Shown here: one piece after another, positions 1-64,000 of the stretch
Position numbering within the stretch: the stretch's first letter is position 1
Layout: each line of letters opens with the position of its first letter
Source of the DNA: an uncultured Acidobacteriota bacterium
GTDB taxonomy: Bacteria; Acidobacteriota; UBA6911; RPQK01; JAPXNP01
DNA length: 64,000 bases
Direction of reading: 5' to 3'
Assembly: GCA_963777605.1 (NCBI GenBank)
Contig: CAVZRV010000028.1
Coordinates: forward strand, 32,001-96,000
Program-made: the position numbers and the translations under genes
The notes under the pieces: model-generated
The model's database searches: none
What the model saw: the letters and a program-made list of their open reading frames with translations, nothing else
What the model was told of the DNA's origin: nothing

Positions 1-148
1 GTCTTCTCGACGACCGACGAAAGGGCCCGTAGTCTTGCTCGTACAAGGGAGTGTAGGCCTGCCGGAATTCCTCCCAGTAATGTTCCAGGCACTGGTAGAG
101 CGCACTTTGCTGAGGACGTCTCGGCCGGTAGATCGCAGGTCGTGCCAT
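1..148 (-). mobile_element. 5' end of an IS91-like (Y2 rolling-circle) transposase gene, running off the window edge
   Basis: Manual translation from ATG at 148 gives MARPAIYRPRRPQQSALYQCLEHYWEEFRQAYTPLYEQDYGPFR, which resembles the N-terminus preceding the Zn-binding domain of IS91-family transposases. Not in the ORF track. Confidence 0.65.
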
Positions 149-226
149 CACCTAAACAGAACGTCCGAGCAGCACAAATCTGCGAACGATCACTGGGCCC
201 GATCGGGCTAAAACGCATTCAACGAG

Positions 227-410
227 TCAGTTCGGTGGGGCCGCCGCCCGACCATCATCTGGCGACGTTCTAGGTCGCCCCATCTCCAACCAGCACGAAA
301 CCCTCCCAGTAGATGGGGAGGGCGCCATTGCCGAACTTCCCGAGCAGATCGAGTTTGGCTTGGCGGAGGGCTGTGCCTTTGTCCTGGCCGTCGGCGAGGT
401 GCTCAAGAAG
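227..410 (-). pseudogene. C-terminal remnant of a CHAT-domain protein
   Basis: Manual translation LEHLADGQDKGTALRQAKLDLLGKFGNGALPIYWEGFVLVGDG...stop matches the CHAT C-terminal pattern ALRxAKL...P.YWAxFVLxGD. No start codon or N-terminal part. Confidence 0.65.
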
Positions 411-444
411 GGGAGCTGTTACCCAGTACCCCTTCCGTACCTTG

Positions 445-696
445 CTACTTGGCCAGCGGCGTCGGCATCAGGACCATGGCGCTGTCGTCGAGGCCCCAGT
501 GCTCAACCGCCTTGCCATTCTCGAAGCGAACGAAGTCGTAAACCTCGAAGGTGGCCTCGTTGGCCGCTGCCACCTTCGCGTCGCGGTCGGCCTGACTCTC
601 CGTTTTCTGGGCCGGGGCCTCGGACGCCGGCGGCTGGCACGCCACCAGGCCCAGAAGCACGAGGCCGAACACCATCGGTCCCTGGATCGTTCGCAT
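445..696 (-). pseudogene. Internally deleted SnoaL/ester-cyclase-like lipoprotein
   Basis: RBS GGGAGGAG, signal peptide with LVAC lipobox, then ...AAANEAT joined directly to FEVYDFVRFENGKAVEHWG (typical ester-cyclase C-terminus). The middle of the domain appears to be missing. Confidence 0.5.
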
Positions 697-751
697 CGTT
701 CTCCTCCCTTCCCACCTCTGGCAACTCGCGAAAGGCCCGTGCCAACGCAAG

Positions 752-1783
752 CTATTTCTTTCTGCTCAGAAATTGTTCGCAGCGGGTTTTGACGTTGGCT
801 TCCAGGTTACGGAACCAGAGCTCGTAATCAAAGCGATGGTAGATGCCCGGGGGAAAGCCGCCGACATCCAGCTCATCGGGGACGTCAGTCTCCAGTGCGC
901 CGGAGTCGGGGTCGACGGTGGCGCCGGCGTAGTGCGGAATTTCACGTTCGATGACGGGGCTGTTGTCGTCGAAAAAGACGGCGCCCAGATTTAGCTCTTT
1001 GCCGGCGGGTGTTGCGTCCGTGGTCCAGGTCAACGGATTGATGCAGAAGGCACCGGGAAGCAGAACGGGCGATCCGGTGGCGCCGGGGGCCTGGGTGTTG
1101 TACGAAATGATGACGCCGGTGTCATCGGCACCTGTGGCGGTTCTCATCCAAGGCGCGGCAGCCAGAATGTCCGGGGTGATTGAGTAGCCGATGAGGTAGG
1201 CTGCGACTAAGCGCTCCTGCAGCTCCGGGTCATCAAAGTACTCCTGCATCAGGGCGATCAGTGCCATGGAGCCCTGACTATGGCCAGCGAGGATGAAGGG
1301 GCGTCCCTCATTCAGATGCTCCAGATAATAGGTGAAGGCGCGAGAAACATCCGAATAGCCGACTTTGAAATATTCATTTTGAAACATGTCCTCTTCGGGG
1401 TTCAGTCTGGCCATGGACATTTGACGATAGTAGGGGGCAAACAGATTGGCCTGGCTCGAATACACACCGGCCTGCGTGGTCATCAGATTCTCGGCGATCG
1501 ACCGCAACGCTTCATCCTGAATGTCCATGTTGGGCGGAGCGTCTGCGGAATAGATGGTGGGATACACATAAAACACATCGATGGGATGGGCGGGGCTCGA
1601 GGATTGCGCGACCCAGGTGGAGGCGTCTTGATAGTCCGGGGTTGCGGCCGCATTGGTCTCGGTTGCTTTTGCCGGAACCGCGGCCGGTCCACACCCGGTT
1701 GTCCAGCAGATCAGGCAGACAAGGAGGCCGGCCATTCCAGCCGTATTGTTCGTGAGCAGTTTCGTCGCAGCACTCGGTTTCAT
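752..1783 (-). CDS. DUF3089 family alpha/beta hydrolase, probable lipoprotein
   Basis: IDVFYVYPT, FAPYYRQ, GRPFILAGHSQG nucleophile elbow, CINPLTW, YHRFDY. Signal peptide ending TTGC. Start placed at MKPSAA. Confidence 0.85.
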   Translation of the reverse strand: MKPSAATKLLTNNTAGMAGLLVCLICWTTGCGPAAVPAKATETNAAATPDYQDASTWVAQSSSPAHPIDVFYVYPTIYSADAPPNMDIQDEALRSIAENLMTTQAGVYSSQANLFAPYYRQMSMARLNPEEDMFQNEYFKVGYSDVSRAFTYYLEHLNEGRPFILAGHSQGSMALIALMQEYFDDPELQERLVAAYLIGYSITPDILAAAPWMRTATGADDTGVIISYNTQAPGATGSPVLLPGAFCINPLTWTTDATPAGKELNLGAVFFDDNSPVIEREIPHYAGATVDPDSGALETDVPDELDVGGFPPGIYHRFDYELWFRNLEANVKTRCEQFLSRKK

Positions 1784-2009
1784 TTCGACCCTTCTTTCGT
1801 AACAGCCACCTCTTCGACGGCCCGAGTAATTTTCAGGGTACCAGAGAAGGTTTCGCAAGGTGCGCAGACCGGGTCAGGACGCGGGTCATTTTGATGCAGA
1901 TCCAAATGACCAGCAGCAGCCCGGCCAAGGGCAGGAGGGCGAGTGCGGTTGTCACGACAGATCCCGGGGGTAGGGGTAGTGGATTCTCTTCTCCGTCCGC
2001 CATGGTAAA

Positions 2010-2980
2010 GATAGGAATTTGCTTTTTCCGGGAGTGAGTCTATTAGAGCGGAAATGGTGAGTAAATGCTGCAATGAGCGGCAATGAGCGCCTGGATTGAA
2101 TGTTCAGGCAGGGCGGACAGGAAGGAAGGGGCGTGGGCGCACGTCTCGGGGTTGCGGGGAGCGTGTGACTCGGTCTTTGAGCCGGAATTGGAGCACGGGG
2201 CAGACGCAGGGATATCGGCAGGAGCTGAAAAGCCGCGGCTCTTCAGCCGCGATAGACGGGGACGTCGTCCCAGAGGACCGAATCGGTGGAGGATCGCACC
2301 TTCTGAGCCTGGCGGGGAGGCAATGCGGCCAGGAGGGCCTCCAGCTTGTGGGGCAATAGGCGGGGCGGGGGTGGAGAGCGCGGCGAGTGCTCCGACAGAT
2401 TCAGGTGCTGAAGGATCTTGCGGATGACGCTCCACTGTTCAATGAAGGCAATGATCTGCATCTGATTTCCGCAGCGAGGACAAGTCAAGGGATCGACCTC
2501 GTAGATCTTCTTGATCCAGTCCAGAGCATCCAGGCAGCGCGTGACACCCTTGTTCGTGCGGTACTGGACCTGTCCGGTTTCGGCCCGCTAGAGGAGTCGA
2601 GTCCCAGCGAAACTGGGGCGCAGGATATAGGTGGACAATCGTTCCAGAGCCGCCTGATCGTCTCAATCAATCGGAGGCCCGCAGTACATCTGAAAGCCCG
2701 ACGGGTGCCAGCAGCGGAGCCGATCGGCGAACTCCCGGCTGAGACGGCGTTGCGAGGTCAGCAGCTCCAGGACGTGGTGTTGGAACAGCCGCGCGAGCCC
2801 CTCCGAGTCCAGCGGGCCGAAGGGCTGAAACTGCTCCTGCCGATCCCAGACGCCGATGCTGACCAGCGAGTGCAGGTGGGGATGGAAATTGAGTTGGTCT
2901 CCGTAGGTCTGGATGGCGACGATGGCCCCGGCAGCGGCGGCCCGGTCGAGCGACTGGGTTTGGGTGCAGTCCTGCAGAAG
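2010..2980 (-). mobile_element. Degenerate 3' portion of an IS91-like element (Y2 transposase pseudogene plus putative oriIS end)
   Basis: Translation AIQTYGDQLNFHPHLHSL (HUH)...WHPSGF...stop...ALERLSTYILRP, then a deletion, then WIKKIYEVDPLTCPRCGNQMQIIAFI. Minus-strand terminus AAAAAGCAAATTCCTATC (2027-2010) resembles the TTCCTAT oriIS end of IS91/ISCR elements. Confidence 0.8.
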
Positions 2981-3309
2981 AGATAGGGACAGACTCCTTT
3001 TTCATCAATATCAATTGGACGGAACGGGGAACAAGGGGAACTTGTTGAGGCAAAGGAAAAGGGGGCAGCGTTCGAAGAAGAAGAGGGCAACAGGACCGGA
3101 CTGCAGGTGATCCAACCGTCGGAGTCGCCGGGAGAAGATCTCCCGGGTTCCACAGGAGTGAATGGACTGGATGGACGAGCGCCGTGGCAGGATCTGGTCC
3201 AAGCGCCTGGCCGTCTTGACTCAGGGACAAGCCGAAAAGTGCCGGAGGAATTCATCCTGCCTACCGATTGCAGAAAGGTTGTGCAGGTTCAGGAACACGT
3301 TGCCCTAAA

Positions 3310-4527
3310 TGGACGAATCCGGGCAAACGGCTTCCAGAGCCGCTCCGCTTGGGCCGGCACGTACCCGCACGACCTCATCCCGCGGGCTTCTGCTGCCTCC
3401 CTTTTACCACCCTCAACTCCGCGCGTGGCTGCGTTGCTCCCGGACCGAATATAGCGCTCCCCCGAACTGGGCTACCGGATGCCGCCTCCTTCGATAGATC
3501 CCCTCCCTGCGCTTCCGCTCAATCAACCGCCTCACCGCCATCTCCACTCCCAGTGCGATCCCGTCACTGAATACCCGCTCCCGCGTCGACCAACCCGCAG
3601 CCTCCTTCCGCTCGTCCTCCCGCCACTTCGCCTCCAGTCGTTCCCGGTAGCTCTCGTAAGCCCCCTCCGCCGACACCTGTGTGAAAATCTCCTCAATCGG
3701 GATTAACTCCTCGCCTCTCCCGTGAAACCGCTGCCAGGCCGAAGACCACCTCCACTGCTCGGGCCGTTTCACCACGTGCGCCCGCGTCACATTTGTCTCC
3801 ACATACACCAGGCACCGCTCGAGCCCCGTCCGATCCAGCAATTCCAGACTCTTGAACCGGGCTCCCCAGAAATGCCCGCTTCGCCCGTAGGTCCGGTTGT
3901 ACCATTTGGCATACTCCCCGTTGACGTGTTGCATCAGGGCCGACAGGTCGAACAGCTTCCGGTTAAACCACTGCCAGTCGGCCGCAGTCCAGCCGGCCGT
4001 TTTCGTCCGGGCCTGTTCGCCCCACAACAAGAAGGCCCGGTGCTTCAACTCCCGGCGCGACAAACGGCGAAAGCACTCCATCCAGAGGATGAGGTGATAG
4101 TGCGTGCTCATGAGTTCGAACGCGGCGAGGCGGCAGGAGTAAGCACGGACATAGGCGAAGATCAGGTCCTGCAGCTTCTGGCGGGCAACGGCATCTTTGA
4201 AGGGGAAGAAGGACTGGTGGGAAACGACCCGGGTAATGAGGTGATAGAAGGTGGACTCGGGACTCTTGTGACGGGCTCGTCGCATTGCTTCGACTCCTTT
4301 CCGTTTGACGGTGCACAACCGGCGGAGGGCTCCGCCCCCTGTTTCCCATAACGTTTGAGTTCGCAAATGTGCAAGTCGAAGCCGTCTTGAGGCCGAACAA
4401 TCGCTCCCTGCTCGAAGTCGCGAGAATTCATCCGGAGAGTCTTCAAAAGGAGCAAGCCGGCACGAGATTCCTTGAGTTCAGGACACTTGCAAACAACAGC
4501 CTGAGCCAGAAAAACGAGTCTGTCCCT
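3310..4527 (-). mobile_element. RAYT/Y1-transposase element, copy 1 (1218-bp block repeated at 20560-21777)
   Basis: Direct repeat at offset 17250 with 4 substitutions seen by eye. The shared block ends exactly at GAGTCTGTCCCT. Confidence 0.9.
3413..4285 (-). CDS. Y1 HUH transposase (IS200-like / REP-associated tyrosine transposase family)
   Basis: YHLITR, LMSTHYHLIL (HUH), GHFWGARFKS, LVYVETN (catalytic Tyr position), WRWSS. Start placed at MRRARHK. Confidence 0.88.
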   Translation of the reverse strand: MRRARHKSPESTFYHLITRVVSHQSFFPFKDAVARQKLQDLIFAYVRAYSCRLAAFELMSTHYHLILWMECFRRLSRRELKHRAFLLWGEQARTKTAGWTAADWQWFNRKLFDLSALMQHVNGEYAKWYNRTYGRSGHFWGARFKSLELLDRTGLERCLVYVETNVTRAHVVKRPEQWRWSSAWQRFHGRGEELIPIEEIFTQVSAEGAYESYRERLEAKWREDERKEAAGWSTRERVFSDGIALGVEMAVRRLIERKRREGIYRRRRHPVAQFGGALYSVREQRSHARS

Positions 4528-4528
4528 C

Positions 4529-4562
4529 TTGTTGCTGTCCGCACTCGCGCGGACAGCAACAA
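4529..4562. repeat. Perfect 14-bp hairpin abutting the element end
   Basis: TTGTTGCTGTCCGC-actcgc-GCGGACAGCAACAA. Confidence 0.85.
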
Positions 4563-4766
4563 AGCAGCAAGGCAGATAACGCACAAGAATCAGCCTGTCC
4601 CCATTTCCTGACCAACGATAATGCGATAGGGCGATTCATTTGGTCAGGCGACAGAATCTCAGGCTGGGTCCATCAAACTAAGGAGCCGCATCTGGTTCCC
4701 ATCAGATCGGTAACCGCTACCTACCAAGGACATCAAAACGCTTGACACGGGAGTAAACTTTGAGAC

Positions 4767-7604
4767 GTGACACAGCACTCAGTCGACAATCATTCTTCCC
4801 CAGGAACAAAGATCGCACTGTTTCGCTCTCTCTTCAGAGGCCGCGAAGATGTCTATCCTCGCGAATTTCACAGCCGAAAAACGGGCAAGTCAGGGTACTC
4901 GCCGGCATGTGGAAATGAGTGGATTCGAGGAGTTTGTGACAAGCCGACGACCAAGTGCAGCCAGTGCTCTCACCAGCGATTCCTGGTCGTCTCAGATGAA
5001 GTGATTCGTTTTCACCTGGAAGGAAACGACGAGCGCGGCCGTGACTTTGTCATCGGCGTTTACCCAATGCTTCGGGATGAGACCTGCTGGTTTCTTGCGG
5101 TGGATTTTGACAAGATTTCATGGAAGGATGACGCACTCGCATTCCTCGAAACCTGCCACGATCTGAAGATTCCAGCTGCTCTGGAGCGCTCTCGCTCGGG
5201 GAAGGGAGCCCACGTCTGGATTTTCTTTGATGCCCCCCTGTGCGCTCCAATTGCACGCTCCCTGGGAACCCACATTCTGACCGAGACTATGGAGCACCGA
5301 CCTGATATCGGGCTGGACTCATACGACCGTCTATTCCCAAATCAGGACACTTTGCCCACTGGCGGCTTCGGGAACCTGATCGCACTCCCCTTGCAGAGGC
5401 GTGCACGGGATCGAGGGAACAGCCTATTCGTTGACGACAGGCTGCAACCCTACAACGATCAGTGGGCCTTCCTCGACCAAGTGCGCAGGCTCCCCTGCTC
5501 CGAAGCCGAGGCGATCGTCGATAAGGCAATGATGAAGGGACGGATTGTTGGTGTCCGACTTGTGCCCGAAGAAGACGAACTCACTCCATGGAGATCCCCT
5601 CCATCCCGCCGGAGCATCGCCCCTCCCGTCACGGGGCCGCTGCCCGGGAAGTTGGAACTGACAATGGGGAACGAACTATTCATCCCAACTGTAGGACTAT
5701 CTCCGAGCCTGCGCAACCGCCTCATCCGTGTCGCAGCCTTTCAGAACCCCGAATTCTATCGGGCCCAGGCAATGCGACTGCCCACCTATAAGAAACCCAG
5801 GGTAATAGGGTGTGCCAGAGAATACTCTCATCATATCGGCATACCGAGAGGGTGTCTTGACGAGATTCAACGTCTGCTGTCCGATCTCGGGATCAAGCTC
5901 AACGTGGTAGATGAACGTAATGCCGGAGAGCGTCTTGACGTAAGTTTCACCGGAAGGTTGCTGCCAGAGCAGAAACTTGCAGCGGATGAACTCCTCAGAT
6001 TTGACACGGGGGTTCTTTCTGCAGCTACTGCATTCGGCAAGACTGTCGTTGGCGCCAACCTTATAGCTCGGCGTAGAGTTAACACGCTCGTTGTCGTTCA
6101 TCGGAGACAACTTCTCGAACAGTGGGTCGAACGTCTCGCGACATTTCTCTCTATACCCAAGTCAGATATTGGGATCGTTGGTGGCGGAAAAAGGGACGCC
6201 AATGGCTGTCTGGATGTAGCCTTGATCCAGAGCCTCATTAGACTCGGGGAAATCGACGACCTGTTGGGCAGGTACGGGCAGGTAATCTTCGACGAGTGCC
6301 ATCACATCCCCGCCCGGAGCTTCGAAGAGGTAGCCCGACAGGCAAAAGCGAAATTCATCCTTGGCCTCTCGGCTACACCGATTCGCAAGGATGGACACCA
6401 CCCGATCATTTTCATGCAGTGCGGCGAAATCCGATACCGTGTCGATGCAAGGAAACAGGCCATTGGCAGACCGTTCGATCACACCGTAATCGTCTGCCCG
6501 ACTGATTTCCGGCCGATTCGACCTGAAGATCCCGATGCTCGACTCAGATTCCAAGACCTTTATGATGAGTTGACCACGGATAATTTGAGAAATCAGGCCA
6601 TTTGCAGAGACATTGTCAAAGCCGTTCGGGAAGGACACTTTCCTTTGGTTCTCACTGAGCGCAAGGAGCATCTCGAAGTTCTGGCCGAGCAACTGACAGG
6701 CAACGTCGATCACTTAATCACGTTCATGGGCGGAATGGGGCAGAAAGCACTTCGCGAAGCCCGTGCGAAGCTTGCATCAATCCCAAGGGAAGAAGCCAGG
6801 GTTCTACTGGCAACCGGGGCATTTATCGGAGAGGGTTTCGATGACGCGCGCCTGGACACCCTTTTTCTGACGCTGCCAATCTCGTGGAAAGGTACCGTCG
6901 CACAGTACTTGGGTCGGCTACACAGACTTCACCGAGACAAACACGAAGTCCGAGTCTACGACTACGCTGATCTGAATGTCCCGATGCTGTCGAGGATGTT
7001 CGATCGTCGGTGCAGGGGATACGAGGCCGCCGGCTATAGAATCCTGCTGCCGGCGAGCGCTCTTTCAGGCTGGCCTGCAGATGTCCCGTTGCCCATCGAC
7101 CCCGAATGGAAGAAAGACTACGCCGCCAGCGTCCGAAGACTGGTCCGCGACGGAGTTGATCGCAAGTTGGCCGATCTTTTCACGTTGGTATCCCCGCCCA
7201 TCCTCACGGCCCAGAATACTGGAGTTTCATCCGAGCGAGCCCGAAGCGCCAGTGAATCTTTCCTTTTTCGCCGATTGGAGACCCTCGATCAGACCAAAGG
7301 TCGCTTCCATATGAACGTCGAAATCCCAATTCAGTTCAACGAACGGGGATCGATGGAAGTGGACTTCCTCTGCAGGGACTTGTCCATTGTGCTGGAGTTG
7401 GACGGAGACCAACATCTTGCGAGTGCCGATGCTTACCGGAGCGATCGCCGTAAAGACTACCTTTTGCAGGAACATGGCTACCTCGTGCTTCGTTTCCTGG
7501 CAAGCGATCTGGGCAGACGACTCGACGACGTTATCGACACGGTTCTCCGAGCGATGGAACATCAAGCGCTGAAGGCAACTCGATCGATGGATGCAATCCA
7601 ATAG
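4767..7604 (+). CDS. AEP primase-like (TOTE-type) domain + SF2 DEAH/ResIII helicase + DUF559 endonuclease fusion
   Basis: LFRGREDVY, AVDFD, ERSRSGKGAHVWIFF, FGNLIALPLQ (primase); AATAFGKT, DECHH, GLSATP, GEGFD, QYLGRLHR (helicase); EVDFL...LELDGDQH...DRRKD...GYLVLRF (DUF559). Confidence 0.85.
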   Translation: MTQHSVDNHSSPGTKIALFRSLFRGREDVYPREFHSRKTGKSGYSPACGNEWIRGVCDKPTTKCSQCSHQRFLVVSDEVIRFHLEGNDERGRDFVIGVYPMLRDETCWFLAVDFDKISWKDDALAFLETCHDLKIPAALERSRSGKGAHVWIFFDAPLCAPIARSLGTHILTETMEHRPDIGLDSYDRLFPNQDTLPTGGFGNLIALPLQRRARDRGNSLFVDDRLQPYNDQWAFLDQVRRLPCSEAEAIVDKAMMKGRIVGVRLVPEEDELTPWRSPPSRRSIAPPVTGPLPGKLELTMGNELFIPTVGLSPSLRNRLIRVAAFQNPEFYRAQAMRLPTYKKPRVIGCAREYSHHIGIPRGCLDEIQRLLSDLGIKLNVVDERNAGERLDVSFTGRLLPEQKLAADELLRFDTGVLSAATAFGKTVVGANLIARRRVNTLVVVHRRQLLEQWVERLATFLSIPKSDIGIVGGGKRDANGCLDVALIQSLIRLGEIDDLLGRYGQVIFDECHHIPARSFEEVARQAKAKFILGLSATPIRKDGHHPIIFMQCGEIRYRVDARKQAIGRPFDHTVIVCPTDFRPIRPEDPDARLRFQDLYDELTTDNLRNQAICRDIVKAVREGHFPLVLTERKEHLEVLAEQLTGNVDHLITFMGGMGQKALREARAKLASIPREEARVLLATGAFIGEGFDDARLDTLFLTLPISWKGTVAQYLGRLHRLHRDKHEVRVYDYADLNVPMLSRMFDRRCRGYEAAGYRILLPASALSGWPADVPLPIDPEWKKDYAASVRRLVRDGVDRKLADLFTLVSPPILTAQNTGVSSERARSASESFLFRRLETLDQTKGRFHMNVEIPIQFNERGSMEVDFLCRDLSIVLELDGDQHLASADAYRSDRRKDYLLQEHGYLVLRFLASDLGRRLDDVIDTVLRAMEHQALKATRSMDAIQ

Positions 7605-7787
7605 AGTTTCTCTCCAAATCGCAGGTCACGCCCCCGTGCCGCTGGCCTGTCCGGTCTTGGCTGCCTGAATTCCCTGCTCCTCTGGCCTTTCGCTGGATGC
7701 CTTTTGCGACCCGCGTTCCGCATTCGGACGGGCCGAAGAACGATTCCGCTTTTGCACTTCTCCACGTCGTGACCTAAGATTCACAGC

Positions 7788-9116
7788 ATGAATGGTATGC
7801 GTCGTCCAAATCGCCGTCTGTTCCTGAAATCCGTCACTGCTGCTTCCGTCGCCGCGCCCGCCGTTGTGCCACGAATCTGGAGTGCTCCACCGTCAGATCG
7901 CGTGATGCATGCCAGCATCGGCGCCGGTGGAATGGCTCGGGCCGACCTTACCCAGATCTGCAAGGCTGACAACGTTCAACTTGTGGCTGTCGCCGATGTC
8001 GATGCAGGTCGAACCAAGGGACTGAAGGACAAGTGGCCCGATTTACGGATCTATTCAGACTGGCGGGAACTTCTCGACAAAGAGAAAGAACTCGACTCGG
8101 TCAACGTGTCCACTCCCGATCATATGCACGCCCCGATTGGGATGAGCGCGATGGCGAGAGGTTTGAGCGTTTATGGGCAGAAGCCCTTGACTCACGACAT
8201 CCACGAAACCCGACGGCTCACCCTCGAGGCCGCGAAGCGTGGCACTGTCACACAAATGGGAATCCAGATTCACTCTGGACCCGAATATCGTCTTGCGGTG
8301 CAATTGATTCAGGGCAAGGCCATCGGCCTGGTCAAGGAAGTGCACACCTGGAGCAGCAAGAAGTGGGGCGATGATGGCCCCATGCCGCAGCGTACCGACC
8401 CGATTCCGGAGGGATTCGACTGGGACCTCTGGCTGGGCGTCTGTGCCAAGCGTCCCTTCATCGGTAATGCCTGGTACCATCCGGGCAACTGGCGGCGACG
8501 CCTGGATTTCGGAACCGGCACATTCGGCGACATGGGGTGCCACATCTACGACCCGGTCTTCAAATCATTGGCATTGACGGCCCCTTTGACCGTCCGAAGT
8601 GAAGGCGCCGCACCCAATGAGCACTCCTGGGCTACGGATGCAATCGTAGAGTATATCTTCCCAGGAACACCATATTCAGCAGGCCCGACCGTCAAGGTGA
8701 CCTGGTACGATGGCGACCAGCGGCCGCCGTCACCAATCATCGCCCGGGCCGGAGGCAAGCTGCCCGACCAGGGATCAGTCTTTATCGGAACAGAAGGTGT
8801 GATGGTTTTACCTCACATCGACAAGCCGAAACTGCTCCCCGAAGAGGACTTCAGGGATTTCAGAATGCCCGAGGTCGAGGGCTCCAGCCATTGGGTTCAA
8901 TTCGTCGAAGCCGTTCGTGGAAACGGCAAGACTTCGGCTGGCTTCGAGTATTCCGGCCCGTTGACCGAAGCGGTTCTGCTCGGCAGCGTCGCGAGTCGAT
9001 TTCCGAAAACGACTCTAAGCTGGGATGCTGAGAAGATGCAGTTCATCGCCCTGGATGAAGCCGACCAGTTCCTGGCAAAGACTTATCGAAAGGGCTGGGA
9101 AGTCGACGGGCTGTAA
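7788..9116 (+). CDS. Gfo/Idh/MocA family oxidoreductase with Tat signal
   Basis: NRRLFLK, IGAGGM, VSTPDHMHA, YGQKPL, GDMGCH. Confidence 0.92.
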   Translation: MNGMRRPNRRLFLKSVTAASVAAPAVVPRIWSAPPSDRVMHASIGAGGMARADLTQICKADNVQLVAVADVDAGRTKGLKDKWPDLRIYSDWRELLDKEKELDSVNVSTPDHMHAPIGMSAMARGLSVYGQKPLTHDIHETRRLTLEAAKRGTVTQMGIQIHSGPEYRLAVQLIQGKAIGLVKEVHTWSSKKWGDDGPMPQRTDPIPEGFDWDLWLGVCAKRPFIGNAWYHPGNWRRRLDFGTGTFGDMGCHIYDPVFKSLALTAPLTVRSEGAAPNEHSWATDAIVEYIFPGTPYSAGPTVKVTWYDGDQRPPSPIIARAGGKLPDQGSVFIGTEGVMVLPHIDKPKLLPEEDFRDFRMPEVEGSSHWVQFVEAVRGNGKTSAGFEYSGPLTEAVLLGSVASRFPKTTLSWDAEKMQFIALDEADQFLAKTYRKGWEVDGL

Positions 9117-9140
9117 AACACCCGTGCGGGCACCAATAGC

Positions 9141-9372
9141 AAGGGACAGGCTGGTTTTCAAGTGATGCGACGCTTCAGGGAGGGGAGCAAGGGACAGGCT
9201 GATTTTCGATCAAAGATTCATGAAGCTTTTTTCCAGTTGACGTCGAAGGTCCAGCACCGGCTTGTCCACTTTGGTCTTGGCCGATTACCGATGTCAAGGG
9301 TCGGCTTCGGGTCTGCTAGCGAGGATCACAACTGGTTCAGAAAGAGTCTGTCCCCTTGTGCTAATGTGCTAA
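9141..9372. repeat. Cluster of three AGYCTGTCCCYT-type motifs (two reverse, one forward)
   Basis: AAGGGACAGGCTG at 9141 and 9189; GAGTCTGTCCCCTT at 9344. Lies between convergent genes. Confidence 0.8.
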
Positions 9373-9424
9373 TTGCCCCCGGGACGATAGAGACACCGTT
9401 ATGAAATCGTCTTTAGCCTGCTGA

Positions 9425-10666
9425 TTACGGGCGTTCAAGGCGCCGAACCAGCGCAATCAGAGAGAAGACGACCAACACGATGATGCCCAAGGTGACGTAG
9501 AAGCCGCGTCGGCGGTACTCGAGGTCCCGCATGGCCTGATTGCCTGCGGCAAGACCCTTCTCCGCGACAGCCAAACCGTCTGAGACCACCGCTTTCACTT
9601 TGTCGGCGTTAAAAGAGTGCACCTGCTGGCGGGCGAGGACTAGTTCCTGTCTACCCTGCTGAAGATCAAAAAGCGGCCCGCTCACCTCCATACCCGCCTC
9701 TTGCGCCCGCTGCAATATTTTATGGGCCGATTCCATCTGCAGGTTGAGCCCACCGATCGCCTCTGCAATCTGCTGGGCGGTCTCAGTCCCCTTATCGTCT
9801 TGATGGCACTCGGTGCAGACCGCCTTATCTCCGACCAGCATGAAGTCTCCAGTGGCCAGTACGGCGTGATTGCCGTGGCACTGAATGCAGGCATGGAGCC
9901 CCATTGCCGGAAAAACCTGGTGGGGACTATCCTGAAACAACGACTTTTCCTGCTTATGGCACATTCCACAGACGTTCTCCAAGGAATCCACACCGGGGGG
10001 AACCGCTCCGTGGGCCCCGTGGCAACTGTTACAGGTGGGAGCGCTCAGATCACCATCTTGCAGGAGTGCCTGAGCATGCATGCTCTTCTTGTATTCGCTC
10101 ACCTGGTCGGTGGGAATGTCGTACGGCTTCATATACTCCGGGTCGGAATGACAGCGGCCACAGGTGTCCGCCACGTTCGTCGGGTAAACGGGAGCAGTTG
10201 AGTTGGTGACCTCGAGAATGTCGTGAACCGAATGACAACTGATGCAAACCGCAACCTTCTGATCCCCCTTCTTCAATAAGATTCCGTGGCGACTGGTTCG
10301 GTAGGCTGACAGTTGGTCGGTCCGCAATTGGGGATTGTACTTCTTCATGAAGTCTGGAGACGCGTGGCACGAGCCGCAAAACTCAGGAATCGTCTCTCGG
10401 GCTGGGGCACCAACGAACCCCTTGCTTGGACTCATCGCCTGCTCCGGTTCCAAGGCTGTGGGATCCCCACCATGACAGGACCCACAAGTAAGCCCAGCCT
10501 GATTGTGAATATCCGTCGGAAAGAGGTCGGCCGGCCTTTTCAGGTCCCCTTCCAACGCCTGATGGCACTGGAGGCAAGAATCGTCTGGGGCACCGGACCC
10601 TTGCCGTGCAAAGCCCAGGGCCCAAGGCACCCAAATCGCCAAGACCACAACATATCGAATATTCAT
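9425..10666 (-). CDS. Nonaheme cytochrome c with C-terminal membrane anchor
   Basis: Nine CxxCH motifs (CLQCH, CGSCH x2, CISCH, CGRCH, CNSCH, CGMCH, CIQCH, CTECH), signal peptide, helical region and C-terminal TM helix. Confidence 0.9.
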   Translation of the reverse strand: MNIRYVVVLAIWVPWALGFARQGSGAPDDSCLQCHQALEGDLKRPADLFPTDIHNQAGLTCGSCHGGDPTALEPEQAMSPSKGFVGAPARETIPEFCGSCHASPDFMKKYNPQLRTDQLSAYRTSRHGILLKKGDQKVAVCISCHSVHDILEVTNSTAPVYPTNVADTCGRCHSDPEYMKPYDIPTDQVSEYKKSMHAQALLQDGDLSAPTCNSCHGAHGAVPPGVDSLENVCGMCHKQEKSLFQDSPHQVFPAMGLHACIQCHGNHAVLATGDFMLVGDKAVCTECHQDDKGTETAQQIAEAIGGLNLQMESAHKILQRAQEAGMEVSGPLFDLQQGRQELVLARQQVHSFNADKVKAVVSDGLAVAEKGLAAGNQAMRDLEYRRRGFYVTLGIIVLVVFSLIALVRRLERP

Positions 10667-10670
10667 CGGT

Positions 10671-11732
10671 TCAAGTCCAGAGCGCAAAAAGGGTCATCGT
10701 GACGATGTAGAAAACGAGCACTCCACCAATCAGGCTCAGGATCCAGCGAAGTCTCCTCCTCACAAAGAACTTGTCAACGAAGGGAACCAGAATCCAAACG
10801 ATCCCACCCAGCCCAATTGCCGTGACCGCCAGTTTCTCTCCTTCGACCCCAAAAACGTGACCCGGCACGAACTTGAGTGTCTGGAACAAGAACAGGAAAT
10901 ACCACTCGGGCTGGATGTCGGAAGGGGTCGAACCGAAGGGCTGAGCTTTCTCTCCGAGACCCCATGGGAAAAACACAGCCAGAAAGATCAAGAGACCCAT
11001 CAGGCCGTACCATGAAATCAGGTCCCGCAAAAAGACGTTTGGGAAGAACGGCAACGACTTCAGTTGGCGTTTCTCCAGCGAAGGGGGGACACTCATCCCC
11101 TGTTTTTGGATCAAACTCAGGTGAAACATCACTAAAACTGTTGTGAGCGCGGGAAGCACAGCAACATGAAATCCAAAAAAGCGGGTTAAAGTGCCGCTGG
11201 TTACGTCGTCACCGCCCCGAAGAAAGACTACAAGTGCGCCTCCAATGACAGGGAGCGAACCGGCAATTTCCGTCCCAACCCGGGTGGCGAAGAAAGCCAA
11301 CTGGTTCCAGGGCAGCAGGTAGCCGCTGAAACCGAAGCCGAGCAGGAGAAAGAAGAGCATCATACCGCTCAACCAAGTCAATTCTCGGGGTTCCCGATAG
11401 GCCTTCATGAAGTACGTCGTGAACATGTGCAGGAAGGCGACTCCGATCAACAGGTTTGCGGACCAACTATGGATGGAACGGATCAGCCAGCCAAACGTGA
11501 CCTGCGTCATGATGAATCGGACGCTCTCAAAAGCCTCGCCGGCGCTCGGCCGGTAATAGAGTAGGAGCAGAATTCCCGTCACCAGTTGGACGAACAAAAG
11601 GAAAAGAGCCATTCCTCCGAGAAAGTAGGCCCAAGAGAATTGGTGGAGGGGGACCTCCTTTTTCAGAGCGAGATCAGTGAAGTAACCCAGATCGAGGCGC
11701 CTGTCCAGCCACTTCCAAATCTGCCTTAACAT
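10671..11732 (-). CDS. Cytochrome b subunit of a Rieske/cytochrome b (bc) complex
   Basis: [38 protein letters not shown] Qo motif. Confidence 0.95.
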
Positions 11733-11740
11733 GGACGAGT

Positions 11741-12226
11741 CTACCCTCTCAGCACGGTAATCTCATTGTCTCTGACCTCGGCCCGATACTTCGTCAGGGG
11801 ACGCGGAGGGGGCCCGCCGGTAGGTACCCCTTCAAGGTTATAGACACCCCCGTGGCATGGGCAGTAAATATCGTGCCGGTCCGGACGGTAATGCACCGTA
11901 CATTGAAGGTGCGTACAAACAGCGGAAAAAGCCTCAAACTTGCCGGCAGGCGTCCGGATAAGGATTGCCGGCTCGGATCCGAATTTGAAGACCCGCCCGG
12001 AGTTGGCCGGCAACTGGTCGACAGTTGTGACGGTAACCTGGTCCGACTGGGACTCCGGCTGTTTCGGCGGGATCAAGTACCGGATTGCCGGGTAAAGAAT
12101 ACTTACAAGTGAAGCTCCGATGGACGTTGCCAGGAGATACTTCAACAAACTCCTGCGCTCACGACCCGATGTGTGGAAATCGACTCCGCTTTTCTCCTCG
12201 TTCTCTCCAGGATGATTGCTCAACAT
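11741..12226 (-). CDS. Rieske 2Fe-2S subunit
   Basis: ERRSLL Tat-like anchor, CTHLQC and CPCHGG boxes, GPPPRPL. Confidence 0.95.
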
Positions 12227-12454
12227 GTCTACCCTCTACTGCAGAATATTCCCCAAAAAGTAAACTTTCAAATAATTGGAAAAGGCGAACTGAATCGACT
12301 CTCACACCCCTCTTCAGGGGAACCTCAGGTCGCGACTGTGTTGTCAACAACGCGGCGGACGAGGTCTGATTCAACTGTTCGATTGCCTCATCCCGCGAAT
12401 TATCCGGCACCGTCGCCGATTTTTGGTAGCGCGTCTCTCCGGACCGGTAATTAC

Positions 12455-12562
12455 AATCTGTCCCCCACCTCTCTCCCCGGGCTCCTCCGGGTGCGGAAGA
12501 ACAGCCTGTCCCTTGCTCTGTCTTGCCCTGTGGCACTTTCTCTGCAATTCAGACTGTCCCTT
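12455..12562 (+). repeat. Cluster of three CTGTCCC-core motifs
   Basis: AATCTGTCCCC at 12455, CAGCCTGTCCCTT at 12502, CAGACTGTCCCTT at 12550. Confidence 0.7.
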
Positions 12563-12726
12563 GTCTTGAGTCCATCCTCTTGCGCAATTGTGCGTGATGA
12601 GGTCGGCGTCTCCGGGTTTTTGAATTACCGCCAAGAAGAGTCAAGGGGCGAGGCAGTCGCGCTGATTGGAGGTGGCGCCAACGCAGCAGGACGGCATCTC
12701 AACCGGCTGGGATCTGGCTGCAGCAC

Positions 12727-13785
12727 CTAAAGGCCAAGATAGCGATTTCGGCCGAGAACCAGAGCTTCCAGTTTCCGATCGGCCACTGTTCTCCTCAGCA
12801 TCCAAAGACCACAGTCGGGATGGACCCACGAAATGCGTCCTTCACCCAACGTCCGTTCCGCCAACTCGATGGATCGTGCCACTTGATCTGCGGTTTCGAC
12901 CTGGTTGATCTTGACGTCCACGACACCTATTCCAAGCTGAATATGTTCGTCGACACTCTTTAGCGCCTCCAGATCCTCCAAGGGCCGGTGAGCGAGTTCC
13001 AGAATCAAGTGGTCTGCATGCAGTGAGTTCAGGAAGCCGAGCAGAAGCTTCCACTCACCCTTTTGGACCGTCTGACCGCCGTAGTTGCCGAAACACAGGT
13101 GCACGGCCCGTTTCACTTCAACCCGGTCAAGCACGATATTGATAGCCTGTGCCGCCAAATCCGCATCTGCCGGGTTACCCGTGATGTTGGCTTCATCCAC
13201 CTGAACACAGGCACAGGCCAGCCCCGCAACCTGGTCTGCCAGCACTTCTGCCAAGGCAAGCGTAAGAGCCTCGAAATCGTTGTAGTGATGGTCCAGCAGC
13301 GTTCGGGACAGCATATACGGGCTCGTCACCGTAAATTTAAAAGGACCGCCTGCAACCAAGGCGGCTGTCGAGCAGTCCGCGTACAGGTTGAGCGAACCCT
13401 CTCCCAGTTCGGAACTGACCACGCCAGCAGGCTTAGTGCGGAAACCCATCGCAGCTATTCGGGAAAATGCTTTCCAGTCGGAACGGCCAATCCGAGTCCG
13501 AACTCCGGACATTGAGCCCACAAAGTAGTCGATCATCCCATTGGTGTCGGGATGGTTGACGTCAAAGCGGTAGAGTTCCCCGTCGGTCGGCAGGTCGATG
13601 CCCGCCTGACGCTGGATATCAAAAACGACTCGCATGGCGTCGCGCCGTGACTGATCACTTGGCAGCACCGCCAGCCAGTCCGGCACAGGATAGGATCCCA
13701 CAGTAGTTGTCAGAATTCGTGGGGAAGAAGGAAGTTCCTGCAAATTCACCGTCCGCGCACCCCCTTGTGGCGAGGATTCTATCAT
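12727..13785 (-). CDS. Cobalamin-independent methionine synthase II family protein (single-barrel MetE-like)
   Basis: TTVGSYP, TDGE, VQVDE, VHLCFGN, GVVDVK, HPDCGL (Zn ligands). Start uncertain. Confidence 0.88.
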   Translation of the reverse strand: MIESSPQGGARTVNLQELPSSPRILTTTVGSYPVPDWLAVLPSDQSRRDAMRVVFDIQRQAGIDLPTDGELYRFDVNHPDTNGMIDYFVGSMSGVRTRIGRSDWKAFSRIAAMGFRTKPAGVVSSELGEGSLNLYADCSTAALVAGGPFKFTVTSPYMLSRTLLDHHYNDFEALTLALAEVLADQVAGLACACVQVDEANITGNPADADLAAQAINIVLDRVEVKRAVHLCFGNYGGQTVQKGEWKLLLGFLNSLHADHLILELAHRPLEDLEALKSVDEHIQLGIGVVDVKINQVETADQVARSIELAERTLGEGRISWVHPDCGLWMLRRTVADRKLEALVLGRNRYLGL

Positions 13786-13863
13786 CAGACCTTGACTCCG
13801 TCGGCGGGTCCGTTTAGCGTGCTGGCGGGCAGGAGTTTGACAGAAAATGACTTGGAGGGTCCA

Positions 13864-14916
13864 ATGCGGAACCTGTTCATCAATGTCGGTTGGTTCTCAC
13901 TTGTTCTGTACTCATCCGGAATCATGGCGTTCTCCCAGGCGGAGGGAACACTCAGGAAGATTCCGAGAGTCGATGCTCACTGCCACATTTCGGGGCCCGA
14001 ATTGATGGAGGCCTATCTCGCCGTCAGCGACAAGCTCAAGGAGGACCACGGTGGGAAACTGGAGGTCTTTATCAACCTGGACGACTACGAGTCGAAAACA
14101 GGAAGGCTTCAGCCCGGACTGAAGGGAACGGAGTATCTGGACGAAATCGAACACCAATTCGGGGGACGATTTCTCCTGACCCTCAGCGACTATCGGATTT
14201 CGGACGGCCTTCGCTACTCACCCGAGGAACTTGCCGAATGGCAGAACCGAGGGGTCGTCGGCTACAAGATCTGGGTCGGGGTCTCGGCTCTGATTGACGA
14301 CCCCGCTAACGATCCCACCTTCACCAAGATGGAACAACTGGGGATGGTGGGAGCAGGGGTTCACATCGCACAGCCATACCCGACTCGATGGTGTGAGGAC
14401 CCGGTCAAGTTCTGGGAAGCACAGCGCGCCTGGGAACGCGTTCTGGACCGTCATCCCCGGCTTCGCGTCGTTCAGGCTCATATGCTCGACCATTTCAATT
14501 CAGACGAACAACTCGATTACTTGAACTATGTCCTCGAGACCTACCCCAACGTCAACCTCGACCTGGCTGCCCGCTTTCAGCAATTCCATCGGATGGACCG
14601 GGAGAAACTCCGAGCGTTCATGATCCACTATGCCGATCGGATCCTCTTCGGCACCGATATCTCGAAACAGCCGGGCGCCAACGTGGAAGACACCGTCGAA
14701 CGATACCGGCGATGTTTTCAACTTCTCGAAACCGACGAGACCATTATGGGTGGATTTTTCGGCGAAACACCTACCGTCGGACTGGCGCTGCCGGAGGATG
14801 TCCTGGAGAAGATCTACTACAGGAACGCCGTCCGCATCTATCCACGCGTTGGGACGGTTCTGAACAAACTGGGTTACGACGTCGAGGTCGGAACGGAACC
14901 GCATGCGCAACACTAG
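13864..14916 (+). CDS. Amidohydrolase family protein (Amidohydro_2-like), secreted
   Basis: VDAHCH, VGYK, QAH, DRILFGTD, LEKIYYRNA. GGAGG RBS before MRNLF. Confidence 0.85.
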   Translation: MRNLFINVGWFSLVLYSSGIMAFSQAEGTLRKIPRVDAHCHISGPELMEAYLAVSDKLKEDHGGKLEVFINLDDYESKTGRLQPGLKGTEYLDEIEHQFGGRFLLTLSDYRISDGLRYSPEELAEWQNRGVVGYKIWVGVSALIDDPANDPTFTKMEQLGMVGAGVHIAQPYPTRWCEDPVKFWEAQRAWERVLDRHPRLRVVQAHMLDHFNSDEQLDYLNYVLETYPNVNLDLAARFQQFHRMDREKLRAFMIHYADRILFGTDISKQPGANVEDTVERYRRCFQLLETDETIMGGFFGETPTVGLALPEDVLEKIYYRNAVRIYPRVGTVLNKLGYDVEVGTEPHAQH

Positions 14917-16973
14917 TTGGCGCTCCATTCTCCTTTGACGTATCGCCCATACCACGCCAGGTAGCGCTCCAGCCGATCCTTCAGAAATGAGGGAACGCTG
15001 AGGCCATGGTGCTCTCCGGGATATACGACCAGTTCGGTTGTTCTGCCCAGCCGTTTCAAGGCTTCGTAGAGTTGCTCGGAGTTCTGAACCGGGACATTCC
15101 AGTCTTCCTCGCCGCACATGATGAGCGTCGGTGTGACGATCTTCTGAACATGATTAAAGGGCGAAAGCCGCTCCCAAAGCTCACGATTCTCCCAGGGAAG
15201 GCCCAACTCCTTCTCCCACTCGTGCTGGTAGTGGTCGTGTCCGTAGTTGGCCACGTAGAGCACCTCGCTGGCGCCTGAGATCGCCCCCTTGAAACGGTCA
15301 GACTGGGTTATGACATAGTCAGTGAGGATGCCTCCGTAAGACCATCCTCCGACTCCGAGACGTTCCGGGTCCGAGTACCCTTTCTGGATGGCGTAGTCGA
15401 TGCCGGCCATAACATCTTCAAAATCCTTGTGCCCCCAATCCTGGTAGATCCCCATCGAGAACTTCTGCCCATATCCGGAAGAACCGCGAGGATTGACCAG
15501 CACCACGACGTACTCGTTAGCGGCGAAAAGCTGCGCTTCAAAATCGAAACTGAAGTCAAACTGTGACACCGGACCGCCGTGAATACGCAAGAGCGTCGGA
15601 TAGGTCAAGTGCTCGTTGTAATCGGGTGGCAGGTAGATAAACCCTTCAATTTCGGCACCATCTTTGCTCGGGAAATGGACGTTCTCCAACCGGGCAAGCT
15701 TCAACTGGACGAGCACTTTGTCGTTGGCGTGACTGAGCTGCGAGAGACTTCCGGAGGAGAGTGAAAATACTTCGGCAGGAATCTTCGGTTCGCTGTTGAG
15801 GAGCACGATTTGGTCGTCCCCTGCGGAGTGAAATCCCAACACGACCCGGGACCCTGAAGTCAAACGTTCGATCTCGCTGGTCGCAACTGACAACTGAGCC
15901 AACTGACTTTCGCCGCTGTCTTCGACGAGAAACCGAATCGAAGAACCGTCTAAAGAGAAGTGTGGGTTGGATACATTCCGATCAAGCGAAGGGGCCAGCA
16001 CCTGCGCCGAGCCGCCTTGAGAAGGAACTACCGCCAAACGGTTCGTGGCATACCAGATCAAGTCTGGCTGGGTGTCCGTCACGTAACAGATTCGTTTTCC
16101 GTCGGGGCTCCAGGCCGGGCTCGTATCTGAGCCTGGATTGTCCGTGAGCCGAAGCATCGTCTGCCCCTTGTCGGAGTTGTCCGCCGATACGATCCAGATA
16201 TCTGAGTTGGAATTGCTGTCAGGATCCTTCGTTCGATTGCTCACAAAGGCAACGAGCTTGCCGTCCGGACTCCAGGTTGCTTCGGTGTCGTCGTAGTCGC
16301 CGGATGTAATCTGGGTCAGTTCGTGGGATGCGAGATCAAATACGTACAGATGGGTGCGGCGACGGTCAAGGTAACCTATGTAGTCGCGCTTGAACTGAAG
16401 CCGATCGATGACCCACGGGCGCGGTCGCCTTTCCCCGTTCTTCTTGGCATCGCCGCTGTCATCCGGTTCCCCATCCTGGATCGTCAGGAGAATGCGCGCG
16501 CTGTCGGGAGACCAGGCATAGGTTTCGATCCCGTGTTTGACCTCCGTAAGTTGCTGAGCGTCGCCGCCTCTACGGTCGAAAGTCCAAACCTGGGACTTGC
16601 CATCGTTTCGTTCAGCCTTGAACGACAGGTATTTCCCGTCGGGGCTCCACCTCGGTTCACTCGCTGAGTACCCATTTGCCGTCATCCGGATCTCATCCCC
16701 ACCCGCCGCCGGCACCATCGAAATGGCCGTTTCCGTTTTGTTCTCCTTCAGATCCATGGTGGCAACCGTGTACGCAACCCAGTCACCGTCCGGACTCACC
16801 CGTGGATCGCCAACGTCCTTCAGTTCAAAAAGGTCGTCAATTTGTAGATTTCGCGACGTTTCGGCTCGCTCGGCATGAAGCGGAGAATTTAGGAAACCGA
16901 AGATCGCCGAGATCATCAGCATTCCAAGGCACGGATAACGGAGCGGAATACAGGGAGGATAATCACTCTTCAT
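14913..16973 (-). CDS. S9 family peptidase (acylaminoacyl/dipeptidyl peptidase)
   Basis: Repeated WSPDG propeller motifs, IHGGP, NPRGSSGYG, GWSYGG, D and H of the triad (EDWNVP, EHHG). Confidence 0.93.
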   Translation of the reverse strand: MKSDYPPCIPLRYPCLGMLMISAIFGFLNSPLHAERAETSRNLQIDDLFELKDVGDPRVSPDGDWVAYTVATMDLKENKTETAISMVPAAGGDEIRMTANGYSASEPRWSPDGKYLSFKAERNDGKSQVWTFDRRGGDAQQLTEVKHGIETYAWSPDSARILLTIQDGEPDDSGDAKKNGERRPRPWVIDRLQFKRDYIGYLDRRRTHLYVFDLASHELTQITSGDYDDTEATWSPDGKLVAFVSNRTKDPDSNSNSDIWIVSADNSDKGQTMLRLTDNPGSDTSPAWSPDGKRICYVTDTQPDLIWYATNRLAVVPSQGGSAQVLAPSLDRNVSNPHFSLDGSSIRFLVEDSGESQLAQLSVATSEIERLTSGSRVVLGFHSAGDDQIVLLNSEPKIPAEVFSLSSGSLSQLSHANDKVLVQLKLARLENVHFPSKDGAEIEGFIYLPPDYNEHLTYPTLLRIHGGPVSQFDFSFDFEAQLFAANEYVVVLVNPRGSSGYGQKFSMGIYQDWGHKDFEDVMAGIDYAIQKGYSDPERLGVGGWSYGGILTDYVITQSDRFKGAISGASEVLYVANYGHDHYQHEWEKELGLPWENRELWERLSPFNHVQKIVTPTLIMCGEEDWNVPVQNSEQLYEALKRLGRTTELVVYPGEHHGLSVPSFLKDRLERYLAWYGRYVKGEWSAN

Positions 16974-17037
16974 CGTCTACTCCTGATTTGGCGCGCGGAC
17001 CTTCTATGTCCTGATCCGCTTTCCTTTGCCGCGGCGT

Positions 17038-17478
17038 TCACCTCGACGGAGCAGGGAGCATGTTCCGAATTCCGCTCAACCGCCAACCGTCCGGCGTTCG
17101 CTCAGCAATAAAGGTACTCCACATCTTTCGCTCCGGAACACCAGTCTGTCCCTTAATCACATAGCGTGCGTCCGCGACTGCGACAGTCGAACTGATGATG
17201 CGTACCCGTTCAACACTGATCGAACGTTCACCGGGACTTTGTTCGGAGCTTCGCAACATGCCGGCGACAAGCTGCTCGCGCCCGTACCGCCAATCGCCAG
17301 AGGAAACCAACTGGTCGGCATCCTCGGTGAACAGGCTGCGCAAAGCTTCTGTATTTCGTGCCTCACGTGCCTGCACGTATTTCGCAACCAGATCACGAAT
17401 CGCGGACTCATCGCTGGAACCAGCCATCAGCACGCCACATCCAAACAAGAGCAAAACAGAAACCACCGTGGCTTTCAT
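17038..17478 (-). CDS. Secreted NTF2/SnoaL-like (SgcJ/EcaC, DUF4440) protein
   Basis: Signal peptide, DESAIRDLV, LFTEDAD, GREQL, DGWRL. Start at MKATVV. Confidence 0.8.
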   Translation of the reverse strand: MKATVVSVLLLFGCGVLMAGSSDESAIRDLVAKYVQAREARNTEALRSLFTEDADQLVSSGDWRYGREQLVAGMLRSSEQSPGERSISVERVRIISSTVAVADARYVIKGQTGVPERKMWSTFIAERTPDGWRLSGIRNMLPAPSR

Positions 17479-17563
17479 CGCCTTCCTTCTCCGACCTTGT
17501 TTGCGTCCGGGAACTTCCTTCGACTCGACAAGTCGCTTTCTCGACGCAGACCTAATCAGACAG

Positions 17564-20149
17564 TCAGTCTTCGTCCTCGTCTTCGGAACGAGCCATAACA
17601 AACCCCGCCCGCACAGGAGCCGGCATCGGCTGATCTGCGCCACGTACGGCTCGCCAGATGACCTCGTTGAAAAGCAGGTCATCAGCAGCGTCTTCCTTTG
17701 CAAAGTTGAATTCCAGCTCCTGTCCCCAGGCGGCCGCACTATTTGTCTCAGTCCGGTCAACCTCGACGGGCGCGGCTTTAAAGGGGCGCAGATCCGGTTT
17801 CTCCTGGAAGGCCCCGTACATCGGCGCCGCGGCAGCATCGAATTGGGTCATTGGCGGCAAGCCAAGAACCAGTTCCATGGTGCGCAGCATGCTGGTCGTC
17901 GAATAGAGAGTGGAATCGACGACTCCCCTTTGAGCGTAGGGACTGACCACAAATGCGACAGTACGGTGCGCATCGACGTGATCAGGCCCATTCTGGGCGT
18001 CGTCTTCTACAACAAAGATAGCCGTTCGGTCCCAAAACTTCGACTGCGAGACCGCCTCGACAACCATTCCCAGGGCAAGGTCGTTGTCGGCCACATACGC
18101 CGTGGGAGTCAACGTTCCGGCGGTCACCCCGTGAGTATGATCATTGGGCAGACGAACGATTTGCAGACGGGGCATGTCACCCTCATCCTCGAAACGCTTC
18201 AACTCAGTGATGAAGCGTTCGGCCCGCTTGATATCAGGGTAGTTGAGATCAAAGCTGCGGAACCAGGGGTCGAAGTGTCCTTGAAGCGCCTCCAACTTCG
18301 AAGTAGCGGGAGCTTCGGGAGTCGGCCCATTCTGCACAAACTCCCCGTAGCTACGATAACTTACACCGGCTGCGCGGGCGAGGTCCCACAAGTAACCGCT
18401 CGATGGAAGCGCAATGTCGAACTTCCCTTCACTAGGATATGGGAACTTGCCCGAACGGTTGTGCCCATAGCTCATCGGCCACGCTCTCTCGACAAAGTCA
18501 GTGGCATAGGCTGCCATCGACCATTCGTGCCCGTCGGCACTGACCTCACTCTCGACATAGAAATTGTCGAGCAGCACGAAATCGCGCGCCAGTTTGTGGT
18601 GGTTGGGCGTGACTCTTTCCGGGAACAGACACAGAGATGGGTCGCCGTTGCCTTCCGGCATGTCGCCCAACACCTGATCGTACGTCCGATTCTCCTTCAG
18701 GATGTATATGCAGTAGCGGATCGGGCTGGGTTCGCCCGGACTCCCGGGGATGGGATTGCCGGCTGGCCGGGCGACACTGACTGATGAATCCGGACGAAGT
18801 GGCGTCGAGGCGAGCACGTCGCCTGTCCAACCTGTCAACTCCTGCTGCAGGGTTTTCTCTGGTGGAAGATCGATGATACTCAGCGTTCCCGAAAACAGTC
18901 GCCCGATATACTCGTCGTTCGAGCTGTTGGGAGCCGGCTGTGGCCCGCCCGGGTTGGCCTTGGGTTCCAACCCCTTGCCGTTGGCAATAAGCAACTTCTT
19001 GCCGTCGGGAGTCACACGAACCGATGTCGGATACCAGCCGGTTGGGATGAAACCGAGACTCCGGCTCTTCCCGGGTTGTTCAACATTGAAAACGGCAACT
19101 GCATTGATGTTCGCATTGGCAACAAAGAGCAGGTCCTCGTCGACAGAAAGGGACAGGCTGTTTGGCGTAGCACCTCGAGGAGCATTGGGAAATAGGGTCG
19201 CCCAAAGCGTCTCGACGACACGCCCATCTTTAGTGTCGAAGACGGTAACCGTATTGTCGTTTCCATTGGAGACGAAAAGGTACCTGCCATCCTTGCGAAG
19301 AGCCAATTCGCTCGGATGCTGGCCGGCCGCCCAGTGGCCGAGTACTGTTCCTGTATCGGAGTTGACAACAGCGACTGCACCTTGATTCCAAAGGCTCACG
19401 TAAAGTCGATGGCTACCGGCGTCATAGACACAGTCGTAGGGATACTGGGCATCCGGGTCATTTGGATATAGAGAGGCCTCGGCCCGCTTTTCGGCCGCTG
19501 CGGTATCGAAGTCACTTGACGGAGACACCGGTGCACGACTGGACGCCCCGGCATCAGGCCTTAGAGGAAACACCTCGATCTCTCCGGAAGCCAAATGCAC
19601 TCTTGTGACCAGGCTGTTCAGCAAATTCGCGACGAAAAGAGTCTGTCCCTTTGAGTCAAGAGCCAGTCCAGAAGGCACCCCCTTAAAGGACGGGTCGCGA
19701 AGCGCGATTTTCCTGGCCTCGGTCAGCTTTCCATCGCTGAACCCGAACTCGTAAACGACTTCCTCCCCCGCCCCGCTGGAGTAAAGTCGCCGCCCGTCGG
19801 GAGAGAACTCCAAGCCGTAAAAGGCTTCGCTAACCGGAGTGCGCGCTACAACCAGCGCGGAACTCAAGTCCACCACGACAATCTCGTGCTGTCCATAACC
19901 ACAGTGCAGAATCGCCGCAAAGCGACTGTCTGGATGCACCGCAATGTTAACCGGGAAATCTCCAAGTTGAACGCTATTCCCCACCGGTCTGAGCGACCAC
20001 TGGTTCGGCAACAATACCGACCCGTTCGGTTGAAGCCCAGGCCATAGAACTCTTCTTTGCGCGCTGCATGGCACAAGCGCCAATGAAAGACAGGCCACGA
20101 CAGGCAACAGTTGAGTCAAGATCCTCGACAAATACTGATTTGATCGCAT
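17564..20149 (-). CDS. YncE/YVTN beta-propeller + phosphoesterase (alkaline phosphatase superfamily) bifunctional protein
   Basis: Propeller repeats, GFIPTGWYP, YILKENRTYDQVLGD, SADGHEW, LPNDHT, EDDAQNGPDHVDAHR. Confidence 0.9.
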   Translation of the reverse strand: MRSNQYLSRILTQLLPVVACLSLALVPCSAQRRVLWPGLQPNGSVLLPNQWSLRPVGNSVQLGDFPVNIAVHPDSRFAAILHCGYGQHEIVVVDLSSALVVARTPVSEAFYGLEFSPDGRRLYSSGAGEEVVYEFGFSDGKLTEARKIALRDPSFKGVPSGLALDSKGQTLFVANLLNSLVTRVHLASGEIEVFPLRPDAGASSRAPVSPSSDFDTAAAEKRAEASLYPNDPDAQYPYDCVYDAGSHRLYVSLWNQGAVAVVNSDTGTVLGHWAAGQHPSELALRKDGRYLFVSNGNDNTVTVFDTKDGRVVETLWATLFPNAPRGATPNSLSLSVDEDLLFVANANINAVAVFNVEQPGKSRSLGFIPTGWYPTSVRVTPDGKKLLIANGKGLEPKANPGGPQPAPNSSNDEYIGRLFSGTLSIIDLPPEKTLQQELTGWTGDVLASTPLRPDSSVSVARPAGNPIPGSPGEPSPIRYCIYILKENRTYDQVLGDMPEGNGDPSLCLFPERVTPNHHKLARDFVLLDNFYVESEVSADGHEWSMAAYATDFVERAWPMSYGHNRSGKFPYPSEGKFDIALPSSGYLWDLARAAGVSYRSYGEFVQNGPTPEAPATSKLEALQGHFDPWFRSFDLNYPDIKRAERFITELKRFEDEGDMPRLQIVRLPNDHTHGVTAGTLTPTAYVADNDLALGMVVEAVSQSKFWDRTAIFVVEDDAQNGPDHVDAHRTVAFVVSPYAQRGVVDSTLYSTTSMLRTMELVLGLPPMTQFDAAAAPMYGAFQEKPDLRPFKAAPVEVDRTETNSAAAWGQELEFNFAKEDAADDLLFNEVIWRAVRGADQPMPAPVRAGFVMARSEDEDED

Positions 20150-20246
20150 GAGTTCACCAACATTTCACAGGTCCAGCAAGGTTCAAAGTCGGCCAACAAC
20201 TATTCATGGAATCATTGCAGCCAACTCCCGCAGACAAGTCACCGCA

Positions 20247-20444
20247 GGGGACAGGCTGATCTTGAATGATCTTGAAGATGCTGAGACCATCGCGAATATA
20301 GGGAAGTTCGACCCTCAGATTCCAAGGCCTGTCCAATTCAAATCAACTCGGTTCCCATATCACAAAGTGCGGCAATGAACGCCCCAGCCGGATTCTAAAC
20401 CCGCTGGCAATTCTTCCATAGAAAGAAGTATAGGGGACAGACTG
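20247..20444 (-). repeat. Two GGGGACAGRCTG motifs left of element copy 2
   Basis: GGGGACAGGCTG at 20247 and GGGGACAGACTG at 20433. Confidence 0.75.
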
Positions 20445-20559
20445 TTTCTTGCGCGCTCCCGACCTCCTCTTCTGGCCACTGAGCTCGAAATACAACCACG
20501 AAACAATCGGATTCAAAGAAGAAGAGACGGGCCAAAACCTGGAGGCGTATTGGCCGGTT

Positions 20560-21777
20560 TGGACGAATCCGGGCAAACGGCTGCCAGAGCCGCTCCGCTT
20601 GGGCCGGCACGTACCCGCACGACCTCATCCCGCGGGCTTCTGCTGCCTCCCTTTTACCACCCTCAACTCCGCGCGTGGCTGCGTTGCTCCCGGACCGAAT
20701 ATAGCGCTCCCCCGAACTGGGCTACCGGATGCCGCCTCCTTCGATAGATCCCCTCCCTGCGCTTCCGCTCAATCAACCGCCTCACCGCCATCTCCACTCC
20801 CAGTGCGATCCCGTCACTGAATACCCGCTCCCGCGTCGACCAACCCGCAGCCTCCTTCCGCTCGTCCTCCCGCCACTTCGCCTCCAGTCGTTCCCGGTAG
20901 CTCTCGTAAGCCCCCTCCGCCGACACCTGTGTGAAAATCTCCTCAATCGGGATTAACTCCTCGCCTCTCCCGTGAAACCGCTGCCAGGCCGAAGACCACC
21001 TCCACTGCTCGGGCCGTTTCACCACGTGCGCCCGCGTCACATTTGTCTCCACATACACCAGGCACCGCTCGAGCCCCGTCCGATCCAGCAGTTCCAGACT
21101 CTTGAACCGGGCTCCCCAGAAATGCCCGCTTCGCCCGTAGGTCCGGTTGTACCATTTGGCATACTCCCCGTTGACGTGTTGCATCAGGGCCGACAGGTCG
21201 AACAGCTTCCGGTTAAACCACTGCCAGTCGGCCGCAGTCCAGCCGGCCGTTTTCGTCCGGGCCTGTTCGCCCCACAACAAGAAGGCCCGGTGCTTCAACT
21301 CCCGGCGCGACAAACGGCGAAAGCACTCCATCCAGAGGATGAGGTGATAGTGCGTGCTCATGAGTTCGAACGCGGCGAGGCGGCAGGAGTAAGCACGGAC
21401 ATAGGCGAAGATCAGGTCCTGCAGCTTCTGGCGGGCAACGGCATCTTTGAAGGGGAAGAAGGACTGGTGGGAAACGACCCGGGTAATGAGGTGATAGAAG
21501 GTGGACTCGGGACTCTTGTGACGGGCTCGTCGCATTGCTTCGACTCCTTTCCGTTTGACGGTGCACAACCGGCGGAGGGCTCCGCCCCCTGTTTCCCATA
21601 ACGTTTGAGTTCGCAAATGTGCGAGTCGAAGCCGTCTTGAGGCCGAACAATCGCTCCCTGCTCGAAGTCGCGAGAATTCATCCGGAGAGTCTTCAAAAGG
21701 AGCAAGCCGGCAGGAGATTCCTTGAGTTCAGGACACTTGCAAACAACAGCCTGAGCCAGAAAAACGAGTCTGTCCCT
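20560..21777 (-). mobile_element. RAYT/Y1-transposase element, copy 2
   Basis: Near-identical to 3310-4527 with the same end motif. Confidence 0.9.
20663..21535 (-). CDS. Y1 HUH transposase, identical protein to copy 1
   Basis: Same translation as 3413-4285 in the ORF track. Confidence 0.88.
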   Translation of the reverse strand: MRRARHKSPESTFYHLITRVVSHQSFFPFKDAVARQKLQDLIFAYVRAYSCRLAAFELMSTHYHLILWMECFRRLSRRELKHRAFLLWGEQARTKTAGWTAADWQWFNRKLFDLSALMQHVNGEYAKWYNRTYGRSGHFWGARFKSLELLDRTGLERCLVYVETNVTRAHVVKRPEQWRWSSAWQRFHGRGEELIPIEEIFTQVSAEGAYESYRERLEAKWREDERKEAAGWSTRERVFSDGIALGVEMAVRRLIERKRREGIYRRRRHPVAQFGGALYSVREQRSHARS

Positions 21778-21859
21778 TTCCGGATCGGATCGAATGGATC
21801 GGATCGGATGGACGAGAGCTCGCGATTAACCAGGTATTGCGACGGATGGCCCCGTCGTC

Positions 21860-22171
21860 GTGAGTGCACTTGACTCTTCGGCACCCCAATGGAAAGCTCG
21901 TGTCAAGGACGGACAGATAACTTTAACCCCAATCAGAGTCGAATGTTACGCGGGCGGAAAGGCGGACGAGTCTCCACGGCGCTTCCGTGTGAAAGGGCAA
22001 TGGGTGGTGGCGGAAGAAGTGATGGACCGCCAACACCAGATGGAGAACCTTCCCGGCTGGCCGCGGGCGGACTATTTCAAGCTCCTCGACGCACGCCGGC
22101 GGGTGTTTCTGGTGAAGCATGACCTGCAGACAGATGAGTGGTTCCTCGTGGAAGCCCCTAAAGATTGTTGA
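21860..22171 (+). CDS. Small conserved hypothetical protein
   Basis: IRVECYAG..ADESPRRF...EEVMDR...YFK...LVKHD...WFL resembles a widespread uncharacterised family. Start uncertain. Confidence 0.65.
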   Translation: MSALDSSAPQWKARVKDGQITLTPIRVECYAGGKADESPRRFRVKGQWVVAEEVMDRQHQMENLPGWPRADYFKLLDARRRVFLVKHDLQTDEWFLVEAPKDC

Positions 22172-22704
22172 AAGACCGGATTCATCAATCGCTTCGTCTA
22201 CCAACCGCGGAGCCGGCACATCTTCCATCTTTCAGAAGTTCCCTATTCTTGATTCGTACCCGGCGCTAATAGGTGGCAAGAACATCCACGCGGCGAGTTT
22301 TCCGGTTGGAGTACCGACGTCTCTATGTGTATTTCTGGCGGCTGCTCAGGATCTCGCTCACCGACAACTTGATCCCTAAGTGCCCCGGGATGATCGACAG
22401 GACCAGTGATCCTCGCTATCACAGATTCCACCCATCGGACGGCCGATTTTCCAATCACGTCAGGCATTTGCAACCAGGACTCGATTGTGAAACCCAGTGA
22501 ACCTTGATGGGATCCATTTCAGATCGCGATTTATCCCGTTTCTTGGGCGATTCACCTCTTACGTAAGACGAGCCCCCCCAAACTCCCGCACAGATCTGAT
22601 CCTCTGATCGGGCCAGGTTTGTACTTTTACGAGAGAGGAATGAGATACCTGCTTTTCCGTGAGCGTGAGTTGACACCGACAATCGACAGGTCAAGATATT
22701 CTGA

Positions 22705-23091
22705 ATGGAACAACATTCAGAGAGCCGAGTGCGACTCGTTCACCGAAGGCGGGCAGATGCGAGCAGGGCCCAGAAGCTCGGACCATACCAGATTGAATCG
22801 TTGCTGAGCCCGGAGGAAGAATGGCGGGCGACCGTTTACCGGGTACGCCTGGGTCCCGGTGAGGAGACCCGGTCCAGCTGGCACGAGATTGCCGAGGAGT
22901 TCTACTTCATCCTCGCGGGAACCGGAACAGCAATCCTGGACGGTGAATGCTTTAAGATCGCAGTGGGGGACTTTCTGCGACTGCCTCCCCGAACCCGCCA
23001 CTCCTTCGCTACCGGAGCGGAAGGACTGGAACTCCTGAATTTCCACGTCCCCGGCTGCAGACCGGATCGGGACACCTACTTCGAGGAATGA
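22705..23091 (+). CDS. Cupin domain protein
   Basis: WHEIAEEFYFILAGTG...GDFLRLPPRTRHSF. Confidence 0.85.
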   Translation: MEQHSESRVRLVHRRRADASRAQKLGPYQIESLLSPEEEWRATVYRVRLGPGEETRSSWHEIAEEFYFILAGTGTAILDGECFKIAVGDFLRLPPRTRHSFATGAEGLELLNFHVPGCRPDRDTYFEE

Positions 23092-23126
23092 CGAACAACC
23101 GGAACAACCAGAGCCCTGGAAAAATA

Positions 23127-23198
23127 GGGGGACAGGCTCGTTGTGCTGAGGTGCTGAGAGAATGGCGGAAATATAGGGAAATTATAGGGGACAGAGTG
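23127..23198 (-). repeat. Two GGGGACAG motifs between the cupin and sialidase genes
   Basis: GGGGGACAGGCTCG at 23127 and TAGGGGACAGAGTG at 23185. Confidence 0.7.
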
Positions 23199-23249
23199 CT
23201 GCCGAGACGAAACAGTGAACACGAAGCGATGCCAGATGACGGAGGTTCT

Positions 23250-24413
23250 GTGAAGAGTGTCCTGAGTTCAACGGCCTTCGCATTGGTCCTACTAATTGCC
23301 GTAAGCAGTCTCCGACCTGGGATCTTTGTCCCGTCCGTTACTCATGCAGAGCACCTGGCGCCTGAGCCGGTACGTCAAACAGTGGTATACCGCAGTGGGG
23401 AAAATGGATACGACACGTACCGCATACCGGCTCTGACTGTCACTAACCGGGGCACGTTGCTGGCCTTCGCTGAAGGACGCAGGCACAGCCAAAGCGACAC
23501 CGGGGACATTGATTTGCTTCTCAAACGCTCCGAGGATAGCGGGGTAACATGGACGGAGCAACAGGTGGTCTGGGATGATTTCGAAAATGTCTGCGGAAAT
23601 CCTGCCCCGATAGTGGACCGGGACACCGGGACCGTCTGGGTCCTCATGACCTGGAACCGCAGTGAAGACCGTGAGGATCAGATTATCGCCGGAACGAGCG
23701 TGGACACAAGACGCGTTTTTGTGACGTTCTCCGACGACGACGGACACTCCTGGTCTCAGCCGTCGGAGATCACCGATTCGGTCAAGCTTCCGGATTGGAC
23801 TTGGTACGCTACTGGGCCGGGTGCCGGAATCCAGCTTGGACTTGGAAGACATGCAGGCAGGCTGGTGATTCCGTGCGATCACATTGAGAAAGAGTCGAAA
23901 TCCTACTATTCCCACGTTATTTTCTCGGACGATCACGGGCAAAGCTGGCAGCTCGGCGGAAGTTCACCGGAGGACCAGGTCAACGAGTGCCAGGTGGCAG
24001 AACTGAGTAGCGGCCAACTTGTTCTCAATATGAGGAACTATGACCGGACAAAGGCGTGTCGCCAGATCGCGTTCAGCTCCGACGGCGGGAAGACCTGGAC
24101 GGACCAGCAGTTTCAGGATGCACTGGTCGAACCAATTTGCCAGGCTAGCATCCGCAGGGCCGGAGGCAGCCTGCTCTTCTCCAACCCTTCCGATCCCGAG
24201 CACCGAGTAAATCTGACGATCCAGTTGAGCCACGACGACGGCAACTTCTGGGAGGTCCTGTACCGACTGCACCCGGGCCCCAGTGCATACTCGGACCTGG
24301 CCCTGATCTCAGACGACATTGCAGCTTGTCTCTATGAACGGGGCTCTGAAAGTCCTTACGAGGAGATTGCTTTCGCCCGGTTCACGGTCCCTGGCCAGGC
24401 GGAATCGCCATAA
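23250..24413 (+). CDS. Sialidase family protein (GH33-like)
   Basis: YRIP motif, five Asp-boxes (SEDSGVTW, SDDDGHSW, SDDHGQSW, SSDGGKTW, SHDDGNFW), NECQ, SAYSDL. GTG start with GGAGG RBS. Confidence 0.9.
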   Translation: MKSVLSSTAFALVLLIAVSSLRPGIFVPSVTHAEHLAPEPVRQTVVYRSGENGYDTYRIPALTVTNRGTLLAFAEGRRHSQSDTGDIDLLLKRSEDSGVTWTEQQVVWDDFENVCGNPAPIVDRDTGTVWVLMTWNRSEDREDQIIAGTSVDTRRVFVTFSDDDGHSWSQPSEITDSVKLPDWTWYATGPGAGIQLGLGRHAGRLVIPCDHIEKESKSYYSHVIFSDDHGQSWQLGGSSPEDQVNECQVAELSSGQLVLNMRNYDRTKACRQIAFSSDGGKTWTDQQFQDALVEPICQASIRRAGGSLLFSNPSDPEHRVNLTIQLSHDDGNFWEVLYRLHPGPSAYSDLALISDDIAACLYERGSESPYEEIAFARFTVPGQAESP

Positions 24414-25008
24414 TTCACCTGATCCATCCAGCCAATCCTTATTCGGGGAAATGTGAAGGGCAATTCCGAACACTTCGGCTCAACTCCCCAAACCAGTCCT
24501 GCCGGGAGGCGGTCGGAGCCATTCCGGTTTCTTCTTGAATTCCAAGAATTCGCTGAAACCCTTGCCACGGCTGGCTTCAGGGAGTCCAGCTCGCTGCTCG
24601 GCTCCTGTCTCTGCGCTCAAAAGAAAAGAATCACCGTCGAGATCAATGCTTCCGATGGTTCGCTTAGTCAAGAAGAAAGCCCTCCGATCACGCCTCCGTG
24701 CCAATACACGAGTGTACAGGGCCGTGGTAACCCGCCTCCAAGCGCGCCGGACGGCCGTCAAATCCTTTCTCGATCTGGCGTTCCGAGGATCAGCTTAGGA
24801 ACTGGTCTTGACTCTTCTTCGGGGCGACTGGCTGCCTGAGCGCGACAGGAATGATTTAGCTGGCAAGCGAGCTGGAACCGGAGGAACGGCATCCCTGGTT
24901 TTGGCCGCCCAGATAGGAACAACGCGTAAGCACGAAGCATACATAAGTCCAAGGACTAAATCGGCGCCTGACCCGGAACTTAATAGCTCAGCCCCCGAGG
25001 AGTAAAGA

Positions 25009-25380
25009 ATGGGAGGCAACCCGGTCATTTGGTTTGAGATCTATGTTCAGGACATGAACCGTGCAAAGAGCTTTTGCGAATCGGTTTTCCAGAAACACCT
25101 CGAACGGCTCGACACACCTGATTTGGAGATGTGGTCGTTCCCGATGAAGACTGGAGAACCGGGAACCGGGGGGGCACTGGTCCAATCCCATGGAGTCTCA
25201 TCCGGGGGTAACAGCACTATCGTTTACTTCCATAGCCCTGATTGTGCAGTCGAGGCTGCCAGAGTGAACAGCGCCGGAGGCCAACTGCACCGTGACAAGA
25301 TGTCAATCGGAAAATACGGCTTCGTGGCGCTCGCCTACGACACGGAGGGGAACATTTTCGGGATCCACTCCATGCAATAG
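25009..25380 (+). CDS. VOC (glyoxalase/bleomycin-resistance) family protein
   Basis: NPVIWFEIYVQDMNRAK...GKYGF...DTEGNIFGIHSM. GAGGAG RBS. Confidence 0.92.
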   Translation: MGGNPVIWFEIYVQDMNRAKSFCESVFQKHLERLDTPDLEMWSFPMKTGEPGTGGALVQSHGVSSGGNSTIVYFHSPDCAVEAARVNSAGGQLHRDKMSIGKYGFVALAYDTEGNIFGIHSMQ

Positions 25381-25416
25381 AGGCGGCCGGTCCGAACCAC
25401 TTGATAGAATGACGAT

Positions 25417-25553
25417 AATCAGCCTGTCCCTTTTCCACCTTTTCCACTTGTCGACAGCGAGAATAGGTCTGCATCTTTTCGCTTTTGCCCGGCGGAAACG
25501 AGTCTGCCCTCCTCAGACGACTCAATTCTCCTGGAATATCAGTCTGTCCCTTT
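25417..25553 (+). repeat. Motif cluster AGYCTGTCCCTT
   Basis: AATCAGCCTGTCCCTTT at 25417, degenerate GAGTCTGCCCT at 25500, ATCAGTCTGTCCCTTT at 25538. Confidence 0.75.
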
Positions 25554-25740
25554 TCGAGACGTTCGTTCTTGACACGACGCAGCGTTCCCGAGCCTCCGTG
25601 CATCTTCATCCCCGTTTGTCCACTGAATCTCCAATAAATCGAGGAAAACGTAGACTCAACGTCCTAAGCAGTTTAGACTCACAGCGTTTCCTGCGTACCA
25701 ACTCCCCGACAAATTGAGACTTCAACAGAAAGGCAACCGC

Positions 25741-28700
25741 ATGAGGTCCTTGAGAGCTGTTCAAAGCCTGCCCGGTTTCCAACAACTGGTCCATGCCTCC
25801 GCTGGACTCTCGCTTCTGGCATTGACCTTTTCGACGGTTGCTCCTTGCGCATTCGCTGAGACGTCGGGACGATCCAGACCACGGATGGCGACCAACAGAG
25901 ACCACCCGCTCCTTTTCCTTTCAGGGCTGGCGCCAATTGAGTCGATGCCGGGTGCAGTTTCCATGGTGCCGCCCGGATCCCGCGTCGACCGAACTCGTTC
26001 TGTCGCTCCCCGGACTCTTGCCGCAGCCGAATTCAATGGCGATGGCATGCCGGACCTGCTCGTCGGTTACGCTTCCCCGGATGGAGCGTTCGTAACCCTC
26101 TATCCCGGCAACATCGACGCTCTTTTTCCCGCGACTGAGCAGGCTCGAATAAGGGAATTGCGCAGCTCGTCGATCCCCTCGCCTTTTCTGCCCGCCGCCC
26201 GGATGGTACCGATCCCAGTTGACCCGGACTTCCTGGCCACCGGGGACTTCGATGCGGACGGCCACCAGGACTTCGTCGTTGCGAACCGCGCCGAACCCAC
26301 ACTGTACTGGTTCAGAGGAGACAGTCGGGGTGGATTCAGCGAATCGAACGCCTTCGATCTGGAAGGGCTTCCAGACGCACTTCTCGTTTCAGACCTGAAT
26401 CGAAGCGACGGACTGCCCGACATCGCGGTCGCCATCTCCTCCACGAAGTCGGCTGAAATCTGGGTACTGGAAGGTCCTGACGGAGCCTTGCGCTCGACTC
26501 CGGAACGGTTCCTTCTCATGGAGCCAGCCGGCGAACTTTCGGCAGGGAACCTCGACTCGGGATTCCCGCGTCGACCTCGCCGCAGCCTTGCCGGATCGAG
26601 TATTCCTGATCCATGGACGCGACCGGATGCTGTCTGCCGCCCCCGAGGCCCGCAGATCGGTTCAAGCCGCAAGGATCGACGAATACCCCATTCCCGAGGG
26701 GATCCGATCGCTTCTCGCTGGAGAATTCCTGGGTGACCCCCGACAGGAGTTGGCCGTACTGCTCTCGGATTCGACCGTTCGGATCTTTGAATCTTCGGAT
26801 GACGGGTTTCTCATCCCCAGTCGGGATTCGGCTGAATTTGAAGGCCTCCCGGGCGATCGCCTGGTCAAAGGACGGTTCTCGACTCAAGGGCACGAGCAAC
26901 TCCTGACCTGGAGTGCGGACCGGGCGGGAGTCGAAGTGATCCTGCCCGACCAAGAGGCATTTCTCAGCAGAGCATCCGTGGACACCTCCGCGATACCGCT
27001 GCAAGTCCTCCCGATGAGGCTCGACCCGGATGCCTTTTCTGATCTCGTCTTCCTCAGTTCCGACAGCTTGGAGGTCTCCGTCGCGGAAAGCGGTGCCTGC
27101 GCGGCCGGCCCAGCGTTTGTCGTCAACGATCCTGGCATTGAGGCGGATTACTCAAACGACGGCGTCTGCGACGTCGATAACGATCCGTCCAACGGAGAGC
27201 AGTGTACCTTCAGAGGCGCCCTGGCCGAGGGGAGCCGGGGCGGAGAGCCATTCAGCATCAGCTTCGCGACTGCCGGGCCTATCGAGTTTGCCGGAGAAGC
27301 CACGCAGCCGGTCTGCATCGATGGCGAAAGTGGAGTGGAAGGTGAGGGCGGTTTCACCGTATCAGGAGGAAACAGTGTCGTCCGGGGAATTCAGTTTCTT
27401 TCCGGCAGCGGAATCTCGATCCGCGGAGCGAACAATTTTGTCGAAGGAAACCGGCTGGCCGGACGGCGGCATCAACGCATTCAACACTTCGTACGCGACG
27501 ATCGGGGGAGCAACGGATTCGGCCCGAAACGTTGTCGGCTCGGCAGGAATTGCCATTAACTGCACCACGGCCGAAGGGTGCCCGAGCAACCAGATTCTGG
27601 GCAATTTCGTTGGAACGGACGATACCGGGGAGGAGGCCGCCGTACAGTTCGACCCGGGAGCAGGGCGTCCCGGCGTGTTCGTCTACGGCCATGCTCCGGG
27701 CACGATTATCCGGAACAACGTGATCGCCGGATTCAATTTCGACATCTGGGTGAACCGGTCACAGGCTACCCTTATCCAGGGCAATACGATCGGGACCAAT
27801 CGCTCCGGGACCCGGGCCCTCTTCCCCGAGTCGACCTTCGGGGTCAGCCTGACCTGGTCGCAGGACGATCTGGTCGGTGGAACCGGGGCGGACCTCGGCA
27901 ACCTCATCTCTGGACACAACCAGACCACGAACGATCTCCGGAACGAGGCGATCGGAGTCTACATCGGCTTCTCGTCCGGCACAAAGGTCCAGGGCAACAA
28001 GATCGGGACCGATCTTTCCGGGCAGAACGCAATCCCCAACGGGAAGGGCGTCGCGGTGCGTGACCAGGCGGTGCGGACCGACCCGCAAATTGAGCAGAAG
28101 GCGATTCTGATCGGTGGAGAAGGGGAATCCGCAGGCAATCTCCTCTCCGGGAACCTGCGCCATGGGCTCGAGTTGAGCGACCAAATCGGCGACCTCGTAG
28201 ACGGAACCCCCGATGTCCAGATCCTCAACAATTTCATCGGAACAAATTCCGCAGGGACAGCCCAACTCCCCAACGCGAACGACGGCTTGCGAGTCATGGC
28301 GGCGATCCAGGATGTCCAAATCAAGCGGAACACGATCGCCTACAACAGCGGTGCCGGAGTCGGATTCTATAGCTTCGCAAACTCGCCCGGAGTCTCCATC
28401 CTCCAGAATTCGATCCACTCCAATCAGGGTCTGGGAATCGACCTGCCCCGGGCCGGAGTCAACGCGAACGACGACGGTGACTCGGACGGCGGCGCCAATA
28501 ACGGGCAGAACTTCCCGGAGTTGCAGCTTGTAACCGGCAGCGAGATCACCTGGTCGCTCGACAGTCCAGCCGGCACCTACCGAATCGAGTTCTTCTCCAA
28601 CACCGAGTGCGACAGCTCTTCAGTCCCCCCTCACGGGGAAGGTCAGACCTTCATCGGGTTCCAGGAAGAGACCATCACTCCCGGTCAGGTCTTCCAGTTT

Positions 28701-31700
28701 CCCGCCTCGCTGAACCTTGGGGCCGCAATCACGGCCACGGCCACGGCCGTCGTCGATGGGCATCCGACCGACACCTCCGAGTTCTCGGTGTGCAAGGAGC
28801 CGTCTCAGATCGCGATCCCTTCGTGGTGAACTCGCTCGATGACGACGCCGACTCGAACTTGAATGACCAAGTCCTGCTCCACCGGCGGAGAAGTCGAAGA
28901 CGACCTGGGAATCAAGGGGCCGGAGTGCACGCTGCGGGCGGCGATCCAGCAGGCCAACGCCAACTCGGGCAGGGATCGAATCGAGTTCAAGGTCCCGAGC
29001 CGGGAATTCACCGAAGGGATTCTCCTGATCTCGCCGGCCCATGCCCTGCCCCCGATTGTGGATGCCGCGACGATTGACGCCTACTCCCAGATCGGATCAG
29101 GCCAGGGAGCGGGTCGAATCCCGGTCATCGTACTTGACGGCCAGTCGGCTTCCGGTGGCGGCACCGTCAACGGTTTCACGATCACGGGGAGCAATTCGGA
29201 GATATCGGGATTCGCCATCAACGGCTTCAGCGGCTACGGGATTTCGATCAGCGGACCCGGAGGCAACCGCGTTACCGGGAACCTGATCGGCACCGACGCC
29301 GACGGCAAAACCGCAGTCCCCAATCAGGCTGGGGGAATCGAGATCAACAATTCTCCCTCCAATACGATCGGCGGAACCGCGACGCTTTCGGAGCGGCCGC
29401 TTCCTTTCGAGTTGCCCTACTTCGAGTCGAACCTGATCTCCGGAAACACCGCGAGCGGAATCGTGATCGGGGGCCCTGGGGCGATCGAGAACAAGGTACT
29501 CGGCAACCTGATCGGACCGAGTTCAAGTTTCGGCGGCGGGATCGGAAACCGGAGCGGCATTCTGATGTTCGGCAACGCAGCCGGGAACACCGTTGGCCCT
29601 CAGAACACGATCTCAGCGAACTCCAACCACGGCATTCTGATCAACACTGGCTCCCGGGAGAACCAGATCGTAGACAATGCCATAGGCGTCGAAATCGATC
29701 GTTTTGGGAACACGGTTCGACTCGGGAACGGAAAGAATGGTATCCACATCGATAACGCCCGCGCGAATACGATCGGCGGGCTCACGACCGCCGATCGCAA
29801 CCTCATTTCCGGTAATGCCGGCTCCGGCATCGTTCTCGAGAGTGGTGCGACCGAGAACAGAATTCTGGGAAACTTCATCGGGACGGATAGCAGGGGGACC
29901 TTTTCAGAGCCGAATGGGGACCCGGAGAGTTCGAGCCTGGATGTTGGTCACGGCATCCTGGTCGTCAATTCTCCGGCTAACGAAATCGGAGGTCTCGAGG
30001 AAGGCGCCACGAACGTCATCTCCGGTAATCATGGCTATGGGATCGTCATCCGGGGAGCGACGTCGGAGGGGAACCTCGTCCAGGGGAACCACGTGGGTGT
30101 GGATGTCACTGGCACCGCACCTGTGACCTGGACGGATCTCCGGGTGCAAAAGGGGGGCATCCTCATCGGCAGTGAAAATATTGACGTTGATCAGGGGGCT
30201 CCGCGAAACATCATCGGCGGGCATAGATCCGGCGGCCCGGAACCTGCTCTCCGGCAACAAATCCGTCGGGATTTCCATCCGGGGGAAGAGCTCAACCGGA
30301 AACAAAGTGCAGGGAAACTACATCGGAGTGGACGTAACCGGGCGAGCGGCGGTCGTCCTTCCGCTCGGTTCAGAGACCAGCTACTCGCGGCAGTTCGTTG
30401 GACTGGAAGTCTGGGACGCGTCCGGAAATATCATTGGTGGAGGGCCCTTTCCGGAATCCGATTGCGTAAGCCCGTGCAACGTAATCTCCGGTAACGACTT
30501 CATTGGTGTTCAATTCGAGGGATCTACGTCGGGCAACGAGCTATCAGGAAACTTCGTTGGACCTATCGTGGACGGATTTTCCTCACCTCCTGACCCGGGC
30601 GACCACGCTCCCCAGAGAGTCGGCATTGCACTGTACGGGTACGCCTCTAACAAGATCGTCGGGAAGGCGGGCCAAGGAAATCTGATCTCGGGGAACAGGA
30701 ATGAAGGAATCTTCATCAGCAGCGGCGCCGTTTCCAATCGAATTGAAGGCAATCGCGTGGGGACTGACCGGGGTGGCACGGGCGGGATCGGCAATGAAAC
30801 GGCATCAGTATTGAGGCGGTTCCGACAACCGCATCGGAGGTTCACCGTAGCCGACGCAAATACGATTGCCTGGAACCGAATCGGAGTCAATGTCACGAAG
30901 GGCGTTGGCAACTCAATTCGGTTCAACAGCATATTCGGAGAACGAAGATTCCGGGATCCGGCTTGCCGGGGGAAACCAGGGAACGATCCTCCCGAATGTT
31001 CTGTCCGGCGAGTTCCGGGGGACGAGTGTGGGGAACCTTCTTCCGGACCCCTTCCACGGCAGGGGATTCTCGATTTCTACTCCAACCCTCCCTGCCCTGG
31101 GACCGGGGATTGCAGCCGGCAGGGGCGAACTTACGTGGGAAGCCTGCCCTATTCGGCCTGGCGCATCCCGCTTCGATTTTTTCTCCCCGGTTCCGCTGGC
31201 CGCCGGTCAGCAGATCACCGCTACGACGTACAGACGCCGCCAACAGCACTTCCCCGTTTTCGCTTTCGGTGGGAGTCGTGCCGACCAGGACGGCGACGGC
31301 TCCCCGGATTCACTCCCCGGCGAGGGCGAGAACAATCCCCGGCGATTTTCAACCGCGGCGGGGACGTCGGTCATCCACCGATCGCACTGACCTGAACTGG
31401 AGGGAACCCCGATGCGGCCAGTTCGACCTCGCCAACCGGAATTCGCGTCCGGGAGACATCTCCCTCCGGGTCAGCACCGGGACGACCTCCTCTCAGGGAC
31501 TGGCATGTTCAGGCCTCCAGGGACTTTCCCCGGGTGGTTCGGTCACGCTGACCGTCAATCTCGCCGACGGAGTAAAGACGACGACTTGGTACAACTACGG
31601 CCCGACTCCGGACGACCCGACCGAGCACTGGTACGAGTTCCTGTTTGACGGGACGACCGGGGCGGAGTTTCTGGCGGACCGGATCCTGCTCCACTTCGTC

Positions 31701-33135
31701 GACGGCGGGAGGGGCGACCACGACCTGACCGAGAATGGCGTCATCGAGATCTTCGGAGGACCGTCCGCCATCGCCGACCTCTACTTCCCCTTCTTTCAGC
31801 CCGACTCGACCACGTTTGTCGGCGTCGCCGTCTCAAATTTCTCGGAAACCTTGGCGAACCTGAACTTCCGGGCGATGGGGGCGTCCGGGGCCGATCTCGC
31901 ACTGCCCCAGAATCCGGCCTCCCGCCTGCTCGAGCCGGAGACGCAGCTGGCCTCCCTGGCCAGCGAACTCTTCGGGGCTCGCATCCTTTACCAGCCGCTT
32001 CGGATGGATCGTTCTCGATACCGATAATCCGCGGCTGGGAAGCTTCTTCCAGTTCGGCGATGCGTCGAGGCTTGACGGCTCGGTGGCGATCCCCGAAGCG
32101 TCCCGGTCGCTGCGGTTCACCAGGGTCTTCGAGGGTGACGCCGCTTACCGCGGCCAGCCGGCTTCCACCCTGCTGGTAGTGGCCAACCCGGATTCCGAAT
32201 CGGCTGCGGTCACCTTCTCTCTGAAGGAGCCGGACGGGAGCACGCGGAAGACTTCCAGCCGCACGATCGCCGGGAAGGGCGTTCTTTCCGAGACGGTATC
32301 CGAGCTATTTGGAATTGCCGCGTCCGAAGGCTACGTCGAGGCCGAGGTCACGGACGGAGCTGGGATCGTGGGTTTCCAGAGAATCAGCCTGAGAGACCAG
32401 AACACGACCATGGGTCTGGCTCCCGCCACCGAGTCGCCGAGCAATGAGCTCTTCTCGGCCCAGCTGGTCAGCGCACCCGGGTTGTTTACGAGCATCAAGC
32501 TGATCAACACGAGCAACCAGAGCCGGACCGTCACCCTGACGGCCACGGCCGACAACGGCGACCGCCTGGCCGACCCGGTGTTCCGGACACTGGGCCCGGG
32601 CGAAAGCCTGGAGGAGGATGCGGCGGTTCTGTTCGCGTCTTCGGCCGCAGGGTCCGCTTCGTCGGCCGCTGCTGCCGATCAACTGGTATTGATCGGGTCT
32701 CTACAGGCCGTCAGCGAGGGGCCAGGCGTTGTCGGCGACGTGCTGTTCGGAGATTCGACGGCGTTCCAGTACGCCGCCGCACTGCCCCTTCAGTCGATTC
32801 CATTCAATGAGGCAGTGTTCAGCCAGTTCGCCAACCTCGAGGGCTTTTTCACCGGCCTGGCCTTCTTCAATCCCGGACTCGTGGACGCACAACTGACCAT
32901 CGATGTCGTGCGGGCGAATGGCCAACTGGCCGGCCGTGCGCAGCTCGAACTGGGCGCAGGAGAACGCTTGTCGAAGCTCGTCGTGGAACTGGCTCCGGAG
33001 ACGGCCGGAGAGGCAGGGGGCTACGTTCTGGTGCGTTCGGATCAGCCCATACTGGCGCAGGTGCTGTTCGGGGCGGTCGGGCCCAACGGTCAGCCGACCC
33101 TGTTCTCGGCAGTGCCGCCCACGGCGATCCGTTAG
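25741..33135 (+). pseudogene. Giant secreted protein, frameshifted as sequenced: FG-GAP module, two CSLREA-type/right-handed beta-helix regions, choice-of-anchor-U-like domain, C-terminal FPQ-like repeats
   Basis: Seven successive same-strand ORFs. AEFNGDGMPDL and GDFDADGHQD; CTFRGAL and CTLRAAIQQAN; many GNxIGTD/NLISGN repeats; TSEFS; YNYGPTPDDPTEHWYEF...DGGRGDHD; FTGLAFFNPG...GYVLVRSDQPI. Confidence 0.8.
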
Positions 33136-33162
33136 ATCGATTTCCAAACAGGGGCGTCGGCA

Positions 33163-33440
33163 ACCAACCCTGGTGCGCCACCGGACACAGAGGCGGGGGT
33201 AAGGAACGCGTCGCCCGGGGTCCGGTGCAGTGCCGGGAACGCAGGCCCAGGGAGGGCCTGCCTCTGTATGCCCGGCGGCCCGTTCGGTTTGCAACCAACC
33301 CCGGTCCGTTCGGTGGACGACCAACCCTGGTGTGCCCGGTGGGCCAGGGTGCCACCGGACACAGAGGCGGGGGTAAGGAACGCGCCCCCGCTTCCTTTGG
33401 TGTGGCAGCCAGCCGTCGGGTCAGGCAGCCAACCCCGGGG
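33163..33440. repeat. Intergenic repeat region with an exact 34-bp direct repeat (second REP-like family)
   Basis: GCCACCGGACACAGAGGCGGGGGTAAGGAACGCG at 33177 and 33351; CCAACCC(T/C)GG four times. A 19/20 match lies inverted at 61608-61627. Confidence 0.8.
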
Positions 33441-33471
33441 TCCAACGGCTCTCTTCTTAGCGCCCCTCTGC

Positions 33472-35716
33472 CTACTTATCCTCCAGCTTCAGGATGACGC
33501 AGATGAGGTCGCCGACGTCGGTCTTCCCGTCTTGATTGCAGTCGACTCTCGCGCCGGTTGCGGACTCGTCGCTGAGCACCTTGACGATTTCGAGCAGGTC
33601 ACCGGAATCGAGTTTGCCGTCTCCCTTAGCGTCGCCTGGGGCTGTCGCTCCGGATGCCGACCTTCTCAAAAGCATCCCGCTGTGCCGGGAGGTGAGCCAG
33701 CCGGTGCCGTCGGGCGCAACGTCGAAGACAAATCCGTTCTGGTCGTTGCCGAAGTAGCCGCCGTCCGTTACGCCTGTCCAAGTCTCTCCGCCATCGATGG
33801 TCTTCAGCAGGCGTGCCGGGTTCGAGCCGTCCGCGTTGGCACCGACCGCAAGCCAACCTTGTTGGCGGTTGACAAACCGAATTTGGTCCCGGGTATCGAG
33901 GGCCGTCTGATCGCGTTGCGCGACCTGGTTCCAGGTCGTTCCCTTGTTGGTTGTCCGGTAGACTGCAACGCCGCCCTGTTGTCCTGCGCCAACCGACCAG
34001 CCGTACTCCTCGTCGAGCAACTGGAGGCCGGTGTACGTCGCGGGCCCGGAGGGGTAGGACCAGGTCTGGCCGCCGTCCCTGGTGCAGGCCATGGCTCCGC
34101 ATTACGGCGCAGTACTGCGTGTCGCTGACGTGGTCTACCCTGGTGTAGCGATTCCCGGGGCCGGCATCCCGGACTGTAGTCCACGTCGTGCCCCGATCAC
34201 TGGTGGCGATGATCCTGCCCGCGCTGTCGCTCGTTGTAATTGCGGTCCAGATCGAATCGGGGGAAGCGACCGAAAGGATCGCTTGCTGGTACGAGCCCTC
34301 CTCCCCGGCATCAATCGGAGCCCAGGTCGCCCCGCTGTCTAGCGACTTCAACAAATCGGCAGGCGGGTCGTAGCCCTCCGTCAATGTCCAGACTTCGGAA
34401 TTCTGGATAATCTTGACCCCAGCCCAGCGAGGGGGGCACATCCCGGGAAACGGGCATGGGATCTCGTGCAAGAGCGGATTCTGCCACGATCCTCCGGAAA
34501 GAGTCTGTGTGAAACTGTTCCAGAAGCTTCCGTCAAAACCAAGGGCAAGCCCTTTTAGCGAGCCGGATGAGAGATCGATGTCCACGTAGCTGAAGCCGGT
34601 CAGCTTCTCCACGCGATCCCATTGCAGGCCGTCGCTGCTGGTCAGAACCCTTTCCTGGCAAAGACCGGAGGCGCAGGGCCAGGCTCCGGCACCCTGACTG
34701 ACAAAGAGCCCTCCACCTGCTACCGCCACATAATGCAGAACGCTCACTGGTTCCCTAACGATCGGAAGCTGGGTCACACAGTTGTGGCAGAAATCGGTGC
34801 GGTTCCATGTCTCTCCCCCATCCACGGTCTCGAGGAGGACACCTCCCGCGCCGACGTCAAGGTCGCTGAAACTCCCGGTCACCCAGCCGTGCAGGGCCGT
34901 AACGAACGCCATATCGGTGACTTGGAAGATATCGGCTGGAAGAGTGGACTGCTGCCAGATTCCATTCTCCCCGTGTCGGTAAACCAGGATCGGCCTTTGG
35001 GCTCCGGGCAGCTCGGGACCACCCAAGGCATAATGATCCGTCCGAGTCGGGGCCTCCAGCGCCGTCAGACGCTGGTCGTCATAGTCGCGTCGAGAGACGG
35101 TCTGGAAATCATCGGCCGTCTCGATGATCACCCCCAGCCATCCCATCCAGTCGGAATAGTAGTTGCCCACCAGGGTGGCACGCCCGTCCCCGTAAATCTG
35201 CAGACCCGTGAACTCGCCCGGCCACTCACCCGAGTCGTAGAGCAGTTCCCAACTGGCCCCGCCGTCGAGCATGGAAGCGAGGATTGCCTGGCCGACCGGG
35301 TTTCTTCCAACCGCGTACGCCCGCAGGGGGCCCGTCATCTGAATACGGTTGAGATACGCGATCGAGTCGGGAAGCGCGTGGACGGTCCAGCTGACTCCGC
35401 TGTTCGAACTGTAGGCGATCCCGGACAGGGTTTGCGCCATGGCGTAGCCGCCCTCGAAGAAGACGAGTCCGCTGATCCAGCTATCCTCAGTCAGCTCGGG
35501 CGCGACCTGCGTCCAGACCCAGTCCCCATCCTGCTGCACCCCCTTGACCAGCAGGTCTCCCCCCAGCCAGACGACGTCGTCCGCAGGGTCGGCGGTCGCC
35601 CGGTTCTGGACCGCGATGGAAAAGAAATCCCCCCCCGACACCCACTCCCAGTCCCGTGCCTGGGCTGGCAGCGTCAGCAGGAAAACGGCAAGCAGTGCTG
35701 GCTTGATTCGCTTCAT
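33472..35716 (-). CDS. YCF48/BNR-like beta-propeller protein with C-terminal dockerin (one frameshift near 34100)
   Basis: Signal peptide, many (S/T)xDGGxTW boxes. C-terminus PGDAKGDGKLDSGDLLEI...DCNQDGKTDVGDLICVI is a duplicated dockerin F-hand. Confidence 0.82.
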
Positions 35717-36909
35717 GATGATCCTACCTCTGCTGGGGAACGGTGATGTCGAAGGTGGTCAGTCAGCACCAGGCCGGCCTGCTTCAGAGCCACGGCGCCG
35801 ATGGGGAGGCTGGCGGTCACCTCGATCGACCCCTGGAACTCGGGCAGTGCCGAAATCGCGGCGAAAAGCTCCCTGGAGAACTGGGGCAGGTGCTCGTACG
35901 GATGCAGGGTGACAGTGCGGGTGGAGAGAACGTCCCCATCCACTTCCTTGACACGAAGTTGCACCACCACCGGGGAGTCGTTGACGTTGTACAGGGCGAT
36001 CCCCGAGTCGTAGACAGCAGCCTTGTAAACGATCGGGATCTCGAAGAAATTGACCAGCGAGGAGGCGGAAACGCCGGCTGCGGTGATGCTCTTGCCGGAC
36101 GGGTCGAACAGCTCGAAGACGATCCGGCCCTCAAGGGGGGCCGTGGCGACCAGGCTGGCGGTCCCCGCCCCCAGGTCCCCGGTCCCGGCACTGTTGAGAA
36201 ACCTGGTGCCGCTCGGGGGAACCGAGAGCGTCAGGGTGGATGCGGTCTGCCCGCCCTCCATCTGGATCTCCCAGGGAACCCCTCCGGAGCGGGCAAAGGA
36301 AATCTCGACGTCGGAAGTGGCGTTGGTGAAGTTGACGAACATCAACTGGGTCTGGAACCGGCCCCCGGCAAAGGTCCCGTTGACGAACTGGGGAAAGACG
36401 GCCAGGTTCTGATCGGCGCCCGGCGTGTTCGGCTGGTTGGTGATGTTGAGCTTTCCCGCCGTTACCTGGGTCGCGAGTTCCGCGCCGGACGAATCGTAGG
36501 CGGCCACGTTGGCGAGCGTGAGGTTGTGGCTCGATCCGAACCCGGCGCCGAAGTCGATATCGGCCACGACCTGCGCGGCGGTACCGGACGCGGCTCGAAA
36601 CGACGCCCGTGAAGAGGAGAAGATGGTGACGTTCACCTTGCCGGCCTTGACCCCGGCCCCGGCGCTGTGATCCCCGAGGAGGTCACCCTTCACCAGGTCG
36701 TCTTTACTGGCCACGGTCAGCACGGCCGAGTCGAATTCCAACAAGCTGAAGAACATGGTCGAGATCTGAGTGGCGTCTTCCACCATGACCGGTATGATTA
36801 CCGGCGTCCCGGGCAACCCGTTCACATCCGGTATCCGGACATGTACGGTGCCGAATGCGCTTGGATTCAGCACTATTCCCAGCAAGAATACCAGTATCCT
36901 CTTCATCAC
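35713..36909 (-). CDS. Secreted cohesin + FPQ-domain adaptor protein
   Basis: Signal peptide; GLPGTPVIIPVMV...LEFDSAVLTV (cohesin); FPQFVNG...DSGIALYN...ELF...VALKQ. The last codons appear shifted by a CTGA duplication. Confidence 0.8.
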   Translation of the reverse strand: MMKRILVFLLGIVLNPSAFGTVHVRIPDVNGLPGTPVIIPVMVEDATQISTMFFSLLEFDSAVLTVASKDDLVKGDLLGDHSAGAGVKAGKVNVTIFSSSRASFRAASGTAAQVVADIDFGAGFGSSHNLTLANVAAYDSSGAELATQVTAGKLNITNQPNTPGADQNLAVFPQFVNGTFAGGRFQTQLMFVNFTNATSDVEISFARSGGVPWEIQMEGGQTASTLTLSVPPSGTRFLNSAGTGDLGAGTASLVATAPLEGRIVFELFDPSGKSITAAGVSASSLVNFFEIPIVYKAAVYDSGIALYNVNDSPVVVQLRVKEVDGDVLSTRTVTLHPYEHLPQFSRELFAAISALPEFQGSIEVTASLPIGAVALKQAGLVLTDHLRHHRSPAEVGSS

Positions 36910-36969
36910 ATTTCTCCCCTCTTGTGGGCTCGAAACCCCGGGACCTCTGCGGCTTCGTGCTCTCGCGTT

Positions 36970-39900
36970 TCACCATGAGCCTTTCCCGAAGTTGACGCCT
37001 GCCTTTAGTCTTTCCCAATCAAGCGTCGTGATCCCCACCACTTCAGCGTCCCCTCGTTTGACGGTGTAGTGCACCTGGGTGACCCGGGGCTGGGCGTCAT
37101 TCCCGGATGCCGACCAGTGTCCGTCGATCCCGGAAGGCAGCAGTACCGGGTGATCGGGCGCGACCGCGAGCGGCAGGCCCTGTATCTGGACAAGCCGGCG
37201 GTTGGAGTAGTCGATCAGCTGTGGATCACGGATCTTGCCGATAAAGGAATACTCGGCGGTGACATCGACAGTCGGGTGATAGGAGTTGAGATTGATTTGC
37301 CCGGTGATCTTGACGGTCGTTGTGTTTGTGTACGGCGGCGCGTCCCAGGGATTCTCTTCCTGCTGTTCCGTGAACTCGACGTCGAATTTGAATCCCGTTG
37401 GACTCCCGGTCCAATTCAGCGGGAGGGCCCCGGCGTTCTCCACGCTGACCCGGCCGATCGCGCTTCCGTCCCCGAGCCTAATAGCGGCGCCTTCTGAGTT
37501 GTACTCGTTGAAACTGGGCTCCCAGACCGACGCGCTGAAGCTGCGGTACTCGTCCTTGAGGTACTGCAGAACATCCCCAACCTTGATATCCCCGACCTTC
37601 TCTGACACCCCTCCCACATTGAGCATCACGGTCACTTCATCCTTACCCAACACGCTGTCCGGGACGTAAGGAGAGACCTTGCCGGGTTGCCACTCTGCAT
37701 AAAGCTGTGCCGCCTCACCGTTGAAAGTGACCGAACTCGAGGGGTGCTGCTCTCCAAACCCATCACCCCAACTTGTGACGGGAGACCTCGGCCAGAGCAT
37801 TTCTTGGTCAGGCTGTGTCCAGATTCTGGGCCTGACAATGTAGCGGCCCCATTCGACCCCAACGCTTTCGGAGTAAAGCCAGAGATCACCTGAAATCGCT
37901 TCACTGGGAATGGTGAATCGAATCTCGCTTGGCTCCCATCCCCAGAAGAAGTCGATCTTGAGATCGCCCAGCATGACGTAGCAACGGGAATCTCCACAAT
38001 CGTTACCGAACCCCGTGCCGGTGATCGTGACTTCCTCTCCGATGTGGGCTTCCGGCGGACTGATGGAAGTGATCTCAAACCCGGCCAGAATGTAGAAGGT
38101 TTCGGCTACGACCGGGACGTCCTCCACTTCGACCACCAGGTATCCGGTCTGCGCACCTGCAGGCACGGCGCAGATGATCTCGGTGTCGGTCCAGGTCGGG
38201 CAGGTCGCGGAAGCCCCCCGAAGGAGACAAACCCGGAATCACCAAACCCGCTTCCCGTGATGGTGACCTCATCCCCGATTCGCCCTTCGGACGGAGCGAA
38301 CCCGGTGATCGTCTGGGGAGGCTGGAGCATCGTGAAAGGCCCGGCCGTGACATCGGAGCCGGCCACCCAAACGACCAGGTCTCCGGTGAGGCCGGCCGCC
38401 GGGACCCGGACCTGGAGCTCGGTGTCGCTCCACGAGATGTAGGAGTCGGCGGGGACTCCCCCAAAGCGGACGACGCTAACGCCGCGATTCTCTCCGAACC
38501 CGGTGCCGGCGATCCAGACTTCATCCCCGGGGTAGCCCTGGTGGGGCAGGTAGCCCGCGATCGTGTGAGTCCGCACCGTAAACTGCCCGGCGTCGGCCGT
38601 CTTCCCCTCGACGTTCAGGAGCAGCGCTCCCGTTTTGGCACCGCCGGGGACCCTGCCTCAATTTGGGAGTCGGACCAGGCCGGGTATGCAGTGGCGGGGA
38701 CACCGCCGAAGGTCACGGTACTGCCGCCGCGGACGGCGCCGAAGCCACTTCCCTGGACGGTCACCGACGTTCCGACCGGGCCTTCCCGCGGATCGACGGA
38801 ACTGACCGCCAGCGGTGCCTGGGGTGTCACGCGAGGCCAGACGTTGCCGAAGCGGTCCACGACCGAGACCACGATCTCGTCCTGGCCACTGCCGTCCGGC
38901 AGGGCGTGAGCCTGTTCCGGCCCGGGCCCCAGCGGGATGAGTTCGGCGCCGGGAAGGACCACGCCGTTTCGGTGGATCCGGTACCCCTGGATGTAACCTC
39001 GGGGTATGTCGCCGATTCCCTCCGTCGTCCAGGTGACGGAATCCGGGCTGTGCAGGGTAACACGCGGAGCCAGGAGGAGGTAGAAGGCGATCTGGGTGAA
39101 CACGCCGCTGGTCGTGCCGCTGTTGACGAGCGAGAACTCGAGACCGGTGTTGGGTCCGGTGCTCCCCATGTCGGGAATGGCCAGGGGGGAACTGCGCAAG
39201 TCGCGAAAACCGAGTCCCGAGCTGAGCGGCGTGACCTCGTCATAAGCGGCATCGGCAGTTCCGAGAAAGGGGTATGCCAGCCATTCCAGGGCCCGGTCAG
39301 CCGAAGCGGAGGCATCGATGACGAGGAGGGCCGGGTCCGGGTTGTTCGCCTGCAGGCGGAGGTGCGAGGCGGAAAGGGGGGGCAGGGTCCTTCGGTAGAG
39401 GACGAAGGTGTGCCGGTTCCGGTTGTCGAACGTGAACCGGGGCAGGCCCGAGAGGCTGAGCGTCGCCAGGGTCGCCATCCGGCTCTTGATGGCGCCGTGG
39501 AGTCCTTCGGACGCTTGCGGGGTCTTCAGGATCTCGTCGACGTAGTCCCCGAAGGCCGAGGTCAGGCCGGGTGCTCCGGCCGCCTGGATTCCGGCTCCCA
39601 GGTTGATCAGGTCCGACGTGGAACCGTGTCTCAGGGCAGCGGCGGTCACTTCCGAGCCGGTGCGCAGCTTCAACCAGTCCAGGAAATGAGCCAGGGTGTA
39701 CATGCTGCCCTCGCTGCCGGTCGTGATCGAGACGTCGAGGTACTGGGCGGCGCGGTCGTAACCGAGTGAGGCGGCGCCCCCCTAAAGCTCCATTCTCTCC
39801 GCGTCGCTCAACTGGACGGCGCGGGCTGAATAGTGGTTGGCGGCTGCCTCAACGAACCACTGGTTGTAGACCCACGCGTGCAGGTTAGAGGAATAGTGTT

Positions 39901-40904
39901 GGCCCTGGAGTACGTGAACCAGTTCATGCCCGGCGACGCCGCGCATCTGGTCCCAGGTTCTGAGCTGCTGGTTGCTGATATAGAGATCGCAGAACCAGCC
40001 TCCGCCCAGCTTCGTCTGACCTTCAATTCCGGGTCCGAGGTCTTCGACGCAAGCGCTCATCGGCGCCGATTCGGGGCTGAAAACCCTCGTCCCGCTCGGG
40101 TCGGTGAAGGTCAGGAGCCTGGCGTAAGCGTCGTTGAGGGCGATGTCCAGGTCTTCGATAGAGTCGGGGATGTCCGGATCGCTGGCGTTTCCGGTCCTGC
40201 TGTCCCAGGTGAGATCGTCGAGCACCGCGTCGGAACCGCCGGTCGGGGGGTAGTAGTAAACCTGGAAACTCGATCCTTGGCGATAGGCCGAACGGAGAGA
40301 GGTGTACTTGCGCGCGCGGACCCGGACCCGCTTTTCGTGGGAAGGGCCTGCCTGAAGCGGGATCTCGGTCCCGTCCCGAAGTCCCGCCCCCGAGGCCGCG
40401 GAAAGCGCCGGGTCCAGCTGGAGGTCGAAGAAAAGGGATTGGAGGTCGCTGTCGTACCCGGCCGCGTTTCCGATCGGAACCCAGCGGCTGGTTTCCGGGT
40501 CAAAAGCCTCGGGCGTCAATCGATCCGGTTTCCGAAACCGGCGCCGAAGTCGATCTGCATGACGACCTGGAAGAGCAGTCCGGAGTCTGACTTCAGCAGG
40601 TCGAGGGATGGAGAGAAGGCATGACCCGAACCTTGCCACTTTCACGAACCACATCCAGCCCGTGGTCGAAGAGGACATTCCCAGAAAGGACCCAGTCGTC
40701 CGATTCGACACTGAGTTTCGCCGGGTCATACTCGAGAGTCAGTTGAAGCGCGGAAAGGTCAACCGCTCCATCGATCATCACCGGGACATTGACGGTGGTG
40801 CCGGGAAGCCCGCTGATTTCGGGGACCCTCACCACTGCCTGCCCCAGGGAGGCTGGAACCAGCGACATCACGATCAGCAGGCGTAGCATCGACCTCAAAC
40901 GCAT
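36970..40904 (-). pseudogene. Frameshifted secreted protein: N-terminal cohesin, HExxH+E metallopeptidase-like domain, about five IPT/TIG repeats
   Basis: GLPGTTVNVPVMIDGAVDLSALQLTLEYDPAKL (cohesin); AGHELVHVLQ...WFVEAAA; repeated P.EG.IG.EVTITGxGFG. Five or more ORF pieces. Confidence 0.72.
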
Positions 40905-41120
40905 TCCTCCGGCAAGTTGAGTGTAAAGGCAAATTGGATTTCGATGAAGTGGCTTGGCGAATTAATCTCCGAATGCCGCTGTAGAAGCCACTGGAAATCT
41001 GCGGGAAAGACAGGGAAGACTGTTGAAGCGTAATGACTTGATCCCCATTTCCGGGAGCTCTTCTGAGGGTTGCTGTCGATGGAAAAAAGGAAGTCCTATG
41101 TCGTCGGAAGAACTCGATTT

Positions 41121-41323
41121 GAACAAGGGACAGACTGGTTCCCGCCCAGGCTGTGAACAAGAACAAGGTTCCCGCCCAGGCTGTGAACAAGAACAAGGGA
41201 CAGACTGGTTCCCGCCCAGTGCCGCTGCGGCGGCAACAGGAATCAGCCTGTTTGAATGCATAAGCCGACAGGCGGAATGGTTGGCGATCGGGTCAGTTGC
41301 AGCGACAGCACGAGTCTGTCCCT
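41121..41323. repeat. Tandem 40/30/30-bp units containing the GGGACAGACTG motif, plus an inverted motif
   Basis: GAACAAGG(GACAGACTGG)TTCCCGCCCAG x3, the middle unit lacking the bracketed 10 nt. GAGTCTGTCCCT at 41312. Confidence 0.88.
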
Positions 41324-41499
41324 ATCTAGCAATTTACGGTAACCGCGAGAGAGAAGGGGACGGCCTTCGTGGGAACGACCGGAGCGGACCTGGAGAAGAC
41401 TTTCTCCCACCAGGAAACGCGCATCGTCAAAAACGACACTACGATCAGCTCTCACAACCGGACATCTTGACTTACTGCTGACAATCGCAGCCCGAAACT

Positions 41500-41528
41500 T
41501 TGCAGGAAAATCGCAGTATCATTATAAT
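41500..41528 (+). promoter_or_regulatory. Sigma70-type promoter of mltF
   Basis: TTGCAG-N17-TATAAT in an AT-rich patch, 44 bp upstream of the ATG. Confidence 0.65.
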
Positions 41529-41572
41529 AATAAAATACTTATAAAATTTCCACCTTTTCAGGTCGAGTCTTC

Positions 41573-42925
41573 ATGAGATTCCCCATAGGTCCCTCGCTGC
41601 TCCTCTTTCTGGCCTTCTCTGGCTGTCAGACCCATTCCCGGTTGGAGCCAATCGAACGGGAATTGGTGGTCCTGACCCGGATGGCGCCTACAACGTATTA
41701 CGAAGATCAGAACGGCAATCCGGCCGGTCCCGAATACGATCTGGTCAAAGTGTTTGCCCGGGCGCGAGATGTCCCGGTACGGTTTCAGATCGTGGATACC
41801 ATTGACGAAATTCTCCAGAAGCTGGAGCAGGGCGAAGCCGATCTGGCGGCGGCAGGCCTCACCCTGACTGAATCCAGGTCCGACCGATTCCAGGCGGGGC
41901 CTGCATACCAGGAAGTCTCCGAGATCTGTGTCTGCAGTAAGGCGTCAGAGGTGGATTCCCCCGCAGAACTTGTCGGCGTTCGGCTGGCAATTGGTAAAGA
42001 GAGCAGCTACGAGGAGACACTGCAGAACCTCAAATCCACTATCCCCGACCTGAAATGGACGACGAGAGAACTCTCGACAGAGCAACTCCTTCAGAAGGTT
42101 TGGGAAGAGCAGATTGACTGCACGATTGCGGATTCGAACATTGTGGACATCAACCAGCGCTACTTTCCCGAGATCGAGCGTGCGTTTTCCATCGGCAGCA
42201 AACGCTCCCTGGTCTGGTATATGCCCCAAGGAAGTCCTGTGCCGTCGGAAGAACTCGATCGATGGTTTGAGACACTTCGACAGTCGGGAAGGCTCAGCGA
42301 CATATTGAACCGTTACTACGGCCACATTGATGAATTCGATTATTACGACACCCGGGTGTTCCTCGATCGGATGGAAAGCCGGCTGGAGAAATTTGAGCCG
42401 CTTTTCAGAAAAGCAGCTTCAGACGCCGGATTCCCCTGGCAGTTGATAGCAGCCATCGCCTATCAGGAATCCCAATGGAATCCTGAGGCCACGAGTCCAA
42501 CCGGAGTCCGCGGACTCTTCATGCTGACCCGATCAACCGCACGGGCGCTCGGAGTCGCCAACCGCCTCGACGCGGAGCAAAGCGCGCTGGGCGGAGTCCG
42601 ATACCTCCGACAACTCTTTCAGAGGATCCCGTCATTCATTCAGAGTCCAGACCGTCTCTGGATGGCCCTGGCAGCCTACAACGTGGGATTCTCACACCTC
42701 CAGGACGCCCGTCGACTTGCGATCGACCTCGACCGAAATCCCAACCGGTGGTTTTCCCTCAAAGAGGTGCTGCCCCACTTGACCCAGAAGAAATATTACC
42801 GTCGGCTTCGTCACGGCTATGCCCGAGGTCACGAACCAGTGCTTTTCGTGGAACGCATTCGGCACTATCAAGATCTTCTGACGGAAAAACTCGATCAACA
42901 AGGAGAGTTGGCCGCGCTCAGGTAA
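41573..42925 (+). CDS. mltF: Membrane-bound lytic murein transglycosylase F
   Basis: SBP_bac_3 domain (PTTYY, ADLAAAGLT) plus SLT domain (AYQESQWNP, SPTGVRGLFMLT, ALAAYNVG, GYARG). FSGC lipobox. Confidence 0.93.
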   Translation: MRFPIGPSLLLFLAFSGCQTHSRLEPIERELVVLTRMAPTTYYEDQNGNPAGPEYDLVKVFARARDVPVRFQIVDTIDEILQKLEQGEADLAAAGLTLTESRSDRFQAGPAYQEVSEICVCSKASEVDSPAELVGVRLAIGKESSYEETLQNLKSTIPDLKWTTRELSTEQLLQKVWEEQIDCTIADSNIVDINQRYFPEIERAFSIGSKRSLVWYMPQGSPVPSEELDRWFETLRQSGRLSDILNRYYGHIDEFDYYDTRVFLDRMESRLEKFEPLFRKAASDAGFPWQLIAAIAYQESQWNPEATSPTGVRGLFMLTRSTARALGVANRLDAEQSALGGVRYLRQLFQRIPSFIQSPDRLWMALAAYNVGFSHLQDARRLAIDLDRNPNRWFSLKEVLPHLTQKKYYRRLRHGYARGHEPVLFVERIRHYQDLLTEKLDQQGELAALR

Positions 42926-43028
42926 CTCCAGCAGGCCAAAACCAGTCTGTCCCTTTCTCCACTTCGAACCTCCATGGACTTCACCGTCTCCCGATTTCTA
43001 TTTATGCCAAGTCAGACACAGAACTCTA

Positions 43029-43057
43029 TTGACACAGATTGATAGCCGGGATAGTGT
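43029..43057 (+). promoter_or_regulatory. Possible sigma70-type promoter for the 43256-47961 operon
   Basis: TTGACA-N17-TAGTGT. Confidence 0.45.
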
Positions 43058-43255
43058 CTCTGTGAGAACGAAATCGGCTGGAATACTCCTGTGGCCGACA
43101 CCCGATGGATCGGGACCATTGTCAAAGTCGCCAACCGGGCGTTCTTAAGTCGGTTACGGCTTCAGGATCAGGAAGAAACTTGGGGCTCGTCTCCAGGGAG
43201 ATTCTGATTCTCCCTCCTGCAGCGGCAAATTTCTCTGATATTCGACGGAGGTGCT

Positions 43256-46200
43256 ATGCGACAGATCTTGCGACCGAACCGTCTCTTCACCCTCTGTGCC
43301 CTGGCCATCATGTCACTCGCTGCCCTGGTTCTGATCGGGGCACGATCCCGTCCCTTTGGAGGCGGAGGGCCGGCCACCGTCCAGGCTGTGCTGGAGAGTG
43401 CCCCCTCACCAATTAGAGGAGAATACCTTCAAAAGATTCCGGAATTCCGACGACTTCTCCGGTCACCCGTTGAGATCGGGGAGATTGATCGATTGGCGAC
43501 CCCTCCCGGCTACCAGATCGCGAGCACAGGCGGGCGGATTATCTTCGCCCACATCGCTGACGGCGCCATTCAGGGTACCAACCAGTTCATGCAAACCTCG
43601 ATTACCGTCGTGAATGACTCCACCTACCCCGTCGCAGCCACGCTTCAGTTCTACGAAAATGCCGGAGGAGCACTCACGCTGACAATCGACAAAGTGTCCG
43701 CCTCGAGCTTCAGCTTTTCGCTCGTTCCCGGACAGATGAAGCGGCTGGTGACGTCCGGCACCGGGAGCGTCAAGAGCGGATGGGCTCTGCTTCGTTCCGA
43801 CCAGCCGTTGGCAGCGACCTGCAGCTTTTCCCTTCGCACGACAAGTGGCGGAATCCTGAGCGATGTCGGCGTCGAAGAATCGATCCAGAACACGGAATTC
43901 ACTCTCTTTGCCGATACTCTCGGCAATGCCGACACCGCCATGGCACTCGTCAACCCCGACGAGTCAAACACGGCCAACGTGACACTTGAACTCTACAATT
44001 CAACGGGTGTTGTCAAAGCCAGTACGGCTGTCACCCTTCAGCCCAGGGAGCACCTGGCGAAGTTCGTCACTGAACTCTTCCGCGGAACTTCCGGAATCGG
44101 TGAGTTCGAAGGTTCGCTTGTGGTTCAGAGCAACCGGCCCGTGACAGGAATCACTCTGCGGACCCTGGGCGCTCTCTTGACCTCGGTGCCCATGGTGCCG
44201 GCCCGGAATCCCAGGGATGCCGTCACAGAACTCGACTTTCCTCAAATCGCCGACGGAACCGCTGCCCCGCTCCGGATCGTCACCAGTGTCATTGTCTTCA
44301 ACAATGGAGCCGACCCGATAACGGGGACCCTGGAGTTCATCAAAGCCGACGGGAGCCCAATGGCCGTATCGATCGGCAACCAGACGGCGAGTTCGTTCGA
44401 TTTCAACCTGAATCCGCGAGGGGTGCGTCGCTTTCAGACCCAGGGAAGCGGTGCCCTCAAGACCGGGTGGGCACGGATCACCGCGGACGCCGGGGTTGCC
44501 GGTTCCGCGATCTACCAGATCCAAAATCCGGGGGCAGGCCAGGTCGTTACTGAAGTCGGCGTCAATGCGGCGCCGGGGACCAGTCCGATCAACGCGATTG
44601 CAGATTCGATTGCAGATGCGCGCACCGGTCTCGCTTTGGCAAACCGTAACCCGGATGACTCTACGGATGTAACCATCTCCCTGTACGACGGCAGCGGGGC
44701 AAAGAAGGCGGGGAAGGAGATTACCCTCGAGCCCCTGGCCCAACAGGCTCTGTTCCTGGACGAGTTCTTCAGCGAGGTCTCAGGGATTCAGGAACTGCTC
44801 GGCAGAGTGCTCATCAGTGGCGACGAAGGCACCGTGGCGCTCACCTTGCGCCAGACCGGCCTCCTGACGACTTCGGTACCCACGGTCAACCCGGTTCACG
44901 GCTTCGCCCCCGTCTCGGTTTTCGAGTTCATGCAGACCCTTACGTCGACTTCTCCCGCGGTCAGGTGGCGAATCGAACAGAGCGGGATTGACCTTGGGCT
45001 CAACCAGCTCAGCGCCTCCGCAACTGGCCTTGGGGCAAACCTGAACTTCCCGGCTGGATCTGAACTGGGGTACGGAGTCTACCTGTTGAAATATGGGTCC
45101 GTGATCTCAACGGGAGGCGTAGTCAAGCTCATTTCAACACGAACCGACTCACTGACATTCGACGTAGTGATTTCCGGAGAGAATATCGAGCCGGGTACCG
45201 TGCTGATGTCGGGAAAGATCACAGGGCAGGCGACGGGCAACCTGGTCATCGAACTCGGCCCAACGGGAGCTTCCAACGGCGACTGGAACTATGGTTTCGG
45301 CCTGGAACTGGATCTGCTGCTGCGGGATGGCCTGATCAACGCCCCCACACAAGCGGGAACCAGAACCATCGAAACAGTCTATACGTCGGCCTCGCAGAAG
45401 CTGACGGAGGATGCCGTCCGAATTGTGCGCACGACGACGCAGCCTCAGAGTTTCACGCCTGCAGCCGCGGGTTCGCCCTTCCTGACTTCTTCCCGCCCAC
45501 TCTACACGTCTCCAGGGGGGACCTTTGTGCTGCAGGGAGGGAACTTCGGTGCGGAACCGGATGTAACCTTCAAGCCCGATGGAAGCAGTGACCTGCCAGC
45601 GTTCTTCCCGACACTTGTTGATCAGGGGCTCGAGGTCTATGTTCCTACCGCCGCTCAAGCCGGAACCGTCCAGGTCTTCAATGGGCAGTCGGCTTCGAAC
45701 CAGCTGAAAACGCTGACCATCTACAGCCCGACAATGACGCTGGTCAAGGCAGCCGGATCCTCGGGCGACTCGTTTACAATTGACCTGACCTCCAGCCAAT
45801 CTCCGGTCCAGCTTGGCCTGGCAACGTTCCAGCTTTCACTTTTTGGAGCAGCATGGCCCGAGGTACAGGGCGCTGCGGGATCGGTCGTCGGATCTTTCAC
45901 AATCACGGGGGAAGCCCAGGCTGGACAGGCGGAGCAATTCGACGTCAGGCTCGAATCGAACCAGGCCGAGTCGATCAGCCTGGCCGTCCTGGAAGAGGGG
46001 GAAACGGATCCAGCTGGTCGGATCACCCTGTCCAAGGGAACGGGCACTTCGTCGGACGGAATTCTTCTGTTCTACGCTCCGCTGACCCTCAGCGACATCC
46101 CAAGAGTCAACGGATTCCCCACCTCTTTGGAGTTAGTCCTTGACGGCCTGGTTTTTGCCCCGTCAACGGCCGGATCCGAGGTCTACTGGGCTGCCGAGTC

Positions 46201-46276
46201 AATCTCGCTTCCGGCTTCGATCTTCGGGTCCGAGACCGGGATTCGCGCAGTTCAGGAGACCGCTCCGATCGAATAA
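43256..46276 (+). CDS. Large secreted beta-rich protein with two N-terminal FPQ-domain pairs and an IPT-like domain; S-layer/scaffold candidate
   Basis: Signal peptide; IFAHIADG...DTAMALVN...ELF...LLTSVP followed by DFPQIADG...RTGLALAN...EFF...LTTSVP; PGGTFVLQGGNFG. Confidence 0.8.
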   Translation: MRQILRPNRLFTLCALAIMSLAALVLIGARSRPFGGGGPATVQAVLESAPSPIRGEYLQKIPEFRRLLRSPVEIGEIDRLATPPGYQIASTGGRIIFAHIADGAIQGTNQFMQTSITVVNDSTYPVAATLQFYENAGGALTLTIDKVSASSFSFSLVPGQMKRLVTSGTGSVKSGWALLRSDQPLAATCSFSLRTTSGGILSDVGVEESIQNTEFTLFADTLGNADTAMALVNPDESNTANVTLELYNSTGVVKASTAVTLQPREHLAKFVTELFRGTSGIGEFEGSLVVQSNRPVTGITLRTLGALLTSVPMVPARNPRDAVTELDFPQIADGTAAPLRIVTSVIVFNNGADPITGTLEFIKADGSPMAVSIGNQTASSFDFNLNPRGVRRFQTQGSGALKTGWARITADAGVAGSAIYQIQNPGAGQVVTEVGVNAAPGTSPINAIADSIADARTGLALANRNPDDSTDVTISLYDGSGAKKAGKEITLEPLAQQALFLDEFFSEVSGIQELLGRVLISGDEGTVALTLRQTGLLTTSVPTVNPVHGFAPVSVFEFMQTLTSTSPAVRWRIEQSGIDLGLNQLSASATGLGANLNFPAGSELGYGVYLLKYGSVISTGGVVKLISTRTDSLTFDVVISGENIEPGTVLMSGKITGQATGNLVIELGPTGASNGDWNYGFGLELDLLLRDGLINAPTQAGTRTIETVYTSASQKLTEDAVRIVRTTTQPQSFTPAAAGSPFLTSSRPLYTSPGGTFVLQGGNFGAEPDVTFKPDGSSDLPAFFPTLVDQGLEVYVPTAAQAGTVQVFNGQSASNQLKTLTIYSPTMTLVKAAGSSGDSFTIDLTSSQSPVQLGLATFQLSLFGAAWPEVQGAAGSVVGSFTITGEAQAGQAEQFDVRLESNQAESISLAVLEEGETDPAGRITLSKGTGTSSDGILLFYAPLTLSDIPRVNGFPTSLELVLDGLVFAPSTAGSEVYWAAESISLPASIFGSETGIRAVQETAPIE

Positions 46277-46308
46277 CGTGAAAGGCACCGATCCTCAGGA
46301 GAATCAAT

Positions 46309-47148
46309 ATGAGATACAGCGGTTGGAACCCTTTGAAACTTCAGTCTGTCAGCACCCCCGTACGATACCTTGCCGGCATCGTAGCGATATTTCTTGCCGG
46401 CTGGTTCTACCTGGCCAACCTGGGTTGTTTCGGGACCTGGGAGGACCTTTCAACATTTCACATCAAGTTCACTCCGGCCTACTTCTTGATCGAACAGCCC
46501 GGGCAGTCGACATCAGTATTCACCGAACTGCTCTGGAGCAGTGCGGGGAGGAACCAAGAAGCCACTTCGTGGAGCGTCCTCCCGGGATTGCCTCCAGTCC
46601 TCGAATCCGCGAGCTGCAACCCGGATAGCGAGTCCGATTACACAAACCTTGCTCTGCAATTCAGTTCTGACGCCAGTTTGTTTGGAGCCTCCGATCTTTG
46701 GACGGCATCGGTTTCCAGTGCTTTCCAGGTTGGAGTAAAGGCAAGATTTGTCGATCCCCTCTGGAAAAGCCTCAGTGAAGGTCAAGAGGTTGTTATCGCT
46801 CGAACGGCCTATTTCCCGTTACGTTCCGGCGCCTCCCGTTTCATCGTTCGCCAGGACGGCTTCAATAGCAGGGGCAATGCCATTGTTTCAATCGAGGTCG
46901 AAAACCCGCTCGACGGATGGACTTACTTCTGCGAGGGCGAAGAAAAATCGATATCGAAAGAAGGAACCAGTTTCTGGGGCAGGATCGAGAGTCACCAACT
47001 CGACCCCACTGGACCCAATATCCAATCGACACCATTCGACAAATGGACCGCCGCCAAGGCCTGCGTGCGCCTCGTTCTGACTATGAAAAAGAACGGAGCG
47101 GTGGTCAAGACTGAAGTCCGGAACATCCCGATGCGGTTTGAAAGCTAA
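46309..47148 (+). CDS. Hypothetical exported protein, possible lipoprotein
   Basis: AGGAG RBS; hydrophobic N-region ending LANLGC; co-oriented in the operon. Confidence 0.7.
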   Translation: MRYSGWNPLKLQSVSTPVRYLAGIVAIFLAGWFYLANLGCFGTWEDLSTFHIKFTPAYFLIEQPGQSTSVFTELLWSSAGRNQEATSWSVLPGLPPVLESASCNPDSESDYTNLALQFSSDASLFGASDLWTASVSSAFQVGVKARFVDPLWKSLSEGQEVVIARTAYFPLRSGASRFIVRQDGFNSRGNAIVSIEVENPLDGWTYFCEGEEKSISKEGTSFWGRIESHQLDPTGPNIQSTPFDKWTAAKACVRLVLTMKKNGAVVKTEVRNIPMRFES

Positions 47149-47196
47149 GTTCGAGGTAACAATCACCATTACCACTCGAAACCCGGGGACGGCTGC

Positions 47197-47961
47197 GTGA
47201 GCCAACTTGTTCAGATCGCGGGGTTGGCCTCGGGCTTCCTGATAGCTCTCACCCTTTGGGTACGGAGTCGTCATCCCGTCGAACCCGCCCTGGTTCGGCT
47301 TCTCCTTGGGGCGCCCCTGATCTTTGTCGGGGGCAAGGGACTCTACCTCCTGGAACAGGGCACCTGGAGTCGGCAGGCACTGACGGACCCGGGCTACTCG
47401 GGGTTTGGAGCGCTGTTTCTGGTCTTGGCCTTTTGGATCGTCTCGTTTCGATTCCAGTCTGCTCCGCTTCTCGAGTTCCTCGATGTCGTCACGCCCGCCG
47501 CGGCAGTGGGCCTCTGTTTCGGTCGGATCGCCTGCTTTCTGCAGGGCTGTTGTGGGGGCGTGACCTGCGACTTGCCCTGGGCGATCCAGTTCCCCTCGAA
47601 CACGCCGCTGTTTGCCGGGCAGTTGGCCGAAGGCCTGGTACTCCCGTCGAGCCGCAATACGCTTCCGGTCCACCCTGTGCAACTGTACGAGGCGGCATTC
47701 ACTCTCCTGGCCGGTGCAGGGTTGCTCTGGATGTTGACCCGGAAGCAGCTGCGGCCAGGCCGGGTATTCTTCTGCGGGGCTCTCTGCTATGGGGTGTTTC
47801 GCTTCCTGGTGGAAGAACTCCGTTTTGACGGAGGTCGGCTCTTGTCACAGGGCGAAGGAAGCTGGGCTCAGTTCGCAGCGTTGGGGCTGGCCTTGTTCGG
47901 TCTCCTGGGGACCATACTGCTGACCCGAAAGCCGCACGCCAATTTCTTTCCTCGCTCGTAG
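47197..47961 (+). CDS. Prolipoprotein diacylglyceryl transferase (Lgt)-family paralog
   Basis: Multi-TM; GRIACFLQGCCGG, LPWAI, HPVQLYE, RFLVEELR. Confidence 0.85.
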   Translation: MSQLVQIAGLASGFLIALTLWVRSRHPVEPALVRLLLGAPLIFVGGKGLYLLEQGTWSRQALTDPGYSGFGALFLVLAFWIVSFRFQSAPLLEFLDVVTPAAAVGLCFGRIACFLQGCCGGVTCDLPWAIQFPSNTPLFAGQLAEGLVLPSSRNTLPVHPVQLYEAAFTLLAGAGLLWMLTRKQLRPGRVFFCGALCYGVFRFLVEELRFDGGRLLSQGEGSWAQFAALGLALFGLLGTILLTRKPHANFFPRS

Positions 47962-48325
47962 AGAACCGGTTTTGTTTCCCGGCCCCGAACGGTCTCGTCG
48001 AACAGGTCCATGGGACTGCCGACCTTGATCCCATTCAGCTACGCCTGCCACATGCCGTAGTCCGGAGCCCGGTACGGCCAGCAGCATCTGGTTGACGATC
48101 TCGATACGGATCGACTTCTGAAACGGCATCGCGCCGAGGGAGTTGTACGAATCGGCATCCTCCACGATGGCCCAAAAGCTGACCACTCAAGGTCCGTGGG
48201 CTGGTGGCCACCTGTCCGGGCAGCAAGCGGCGCCGCGTCCCAATTGTAAAGCACCCCGAAGACGGAGTAATTCACGGTCCCTTTTGCTTCCTCGGGATCA
48301 TCCCCCTCATAGCCGCAGACGTATT

Positions 48326-48435
48326 AGTCTGTCCCTTTTTTGCCAAGAAGAATTGAGGATGAGCCTGTCCCTTTTTGCTTGTTCGAAAACGAGCCTGTCC
48401 CTTGTTCGAGCTTTCGAGGACGAGTCTGTCCCTTT
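48326..48435 (+). repeat. Four direct AGYCTGTCCCTT copies with unique intervening sequence
   Basis: Copies start at 48326, 48362, 48392 and 48423 (periods 36, 30, 31). Confidence 0.88.
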
Positions 48436-48517
48436 TTGGGAAGAGGGGGGCGATGGCTCGACCGGGATGCGTGCCGCTACGGGTGCTTCTCTGTGGCGGA
48501 GTCGGGGGCCGGGAGAG

Positions 48518-51500
48518 TCACTCGGACTGTTCCATCAACGACTTTGCAAGTTGGACGGCGTCGGCCATGTCGATCTTCCCGTCTCCATTCACATCTGCTC
48601 GTTCAGCAGGTGAAGGTTCGGGGCCGACACCCTGGAGGAAGCGCAGGATTGATACCAGGTCGCGCACGTCGAGTTGGTCGTCCCGGTTGAGGTCGCCGGG
48701 AACGATCGGCCGCGGAGTCGAATCAGCCAGCAGCGGGTCCGAACCCTTGTCGACCTCTTCGCCGTCGCCATAGCCGTCACCGTCGGAATCGGATGCCGAC
48801 GGGTTGCTCCCGATCAGCGATTCCGTCAGGTTGTCCAACCCGTCGCCGTCGTTGTCCTGATCGCTGTCGGCACGGTCCGGATCGAGGTCCGAGTGCCTCC
48901 TCGTATCCGTCAGGCAGAAGGTCCCCGTCCCGGTCGGCGTCGAGCAGAACGGGCAACACCACTTCGGAGAAACCGGGGATGTAGACCGACCCGTCGGACG
49001 ACCGAAGCTGGACCTGCAGAACGAGCTGTCCCAGCGTCTCGGGGCCGTTGAAGTTCACCGTCCACTCGAGGATGTTCGTCGCTCCGGCTGCCAGCGTTGG
49101 CAGGTCGCGGATCTGGTTCGAGTACACCACATCCGGGCCCAGTCCCGGAACGACGAGCTGAGCCGACAGCCCTCCGGCAGGAATGTTACTGAGATTTGAA
49201 ATGGATGCCCGGAGAGTGATTGCTGCCGGCACCCGGTTCAGAGTCGAGGTCGGTTGCCCCTCGGACAGCACGTCAACCGACTTGATCAGAACCGTAGCGG
49301 AAAGCTTCCCCTGTCCGTCCAGGTCAGTTCGAAACGCCTCCAGTTGGCTGACGTAAGCCGTGATCCCGGCTTCAAGTTCCTGGAGGCTGGCCAGGACGGA
49401 ATCCCGACGCACGGAATAGTCCGCTTCAGAGAGGATCCCGGCATTAAACACGAACCCCGTCAGACCCATGATCTTCCCGGCCACCGTCACCCGCAGGCTC
49501 AAGGAGGAATCGAAGAGCCCGGCATAACGGTCATTGAAACCCGGATCGTTGATCAGTTCACCGAGGCCGCTCAAAAGGGGCGCCTCCGCGACGCGAAGCT
49601 GAGCCTCGAACTGACCGGCCAACGGAAACAGGTCACCGGAGAGGTGATCGACCAGATCGTCAAACCGGTCCTGACGAATCAGGGAAGCGGCGGTGTCGAT
49701 GCTCTGGGCTAATTCCGCCTCAACCTGCGCGGTCTGCCGGGAAACACTCTCATGGACCCGAGCCGGAGGCCGTAACCCGGCTCTACTGGAAGTCGACTGG
49801 TGAACCTCCTTCTGGAAACTGGCCCAGTTGAAATGCCCGGGGAGAATTGCCTCCCACTCCCGCATGAGACCGACGTAGCGGCCCAAGAGGTCAAAGAACC
49901 GAACTCCCTTTCCAGCCTTCTCAAGAAGCGCAAGTACAGCGGCAAATTCCGAGAACGCGGCCCCCGCAATAAAAAGCACCGCCGCCGCTCCGGAGCAGCA
50001 ACCGCAGAAGCTGCGGCCAGAGAGGTGCCGATGAACTCCGACTTCACCTTTACCTTCTCGGTTGACGCTGAGGGCCGAGGACAGGAAATCTCTCCACCGA
50101 TGCGAGCTTCTGCTGGGTGAGGCGGCCGGAGAGTTGGATTGCCGAGAGGACGGTATTCGCTTCTTCCGGGAGACGGTCGCCGTTGGGACTGAAGATCGCG
50201 GCCGTTTCCACGGCCTTCCGCAATGATCCCTGGGTCTGCCAGGCAAAGTGGGCAGCCAACATCAGGCGAAACAGGTCGAGTCTCTCGGCACCTGCCTTGA
50301 CAAAGTTCGCCGGGTACTGATCCATGGCGCCGAGAACAAACAGCGTATTGAGAAACTCGTAGCGTGGCCGGATCCCCGGCACCTGCCAGAAGGTTCTTCT
50401 CCGACCATCCTCCTCAACTCGTTGGTATACTTGCCACTAGAATTCTCCGCGGCGGCCACGAGATCCGTGGCTGCATCACGACGGACCGACGATCCACGAA
50501 TCGGAATATCTGCCGCTGATCTTGTTGAACTGGCCTTTGAGCCCCTTGGCCAGCTTCTCGTTGAGTTTCCCCAGATTCACCAGATCGGCCAAGCAGGTCG
50601 ACGATGACCGCCTCGAGTTGATCGCTCATCTAGTCGGCATCGGCGGCGATGCTTCGGGCAGCACCGATCGCCAGCCAGAGCCGGTAGAGCCGCTCGTCAG
50701 TCGGTGTCGGTTCAACGGGGAAGGACTGCGCTAGGGCGATCGCGGCGGCGACTTCGTCGGCGTAGGGGCTCGTCCCAAGCTTGTCGATGAAAGGAAAGTT
50801 GAAACCTGCCACTCGGTCCACGTCGTAGACCCCGAGATCGCGCAAGGGTCCGGCAAGGTTGATCACGGCCTGCCGACGGTTGACGACTCCCATCTCGATC
50901 TTGGGAAGTTCCGCGTCGTCTTCAGAGACCGCTGCGGCCAGGCCGGCCGGTTCGCGCACCCCTTCGGCATCGGCCGGGGGTTCAGCATCGAAGGTATAAA
51001 CGCCGGGAGAGAGCGGAAGTTCGTAGATCCCGAAACTGTTAGACAAGTCGGTCGCAGTCTGTCCCTCGGCGCTCTCGGCGGTCACACGGACCAACTCGAG
51101 CGGGATCTCGGGACTGGACCCGAGAATCACGACCTTGCCCTTCCGAGAGACGCTGTACTGCTTCTGGTCGTCGGCCAGCAGGACCTCGCCCCCCGAACCG
51201 GTGTCGAAAAGGGAAGCGACGACCCGGATTCCGGTGACCGCCTCGGGGATGATGACACGGGTAACGGGATCGACCGTTCCGGACCCGCGGTTGACCGGCC
51301 ACTCGTAGTTGGACAGCTCGGGAATCGGGGGCAGGATCGCACCCGACTGGTCCTTCACGTCCACCCGAATCAGCCCGTGGTTAGTATCTCGGACCAGGTT
51401 GTACGCGACGTCCAGGTCGAACGCGATCTCCTCCCCCTTGGTCAGGGAGAGACCGGTCGGGGATCGATCGAGTCGATGCGAATCCGCTCGATCTGGTACT

Positions 51501-54500
51501 CGACTGACGGATCGGTCAGCGTTTCACCGCCGGAGCCCGACACGAGCAGGGCATCTACCGAGAGGAGATTGGTGTCGTTCGGGACGTCGAAGCTCACTTC
51601 GAAATCGACCGTCCCCAATCCCTCGCTCACGAATTCGAACGGCGGATCGACCAGAAGCTGCCCGTCCCCATGACGGATCTGAAGTTCGACCCGGCCCTGC
51701 GAGCCACCCGTCATCCGGTATCGGACCGTCGCATTGACCGTGACAGACTCGCCTCCCGTGAGCGGCGACTCGGGGTCGGGCGTCAAATCCAGAAACTCGA
51801 CGCTGTCCTCCCGCAGGTAGTGAAGCGGAAGCGAGATGGCGGTGATGTCGGCTGCACTGTCGGGCAGAAGCATGGCTACAACCGAAACGCTGCTGATCTC
51901 TTCCGTGACGCTCTGGGCCACAAGCGAGGCAAACTGGGCGACGGTTGCGGCGGATGTGACCGGCTGGGAAGCCTCCCCCAGCACCAGGTCGATATTGTTG
52001 TCCCTGAACACTCGAACGAAGAGAGTCCCAGAATCGTCGCTGGTCAACTCGTAACGGACGGAGAGGTTCGAGAAAGTGACAGTCCCGTCGGCCCCAACCA
52101 CTGGAAATCCGGAGGAAGCGTCGGGCGAGATCGAAAGGAACTCAACGGTGTCCTGAGGCTGGGCCACACAATTCGAGAACTCGGAGGTATTGTTATCCGG
52201 GTCGGTGGCTGTGGCAGTGAGGAAGTCACCGGCGTATGGAGAATCGAATTCCACATGTCCAGTAGCATCGGTAGTAACCGTCAGAGAACCCAGAAAATCC
52301 TGCCCCTCGCCATAGCCGGAAGGGTCACACGCGGCGTTTGAAAAGAACTGGATCCGGAACTGCGTATCGGGGCGGCTGTCGAGCGTCCCCCGGACGCCGC
52401 CAGGGCTGAAAGTCAGGACCGGGAAGTTCTGGCCTCAGGTTCCCATCCTGATCGTCCCAGTCATCATTTCGCGCGACCCCAGGCACGCCGGTATCTATCC
52501 CTAACCCCCCGTTCGCGAAGATGCTGTTGGTGAGGACGCCATTGCCTTCAGTGTCGCTGCCAAAGATCGAAACACCGGCCTTCCCGTTGAAACCGACAAT
52601 GTTCCCTTTGGCGGAATCCTCACCTCCCACCAAGGAATTCAAGCCAGTTAGCGCGACTCCCTCGAATAAGTTGCCAAGTGCGGTTCCGTCCAACCCGACG
52701 CCGATTCGATTGGACTGGATCGTGTTCCCACCGCCACTGAGACTTGTCGCGAGGATTCCCCTCTCAAGGTTCGAGGCAATCACGTTGCCGGCGCCTGGTG
52801 CCCCGATCACAACGTTGGTAGTCCCAGTTCCAATCCGAATCCCATCACGGCCATTTCCCCAAGCGAGGCTGCCTGTCAGATCTGTCCCGATATGGTTGCC
52901 CAGGATGAAGCTTCCAGGGCTTCCCGAGAGGTTGATACCGTCATAGGCCGCTGCCGCAACTATGTTCCCGAGGCCTTCACCCTCCCCGCCGATCGTACCC
53001 GGGGACCCGCTCAGCTCAATGCCATAGCTCCCGTTCCCAAGGGCGGCCGTCCCTAACGCGTCGGTCCCGACGAAGTTTCGTTGAATCAGCACTACGGAGG
53101 AGTCGATGACTTTGACCCCAGTTCCCTTAGTGGCGGAAACAACATTTCCCGAGCCAGGGGCCGCTCCCCCAATGGTGACTCCGTTGCTGTTTCTGATGTA
53201 GAGGCCGAGGTTCCATCCTAAAGGGGTATCTCCAGCATCGTCCGTTCCAACGAAGTTGTTTCGGATAGCAAGGTCTGAGGCCGAGTCTATCGAGATGGCA
53301 GTGCCGCGAAGCGTGTTGGCAAACACGTTTCGGCTTCCATATCCGAGTCCACCGATTGTGACTCCTGAAGCGGCCGCCACTTCGGAGCCGGACGGAAAAA
53401 TCCTGATCCCCTGATAGAGACCTCCCAGTACTTCGCTGCCGGTGGGATCCAGCCCGAACCAGTTGCCGAGAAACTCGATGTCCCCCGAGGTTTCTTTCCA
53501 GACAACAATACCGTCGCCGTTGCCTACAATCAGATTTCGGGCCGGCTCAACGGTTCCACCGATCACCACCTCGCGCACGTCATCGAGGCGCATGTCGGCG
53601 TCATCCACCTGGGTTGCGGTGGCGTCAGTGCCGACGTAATTGCCTTCGAACAATACGTCCGTGGTCTCCTTGACGATGACACCGGACCCTTCCCAAAGCG
53701 CCAGGCCGCGGACCACTGTGCCTCCAGAGTAAACCGCGATGTACGTCTGCATGTCGACGATGCCGCCGGAAGTCGTTCCGTCAATAACCGCACCTTCGCT
53801 CAAATTCGGGATCGGTCCTCCAGGAAGAACCTGCGTCACGGAGAAGTGGATGGCATCGAGTCCGGGGCTGGCATTCGACTCGTCAATCGCCGCCCAGAAG
53901 GTGCACTGATCGCCCGGGTCACTCGAGGAATCGCACCTGCCGTCTCCCTTCTTGTTGTCCCGCTCGTCGCTGGACCGATTGACCGTAAAGGTCCAGAACC
54001 GGGGTTGTTTCCGCAAAGCTCAGCCCCACGGGACCCCGTGAGAGGAGAACCCAGTCATCGAGGCTGTCCGGAGTCAAACGCATGGGGACCATCGCCACGG
54101 CAGCCTCGCTCAGAGAGAATGATGTGGACGCGAACTCTGGTGGAGAGGTTTCGCTCGAGGCCCGGGCTTGGATACCGCCCGCGCCCATGAAAACCTGGAC
54201 CTGGCCCAAGTCCGGCCCCATGAGGACCAACTCGTTTCGGGGCGAAGTCGAGAGGTTTCCCGCAGACAGTCGAAGATGACCCGGCTCACCTCGACTAGCC
54301 GCAAGAACGGCGGTCCCGGCAGGCAACTGAAGCAAAGGCTTCTCCCAAAACTCTCCAGATTTCCGATCGAAAGCCAACTGGCGAATCTCGCCCCGGGCGG
54401 TAAGTACCGCCAACTCCTTGCGGAAGTCCCCCGTGAAGTCTCCAACCGCCAGATCGATGGCCTCGGTCGGCATCGGAACGCTAATGAGGGTCGGCGACCC

Positions 54501-55429
54501 AGCCTCCGACCGGTAGCGAGCCGGGATCGAGAGCTCCCGGTCTCTCCGGATGATGCTGACCTCAGACCCGGCGGCCACTGCCAAGTCAATCGGGAAATCA
54601 CCGTCCAGGGCTCCGAGGGCAAGAGCCGAGATCCGGCTCGGAAATCGAATCTCTTCGGGTTCCTGGCGAAGGGCACCGCGGGGGCTTTGGAAAACGAGGA
54701 CGGTCGCTCCTCCTCTGCCGTCGATTCCCACCACGAGATCCGCAAGGCCGTCACGGCGGTTGACCTCCCCGCTGACGAGTGCGGTCACAACACCCGGAAG
54801 CTCAACCCGTTCCGGAGCGCCGAATCGTCCATCCCCTGAACCGGGCATCAGGAAAAGAGCGGCCTCGTCCGTGGCTACTACGACGAGATCGAGGTGCCAT
54901 CAGCATCGAAGTCGCCCGCAGCCATGAAGTTGGGAACGACAGGCGAGGACTGCACCATCGCCCCGGGCTCAAACGGGGTATCGGTGAAGACGCCCTCGGC
55001 CTTCCTTCGGAGTGCCTCCCGGCTGTTGGGATAGACCGCATCGACGCTCCCGCGGTGTAGAGCAACAATCCCACCATCCGGCCCGCCATACCCGCAAACG
55101 AGGTCGGGCATACAGTCCTCGTCGGAAATATCCCGACGTCAATGACAACGGATCGACCGATTGTGATGAAAGAAGAAACCGGAACGCGGGCTTCCCTTCG
55201 TACTCGGCTTCGACCGGCCGGCTCGACTGAAGGTTAATCCAGGGACGGCCCTGACCCATCGCACGGAGAACGGCGGAGGAAAGCTCTCCTCCGGACTTGC
55301 CCCAGCCAGACCCGTCCACAAGAAGGAAGAAGAAGGCAAAGGCAGAACCGCCCGGCAATCTTCGTCATCAAACTCGATCCGCCGCCGATCCGGCTCTTCT
55401 TTCTCCTCCGGCCGTTGTATCATGATCAC
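48518..55429 (-). pseudogene. Giant secreted protein, frameshifted as sequenced: FG-GAP module, CSLREA/beta-helix, Ig-like domains, helical region, DxDxDG Ca-binding repeats, C-terminal dockerin
   Basis: About eleven ORF pieces. GDFDADG, NRRDGLADL, CTFWAAIDESN, GNxIGTD repeats, NTSEFS, DSDGDGYGDGEE; C-terminus PGDLNRDDQLDVRDLV...ADVNGDGKIDMADAV. Start overlaps the upstream stop (ATGA). Confidence 0.8.
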
Positions 55430-58400
55430 TTCGGCTCCAGGACTGGGAACGTTGTCAGCAGTATTCCCTCCTGCTTGAGAGCAACTACGGCAATTGGGGT
55501 CGGCGATGTGACTTCAATCCGCCCTTCAAAGTCGGCCTGTCCAGTCAGCGAGTCGAACAACTCGGTGGCGAAGAGCGCCTGGTGCCGGCCCGCCGACAGA
55601 TCCTGAACGGTCGTTTCCAGGGTTTCTCCGTCTGGATCCAGGAGGGTCAGGGAGACCTCCGCACCGGCGGATGAAACGTTGGCAAGCGCGATCCCGGTGT
55701 TGGACCCGCCGCCGACCAGGAGCGGGAGGGTGAATGCCTTTCCGACCGGAGAGACCCCGACCGCCGTCTCGGACGAGGAACTCCCATCCGGCTTGACGGC
55801 GGTGAAAATCAGCGTGCCGCCGAGAGGGACCGTCGAACTGACCGGGGCGTAACCCGAGGCCAGTTCCCCCAGGCCATCGGTCTGAAGGAACAGAGCTCCA
55901 GCGGCTGGAATCTCCAGGTCGAAACTCGAACCGGTGCGGCTGTCGGTCAGCGTCAGCGCGAAGGGAGAACCGTCGGAGCGGAAGAATTCGATCTCTCCCA
56001 CCGCATCCGCCTCGGACCGGTTGACGAAGACCAGCGTGGTGACAAAGCTGCCCCCGGCAAACTGCCCGTTGGCAACCTGCGGAAACACGATCTCATTCTG
56101 GCCGGCTGAAGGCGGGGGGAGCGATTCGGAGGCGATCACCGAGCCACCGGAAAGCCCCGGCACGAGGCTGTTACCGGCCGCGTCCGAGACGTCTGCACCA
56201 ACCAGGTTGAAAGCGACGGCGGTCCCCACGGGGACACCCCCGTCGAGTCGAAGGGTCACGTTCGCCAAAACTCCTTCCGATCCCGACAGTGTGTCAAGGC
56301 CGCTCGAGAAGCCGGCTACCGTGATCCGGTTCGCCTCAATCGAGTAGCTCAGAGTGTGATTCCCGGCCAGGTCACCGGCGGAGACCACTCTGGACGCCGG
56401 TACGGAAAGCAGATCCGGGTTGAAAGCCAGCGTGAACCGAAAGGCCGAAACCCCGTCCCCTCCCTCGATCCGCACTGGAACGATAGCGGTACTTCCGGGG
56501 GGTGCCGATGCCGTGCCGACCGACAGCGCTACGCGCGTCGGTTCGAGGATCGTCAGGAATCCGTCGTCGGTCCCGCCATAGGTTGCCTGGACAGCATCCC
56601 TCACTGGAAAATCAGTCGAGTTGGTGCGGCCGACCAGGTAGATGTTGCCCGCCCCGTCCACATCCAGGTCAGAGATATCCTCGCTGGAAGACGAAGGGTC
56701 GCCGGTATCGCCTCCAAAGGAACTCGAGAAAAGGACGGACGGCGGATCGTCGGACGAAAAGACCGCAATGAACCCGTCACTGGTCCCGGGGGCCTTCGCG
56801 GCCTTCAACGGGGAGACCGTTGGGAAATCGTTGGAGTTCGTGAACCCGGCCAGATAGGCCTGTCCGTCATCCCCAACCCTCACCGCAAACGCCCAGGTCT
56901 GACCACCGCCCCCCAGGTACGTGGAATAGAGCAGTTGGTTTCCGCTCGACGAAAGTCGGCTCAGGAACGCATTTTCATATCCTTCCCGATCGAAGACGGT
57001 TGCGCCGGCAGTCACCGGAAAATCGTCCGAGCCTGTGAATCCCGTCAGGTAGATGCTTCCGTCCGGTCCCCGATCAATGCCCCGGATCTCGTCCTGGCTG
57101 CCCCCGCCCAGGTAGGTCGAGAAAAGAACCTGACCTCCGCTGGAACTGATCTTCACAACCGTGCCGTCGCGTCCTCCACCCGACGCCGGCTGCGCCGCTC
57201 CCGAGACCGGGAAATCGGTTGATTCAGTCAATCCGCCCAGGCAGAGATTGCCAGAACCGTCGAGCGACAGGGCCAGAAAGAGATCCAGCCCACTTCCGCC
57301 GTAGTAGGTGGAAAACCGAACTGACGAGCCCCCAGGGGCCAATTTCGTTGCGAAACCGTCATAGTCACCGTCGAGACCGGCCTTGAGGGCGTTGGACGTC
57401 GGGAAATCTGCCGATCGCGTGTAGCCTGCCAGGTAGATGTTTCCCGACGGATCGACCTGGATTCCCTCGATATTGTCGTCGCTGGAGCCTCCAAGATAGG
57501 ACGAGAAAAGAATCCGGGAACCGTCGGATGACAGCCTGGTGATGAATCCGTCTCTCGAACCGACCACCGGGCCTTGGTTGATGTCGCTCTGGATCGGTTT
57601 GACCAGCGGAAAATCGGCCGATTTGGTGGTTCCCGCGACGTAGGGAGTCCCGTCGGGCCCCACGGCCAACTCCCACCCATACTCCTCGCGGTCGCCCCCG
57701 AGGTAGGTTGCAAACAGCAGTTCGCCGCCGCCGGGGCTGTACTTGGCAATGAATACATCACTTGAATAGAAGCCGGGGCGGTCACGCTTTTCCGACTGTA
57801 CCGGGTCGAGTGTCGGGAAATCGTCGGAGTAGGTGTCCCCGACCACAAAGATGTTGCCGTCGGAGTCGAGGGCGACGGACCGGATCGACTCACTGGCGCT
57901 TCCTCCCAGATAGGTCGACAGCCGAATGACCGGATCAACGGTCAGCTTTTGCTCCAGGTTTCGGTCGGGAATCCGAAATCCATAGCTCTGTCTGCCCCGG
58001 ATCTCGAACGTTCCGGGGACTCCGGTCCTCCCTTCCTGGAGCACAACGGGCGGACTTTGAACCAGGACGCGGTCACCCTGCCGAATAAGCAGGTTGCCAT
58101 CTTCGTCGAGTTCCAGCAAATCAGCCCCTTCAACCCGCATCTCGACCTGAGACAGGTCTCCAAAGGGCTCGAGAGTGAGGTCGTACTCGAGTTCCCCATC
58201 CCGACTGTAAAACCAGGCATCAACACCCGGGTAAATGTCGCGGTAAACGAGGCGCCGGAAGTGGGGAACGCCGGTATGCCATTCCTCCGGGGTTCGGCCT
58301 CGAAAGTAGTGGCTCCGGGCGGCGGTCTTTTCGACGCCGCGGGGTCCAGAGGAAGGCTCCGATCCGACAAATTGGAGCTGGACACCCTCCTTCGAGCCTC

Positions 58401-58617
58401 CCAAACCGATCGATACGCCGTCGTGCGAGAACCCGATCCCTCGCCTGCCCGCCCGCGCCAGGAAGAGGTAGTTCAAATCCACCTGTCCGCGATTCGCTTC
58501 GAAGGTGAAGTCCCGCTGCCGGATCGCCTTCCGAGCAACCGACAGGGCGACCGCCTGGCTCCAGACGCAAGACGCCAGGAGCAGCGCGATTGCCGGCAGA
58601 CTGTTCTGCGCCCTCAC
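55426..58617 (-). CDS. SBBP beta-propeller repeat protein + cohesin + C-terminal FPQ domain
   Basis: FEANRGQ...IYPGVD...DP head; about seven STYLGG...G.T.S.DFP repeats; APPGSTAIVPVRI...FTLAFNPDLL (cohesin); FPQVANG...NTGIALAN...LLTTFPV. Confidence 0.88.
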   Translation of the reverse strand: MRAQNSLPAIALLLASCVWSQAVALSVARKAIRQRDFTFEANRGQVDLNYLFLARAGRRGIGFSHDGVSIGLGGSKEGVQLQFVGSEPSSGPRGVEKTAARSHYFRGRTPEEWHTGVPHFRRLVYRDIYPGVDAWFYSRDGELEYDLTLEPFGDLSQVEMRVEGADLLELDEDGNLLIRQGDRVLVQSPPVVLQEGRTGVPGTFEIRGRQSYGFRIPDRNLEQKLTVDPVIRLSTYLGGSASESIRSVALDSDGNIFVVGDTYSDDFPTLDPVQSEKRDRPGFYSSDVFIAKYSPGGGELLFATYLGGDREEYGWELAVGPDGTPYVAGTTKSADFPLVKPIQSDINQGPVVGSRDGFITRLSSDGSRILFSSYLGGSSDDNIEGIQVDPSGNIYLAGYTRSADFPTSNALKAGLDGDYDGFATKLAPGGSSVRFSTYYGGSGLDLFLALSLDGSGNLCLGGLTESTDFPVSGAAQPASGGGRDGTVVKISSSGGQVLFSTYLGGGSQDEIRGIDRGPDGSIYLTGFTGSDDFPVTAGATVFDREGYENAFLSRLSSSGNQLLYSTYLGGGGQTWAFAVRVGDDGQAYLAGFTNSNDFPTVSPLKAAKAPGTSDGFIAVFSSDDPPSVLFSSSFGGDTGDPSSSSEDISDLDVDGAGNIYLVGRTNSTDFPVRDAVQATYGGTDDGFLTILEPTRVALSVGTASAPPGSTAIVPVRIEGGDGVSAFRFTLAFNPDLLSVPASRVVSAGDLAGNHTLSYSIEANRITVAGFSSGLDTLSGSEGVLANVTLRLDGGVPVGTAVAFNLVGADVSDAAGNSLVPGLSGGSVIASESLPPPSAGQNEIVFPQVANGQFAGGSFVTTLVFVNRSEADAVGEIEFFRSDGSPFALTLTDSRTGSSFDLEIPAAGALFLQTDGLGELASGYAPVSSTVPLGGTLIFTAVKPDGSSSSETAVGVSPVGKAFTLPLLVGGGSNTGIALANVSSAGAEVSLTLLDPDGETLETTVQDLSAGRHQALFATELFDSLTGQADFEGRIEVTSPTPIAVVALKQEGILLTTFPVLEPK

Positions 58618-59795
58618 TCGGGCACCACCGGAAATGTCGTCAACAGGGCTCCGCTTTGCTTGAGTGCGATGGCGGCAACGGCCTCCGATGCCACCACCTG
58701 TATGAACCCGTTAAAGGCCTGCTGGGCAGGGATTTCGCTGAAGAACTCGCTGGCAAAACGCGGTACGTGCTCTCCGGGCGAAAGGTTCAAGGACCGGCTG
58801 CCGATGATCTGGCCGTCCGGCCGGTGCAGAGTCAGGGTCAACTGGATACTGGTCCGGCTCGTGTTGGCAAACGCGATCCCGGTGTTCGAAAGCCCGGGCT
58901 CAACCAGAATTGGCACCTTGAAGTGAGTCAGCAGCAGCGAGGCTCCCACTCCGGTTTCAGCGGTGGTCGTTCCGGCACTGTTGCGGGACGAAAAGAGCAA
59001 CGTACCTCCAATGGAGGCGGTTGCCCGAATTTCGGCGTATCCGATACCCAGAGCGCCGGAGGCATCCGTCTCCATGAAGACCGATTCCTGGGATCCCAGC
59101 GCAAATGGGAACACCGAGCCAGCCCGCCCATCCTGGAGTTGAACAACTAAAGGAGATCCATCGGACCGATACAACCGCACTTCGGCGTCGGTAGCGAGGC
59201 CGCTCAAGTTGGCGAAAATCAGCGTCGTGCGAAAGCTGCCGCCGGGATAGGACCCGTCAACAACCTGGGGAAAGAAGAGATCATTCGCTCCTCGCGCCGG
59301 CGCCAACGACCCAGCGCCCAAGGTCAAATTCCCGGAAACCGGCTGGACCTCCACCCGATTTCCCAGCCGATCAGAAGCCAGGACGTTTGACAACTGGACA
59401 GGGATCTGCACCCCGTTTGGAATGCCTGCCTGCAGGTTCACCCTCAACTGCAGAAGTGTCCCCCTGTCTGCCCCGAACTCGCTCGAGGACGCTGACGAAA
59501 CCAGGATTCTTGCCGACCCGTTTCGACGTTCAAATCCCAGAGTGTGGTCGGGCAGGAGAGATCCAGCAATCCAGAAGTCTTCCGCGGGCAGCGTCAAGCG
59601 GGAGTCGAGACCAAGCGTCAACTCGATCGCGGAGATGCCGGCTCCGCCTTCCAGGATGACAGGCACCACCAATTCCGTTCCTGCTGAGGCACCAAGGTTT
59701 GGGACCGTGAGTTGCGCCTGACCAAGTGCATGACTGCCAAGGCACAGCAACACCTCAGCAAAAAGGAAAGCCAGCAGTCTTCCGGTCGCTGCCAT
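58614..59795 (-). CDS. Secreted cohesin + FPQ-domain adaptor protein
   Basis: Signal peptide; AGTELVVPVIL...ISAIELTL (cohesin); FPQVVDG...NTGIAFAN...LLTTFPV. Same layout as 35713-36909. Start placed at MAATG. Confidence 0.82.
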   Translation of the reverse strand: MAATGRLLAFLFAEVLLCLGSHALGQAQLTVPNLGASAGTELVVPVILEGGAGISAIELTLGLDSRLTLPAEDFWIAGSLLPDHTLGFERRNGSARILVSSASSSEFGADRGTLLQLRVNLQAGIPNGVQIPVQLSNVLASDRLGNRVEVQPVSGNLTLGAGSLAPARGANDLFFPQVVDGSYPGGSFRTTLIFANLSGLATDAEVRLYRSDGSPLVVQLQDGRAGSVFPFALGSQESVFMETDASGALGIGYAEIRATASIGGTLLFSSRNSAGTTTAETGVGASLLLTHFKVPILVEPGLSNTGIAFANTSRTSIQLTLTLHRPDGQIIGSRSLNLSPGEHVPRFASEFFSEIPAQQAFNGFIQVVASEAVAAIALKQSGALLTTFPVVPE

Positions 59796-60372
59796 GAACA
59801 GTTCCAGCTCGTCGCGGTGACGATTTACCTGCTCGGACCCCAATTCATTCAAACAATCGGATAAGAATGCGGTCAGTCTAGCGGACGCAGAAGGAATCCA
59901 CCAGTATTTACCTGGAAATTCAATTGAAAGAGGTGGATAACTTGGACAATCTGGAAATTTGGAGCTCTGTTGCCGGGATTGCCATTGGAGCCAAAGCTAA
60001 CTCGTCTTTCCGTGCAAAATCCGTCAGCGGGCACACGAAACCCCCGGGCAAAGCCTCCGGCGGGGGCCAAACCCCTAACCCCATCCAGTAATTACGAACG
60101 TGTCGGAAAAAGTGCGAAGAAGCCCCGTAAAGAAAGGAAAAAGACGGCAAAGGCCCCGCTTTTGAAGGCATTGGCAGCGAAGGGGCCACCGGGGAGAAAG
60201 GATGCAGAAAAAATCCAGGGCGAGACGCTTCTCTGCCCGAGTTTGGAGACCACACCCCAAGGTCTGGCGTTCGCCCTCTCCCCCAGTTCGGAGGCTTCCC
60301 GCCGGAACGACCAAAGCAAACTTCAGCCTCCCGGTGATCCACCTCGCAGTCACGTTTCGGTATGAATTGAGA

Positions 60373-61446
60373 TTAGCGCTCGACCGACAGCAGCGCCCCT
60401 CTGGTGGCTATCAGTAGTGCCTGGGAGTCGGCTACTTCTCCGGCTTCTGCGATGACGGTGACATCGACGATCTCAGCTTTCGAGGTTCTGGGCCGGGAGT
60501 TGCCTTTCAGCGTAATCCTGGCGTTGGTGTCGTCCACCCTCTCAACCGCGCCCAAACCGACGCCGGGAGGAAGATTCTCAACGGACCAACGGCCTCGGGT
60601 CAACGTCTTCGCGAACTTCCCGTTGGTCAACTTTACGCTCACGATCCCGCCCTCTTCCTGGCCCAGCCTGATGGGAGCCGACTGGGAAAGCTTGATCGAA
60701 GGAGCCTTCGGATTCCGGCGATAGTACCGCACGTAATCGACCTTCCAATAGGCGGGCAACTGGCTGTCCGATTGCCGGACGTCTCCGGCCCAGCCATCGT
60801 ACTTGGCCTCGAGTGTCAGGTAGATCCAGTTCGGCTTATCTGCGGTCATCGTCCGTGTGATCCAGGTTCTCTGGTCGTCCACGAAGAAATCAAACCCTTT
60901 CTCGTGCCAGTCACCTGCAAACAGGTGCCAATCCGAACGGGATCCCTTGAATTGCACGCGGGCCCCTTCCCACTTGTGCCCGGTTCCGCTGCCCTGGTGA
61001 ATATTGTGCTCGACGATATCGTTTCGGTACGGGTCTTCCATGAAGTCCACCTCGGCACCGTCGTAGTTGGGGTTGTACGATTCCCTGCCCCACAACCAGA
61101 ATGCCCCCCAGTAACCGGGGACCGTGCTGAGATCTGCACGTGCCTCGTAGTAGCCCCACTGGAACGATTCCTTCGTCCGGATGAAACCGAGGTGGTACTT
61201 GCCGTCCTCCGCCTTCCGGAGCCGCAGGACCAGGTGCCCCTCGCCGTCGAGGTAACTGTCGTCCGGGTCGTTGAAGGCGTTTCGACGGTCACCCTCCTCG
61301 CACGTCCAGACGTCCCAATTGAGTTGCTTGCCGTTGAACTCGTCGTGGAAGACCAACTCCCAGCCGTCGCCGGGAGGGTCGGCAAGAAGGGGAATCGCGG
61401 ACAGAATAAGGCCCAGCATCAGGAATCGCACCGGGGAGTTCTTCAT
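60373..61446 (-). CDS. Glycoside hydrolase family 16 protein with C-terminal accessory domain
   Basis: WELVFHDEFNG, WGYYEAR, WGAFW, catalytic EVDFME, VDYVRYY. Start at MKNSP. Confidence 0.88.
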   Translation of the reverse strand: MKNSPVRFLMLGLILSAIPLLADPPGDGWELVFHDEFNGKQLNWDVWTCEEGDRRNAFNDPDDSYLDGEGHLVLRLRKAEDGKYHLGFIRTKESFQWGYYEARADLSTVPGYWGAFWLWGRESYNPNYDGAEVDFMEDPYRNDIVEHNIHQGSGTGHKWEGARVQFKGSRSDWHLFAGDWHEKGFDFFVDDQRTWITRTMTADKPNWIYLTLEAKYDGWAGDVRQSDSQLPAYWKVDYVRYYRRNPKAPSIKLSQSAPIRLGQEEGGIVSVKLTNGKFAKTLTRGRWSVENLPPGVGLGAVERVDDTNARITLKGNSRPRTSKAEIVDVTVIAEAGEVADSQALLIATRGALLSVER

Positions 61447-61752
61447 CCCAGAAAAGTACCACCAGGTTCTCCGACGCACAACCGCTAACCGGCACTTACG
61501 TCGGCGCCGACCTCCGAATTTCCGAGTCCCAAGCCGGAGGGTCCCCGGCAGTGCCATATCATTCAAAAAGCGCGACTTGGCCCGCCGTACCCGGGGACGT
61601 GGCTTCGCCTTACCCCCGGCTCTGTGTGCAGCGCCATCCTTTTGAACTCACCCCCTTCTCCAGCACCGAATAGATCCAGCCCCCATAAAAGACTTCCGCT
61701 CAACATCGGGCAATCCCTTGATGACGCCACCTCCCGATTCCCGGATTCTGCT

Positions 61753-62131
61753 TCACCGGTGGGACTTCTTCGCGGCGGCTTTGACCAGCATCTCTTCAAC
61801 TCGAAACCTCACAATCCTGGCGATCAGTTCAAATGGAATCGGTCGATCGAGGGGGAACTGAACCGCGCCCTTGGACCACTTGTAGTCAGTGAACTCGTCC
61901 TGGAAGTTCCGGATCCCGGAGGGGGTCGGGTAGAACCCGATGTGATTCTTGTGCGCCGCGAAGTGCACCAGATTTCCGTGCAGGGTGAAGGTCGGCATCT
62001 GGTAGCTGATGGTTTCTCTCGGCATCGGGCGCCGCCTTCCGGATCGTTTCGCCTGATCTCCGTCAAGATTTCCTGGATGGTCCGGTGGGAAACCGTCAAT
62101 GTACCCATCGATGGTCATGGGGGGATTTCAT
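61753..62131 (-). CDS. DUF1801 / YdhG-like iron-chaperone family protein (frameshifts in the 5' part)
   Basis: TIDGYI...ETISYQMPTF...LVHFAA.KNHIGFYP...SKGAVQFPLDRPIP. Confidence 0.85.
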
Positions 62132-62212
62132 GTCAGGTCTCATCAGCCTCCTTTCGAAGGAGAAGGACGTGGGGATGCAGGCTTTGTGGGAAATAAACCA
62201 AGGGACCAAACA

Positions 62213-62261
62213 GCAGCCTGTCCCCTTCTGCCTACTCCAGCGAAAAGCAGCCTGTCCCCTT
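62213..62261 (+). repeat. Two direct GCAGCCTGTCCCCTT motifs
   Basis: Exact 15-mers at 62213 and 62247, each followed by CCTACTC. Confidence 0.8.
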
Positions 62262-62265
62262 TTCC

Positions 62266-63765
62266 CTACTCAAGAGGAAGCGGGACTCCTTTCTGAGAAG
62301 TCCATCCCTTCAGGTAATTGAGGTAGACGTAGTCGATGCCGACGGTCTCCAGTGTGGTCGTCAGGGTCTGATTCAACAGCCTGTACTCTTTTTCGACGCG
62401 GGAGGTATTTTCATCGACGAACTCCTGAAGGAGGGCGACGGCCTGCTCGGCCGCTCCCTGATCGATTAACCGGCGCGCTTCGGCTTCGACCCGCTGCTGT
62501 CGCTGGAGTTCCCAATCTTCCGTCCGTGAAAAGACCGCCCTGGCGGCCGGAGCCAGCGCCTTATAGTTCAGATCGCACAGCAACTTCACCCGGTTTGCCG
62601 ACCACCAGGGTGAATCCTCGGAGTAGGTGCTCGTGCCCACGGAGTACTGGTCCGGCACCTTCGGCCCGTGCATGTAGAAGGGTTTAAAGACGTTGCAGCA
62701 TGGGTTGGAAAAGCTCGCCCAGTAGACCTGGCGCAACAACGGAGGCATGTCTGCCCGGAGATGGGCGACCATCGACGCGGCGCTGTGATAGCCGGAGTGT
62801 GCGGTGTCGTGCATGCAGGGCATTGGCCAGAATGCCTCGGACGCTCCCCACCTTGGTTCGGCGATCGTGCCCTCAAGATGGCTGCGGCTGATGCCCATCA
62901 TCGAGGACGGAGTAACTTTCCCGAAATCGCGTCTCAGGCACGACAGTGTCATGTTGCGACGAATCTGCATATTTCCGGGGTTGGCGGCGCCCTTTTCCCA
63001 GTAGTTTCCGTAATCCCGCGCGAAGTTGAAGTCGGCCGCAGACCGGGTCCAACCCATGTCCACGGCGTGCTGCACCAACTCAGGATGGGCCTCGTCCCAG
63101 TCACCCTCGATCGAGTATATGTTGGAGATGGAATAGACTCCGCTGGTGACCCGTTTGGCAACCCAGTAGCGACCAGCGGTCTCGAGGACCCAGGCCACGT
63201 TCGGGTCGGCAATGATAAAGCTGTTGTGATAGTTGGCCTTGCCCCATTCCCCCTCACGCTCACAGTCACCGCTTTGGCCGTACTTTTCGAGAAGACTGGT
63301 GATCACGTGGAGCGCTTCGTACGCGGTCTTTCCTCGCTCCAGCCCCAATCGGAGCAGATCCATTCCGAGCAGTCCGTCCCCCCACTGGTACGGTTCTTTC
63401 GACCAGACAGCCTCGTTCCCGATCGCGACGCCATGCTCGTTCATTCCCTCTTCATAACCAAAGGCCCACCAGATCTTGGAGCCGATATGTTCGTAGGTTT
63501 CGGGTACCTGGGGCACTTCGATGTAGGTCGCTTTCACCATCTCACCCGGTTGGTGATGACGGTGTGGGATGTGCACCAGCGGCTGGGCCTCCATTGCAGG
63601 CCGGTCACTGTTCTTGACGAGGATGATGGAACCATCTGCCGTGGCGTCGGGAAGTGCCACCCAGGTGTCGCACGAGGGCGTCTCCCGAACAACGGCATCC
63701 ATCTGAACAAACCCGGCGGAGGTAAACGCCAGCAGGAGTAACGCAAATGCAGCTTTTCTGATCAA
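62266..63765 (-). CDS. Peptidase C69 (secernin/dipeptidase) family, secreted
   Basis: SCDTWV Ntn cysteine, KNSDR, GMNEHGVAIGNE, GMDLLRLGLER, YHNSFIIAD. Confidence 0.9.
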   Translation of the reverse strand: MIRKAAFALLLLAFTSAGFVQMDAVVRETPSCDTWVALPDATADGSIILVKNSDRPAMEAQPLVHIPHRHHQPGEMVKATYIEVPQVPETYEHIGSKIWWAFGYEEGMNEHGVAIGNEAVWSKEPYQWGDGLLGMDLLRLGLERGKTAYEALHVITSLLEKYGQSGDCEREGEWGKANYHNSFIIADPNVAWVLETAGRYWVAKRVTSGVYSISNIYSIEGDWDEAHPELVQHAVDMGWTRSAADFNFARDYGNYWEKGAANPGNMQIRRNMTLSCLRRDFGKVTPSSMMGISRSHLEGTIAEPRWGASEAFWPMPCMHDTAHSGYHSAASMVAHLRADMPPLLRQVYWASFSNPCCNVFKPFYMHGPKVPDQYSVGTSTYSEDSPWWSANRVKLLCDLNYKALAPAARAVFSRTEDWELQRQQRVEAEARRLIDQGAAEQAVALLQEFVDENTSRVEKEYRLLNQTLTTTLETVGIDYVYLNYLKGWTSQKGVPLPLE

Positions 63766-64000
63766 TTCTCACCTTCCGAAACGTTTCGGGTTATCACGAT
63801 GATCCCGGGATGCTTCTTCGGCTTCGCTTCGCCGAAGAGGGACTGCGGCTTCGTTTCAACGAAAAAGACCAGGTTGTCCCTGGTCCAGTCAAACTCAAAG
63901 CTGTCAGGAGCCATGTGCTCCCGGGTCAGCAGCCTGGCCAGGCAAGAGTTGTAAAGTGCCTCTGTTTCAAGTGGGGAAAGGATTGTCGGTTCCTGGTGCG
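63762..64000 (-). CDS. 3' end of a hypothetical CDS entering from the window edge
   Basis: Open frame HQEPTILSPLETEALY...NVSEGEN* whose TGA overlaps the TTG start of the C69 gene. Confidence 0.5.
   Translation of the reverse strand, partial: HQEPTILSPLETEALYNSCLARLLTREHMAPDSFEFDWTRDNLVFFVETKPQSLFGEAKPKKHPGIIVITRNVSEGEN

What the first reader, a model, noticed from the sequence alone, without database searches (positions are those of the whole stretch)
33472..59795. Non-cellulolytic cohesin-dockerin system encoded as two parallel operons
Seen: four cohesin-like domains (about 36490-36850, 40520-40840, 56140-56530, 59320-59720) and two clear dockerins (33472-33639, 48518-48700). Both minus-strand clusters share one layout, two cohesin genes followed by a translationally coupled terminal dockerin gene (40904>36909>35716 and 59795>58617>55429). 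Established: cohesin-dockerin pairs assemble cellulosomes in Bacillota. Here the partners are a YCF48-like propeller, a CSLREA/beta-helix giant, an SBBP propeller and a metallopeptidase, with no cellulase, in an apparently diderm organism. Inference: a modular surface-display complex for adhesion or proteolysis.
Basis: partly seen in the sequence, partly recalled or inferred. Interest (0 to 1): 0.88.

Follow-up and report, generated by a model that had tools for sequence, protein, structure and literature searches.

The report
Acidobacterial cohesin-dockerin gene clusters, partly broken
Two neighbouring gene clusters in what looks like an Acidobacteriota genome carry genuine cohesin and dockerin modules on non-enzyme surface-type proteins, a known kind of protein "plug and socket" in a little-studied setting, but half of the genes are interrupted as assembled and binding is untested.

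Summary
The core observation holds. Three of the four proposed cohesins pass Pfam's Cohesin cut-off. The fourth is homologous to one of them and folds as a cohesin. Both dockerins pass Pfam Dockerin_1. No further cohesin or dockerin lies in the 64 kb.

Both clusters read cohesin gene, cohesin gene, dockerin gene. Related Acidobacteriota MAG loci again place cohesin genes beside each other or beside a dockerin gene.

New here: three of the four cohesins are fused to an unnamed ~225-residue two-beta-sandwich module, "domain X". Cohesin plus X forms a conserved ~390-aa family. X also sits on many propeller and beta-helix proteins.

Caveats:
- Gene A, gene C and the dockerin giant are frame-broken, and gene B has a shifted tail.
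- The claimed "translational coupling" of the dockerin genes rests partly on these defects.
- CSLREA was not detected, and the peptidase call is only a lead.
- Binding, surface display and function are untested.

Non-cellulosomal cohesin-dockerin modules have been known since 1999-2009, so I rate this a new variant of a known kind, of moderate interest.

The parts
36970..40904 (-). Gene A: signal peptide, cohesin (40519-40835, spread over two frames), HExxH region (about 39785-40480), at least three IPT/TIG domains (about 38639-38806, 38352-38561, 37897-38073) and a C-terminal region. Interrupted by at least 4 frame changes and an in-frame TAG at 39782-39784.
   Evidence: Pfam Cohesin 33.2 bits and TIG hits. 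Continuation of the cohesin in another frame. TAG followed by a run of six G. DUF6055/Peptidase_M30 lead only.
35713..36909 (-). Gene B (P0001, 398 aa): signal peptide, cohesin (36406-36849), domain X (35716-36402). The last ~15 codons are frame-shifted relative to the family.
   Evidence: Pfam Cohesin 27.6 bits. Family alignments A3 and A7. DNA of the tail.
33472..35716 (-). Gene C: signal peptide, BNR/YCF48/sortilin-type beta-propeller, C-terminal dockerin (33475-33642). One frame break near 34090.
   Evidence: Pfam PSII_BNR 38.1 bits and Dockerin_1 26.4 bits. Intact relatives of 741-761 aa carry the same dockerin in one ORF, 3 of 5 aligned.
58614..59795 (-). P0002 gene (393 aa from ATG 59795): signal peptide, cohesin (59283-59717), domain X (58617-59288). 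Intact.
   Evidence: BLASTP E 2e-14 to the P0003 cohesin. Model pLDDT 92.5. Foldseek best hit 2xdh, TMt 0.84.
55426..58617 (-). P0003 gene (1063 aa): signal peptide, DUF7948 (about 57928-58503), SBBP beta-propeller repeats, cohesin (56113-56550), domain X (55429-56106). Intact. The GTG start overlaps the P0002 stop (GTGA).
   Evidence: Pfam DUF7948 139 bits, SBBP 98.4 bits, Cohesin 32.9 bits. Junction DNA. Local domain X HMM.
48518..55368 (-). Dockerin giant: signal-peptide-like start at ATG 55368, FG-GAP repeats, NosD-like beta-helix, undefined middle, TSP3 repeat (48728-48790), C-terminal dockerin (48536-48700). At least 8 frame changes.
   Evidence: Pfam FG-GAP_3, weak NosD, TSP3_bac 35.3 bits, Dockerin_1 41.6 bits. 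Three-frame reading of the 5' end. Paralogy to the + strand giant.
43256..46276 (+). P0005 (1006 aa, intact), between the clusters: two tandem copies of domain X (43538-44197, 44228-44893) and a C-terminal region with no family.
   Evidence: Local domain X HMM, E 5.9e-30 and 6.6e-32. No Pfam or NCBIfam hit.
25654..33135 (+). Paralogous FG-GAP/beta-helix giant on the + strand, also frame-broken. Its last piece (31864-33132) resembles domain X/DUF5719 weakly. It has no cohesin and no dockerin.
   Evidence: Pfam. BLASTP between the two giants. Local HMMs.

Best explanation
The window, most likely from an Acidobacteriota genome, holds two separate minus-strand gene clusters. Each encodes two Sec-exported proteins with a single cohesin and one large non-enzymatic protein tagged with a C-terminal dockerin. 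The dockerin proteins are a BNR-type propeller in cluster 1 and an FG-GAP/beta-helix giant in cluster 2.

The most likely mechanism has three steps:
1. The Ca-binding dockerin of the cargo plugs into the cohesin of a neighbouring gene product, as in cellulosomes and in the Archaeoglobus fulgidus pair (inferred).
2. The cohesin carrier places the cargo. The conserved carrier is a ~390-aa 'cohesin + domain X' adaptor (gene B, P0002; also the C-terminal half of P0003).
3. Domain X, a two-beta-sandwich module fused directly to many other secreted propeller and beta-helix proteins of this lineage, would supply the common attachment or assembly function on the envelope or in the extracellular matrix (inferred).

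The adaptor would then be a functional analogue of single-cohesin anchoring scaffoldins, with X in place of SLH.

Shown: module identities, gene order, conservation of the cohesin-X family, and its linkage to dockerin genes in relatives. Inferred: binding, pairing within a cluster, location, and the role of X. In this assembly 3 of the 6 genes are interrupted, so the system may be inactive in this genome, or the assembly may be faulty there.
For: - Cohesin and dockerin identities: Pfam scores above the curated cut-offs, PDB profile hits to cohesins, and a cohesin fold for the Pfam-negative copy.
- Only 2 dockerins and 4 cohesins exist in 64 kb, and each dockerin gene lies directly downstream of two cohesin genes.
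- Signal-peptide-like N-termini on all six proteins, read by eye.
- The cohesin-X architecture is a family. 25 of the best 150 library hits cover both halves, at 28-40% identity to gene B.
- In the three full-length related loci, 6 of 6 cohesin ORFs carry domain X, and each locus has two cohesin genes.
- 2 of those 3 loci have a Dockerin_1+TIG gene between the cohesin genes. The third locus reaches the contig end about 1 kb after the second cohesin gene.
- The dockerin cargo of L001 and L002 shares only the dockerin with the window's proteins. The adaptor is conserved while the cargo varies, as expected of a modular docking system.
- Relatives of gene C keep the dockerin nearly unchanged at 48-69% overall identity.
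- Domain X occurs on SBBP, sortilin/BNR, NosD/beta-helix and FG-GAP proteins. None of the 25 library proteins scanned carries a dockerin.
- Cluster 1's two cohesins are each other's closest relatives, at 42% identity.
Against: - No binding evidence of any kind exists.
- Gene A, gene C and the giant cannot be translated as single ORFs, and gene B's tail is shifted.
- The breaks are concentrated in these genes and in the + strand giant, while about 22 kb of other coding sequence is intact. Homopolymer density does not differ between the two sets. Simple random sequencing error is therefore a poor explanation, and real decay is possible.
- The first Ca loop of gene C's dockerin has K where three relatives have N.
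- Cluster 2's cohesins are no closer to each other than to other cohesins (28-33%).
- Domain X has no informative structural relative. The best hit is RbmA at E 2e-5 with TM 0.22; TM1070 gives TMt 0.67 for one half. Its proposed anchoring role is pure inference.
- No SLH, sortase, PEP-CTERM or other known anchor was found.
- A lipobox-like LLASC in P0003, read by eye, is absent from the two relatives with complete N-termini.
- In a diderm, Sec export alone reaches only the periplasm. No outer-membrane export route was identified.
Confidence: 0.55

Rival explanations
1. Decayed relic. The modules are real and the ancestral clusters worked as a cohesin-dockerin system, but in this genome genes A, C, the dockerin giant and the paralogous + strand giant are true pseudogenes. 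No complex is made here.
For: - At least 4 frame changes plus an in-frame TAG in gene A, one break in gene C and at least 8 in the giant.
- The breaks cluster in a few genes, while neighbours of 2-3 kb are intact.
- Homopolymer density is equal in broken and intact genes.
- The public protein records for this contig carry the same broken forms: P0156 of 696 aa and P0004 of 397 aa.
Against: - Each piece still scores well against its family and against relatives. Gene C is 69% identical to an intact relative across the break. There has been little decay besides the indels.
- P0002 and P0003 in the same cluster are intact.
- The contig is long (241 kb). Consensus indels in strain-variable surface-protein genes are an alternative cause (my inference, not tested).
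Confidence: 0.25
2. The modules do not pair. The dockerin-like modules act alone, as Ca-dependent stabilising or ligand-binding elements, or as adhesin elements as suggested for Omnitrophota giants. The cohesin-like domains are structural beta-sandwiches. The gene linkage only reflects co-regulated secreted proteins.
For: - Published views treat many non-cellulosomal dockerins and cohesins as orphan modules on non-catalytic proteins (passage in PMC13487519). The Omnitrophota paper suggests an adhesin role for one giant ORF's dockerins (passage in PMC10066038).
- The cohesin-X family is far larger than the set of dockerin neighbours seen here.
- L003 shows two cohesin genes and no dockerin within the DNA held.
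Against: - In 4 of the 5 cohesin clusters examined (2 in the window, L001, L002) a dockerin gene is the immediate neighbour.
- No other dockerin occurs in the 64 kb window or in the rest of the four loci, about 60 kb.
- The dockerin is strongly conserved in gene C relatives.
Confidence: 0.15
3. It is a glycan-degrading, cellulosome-like system after all. The complexes would recruit or cooperate with the neighbouring carbohydrate-active enzymes.
For: A GH16 gene (60373-61566) lies directly upstream of cluster 2 on the same strand. A CE15-like glucuronoyl esterase gene lies directly upstream of the cohesin gene in L001.
Against: - Neither enzyme has a dockerin.
- No dockerin-bearing protein in the window or the loci has a glycoside hydrolase domain.
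- No protein here has more than one cohesin.
Confidence: 0.05

Closest known systems
Non-cellulosomal cohesin and dockerin of Archaeoglobus fulgidus (PDB 2xdh; Bayer et al. 1999 and Voronov-Goldman et al. 2011, seen only as references in PMC4611034)
   Same: This is the best sequence-profile hit and the best structural hit of the window's cohesins. The organism does not degrade cellulose, and the modules sit on non-enzyme proteins. Use of the A. fulgidus cohesin-dockerin pair as a working binding pair is reported in passages of PMC12484212.
   Different: It is archaeal, has no domain X, and shares only about 18% sequence identity. My recollection that the A. fulgidus modules lie in adjacent genes comes from no call.
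Single-cohesin anchoring scaffoldins of Clostridium thermocellum (OlpA, OlpC, SdbA)
   Same: Signal peptide, one cohesin, then a non-catalytic C-terminal module, as in gene B and P0002. The OlpA and OlpC cohesins are among the structural hits (3ul4 TMt 0.83, 4dh2 TMt 0.74).
   Different: Their C-terminal module is SLH, which binds a Gram-positive wall (recalled, from no call). Here it is the unnamed domain X in a diderm lineage, the cargo is not enzymatic, and anchoring is not shown.
Ruminococcus bromii amylosome (PMC4611034; title and abstract seen in the search listing)
   Same: A cohesin-dockerin system used for something other than cellulose degradation.
   Different: It is in Firmicutes and its dockerins are on amylases. 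It is still a glycan-degrading enzyme complex.
[quoted passage not shown] 2009; the paper is not held, so known only through citing passages in PMC13487519 and PMC10066038)
   Same: [quoted passage not shown] Dockerins on giant ORFs have been proposed as adhesins.
   Different: Those passages describe orphan modules. They do not describe a conserved cohesin-X adaptor family with dockerin genes as neighbours. I could not check whether Acidobacteria were already listed in that paper.
Pfam DUF5719 and Vibrio cholerae RbmA (for domain X only)
   Same: DUF5719 is the nearest named family. The Atlas score is 0.95, and 2 of 13 domain X copies hit it, best E 6e-4. RbmA, a biofilm scaffolding protein per its PDB title, is the first Foldseek hit.
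   Different: All these scores are below family cut-offs. The RbmA match has TM 0.22 and rmsd 18 A, so only the general architecture is shared. No paper in the library mentions DUF5719.

Membership tests
Cohesin module (Pfam PF00963) | Sequence matches the family model above the curated cut-off | tested here: met
   3 of 4 candidates score 27.6-33.2 bits against a cut-off of 24.1. The 4th (59283-59717) has no Pfam hit at E<=0.01, but is homologous to a positive copy at BLASTP E 2e-14.
Cohesin module (Pfam PF00963) | Cohesin beta-sandwich fold | tested here: met
   Only the Pfam-negative copy (P0002) was modelled: pLDDT 92.5. Foldseek best hit is 2xdh at E 1.4e-12, TMt 0.84, rmsd 2.0 A, followed by many cellulosomal cohesins at TMt 0.70-0.83.
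Cohesin module (Pfam PF00963) | Binds a dockerin on its flat sheet face | not testable with these tools
   No model coordinates were available for surface mapping. Binding needs an experiment.
Dockerin module (Pfam PF00404) | Sequence matches the family model above the curated cut-off | tested here: met
   26.4 and 41.6 bits against a cut-off of 22.9.
Dockerin module (Pfam PF00404) | Two Ca-binding loop-helix repeats with acidic or amide residues at loop positions 1, 3, 5, 9 and 12 (rule recalled from general knowledge) | tested here: met
   Read from alignment A6. Both loops of the cluster 2 dockerin and the second loop of the gene C dockerin fit. The first loop of gene C has K at position 3 where three relatives have N.
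Cellulosome in the strict sense | Scaffoldin with two or more cohesins (definition as quoted in PMC13487519, Conclusions passage) | tested here: not met
   Each of the four cohesin proteins has one cohesin.
Cellulosome in the strict sense | At least one dockerin fused to a glycoside hydrolase | tested here: not met
   The dockerin proteins carry BNR-propeller, FG-GAP, beta-helix and TSP3 modules only. The neighbouring GH16 has no dockerin.
Cellulosome in the strict sense | Known cell-surface anchor (SLH or sortase signal) on a cohesin protein | tested here: not met
   No such Pfam or NCBIfam hit on any piece.
Non-cellulosomal cohesin-dockerin pair | Cohesin and dockerin on separate, non-carbohydrate-active proteins of one genome | tested here: met
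Non-cellulosomal cohesin-dockerin pair | Demonstrated Ca-dependent binding between the two | not testable with these tools
   Needs ITC, pull-down or a native gel with and without EDTA.
Working operon in this genome | All genes translatable as single reading frames | tested here: not met
   3 of 6 genes (A, C, giant) are interrupted and gene B has a shifted tail. P0002 and P0003 are intact.
CSLREA-domain beta-helix proteins (NCBIfam TIGR04214) | Match to the CSLREA N-terminal model | tested here: not met
   No hit at E<=0.01 on any piece of the dockerin giant. The + strand paralogue scores 16 bits against a cut-off of 25.
Zinc metallopeptidase (for gene A) | Match to a peptidase family model or structure | tested here: inconclusive
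   An HExxH motif is present (read). No Pfam, NCBIfam or PDB sequence match. Atlas feature search gives DUF6055 at 0.94 and Peptidase_M30 at 0.90, with shared features below the tool's 170 guide value.

The most novel reading that the evidence does not exclude
Domain X is a previously unnamed attachment module of Acidobacteriota that binds the envelope or extracellular matrix, or assembles with itself. Large secreted propellers and beta-helix proteins reach the same site in one of two ways: by direct fusion to X, or indirectly through a dockerin that plugs into a small, conserved cohesin-X adaptor. This would be a diderm counterpart of the SLH-anchored scaffoldins of Firmicutes. It would give a major soil phylum an exchangeable surface-display system unrelated to polysaccharide degradation.
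Probability: 0.25. Interest if true: 0.7.

Novelty: new variant of a known kind. Interest (0 to 1): 0.45.

Why it matters
Cohesin-dockerin pairs are among the tightest protein connectors known and are widely used in protein engineering. Outside cellulosomes their natural role is almost unstudied.

A conserved adaptor family (cohesin plus domain X) with changing dockerin-tagged cargo would offer three things:
- a testable case of what such modules do in a non-cellulolytic diderm;
- new orthogonal connector pairs;
- a first functional handle on domain X, which occurs in thousands of unannotated proteins (8168 library hits at E<=0.001), and on the giant surface proteins of Acidobacteriota.

If the breaks in this window are real, it would also be an example of such a system in decay.

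Tried and rejected
- Complex prediction. The P0002 cohesin (A5, residues 24-172) was folded with the cluster 2 dockerin (A6). The verdict was 'no answer', with scores 0.20 and 0.18 against a mark of 0.32, and the controls were not run. This is neither for nor against binding. Only 1 of the 8 possible pairs was tried. Five earlier hand-ins met a full queue.
- The search for homologous proteins with gene B found only the window's own protein. With the C-terminal part of the giant and lengths 'longer' it found nothing, so no intact relative of the dockerin giant is known to me.
- The search for related loci with the 20-row alignment A3 had no usable pattern. The 8-row A4 gave 4 loci from 17 pattern matches. 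L004 holds only a 68-aa fragment of domain X and was not used further.
- Promoter and terminator scans of both clusters gave counts at chance level: 3 against 1.4 and 0 against 2.2 promoters, 6 against 6.3 and 15 against 13.5 terminators. They say nothing about operon limits.
- Peptidase identity of gene A: see the membership test. It remains a lead only.
- Lipoprotein anchoring of P0003: the LLASC motif was seen by eye, but 0 of the 2 relatives with complete N-termini (P0090, P0123) have it. I dropped the idea.
- Homopolymer-driven sequencing error as the cause of the frame breaks: run density is the same in broken and intact genes. Not supported.
- Domain X as a member of DUF5719: 2 of 13 copies hit it weakly. 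I do not file it there.
- Peer et al. 2009 (PMC3035643) is not held.
- Literature searches for cohesin/dockerin with Acidobacteria or Acidobacteriota returned 10 and 2 papers, none on such a system judging by titles and abstracts. A search for DUF5719 returned 0.

Full report
WHAT IS THERE

I translated every long stop-to-stop frame on the minus strand between 33.4 and 60 kb and scanned 21 of them against Pfam. Cohesin (PF00963, cut-off 24.1 bits) is passed by three:
- 40596-40961: 33.2 bits
- 35716-36969: 27.6 bits
- 55429-58710, residues 727-839: 32.9 bits

Dockerin_1 (PF00404, cut-off 22.9 bits) is passed by two:
- 33475-34101: 26.4 bits
- 48521-49054: 41.6 bits, preceded by a bacterial TSP3 repeat

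Other evidence places it with the cohesins:
- It aligns with the other three.
- It matches the P0003 cohesin by BLASTP at E 2e-14, 33% identity.
- A profile of all four finds solved cohesins, best 2xdh_A at E 1.6e-11.
- Its AlphaFold model, built on a 28-row alignment (pLDDT 92.5, pTM 0.83), superposes on cohesin structures. The best is the non-cellulosomal cohesin of Archaeoglobus fulgidus (2xdh: E 1.4e-12, target-normalised TM-score (TMt) 0.84, rmsd 2.0 A). Many cellulosomal cohesins follow at TMt 0.70-0.83.

Local HMMs run over all six frames found no further cohesin or dockerin in the 64 kb. The dockerin HMM was built from the hits themselves, so only the absence of extra hits carries information.

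GENE MAP

Cluster 1 (minus strand):
- Gene A, 40904 to 36970: cohesin, a region with an HExxH motif, at least three IPT/TIG domains, and a C-terminal region.
- Gene B, 36909 to 35713 (P0001): cohesin plus a ~225-residue C-terminal module that I call domain X.
- Gene C, 35716 to 33472: BNR/YCF48/sortilin-type propeller plus dockerin.

Cluster 2 (minus strand):
- P0002, 59795 to 58614: cohesin plus domain X.
- P0003, 58617 to 55426: DUF7948, SBBP propeller, cohesin, domain X.
- A giant, about 55368 to 48518: FG-GAP, NosD-like beta-helix, TSP3, dockerin.

Each cluster has a long upstream intergenic region and ends against a convergent gene. All six N-termini look like signal peptides by eye.

Between the clusters lie five genes or ORFs:
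- an MltF-like SLT gene
- P0005, which carries two more copies of domain X
- an ORF with no family
- lgt

Upstream, on the + strand, lies a paralogous FG-GAP/beta-helix giant.

STATE OF THE GENES

Three of the six genes cannot be translated as assembled.
- Gene A changes frame twice inside its cohesin. The rest of the domain sits in 40519-40641. It has an in-frame TAG at 39782-39784 followed by six G, and it changes frame at least twice more.
- Gene C has one break near 34090. Relatives of 741-761 aa at 48-69% identity run through it in one frame and end with the same dockerin. This holds for 3 of the 5 relatives aligned; the other two have a different C-terminus.
- The giant changes frame at least eight times.
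- Gene B is an ORF, but its last ~15 codons depart from the family's conserved ending. In another frame it ends like its close relative P0041, at a TAG 7 nt before gene C's ATG.

The GTG at 55429 is a doubtful start for the giant: ATG 55368 gives a signal-peptide-like N-terminus. The GTGA overlap between P0002 and P0003 is real.

The breaks are not spread evenly. They lie in gene A, gene C, the two giants and gene B's tail. About 22 kb of other coding sequence is intact, including the 3-kb genes of P0003 and P0005. Homopolymer density is the same in both sets. I cannot tell true pseudogenes from consensus errors in strain-variable genes.

RELATIVES AND ORGANISM

A word-indexed search with gene B found only the window's own record. 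A full HMMER search with a profile of the three cohesin-X sequences found 8168 proteins at E<=0.001 and 566 at E<=1e-30. Among the best 150, 25 cover both cohesin and domain X, and 22 of these are 344-454 aa long. They align end to end with gene B at 28-40% identity.

One scan of genome contigs gave four loci, all titled Acidobacteriota MAGs. The only named relative of gene C is also from an Acidobacteriota MAG. The window is therefore most likely acidobacterial. That the phylum is diderm is general knowledge, and the MltF-like gene and lgt fit.

Gene order in the three loci with a full-length match:
- L001: cohesin-X, then a protein with an N-terminal dockerin and three TIG domains, then a small ORF, then a second cohesin-X protein.
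- L002: the same order as L001.
- L003: two adjacent cohesin-X genes, with the contig ending about 1 kb later.

All 6 cohesin ORFs in these loci carry domain X. The dockerin proteins of L001 and L002 share only the dockerin with the window's proteins. The cohesin-X unit is thus conserved while the dockerin cargo differs.

DOMAIN X

Domain X has no Pfam or NCBIfam model. Only 2 of 13 copies touch DUF5719, weakly. Atlas neighbours are unnamed acidobacterial clusters.

Modelled alone (pLDDT 90.2), it is all-beta. By my reading of the strand pattern and of the half-length TM1070 hit, it consists of two sandwich subdomains. Foldseek finds nothing convincing: RbmA at E 2e-5 but TM 0.22, and TM1070 at TMt 0.67 for one half.

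Among 25 library proteins carrying domain X that I scanned with Pfam, the accompanying domains were:
- SBBP/DUF7948: 5 proteins
- sortilin/BNR: 4 proteins
- NosD/beta-helix: 4 proteins, one of which (P0152) also carries FG-GAP
- PKD: 1 protein (P0051)
- Cohesin: 5 proteins, one of which (P0074) has seven cohesins
- Dockerin: 0 proteins

X is therefore attached directly to the same kinds of protein that carry dockerins or cohesins in the window.

MECHANISM

The best-supported reading is a non-cellulosomal cohesin-dockerin docking system. Dockerin-tagged cargo (the propeller or the giant) binds the cohesin of a protein encoded next to it. The conserved cohesin-X adaptor brings the cargo to wherever X acts.

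Module identity, gene order and conservation are shown. Binding, within-cluster specificity, location and the role of X are inferred. Only cluster 1's cohesins are each other's nearest relatives (42%). Cluster 2's are not (28-33%).

The rivals are:
- a decayed relic;
- modules that act independently;
- a link to the neighbouring GH16 (window) or CE15-like gene (L001), neither of which has a dockerin.

COMPARISON WITH WHAT IS KNOWN

This is not a cellulosome. No protein has two or more cohesins, no dockerin sits on a glycoside hydrolase, and no SLH or sortase anchor is present. The definition used is the one quoted in PMC13487519.

[quoted passage not shown] Citing passages describe these as mostly non-catalytic (PMC13487519) and, in one Omnitrophota giant ORF, as possible adhesins (PMC10066038). 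Both cite Peer et al. 2009, which I could not read.

The nearest solved relative is the A. fulgidus cohesin. The nearest architectural analogue is the single-cohesin anchoring scaffoldin of C. thermocellum, with X in place of SLH; the SLH architecture is recalled, not from a call.

Searches for cohesin or dockerin together with Acidobacteria or Acidobacteriota returned no paper on such a system, judging by titles and abstracts.

VERDICT

The kind of system is known. What is new is the conserved cohesin-X adaptor family with dockerin-gene neighbours in Acidobacteriota. Interest is moderate, lowered by the broken genes and the lack of any binding evidence.

Noticed in passing
window 25654-33135, 36970-40904, 48518-55368; also about 34090 and about 35760: Frame breaks are concentrated in three very large surface-protein genes, with single breaks in genes C and B. 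About 22 kb of other coding sequence is intact. Homopolymer density is the same in both sets. The cause is undecided: real decay, or consensus errors in variable genes.
   Followed up: partly
window 43256-46276 (+): P0005, an intact 1006-aa secreted protein with two tandem copies of domain X and a ~440-residue C-terminal region that matches no family.
   Followed up: partly
window 3310-3609 and 20560-20859; ORFs 3413-4366 (-) and 20663-21616 (-): Two identical copies of an element 17.25 kb apart (at least 300 nt shown). Each contains a 317-aa ORF with a weak IS200-like Y1 transposase hit of 28.3 bits.
   Followed up: no
window 4767-7604 (+): A 945-aa ORF with a TOTE conflict-system archaeo-eukaryotic primase domain (320.7 bits), a ResIII/DEAD helicase and DUF559. 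It is a candidate defence or conflict gene.
   Followed up: no
window 41137-41196; 33177-33215 and 33351-33389; 62209-62276: Short intergenic repeats: a perfect 30-nt tandem duplication upstream of gene A, a 39-nt pair (95%) downstream of gene C, and a 34-nt tandem pair upstream of the C69 peptidase gene.
   Followed up: no
window 33475-33642 and relatives P0157, P0160, P0164: The dockerin of the gene C family keeps two cysteines in its second repeat, at loop position 2 and in the helix, in all four sequences. It is otherwise nearly invariant at 48-69% overall identity. A disulfide is possible but untested.
   Followed up: no
protein P0074 (representative library, 2189 aa): A relative with seven Pfam cohesin stretches plus a Big_1 domain, that is, a true multi-cohesin scaffoldin-like protein related to the window's cohesins.
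   Followed up: no
window 60373-61566 (-); L001 8124-9407: Carbohydrate-active genes sit directly upstream of cohesin genes on the same strand: GH16 in the window and a CE15-like glucuronoyl esterase in L001. Neither has a dockerin.
   Followed up: partly
window 9425-11732 (-): Adjacent multihaem cytochrome c (420 aa) and cytochrome b (353 aa) genes. They appear unrelated to the finding.
   Followed up: no

Follow-up and report, generated by a model that had tools for sequence, protein, structure and literature searches.

The closest described counterparts of the locus analyzed here are short bacterial repeats that accompany genes for Y1/HUH proteins. REPtron/RAYT systems were reportedly described by Nunvar et al. 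in 2010. In the related TIRtron arrangement, RAYT-like genes named TIRYT lie between terminal inverted repeats (TIRs) that share the consensus GGGGWSAS, and the TIRs are also found as single copies, dimers, and clusters; that study singles out a distinct Acidobacteria group (Di Nocera et al. 2013, PMC3733652). The TIR lists and the TIRYT alignment that accompany this publication may hold the motif dealt with below. For TnpA-REP, a biochemical study reports that the enzyme cuts single-stranded DNA beside the repeat in vitro and remains attached to the repeat-side fragment through a 5'-phosphotyrosine, and that the cleaved repeat can then receive, on its 5' side, an unrelated oligonucleotide with a 3'-OH (Corneloup et al. 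2021, PMC8266576). According to the same study, the TnpA-REP enzymes of E. coli, Stenotrophomonas, and Marinomonas cut at CT or CA dinucleotides. Scraps of genes at the edge of a repeat are not described in the excerpts of PMC3733652 and PMC8266576, and may be described elsewhere in print.

The window (the whole 64,000-nt stretch of Acidobacteriota DNA that we analyzed) carries two copies of a Y1/HUH gene that encode identical RAYT/TIRYT-like proteins, and both copies are bracketed by inverted repeat units (Table 1). The gene sits in a 1218-nt duplication (20560-21777 = 3310-4527), the boundary of which falls 1 nt outside the repeat core, on the 5' side. The protein scored 28.3 bits against Pfam Y1_Tnp (cut-off 23) and 25.8 bits against NCBIfam REP_Tyr_transpos, below the cut-off of 80; a search of PDB sequences returned no match at E<=1. 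Its translation contains HYH at residues 89-91 and a Y-x3-N stretch followed by WRWSS, which we take to be the family motifs of a Y1 protein. It is a distant member of this family, and the named relatives of its gene come from an uncultured Acidobacteriota genome.

We also inspected 29 loci with homologues of the Y1 gene in related genomes. The motif was present within 1.5 kb at 11 of these loci and absent from 18. Inverted flanking by the motif was seen at four of the 29 (L036, L038, L039, and L041), and at L037, in genome G004, a four-copy motif array lies just upstream of the homologue. The repeat unit belongs to this Y1/HUH transposase-like gene family.

A profile built from 34 sites defines a 22-nt non-palindromic unit, ARAAA-GGGACAGRC-TSNTTYTC, with conservation stopping at position -5. 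The same 34-site profile revealed neither a GTAG tag nor a stem-loop inside the unit; because the tag and a hairpin of its own are both missing, the unit does not qualify as a strict REP, which is a palindrome tagged with GTAG or CGTC. Compared with the published TIR consensus, the core form GGGGACAG fits GGGGWSAS and is found in genome G021 and at 10 of the 34 sites here, and AGGGACAG is the form at most of the others. For the string GGGACAGAC, we counted 15 copies in the window, where about one is expected, and 84 in the whole genome, where about 76 are expected. The longer string RGGGACAGRCT is present in 41 copies genome-wide, 33 of them within the first 100 kb of this contig, with background density elsewhere.

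In three related genomes, counts of the motif exceeded those of a reversed control (88 versus 17 in G004, 38 versus 4 in G021, and 87 versus 26 in G057). Genomes G004, G057, and G060 are rich in the repeat, with 69-88 copies. It forms long palindromic doublets in G021, where hairpins arise only from two inverted units, and same-orientation arrays with an irregular spacing of about 25-80 nt in G004. Spacing at the present locus is irregular as well (70 and 30 nt). Together, the repeat and the Y1 gene match the described TIRtron/TIRYT kind.

The repeat units of interest are found in a 668-nt intergenic region (40905-41572) between a divergent row of minus-strand genes and mltF. The latter gene scored 509 bits against the NCBIfam model for MltF (NF008112, cut-off 354), and its product has the Pfam domains SLT and SBP_bac_3. 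In total, the region contains four repeat units and a broken transposase relic. Three of the units form an array, the middle one of which (41155-41184) lacks the 10-nt core; the fourth stands alone in reversed orientation, the 5' side of its core at 41314 pointing toward the transposase relic, 7 nt off.

The relic itself was recognized by comparison with a locus of genome G006 that encodes a 391-aa transposase with an HTH_28 domain and an IS481-type leucine zipper. Positions 41330-41462 share 83% DNA identity with that gene over 133 nt with no gap, and the 43 codons at 41333-41461 are 77% identical at the amino acid level to transposase residues 295-337. The adjoining stretch 41456-41483 matches the final 28 bases of the G006 locus, which lie about 380 nt further along there. 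No intact copy of the relic's transposase was found in this genome.

Table 1. Features of the window discussed in the text (coordinates count from the first base of the window)
Feature	Position	Strand	Remarks
Y1/HUH (RAYT/TIRYT-like) gene, copy 1	3413..4366	-	317 aa; flanking motifs at 2986 (+) and 4518 (-)
Y1/HUH gene, copy 2	20663..21616	-	identical protein; flanking motifs at 20434 (+) and 21768 (-)
First ORF of the divergent row	40593..40904	-	cohesin-domain start
Patch, left half	41070..41086	+	17-nt reverse complement of mltF 42185-42201, 16/17 identical
Patch, right half	41087..41118	+	32-nt direct copy of mltF 42228-42259, 30/32 identical
Array of three repeat units	41121..41219	+	GGGACAGAC cores at 41127-41135 and 41197-41205
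Solo repeat-unit core	41314..41322	-	reversed relative to the array
Transposase relic	41330..41483	+	DNA and amino acid similarity to the G006 locus
Sigma-70-like promoter match ahead of mltF	41499..41528	+	10/12; consensus scan only
Weaker sigma-70-like match	41552-41524	-	9/12; consensus scan only
mltF, membrane-bound lytic murein transglycosylase F	41573..42925	+	450 aa; NCBIfam NF008112 and Pfam
Template stretch in mltF	42185..42259	+	codons about 205-229
Repeat-unit core past mltF	42945..42953	-	20 nt past the mltF stop codon

The original prediction placed a 32-nt copy of an internal mltF segment beside the array. Our comparison reproduced both the coordinates and the identity of this match, on the same strand, and the copy indeed ends 2 nt ahead of the first repeated 29-nt unit (41121) and 8 nt ahead of the first GGGACAGAC core (41127). 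Beyond what had been predicted, a second, inverted piece of 17 nt directly abuts the 32-nt copy. The complete patch therefore measures 49 nt, an inverted piece followed by a direct one, as established by pairwise comparison on the assembled contig (Table 1). The templates of the two pieces fall within a single 75-nt stretch of mltF, and the 26 nt that separate them in the gene are absent from the patch. The patch lies 166-214 nt upstream of the start codon of the first ORF in the divergent row, with CTGAGGG bordering it on the left and TTGAACAAGGGACAG on the right. A comparison of the bases at 41069/41070 and 41118/41119 gave no microhomology at either junction, and the inverted and direct pieces meet within AAAAAA, with no overlap.

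That a match of this length would hardly arise by chance had been proposed as well, and our controls agree. When the whole intergenic region was searched against the 6.73-Mb genome with blastn-short, the 32-nt match was the sole hit that was neither self nor motif (E 1.5e-5). When the intergenic region was shuffled 200 times and compared with both strands of the surrounding ±10 kb, the top-scoring 32-nt windows had 19-24 matches, versus the 30 observed. The inverted piece has an alignment score of 29, which none of 500 shuffles reached (shuffle maximum, 27). Searches of both orientations of the 668-nt region with a word size of 7, gapped local alignment, and tblastn turned up no further similarity to mltF.

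Three other candidate features were considered and set aside. A longer inverted homology (CCGGGAGC versus CCAGGGAGC, with an 11-nt gap) was dropped, as gapped local alignment did not recover the pairing. A pseudo-motif in mltF, GAGACAC, located 9 nt past 42259 and matching GGGACAG at 5 of 7 positions by eye, was judged too weak. A diversity-generating retroelement was rejected on the grounds that the two differences in the direct piece are not both at adenines and that the match is too short.

A direction of copying can be assigned from the only real orthologue locus of mltF that we found among 40-60 related genomes of the order. This orthologue, in G014, shares 72% amino acid identity with mltF, and the codons homologous to both patch pieces are ordinary, in frame, and conserved there. 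For this reason, in terms of sequence, mltF is the template and the patch is the copy. DNA similarity between the window and the G014 locus is limited to mltF (41650-42894, 74%). The region of about 220 nt upstream of the G014 gene differs from the one here and contains no copy of the patch.

No close relatives were found in 60 related genomes, in metagenome contigs, or in public runs, the best metagenome relative of mltF being 51% identical. One public set of RNA contigs yielded a single contig of 157 nt, matching 42002-42151 only, with a fraction of 0.05 of the sampled words present.

The patch and the gene differ at 3 of 49 nt. Each of the three differences is a transition, the patch having A or T where the gene has G or C; two of them fall in the direct piece (41098 A versus 42239 G and 41101 T versus 42242 C). 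The G014 orthologue sides with mltF at two of the three sites and with the patch at one. This pattern fits a copy that would be drifting under AT-biased mutation, the sites being few (n = 3).

Taken together, these features lead us to regard the patch as probably a non-functional, two-piece templated insertion, copied at the DNA level from mltF. The strand switch inside the patch is expected from template switching and not from a simple duplication or transposition. We propose a single accidental event in which a break or nick at the 5' edge of the repeat unit, or close to it, would have left a 3' end. This end could then have been extended on ectopic single-stranded mltF DNA 1.1 kb away, the template changing from one strand to the other, after which rejoining of the DNA would have sealed the patch into a junk-rich intergenic region. 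The Y1 nuclease may have made the nick; given an insertion of this kind, we hold its involvement to be a real possibility that on balance seems doubtful. The patch itself presumably lacks a function.

To our knowledge, two-piece templated insertions with a strand switch and a template a kilobase away have seldom been documented in bacteria. Templated insertions record how breaks or nicks get mended, and the patch would be one small mutational scar of this sort in an intergenic region rich in mobile elements.

An ORF of 127 codons (41098-41481, within a long open frame at 41023-41481) begins at an ATG inside the patch that is preceded by AAGGAAG. Its GC3 is 0.50, compared with 0.64-0.77 in six neighboring genes, and it matches no Pfam or NCBIfam family. 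The two copies of the 29-nt repeat inside this ORF are 70 nt apart and are consequently read in different frames. We rejected 41098-41481 as a gene because of the low GC3, the out-of-frame repeats, and the missing family match, and annotators should be warned that this ORF, which starts in the patch, is not a gene. An Rfam search of 38000-45000 at E<=1 gave nothing relevant (one irrelevant snoRNA match at 44696), and no unusual folding of 41040-41250 was detected on either strand (z -0.86 and -1.88).

The original prediction had interpreted the copy as spacer-like capture of neighboring DNA by motif-associated machinery. One part of this claim stands: the patch is a copy of neighboring DNA, it lies at the 5' edge of a unit, and a Y1/HUH machinery is linked to the motif. 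The idea of a regular or repeated capture did not stand. A BLAST search of ±200 nt around all 34 motif sites against the genome disclosed no second short gene scrap; its hits comprised a 970-nt copy, the duplication with the Y1 gene, a contig that is a near-duplicate, a further repeat family, and three matches of 19-24 nt that were marginal, contrary to what had been expected of the other motif-flanking segments. Local copies (exact matches of at least 14 nt within 5 kb, motif excluded) accompanied 3 of the 34 motif sites, representing two loci, versus 30 of 600 random windows. As there is no enrichment at motif sites, the nearness of the patch to the motif could be a coincidence.

The most far-reaching form of the capture idea is a programmed, CRISPR-like acquisition in which motif arrays store DNA spacers for defense or regulation. 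The length of 32 nt is typical of a spacer, the copy adjoins an array of a repeated motif, and the arrays of G004 do have variable segments between their motifs. When the three G004 arrays were examined, however, these segments had no matches outside other arrays and a second repeat, itself found at some 25 or more places, the exception being one marginal spacer-only match (E 0.075). The G004 arrays are mosaics of repeats and not stores of captured genes. At the present locus the repeat stands on one side of the patch only, the spacing of units is irregular, here and in G004 alike, and the copied DNA comes from an essential-type gene of the cell itself, 1.1 kb away. A Pfam scan of 39 ORFs of the window disclosed no cas-like family, and the flanks of the 34 sites were equally devoid of further scraps. 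We regard CRISPR-like acquisition as largely refuted and its remaining probability as minute.

Could the patch instead serve a purpose as antisense RNA? It would then lie in the minus-strand leader of the divergent gene row, or in a small RNA, and pair with mltF mRNA at 42228-42259 to tune its stability or translation. The predicted pairing of a minus-strand patch RNA with the mRNA amounts to -58.4 kcal/mol, compared with a mean of -23.2 and a best value of -35.9 in 300 shuffles, and a G-U pair would form at one of the two mismatches; such pairing, however, follows automatically from any copy. The sole minus-strand sigma-70-like match (Table 1) lies upstream, and a leader of about 610 nt starting there would span the patch. 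Against this, the consensus scan gave no promoter-like match near the patch itself, and terminator-like sites on the minus strand (41194-41168 and 41217-41198) stand upstream of it in the array, their number being two versus a shuffle mean of 3.2. The patch has no Rfam family and no unusual fold, the inverted 17-nt piece is given no role, and the differences from mltF resemble AT-biased drift. An antisense role thus appears distinctly unlikely.

Somewhat different evidence bears on the patch as the last relic of a decayed second copy of mltF, which we also consider unlikely. Both pieces come from one short mltF stretch, the direct piece retains the reading frame of the gene (tblastn, 45% over 22 aa, E 0.069), and a GGGAGC hexamer 36 nt upstream shares the 1141-nt offset with a GGCAGC in mltF. 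A decayed copy, however, does not account for the inversion of one piece and the loss of the 26 nt between the sources, and the rest of the 668-nt region offers no further mltF similarity. Moreover, the sharp edge at which 94% identity gives way to random sequence is unlike the decay of a pseudogene.

Chance similarity or an assembly artefact is highly improbable. The shuffles, together with the adjacency of two pieces, exclude chance. The patch is known from an assembled contig alone, in an assembly of 53 contigs with an estimated contamination of 5.68%, and a near-duplicate contig of 13.7 kb (C26, 97.7%) indicates strain mixing. A mis-join is nevertheless disfavored, as a chimera would give exact copies and the patch has 3 substitutions in 49 nt and an inverted 17-mer.

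The distance from the end of the foreign DNA to a core, on the 5' side of that core, is 8 nt at the patch, 8 nt at the 970-nt copy, and 7 nt at the relic at 41330; for the patch, this puts the end 2-3 nt outside the conserved unit. The 970-nt copy (2009-2977) shares 99.6% identity with its source 3.3 kb upstream and stops 8 nt ahead of the core at 2986, the source continuing beyond the point where the copy stops. The copy derives from an IS91-like element, of which it contains Zn_Tnp_IS91 and the beginning of Y2_Tnp, and elements of this type have a rolling-circle mechanism that can itself give rise to truncated copies. Given this IS91-like origin, the independent junctions number two or three, two of which share the intergenic region of the patch. 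No cleavage-site signature was found across the three junctions, where the last foreign bases are GAT, CAG, and TTG.

One may nonetheless read the patch, the relic, and the 970-nt copy as in vivo footprints of the Y1 nuclease, which would nick single-stranded DNA 7-8 nt 5' of GGGACAGRC. Occasionally, the nick would be resealed onto a 3' end that was foreign or that had been extended on templates nearby. We hold this reading to be doubtful, with a small chance of being correct. If it were true, it would provide the natural counterpart of the strand transfer seen in vitro and a route by which arrays gain variable segments between repeats, and a patch from a neighboring gene could be co-opted as an antisense leader. 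What might be novel at this locus is that two or three junctions coincide in lying 7-8 nt 5' of a core; should this coincidence hold, it would mark where a little-studied branch of the HUH nucleases cuts in vivo and would suggest how their repeat arrays turn mosaic.

Finally, we compared the locus with known systems. As in CRISPR, a piece of other DNA of about 32 nt adjoins a repeated motif. In contrast to CRISPR, bracketing repeats, regular spacing, cas genes, and further spacers are absent, and the source is a neighboring host gene. A closer likeness is offered by template switching. In FoSTeS/MMBIR-type events and short-range template switching, insertions are pieced together from nearby DNA; most documented cases are eukaryotic, and quasipalindrome template switching occurs in E. 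coli. The patch likewise consists of pieces of nearby DNA, one of them inverted. Unlike in short-range template switching, its template is 1.1 kb away and not tens of bases, and microhomology is missing. In Salmonella, Shyamala, Schneider and Ames (1990) reportedly found REP sequences where chromosomal duplications were joined. There, as here, short intergenic repeats coincide with the junctions of rearrangements, and the Salmonella events differ from the patch in that recombination between two REP copies gave large tandem duplications.

The system as a whole most resembles TIRtrons and REPtrons, in which, as here, a Y1/HUH gene stands between inverted short repeats; like the repeats of TIRtrons, the unit here also occurs alone, paired, and clustered between genes. 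It departs from both in that 33 of 41 copies cluster within about 100 kb of sequence surrounding the two copies of the gene and are not spread genome-wide, and its gene departs from RAYT genes in falling under the NCBIfam RAYT cut-off (25.8 versus 80). As regards the junctions, the bases are unconserved here, unlike at the cutting sites of TnpA-REP, the enzyme is only distantly related, and data from the test tube are being set beside data from sequence alone. In the placement of the joined DNA the two agree: as far as the excerpts of PMC8266576 describe the strand transfer by TnpA-REP, it puts foreign DNA on the 5' side of the repeat, and at the present locus foreign DNA lies directly 5' of the unit.

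We found that roughly 100 kb around the two copies of the Y1 transposase-like gene (the 64,000 nt of the window and the preceding 32 kb, corresponding to positions 1-100000 of the contig, C28) holds 33 of the 41 genomic copies of RGGGACAGRCT, the longer form of the motif. Across the remainder of the 6.7-Mb genome, the density of this sequence is that of the background. The cluster could be a genomic island, or a repeat family that has arrived recently or acts locally. C28:1-100000 has further repeat families in common with many contigs of the assembly, and the region is therefore not a binning error.

Within this region, a direct duplication of 970 nt (99.6% identity) links window positions 2009-2977 with C28:30747-31715 (L152:1247-2215). 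The duplicated segment contains downstream DNA in addition to the 3' portion of a pseudogene for an IS91-like transposase, with Zn_Tnp_IS91 and the beginning of Y2_Tnp. Only 8 nt separate the end of the copy at 2977 from a motif core, and both copies start with AGATAGG, which resembles the 5' part of the motif. A near-duplicate of window 48490-62191 is found on a separate 13.7-kb contig of the same assembly (C26; 97.7% identity), which represents either another strain or another copy of this stretch. At one end, the C26-like stretch stops 58 nt short of a motif array; at the other, divergence sets in 25 nt from a motif core.

A broken transposase next to the motif was also observed in a relative, G014. 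There, a truncated transposase of the same family as the HTH/IS481-leucine-zipper relic at 41330 abuts a three-unit motif array (L136:1400-1560, minus strand), and the join between the two lies within a CTGGAG that they share. The pairing of a broken transposase with the motif is therefore present in two genomes.

Other features of the window are listed in the table below. The four-copy array has GAACAAGGGACAG in common with the array at 41121. A frameshift seems to have split the gene that opens the divergent row: its 103-codon ORF, whose product covers only positions 3-76 of the 139 in the cohesin-domain profile (the first half), overlaps the following 315-codon ORF in a different frame. The TOTE conflict system gene adjoins copy 1 of the Y1 gene.

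Additional features located in the window
Feature	Position	Strand	Remarks
Four-copy motif array, same orientation	48327-48432	minus	~85 nt downstream of the end of a dockerin-like gene
First gene of the divergent row	39782-40904	minus	Apparently frameshifted
945-codon protein (TOTE conflict system)	4767-7604	+	AEP-TOTE primase, ResIII helicase, and DUF559 domains

Arrangements of the motif were also noted in two relatives. In G021 (L019-L023), it is arranged as near-perfect palindromes of ~80 nt in the order GGGAAATGT-GGGGACAGACT-stem-loop-AGTCTGTCCCC-ACATTTCCC; at least 11 palindromic pairs occur among the matches listed, five of which were inspected. No Y1 homologue was found in the G021 genome at E ≤ 1e-10. 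In the arrays of G004 (L015:1067-1103 and many other loci), the motif is interspersed with another repeat, about 30 nt long (GGAAGGTAAGCG...GCTTGCC-like), which occurs in at least 25 places. These arrays of the two repeats have a mosaic architecture resembling that of BIMEs.
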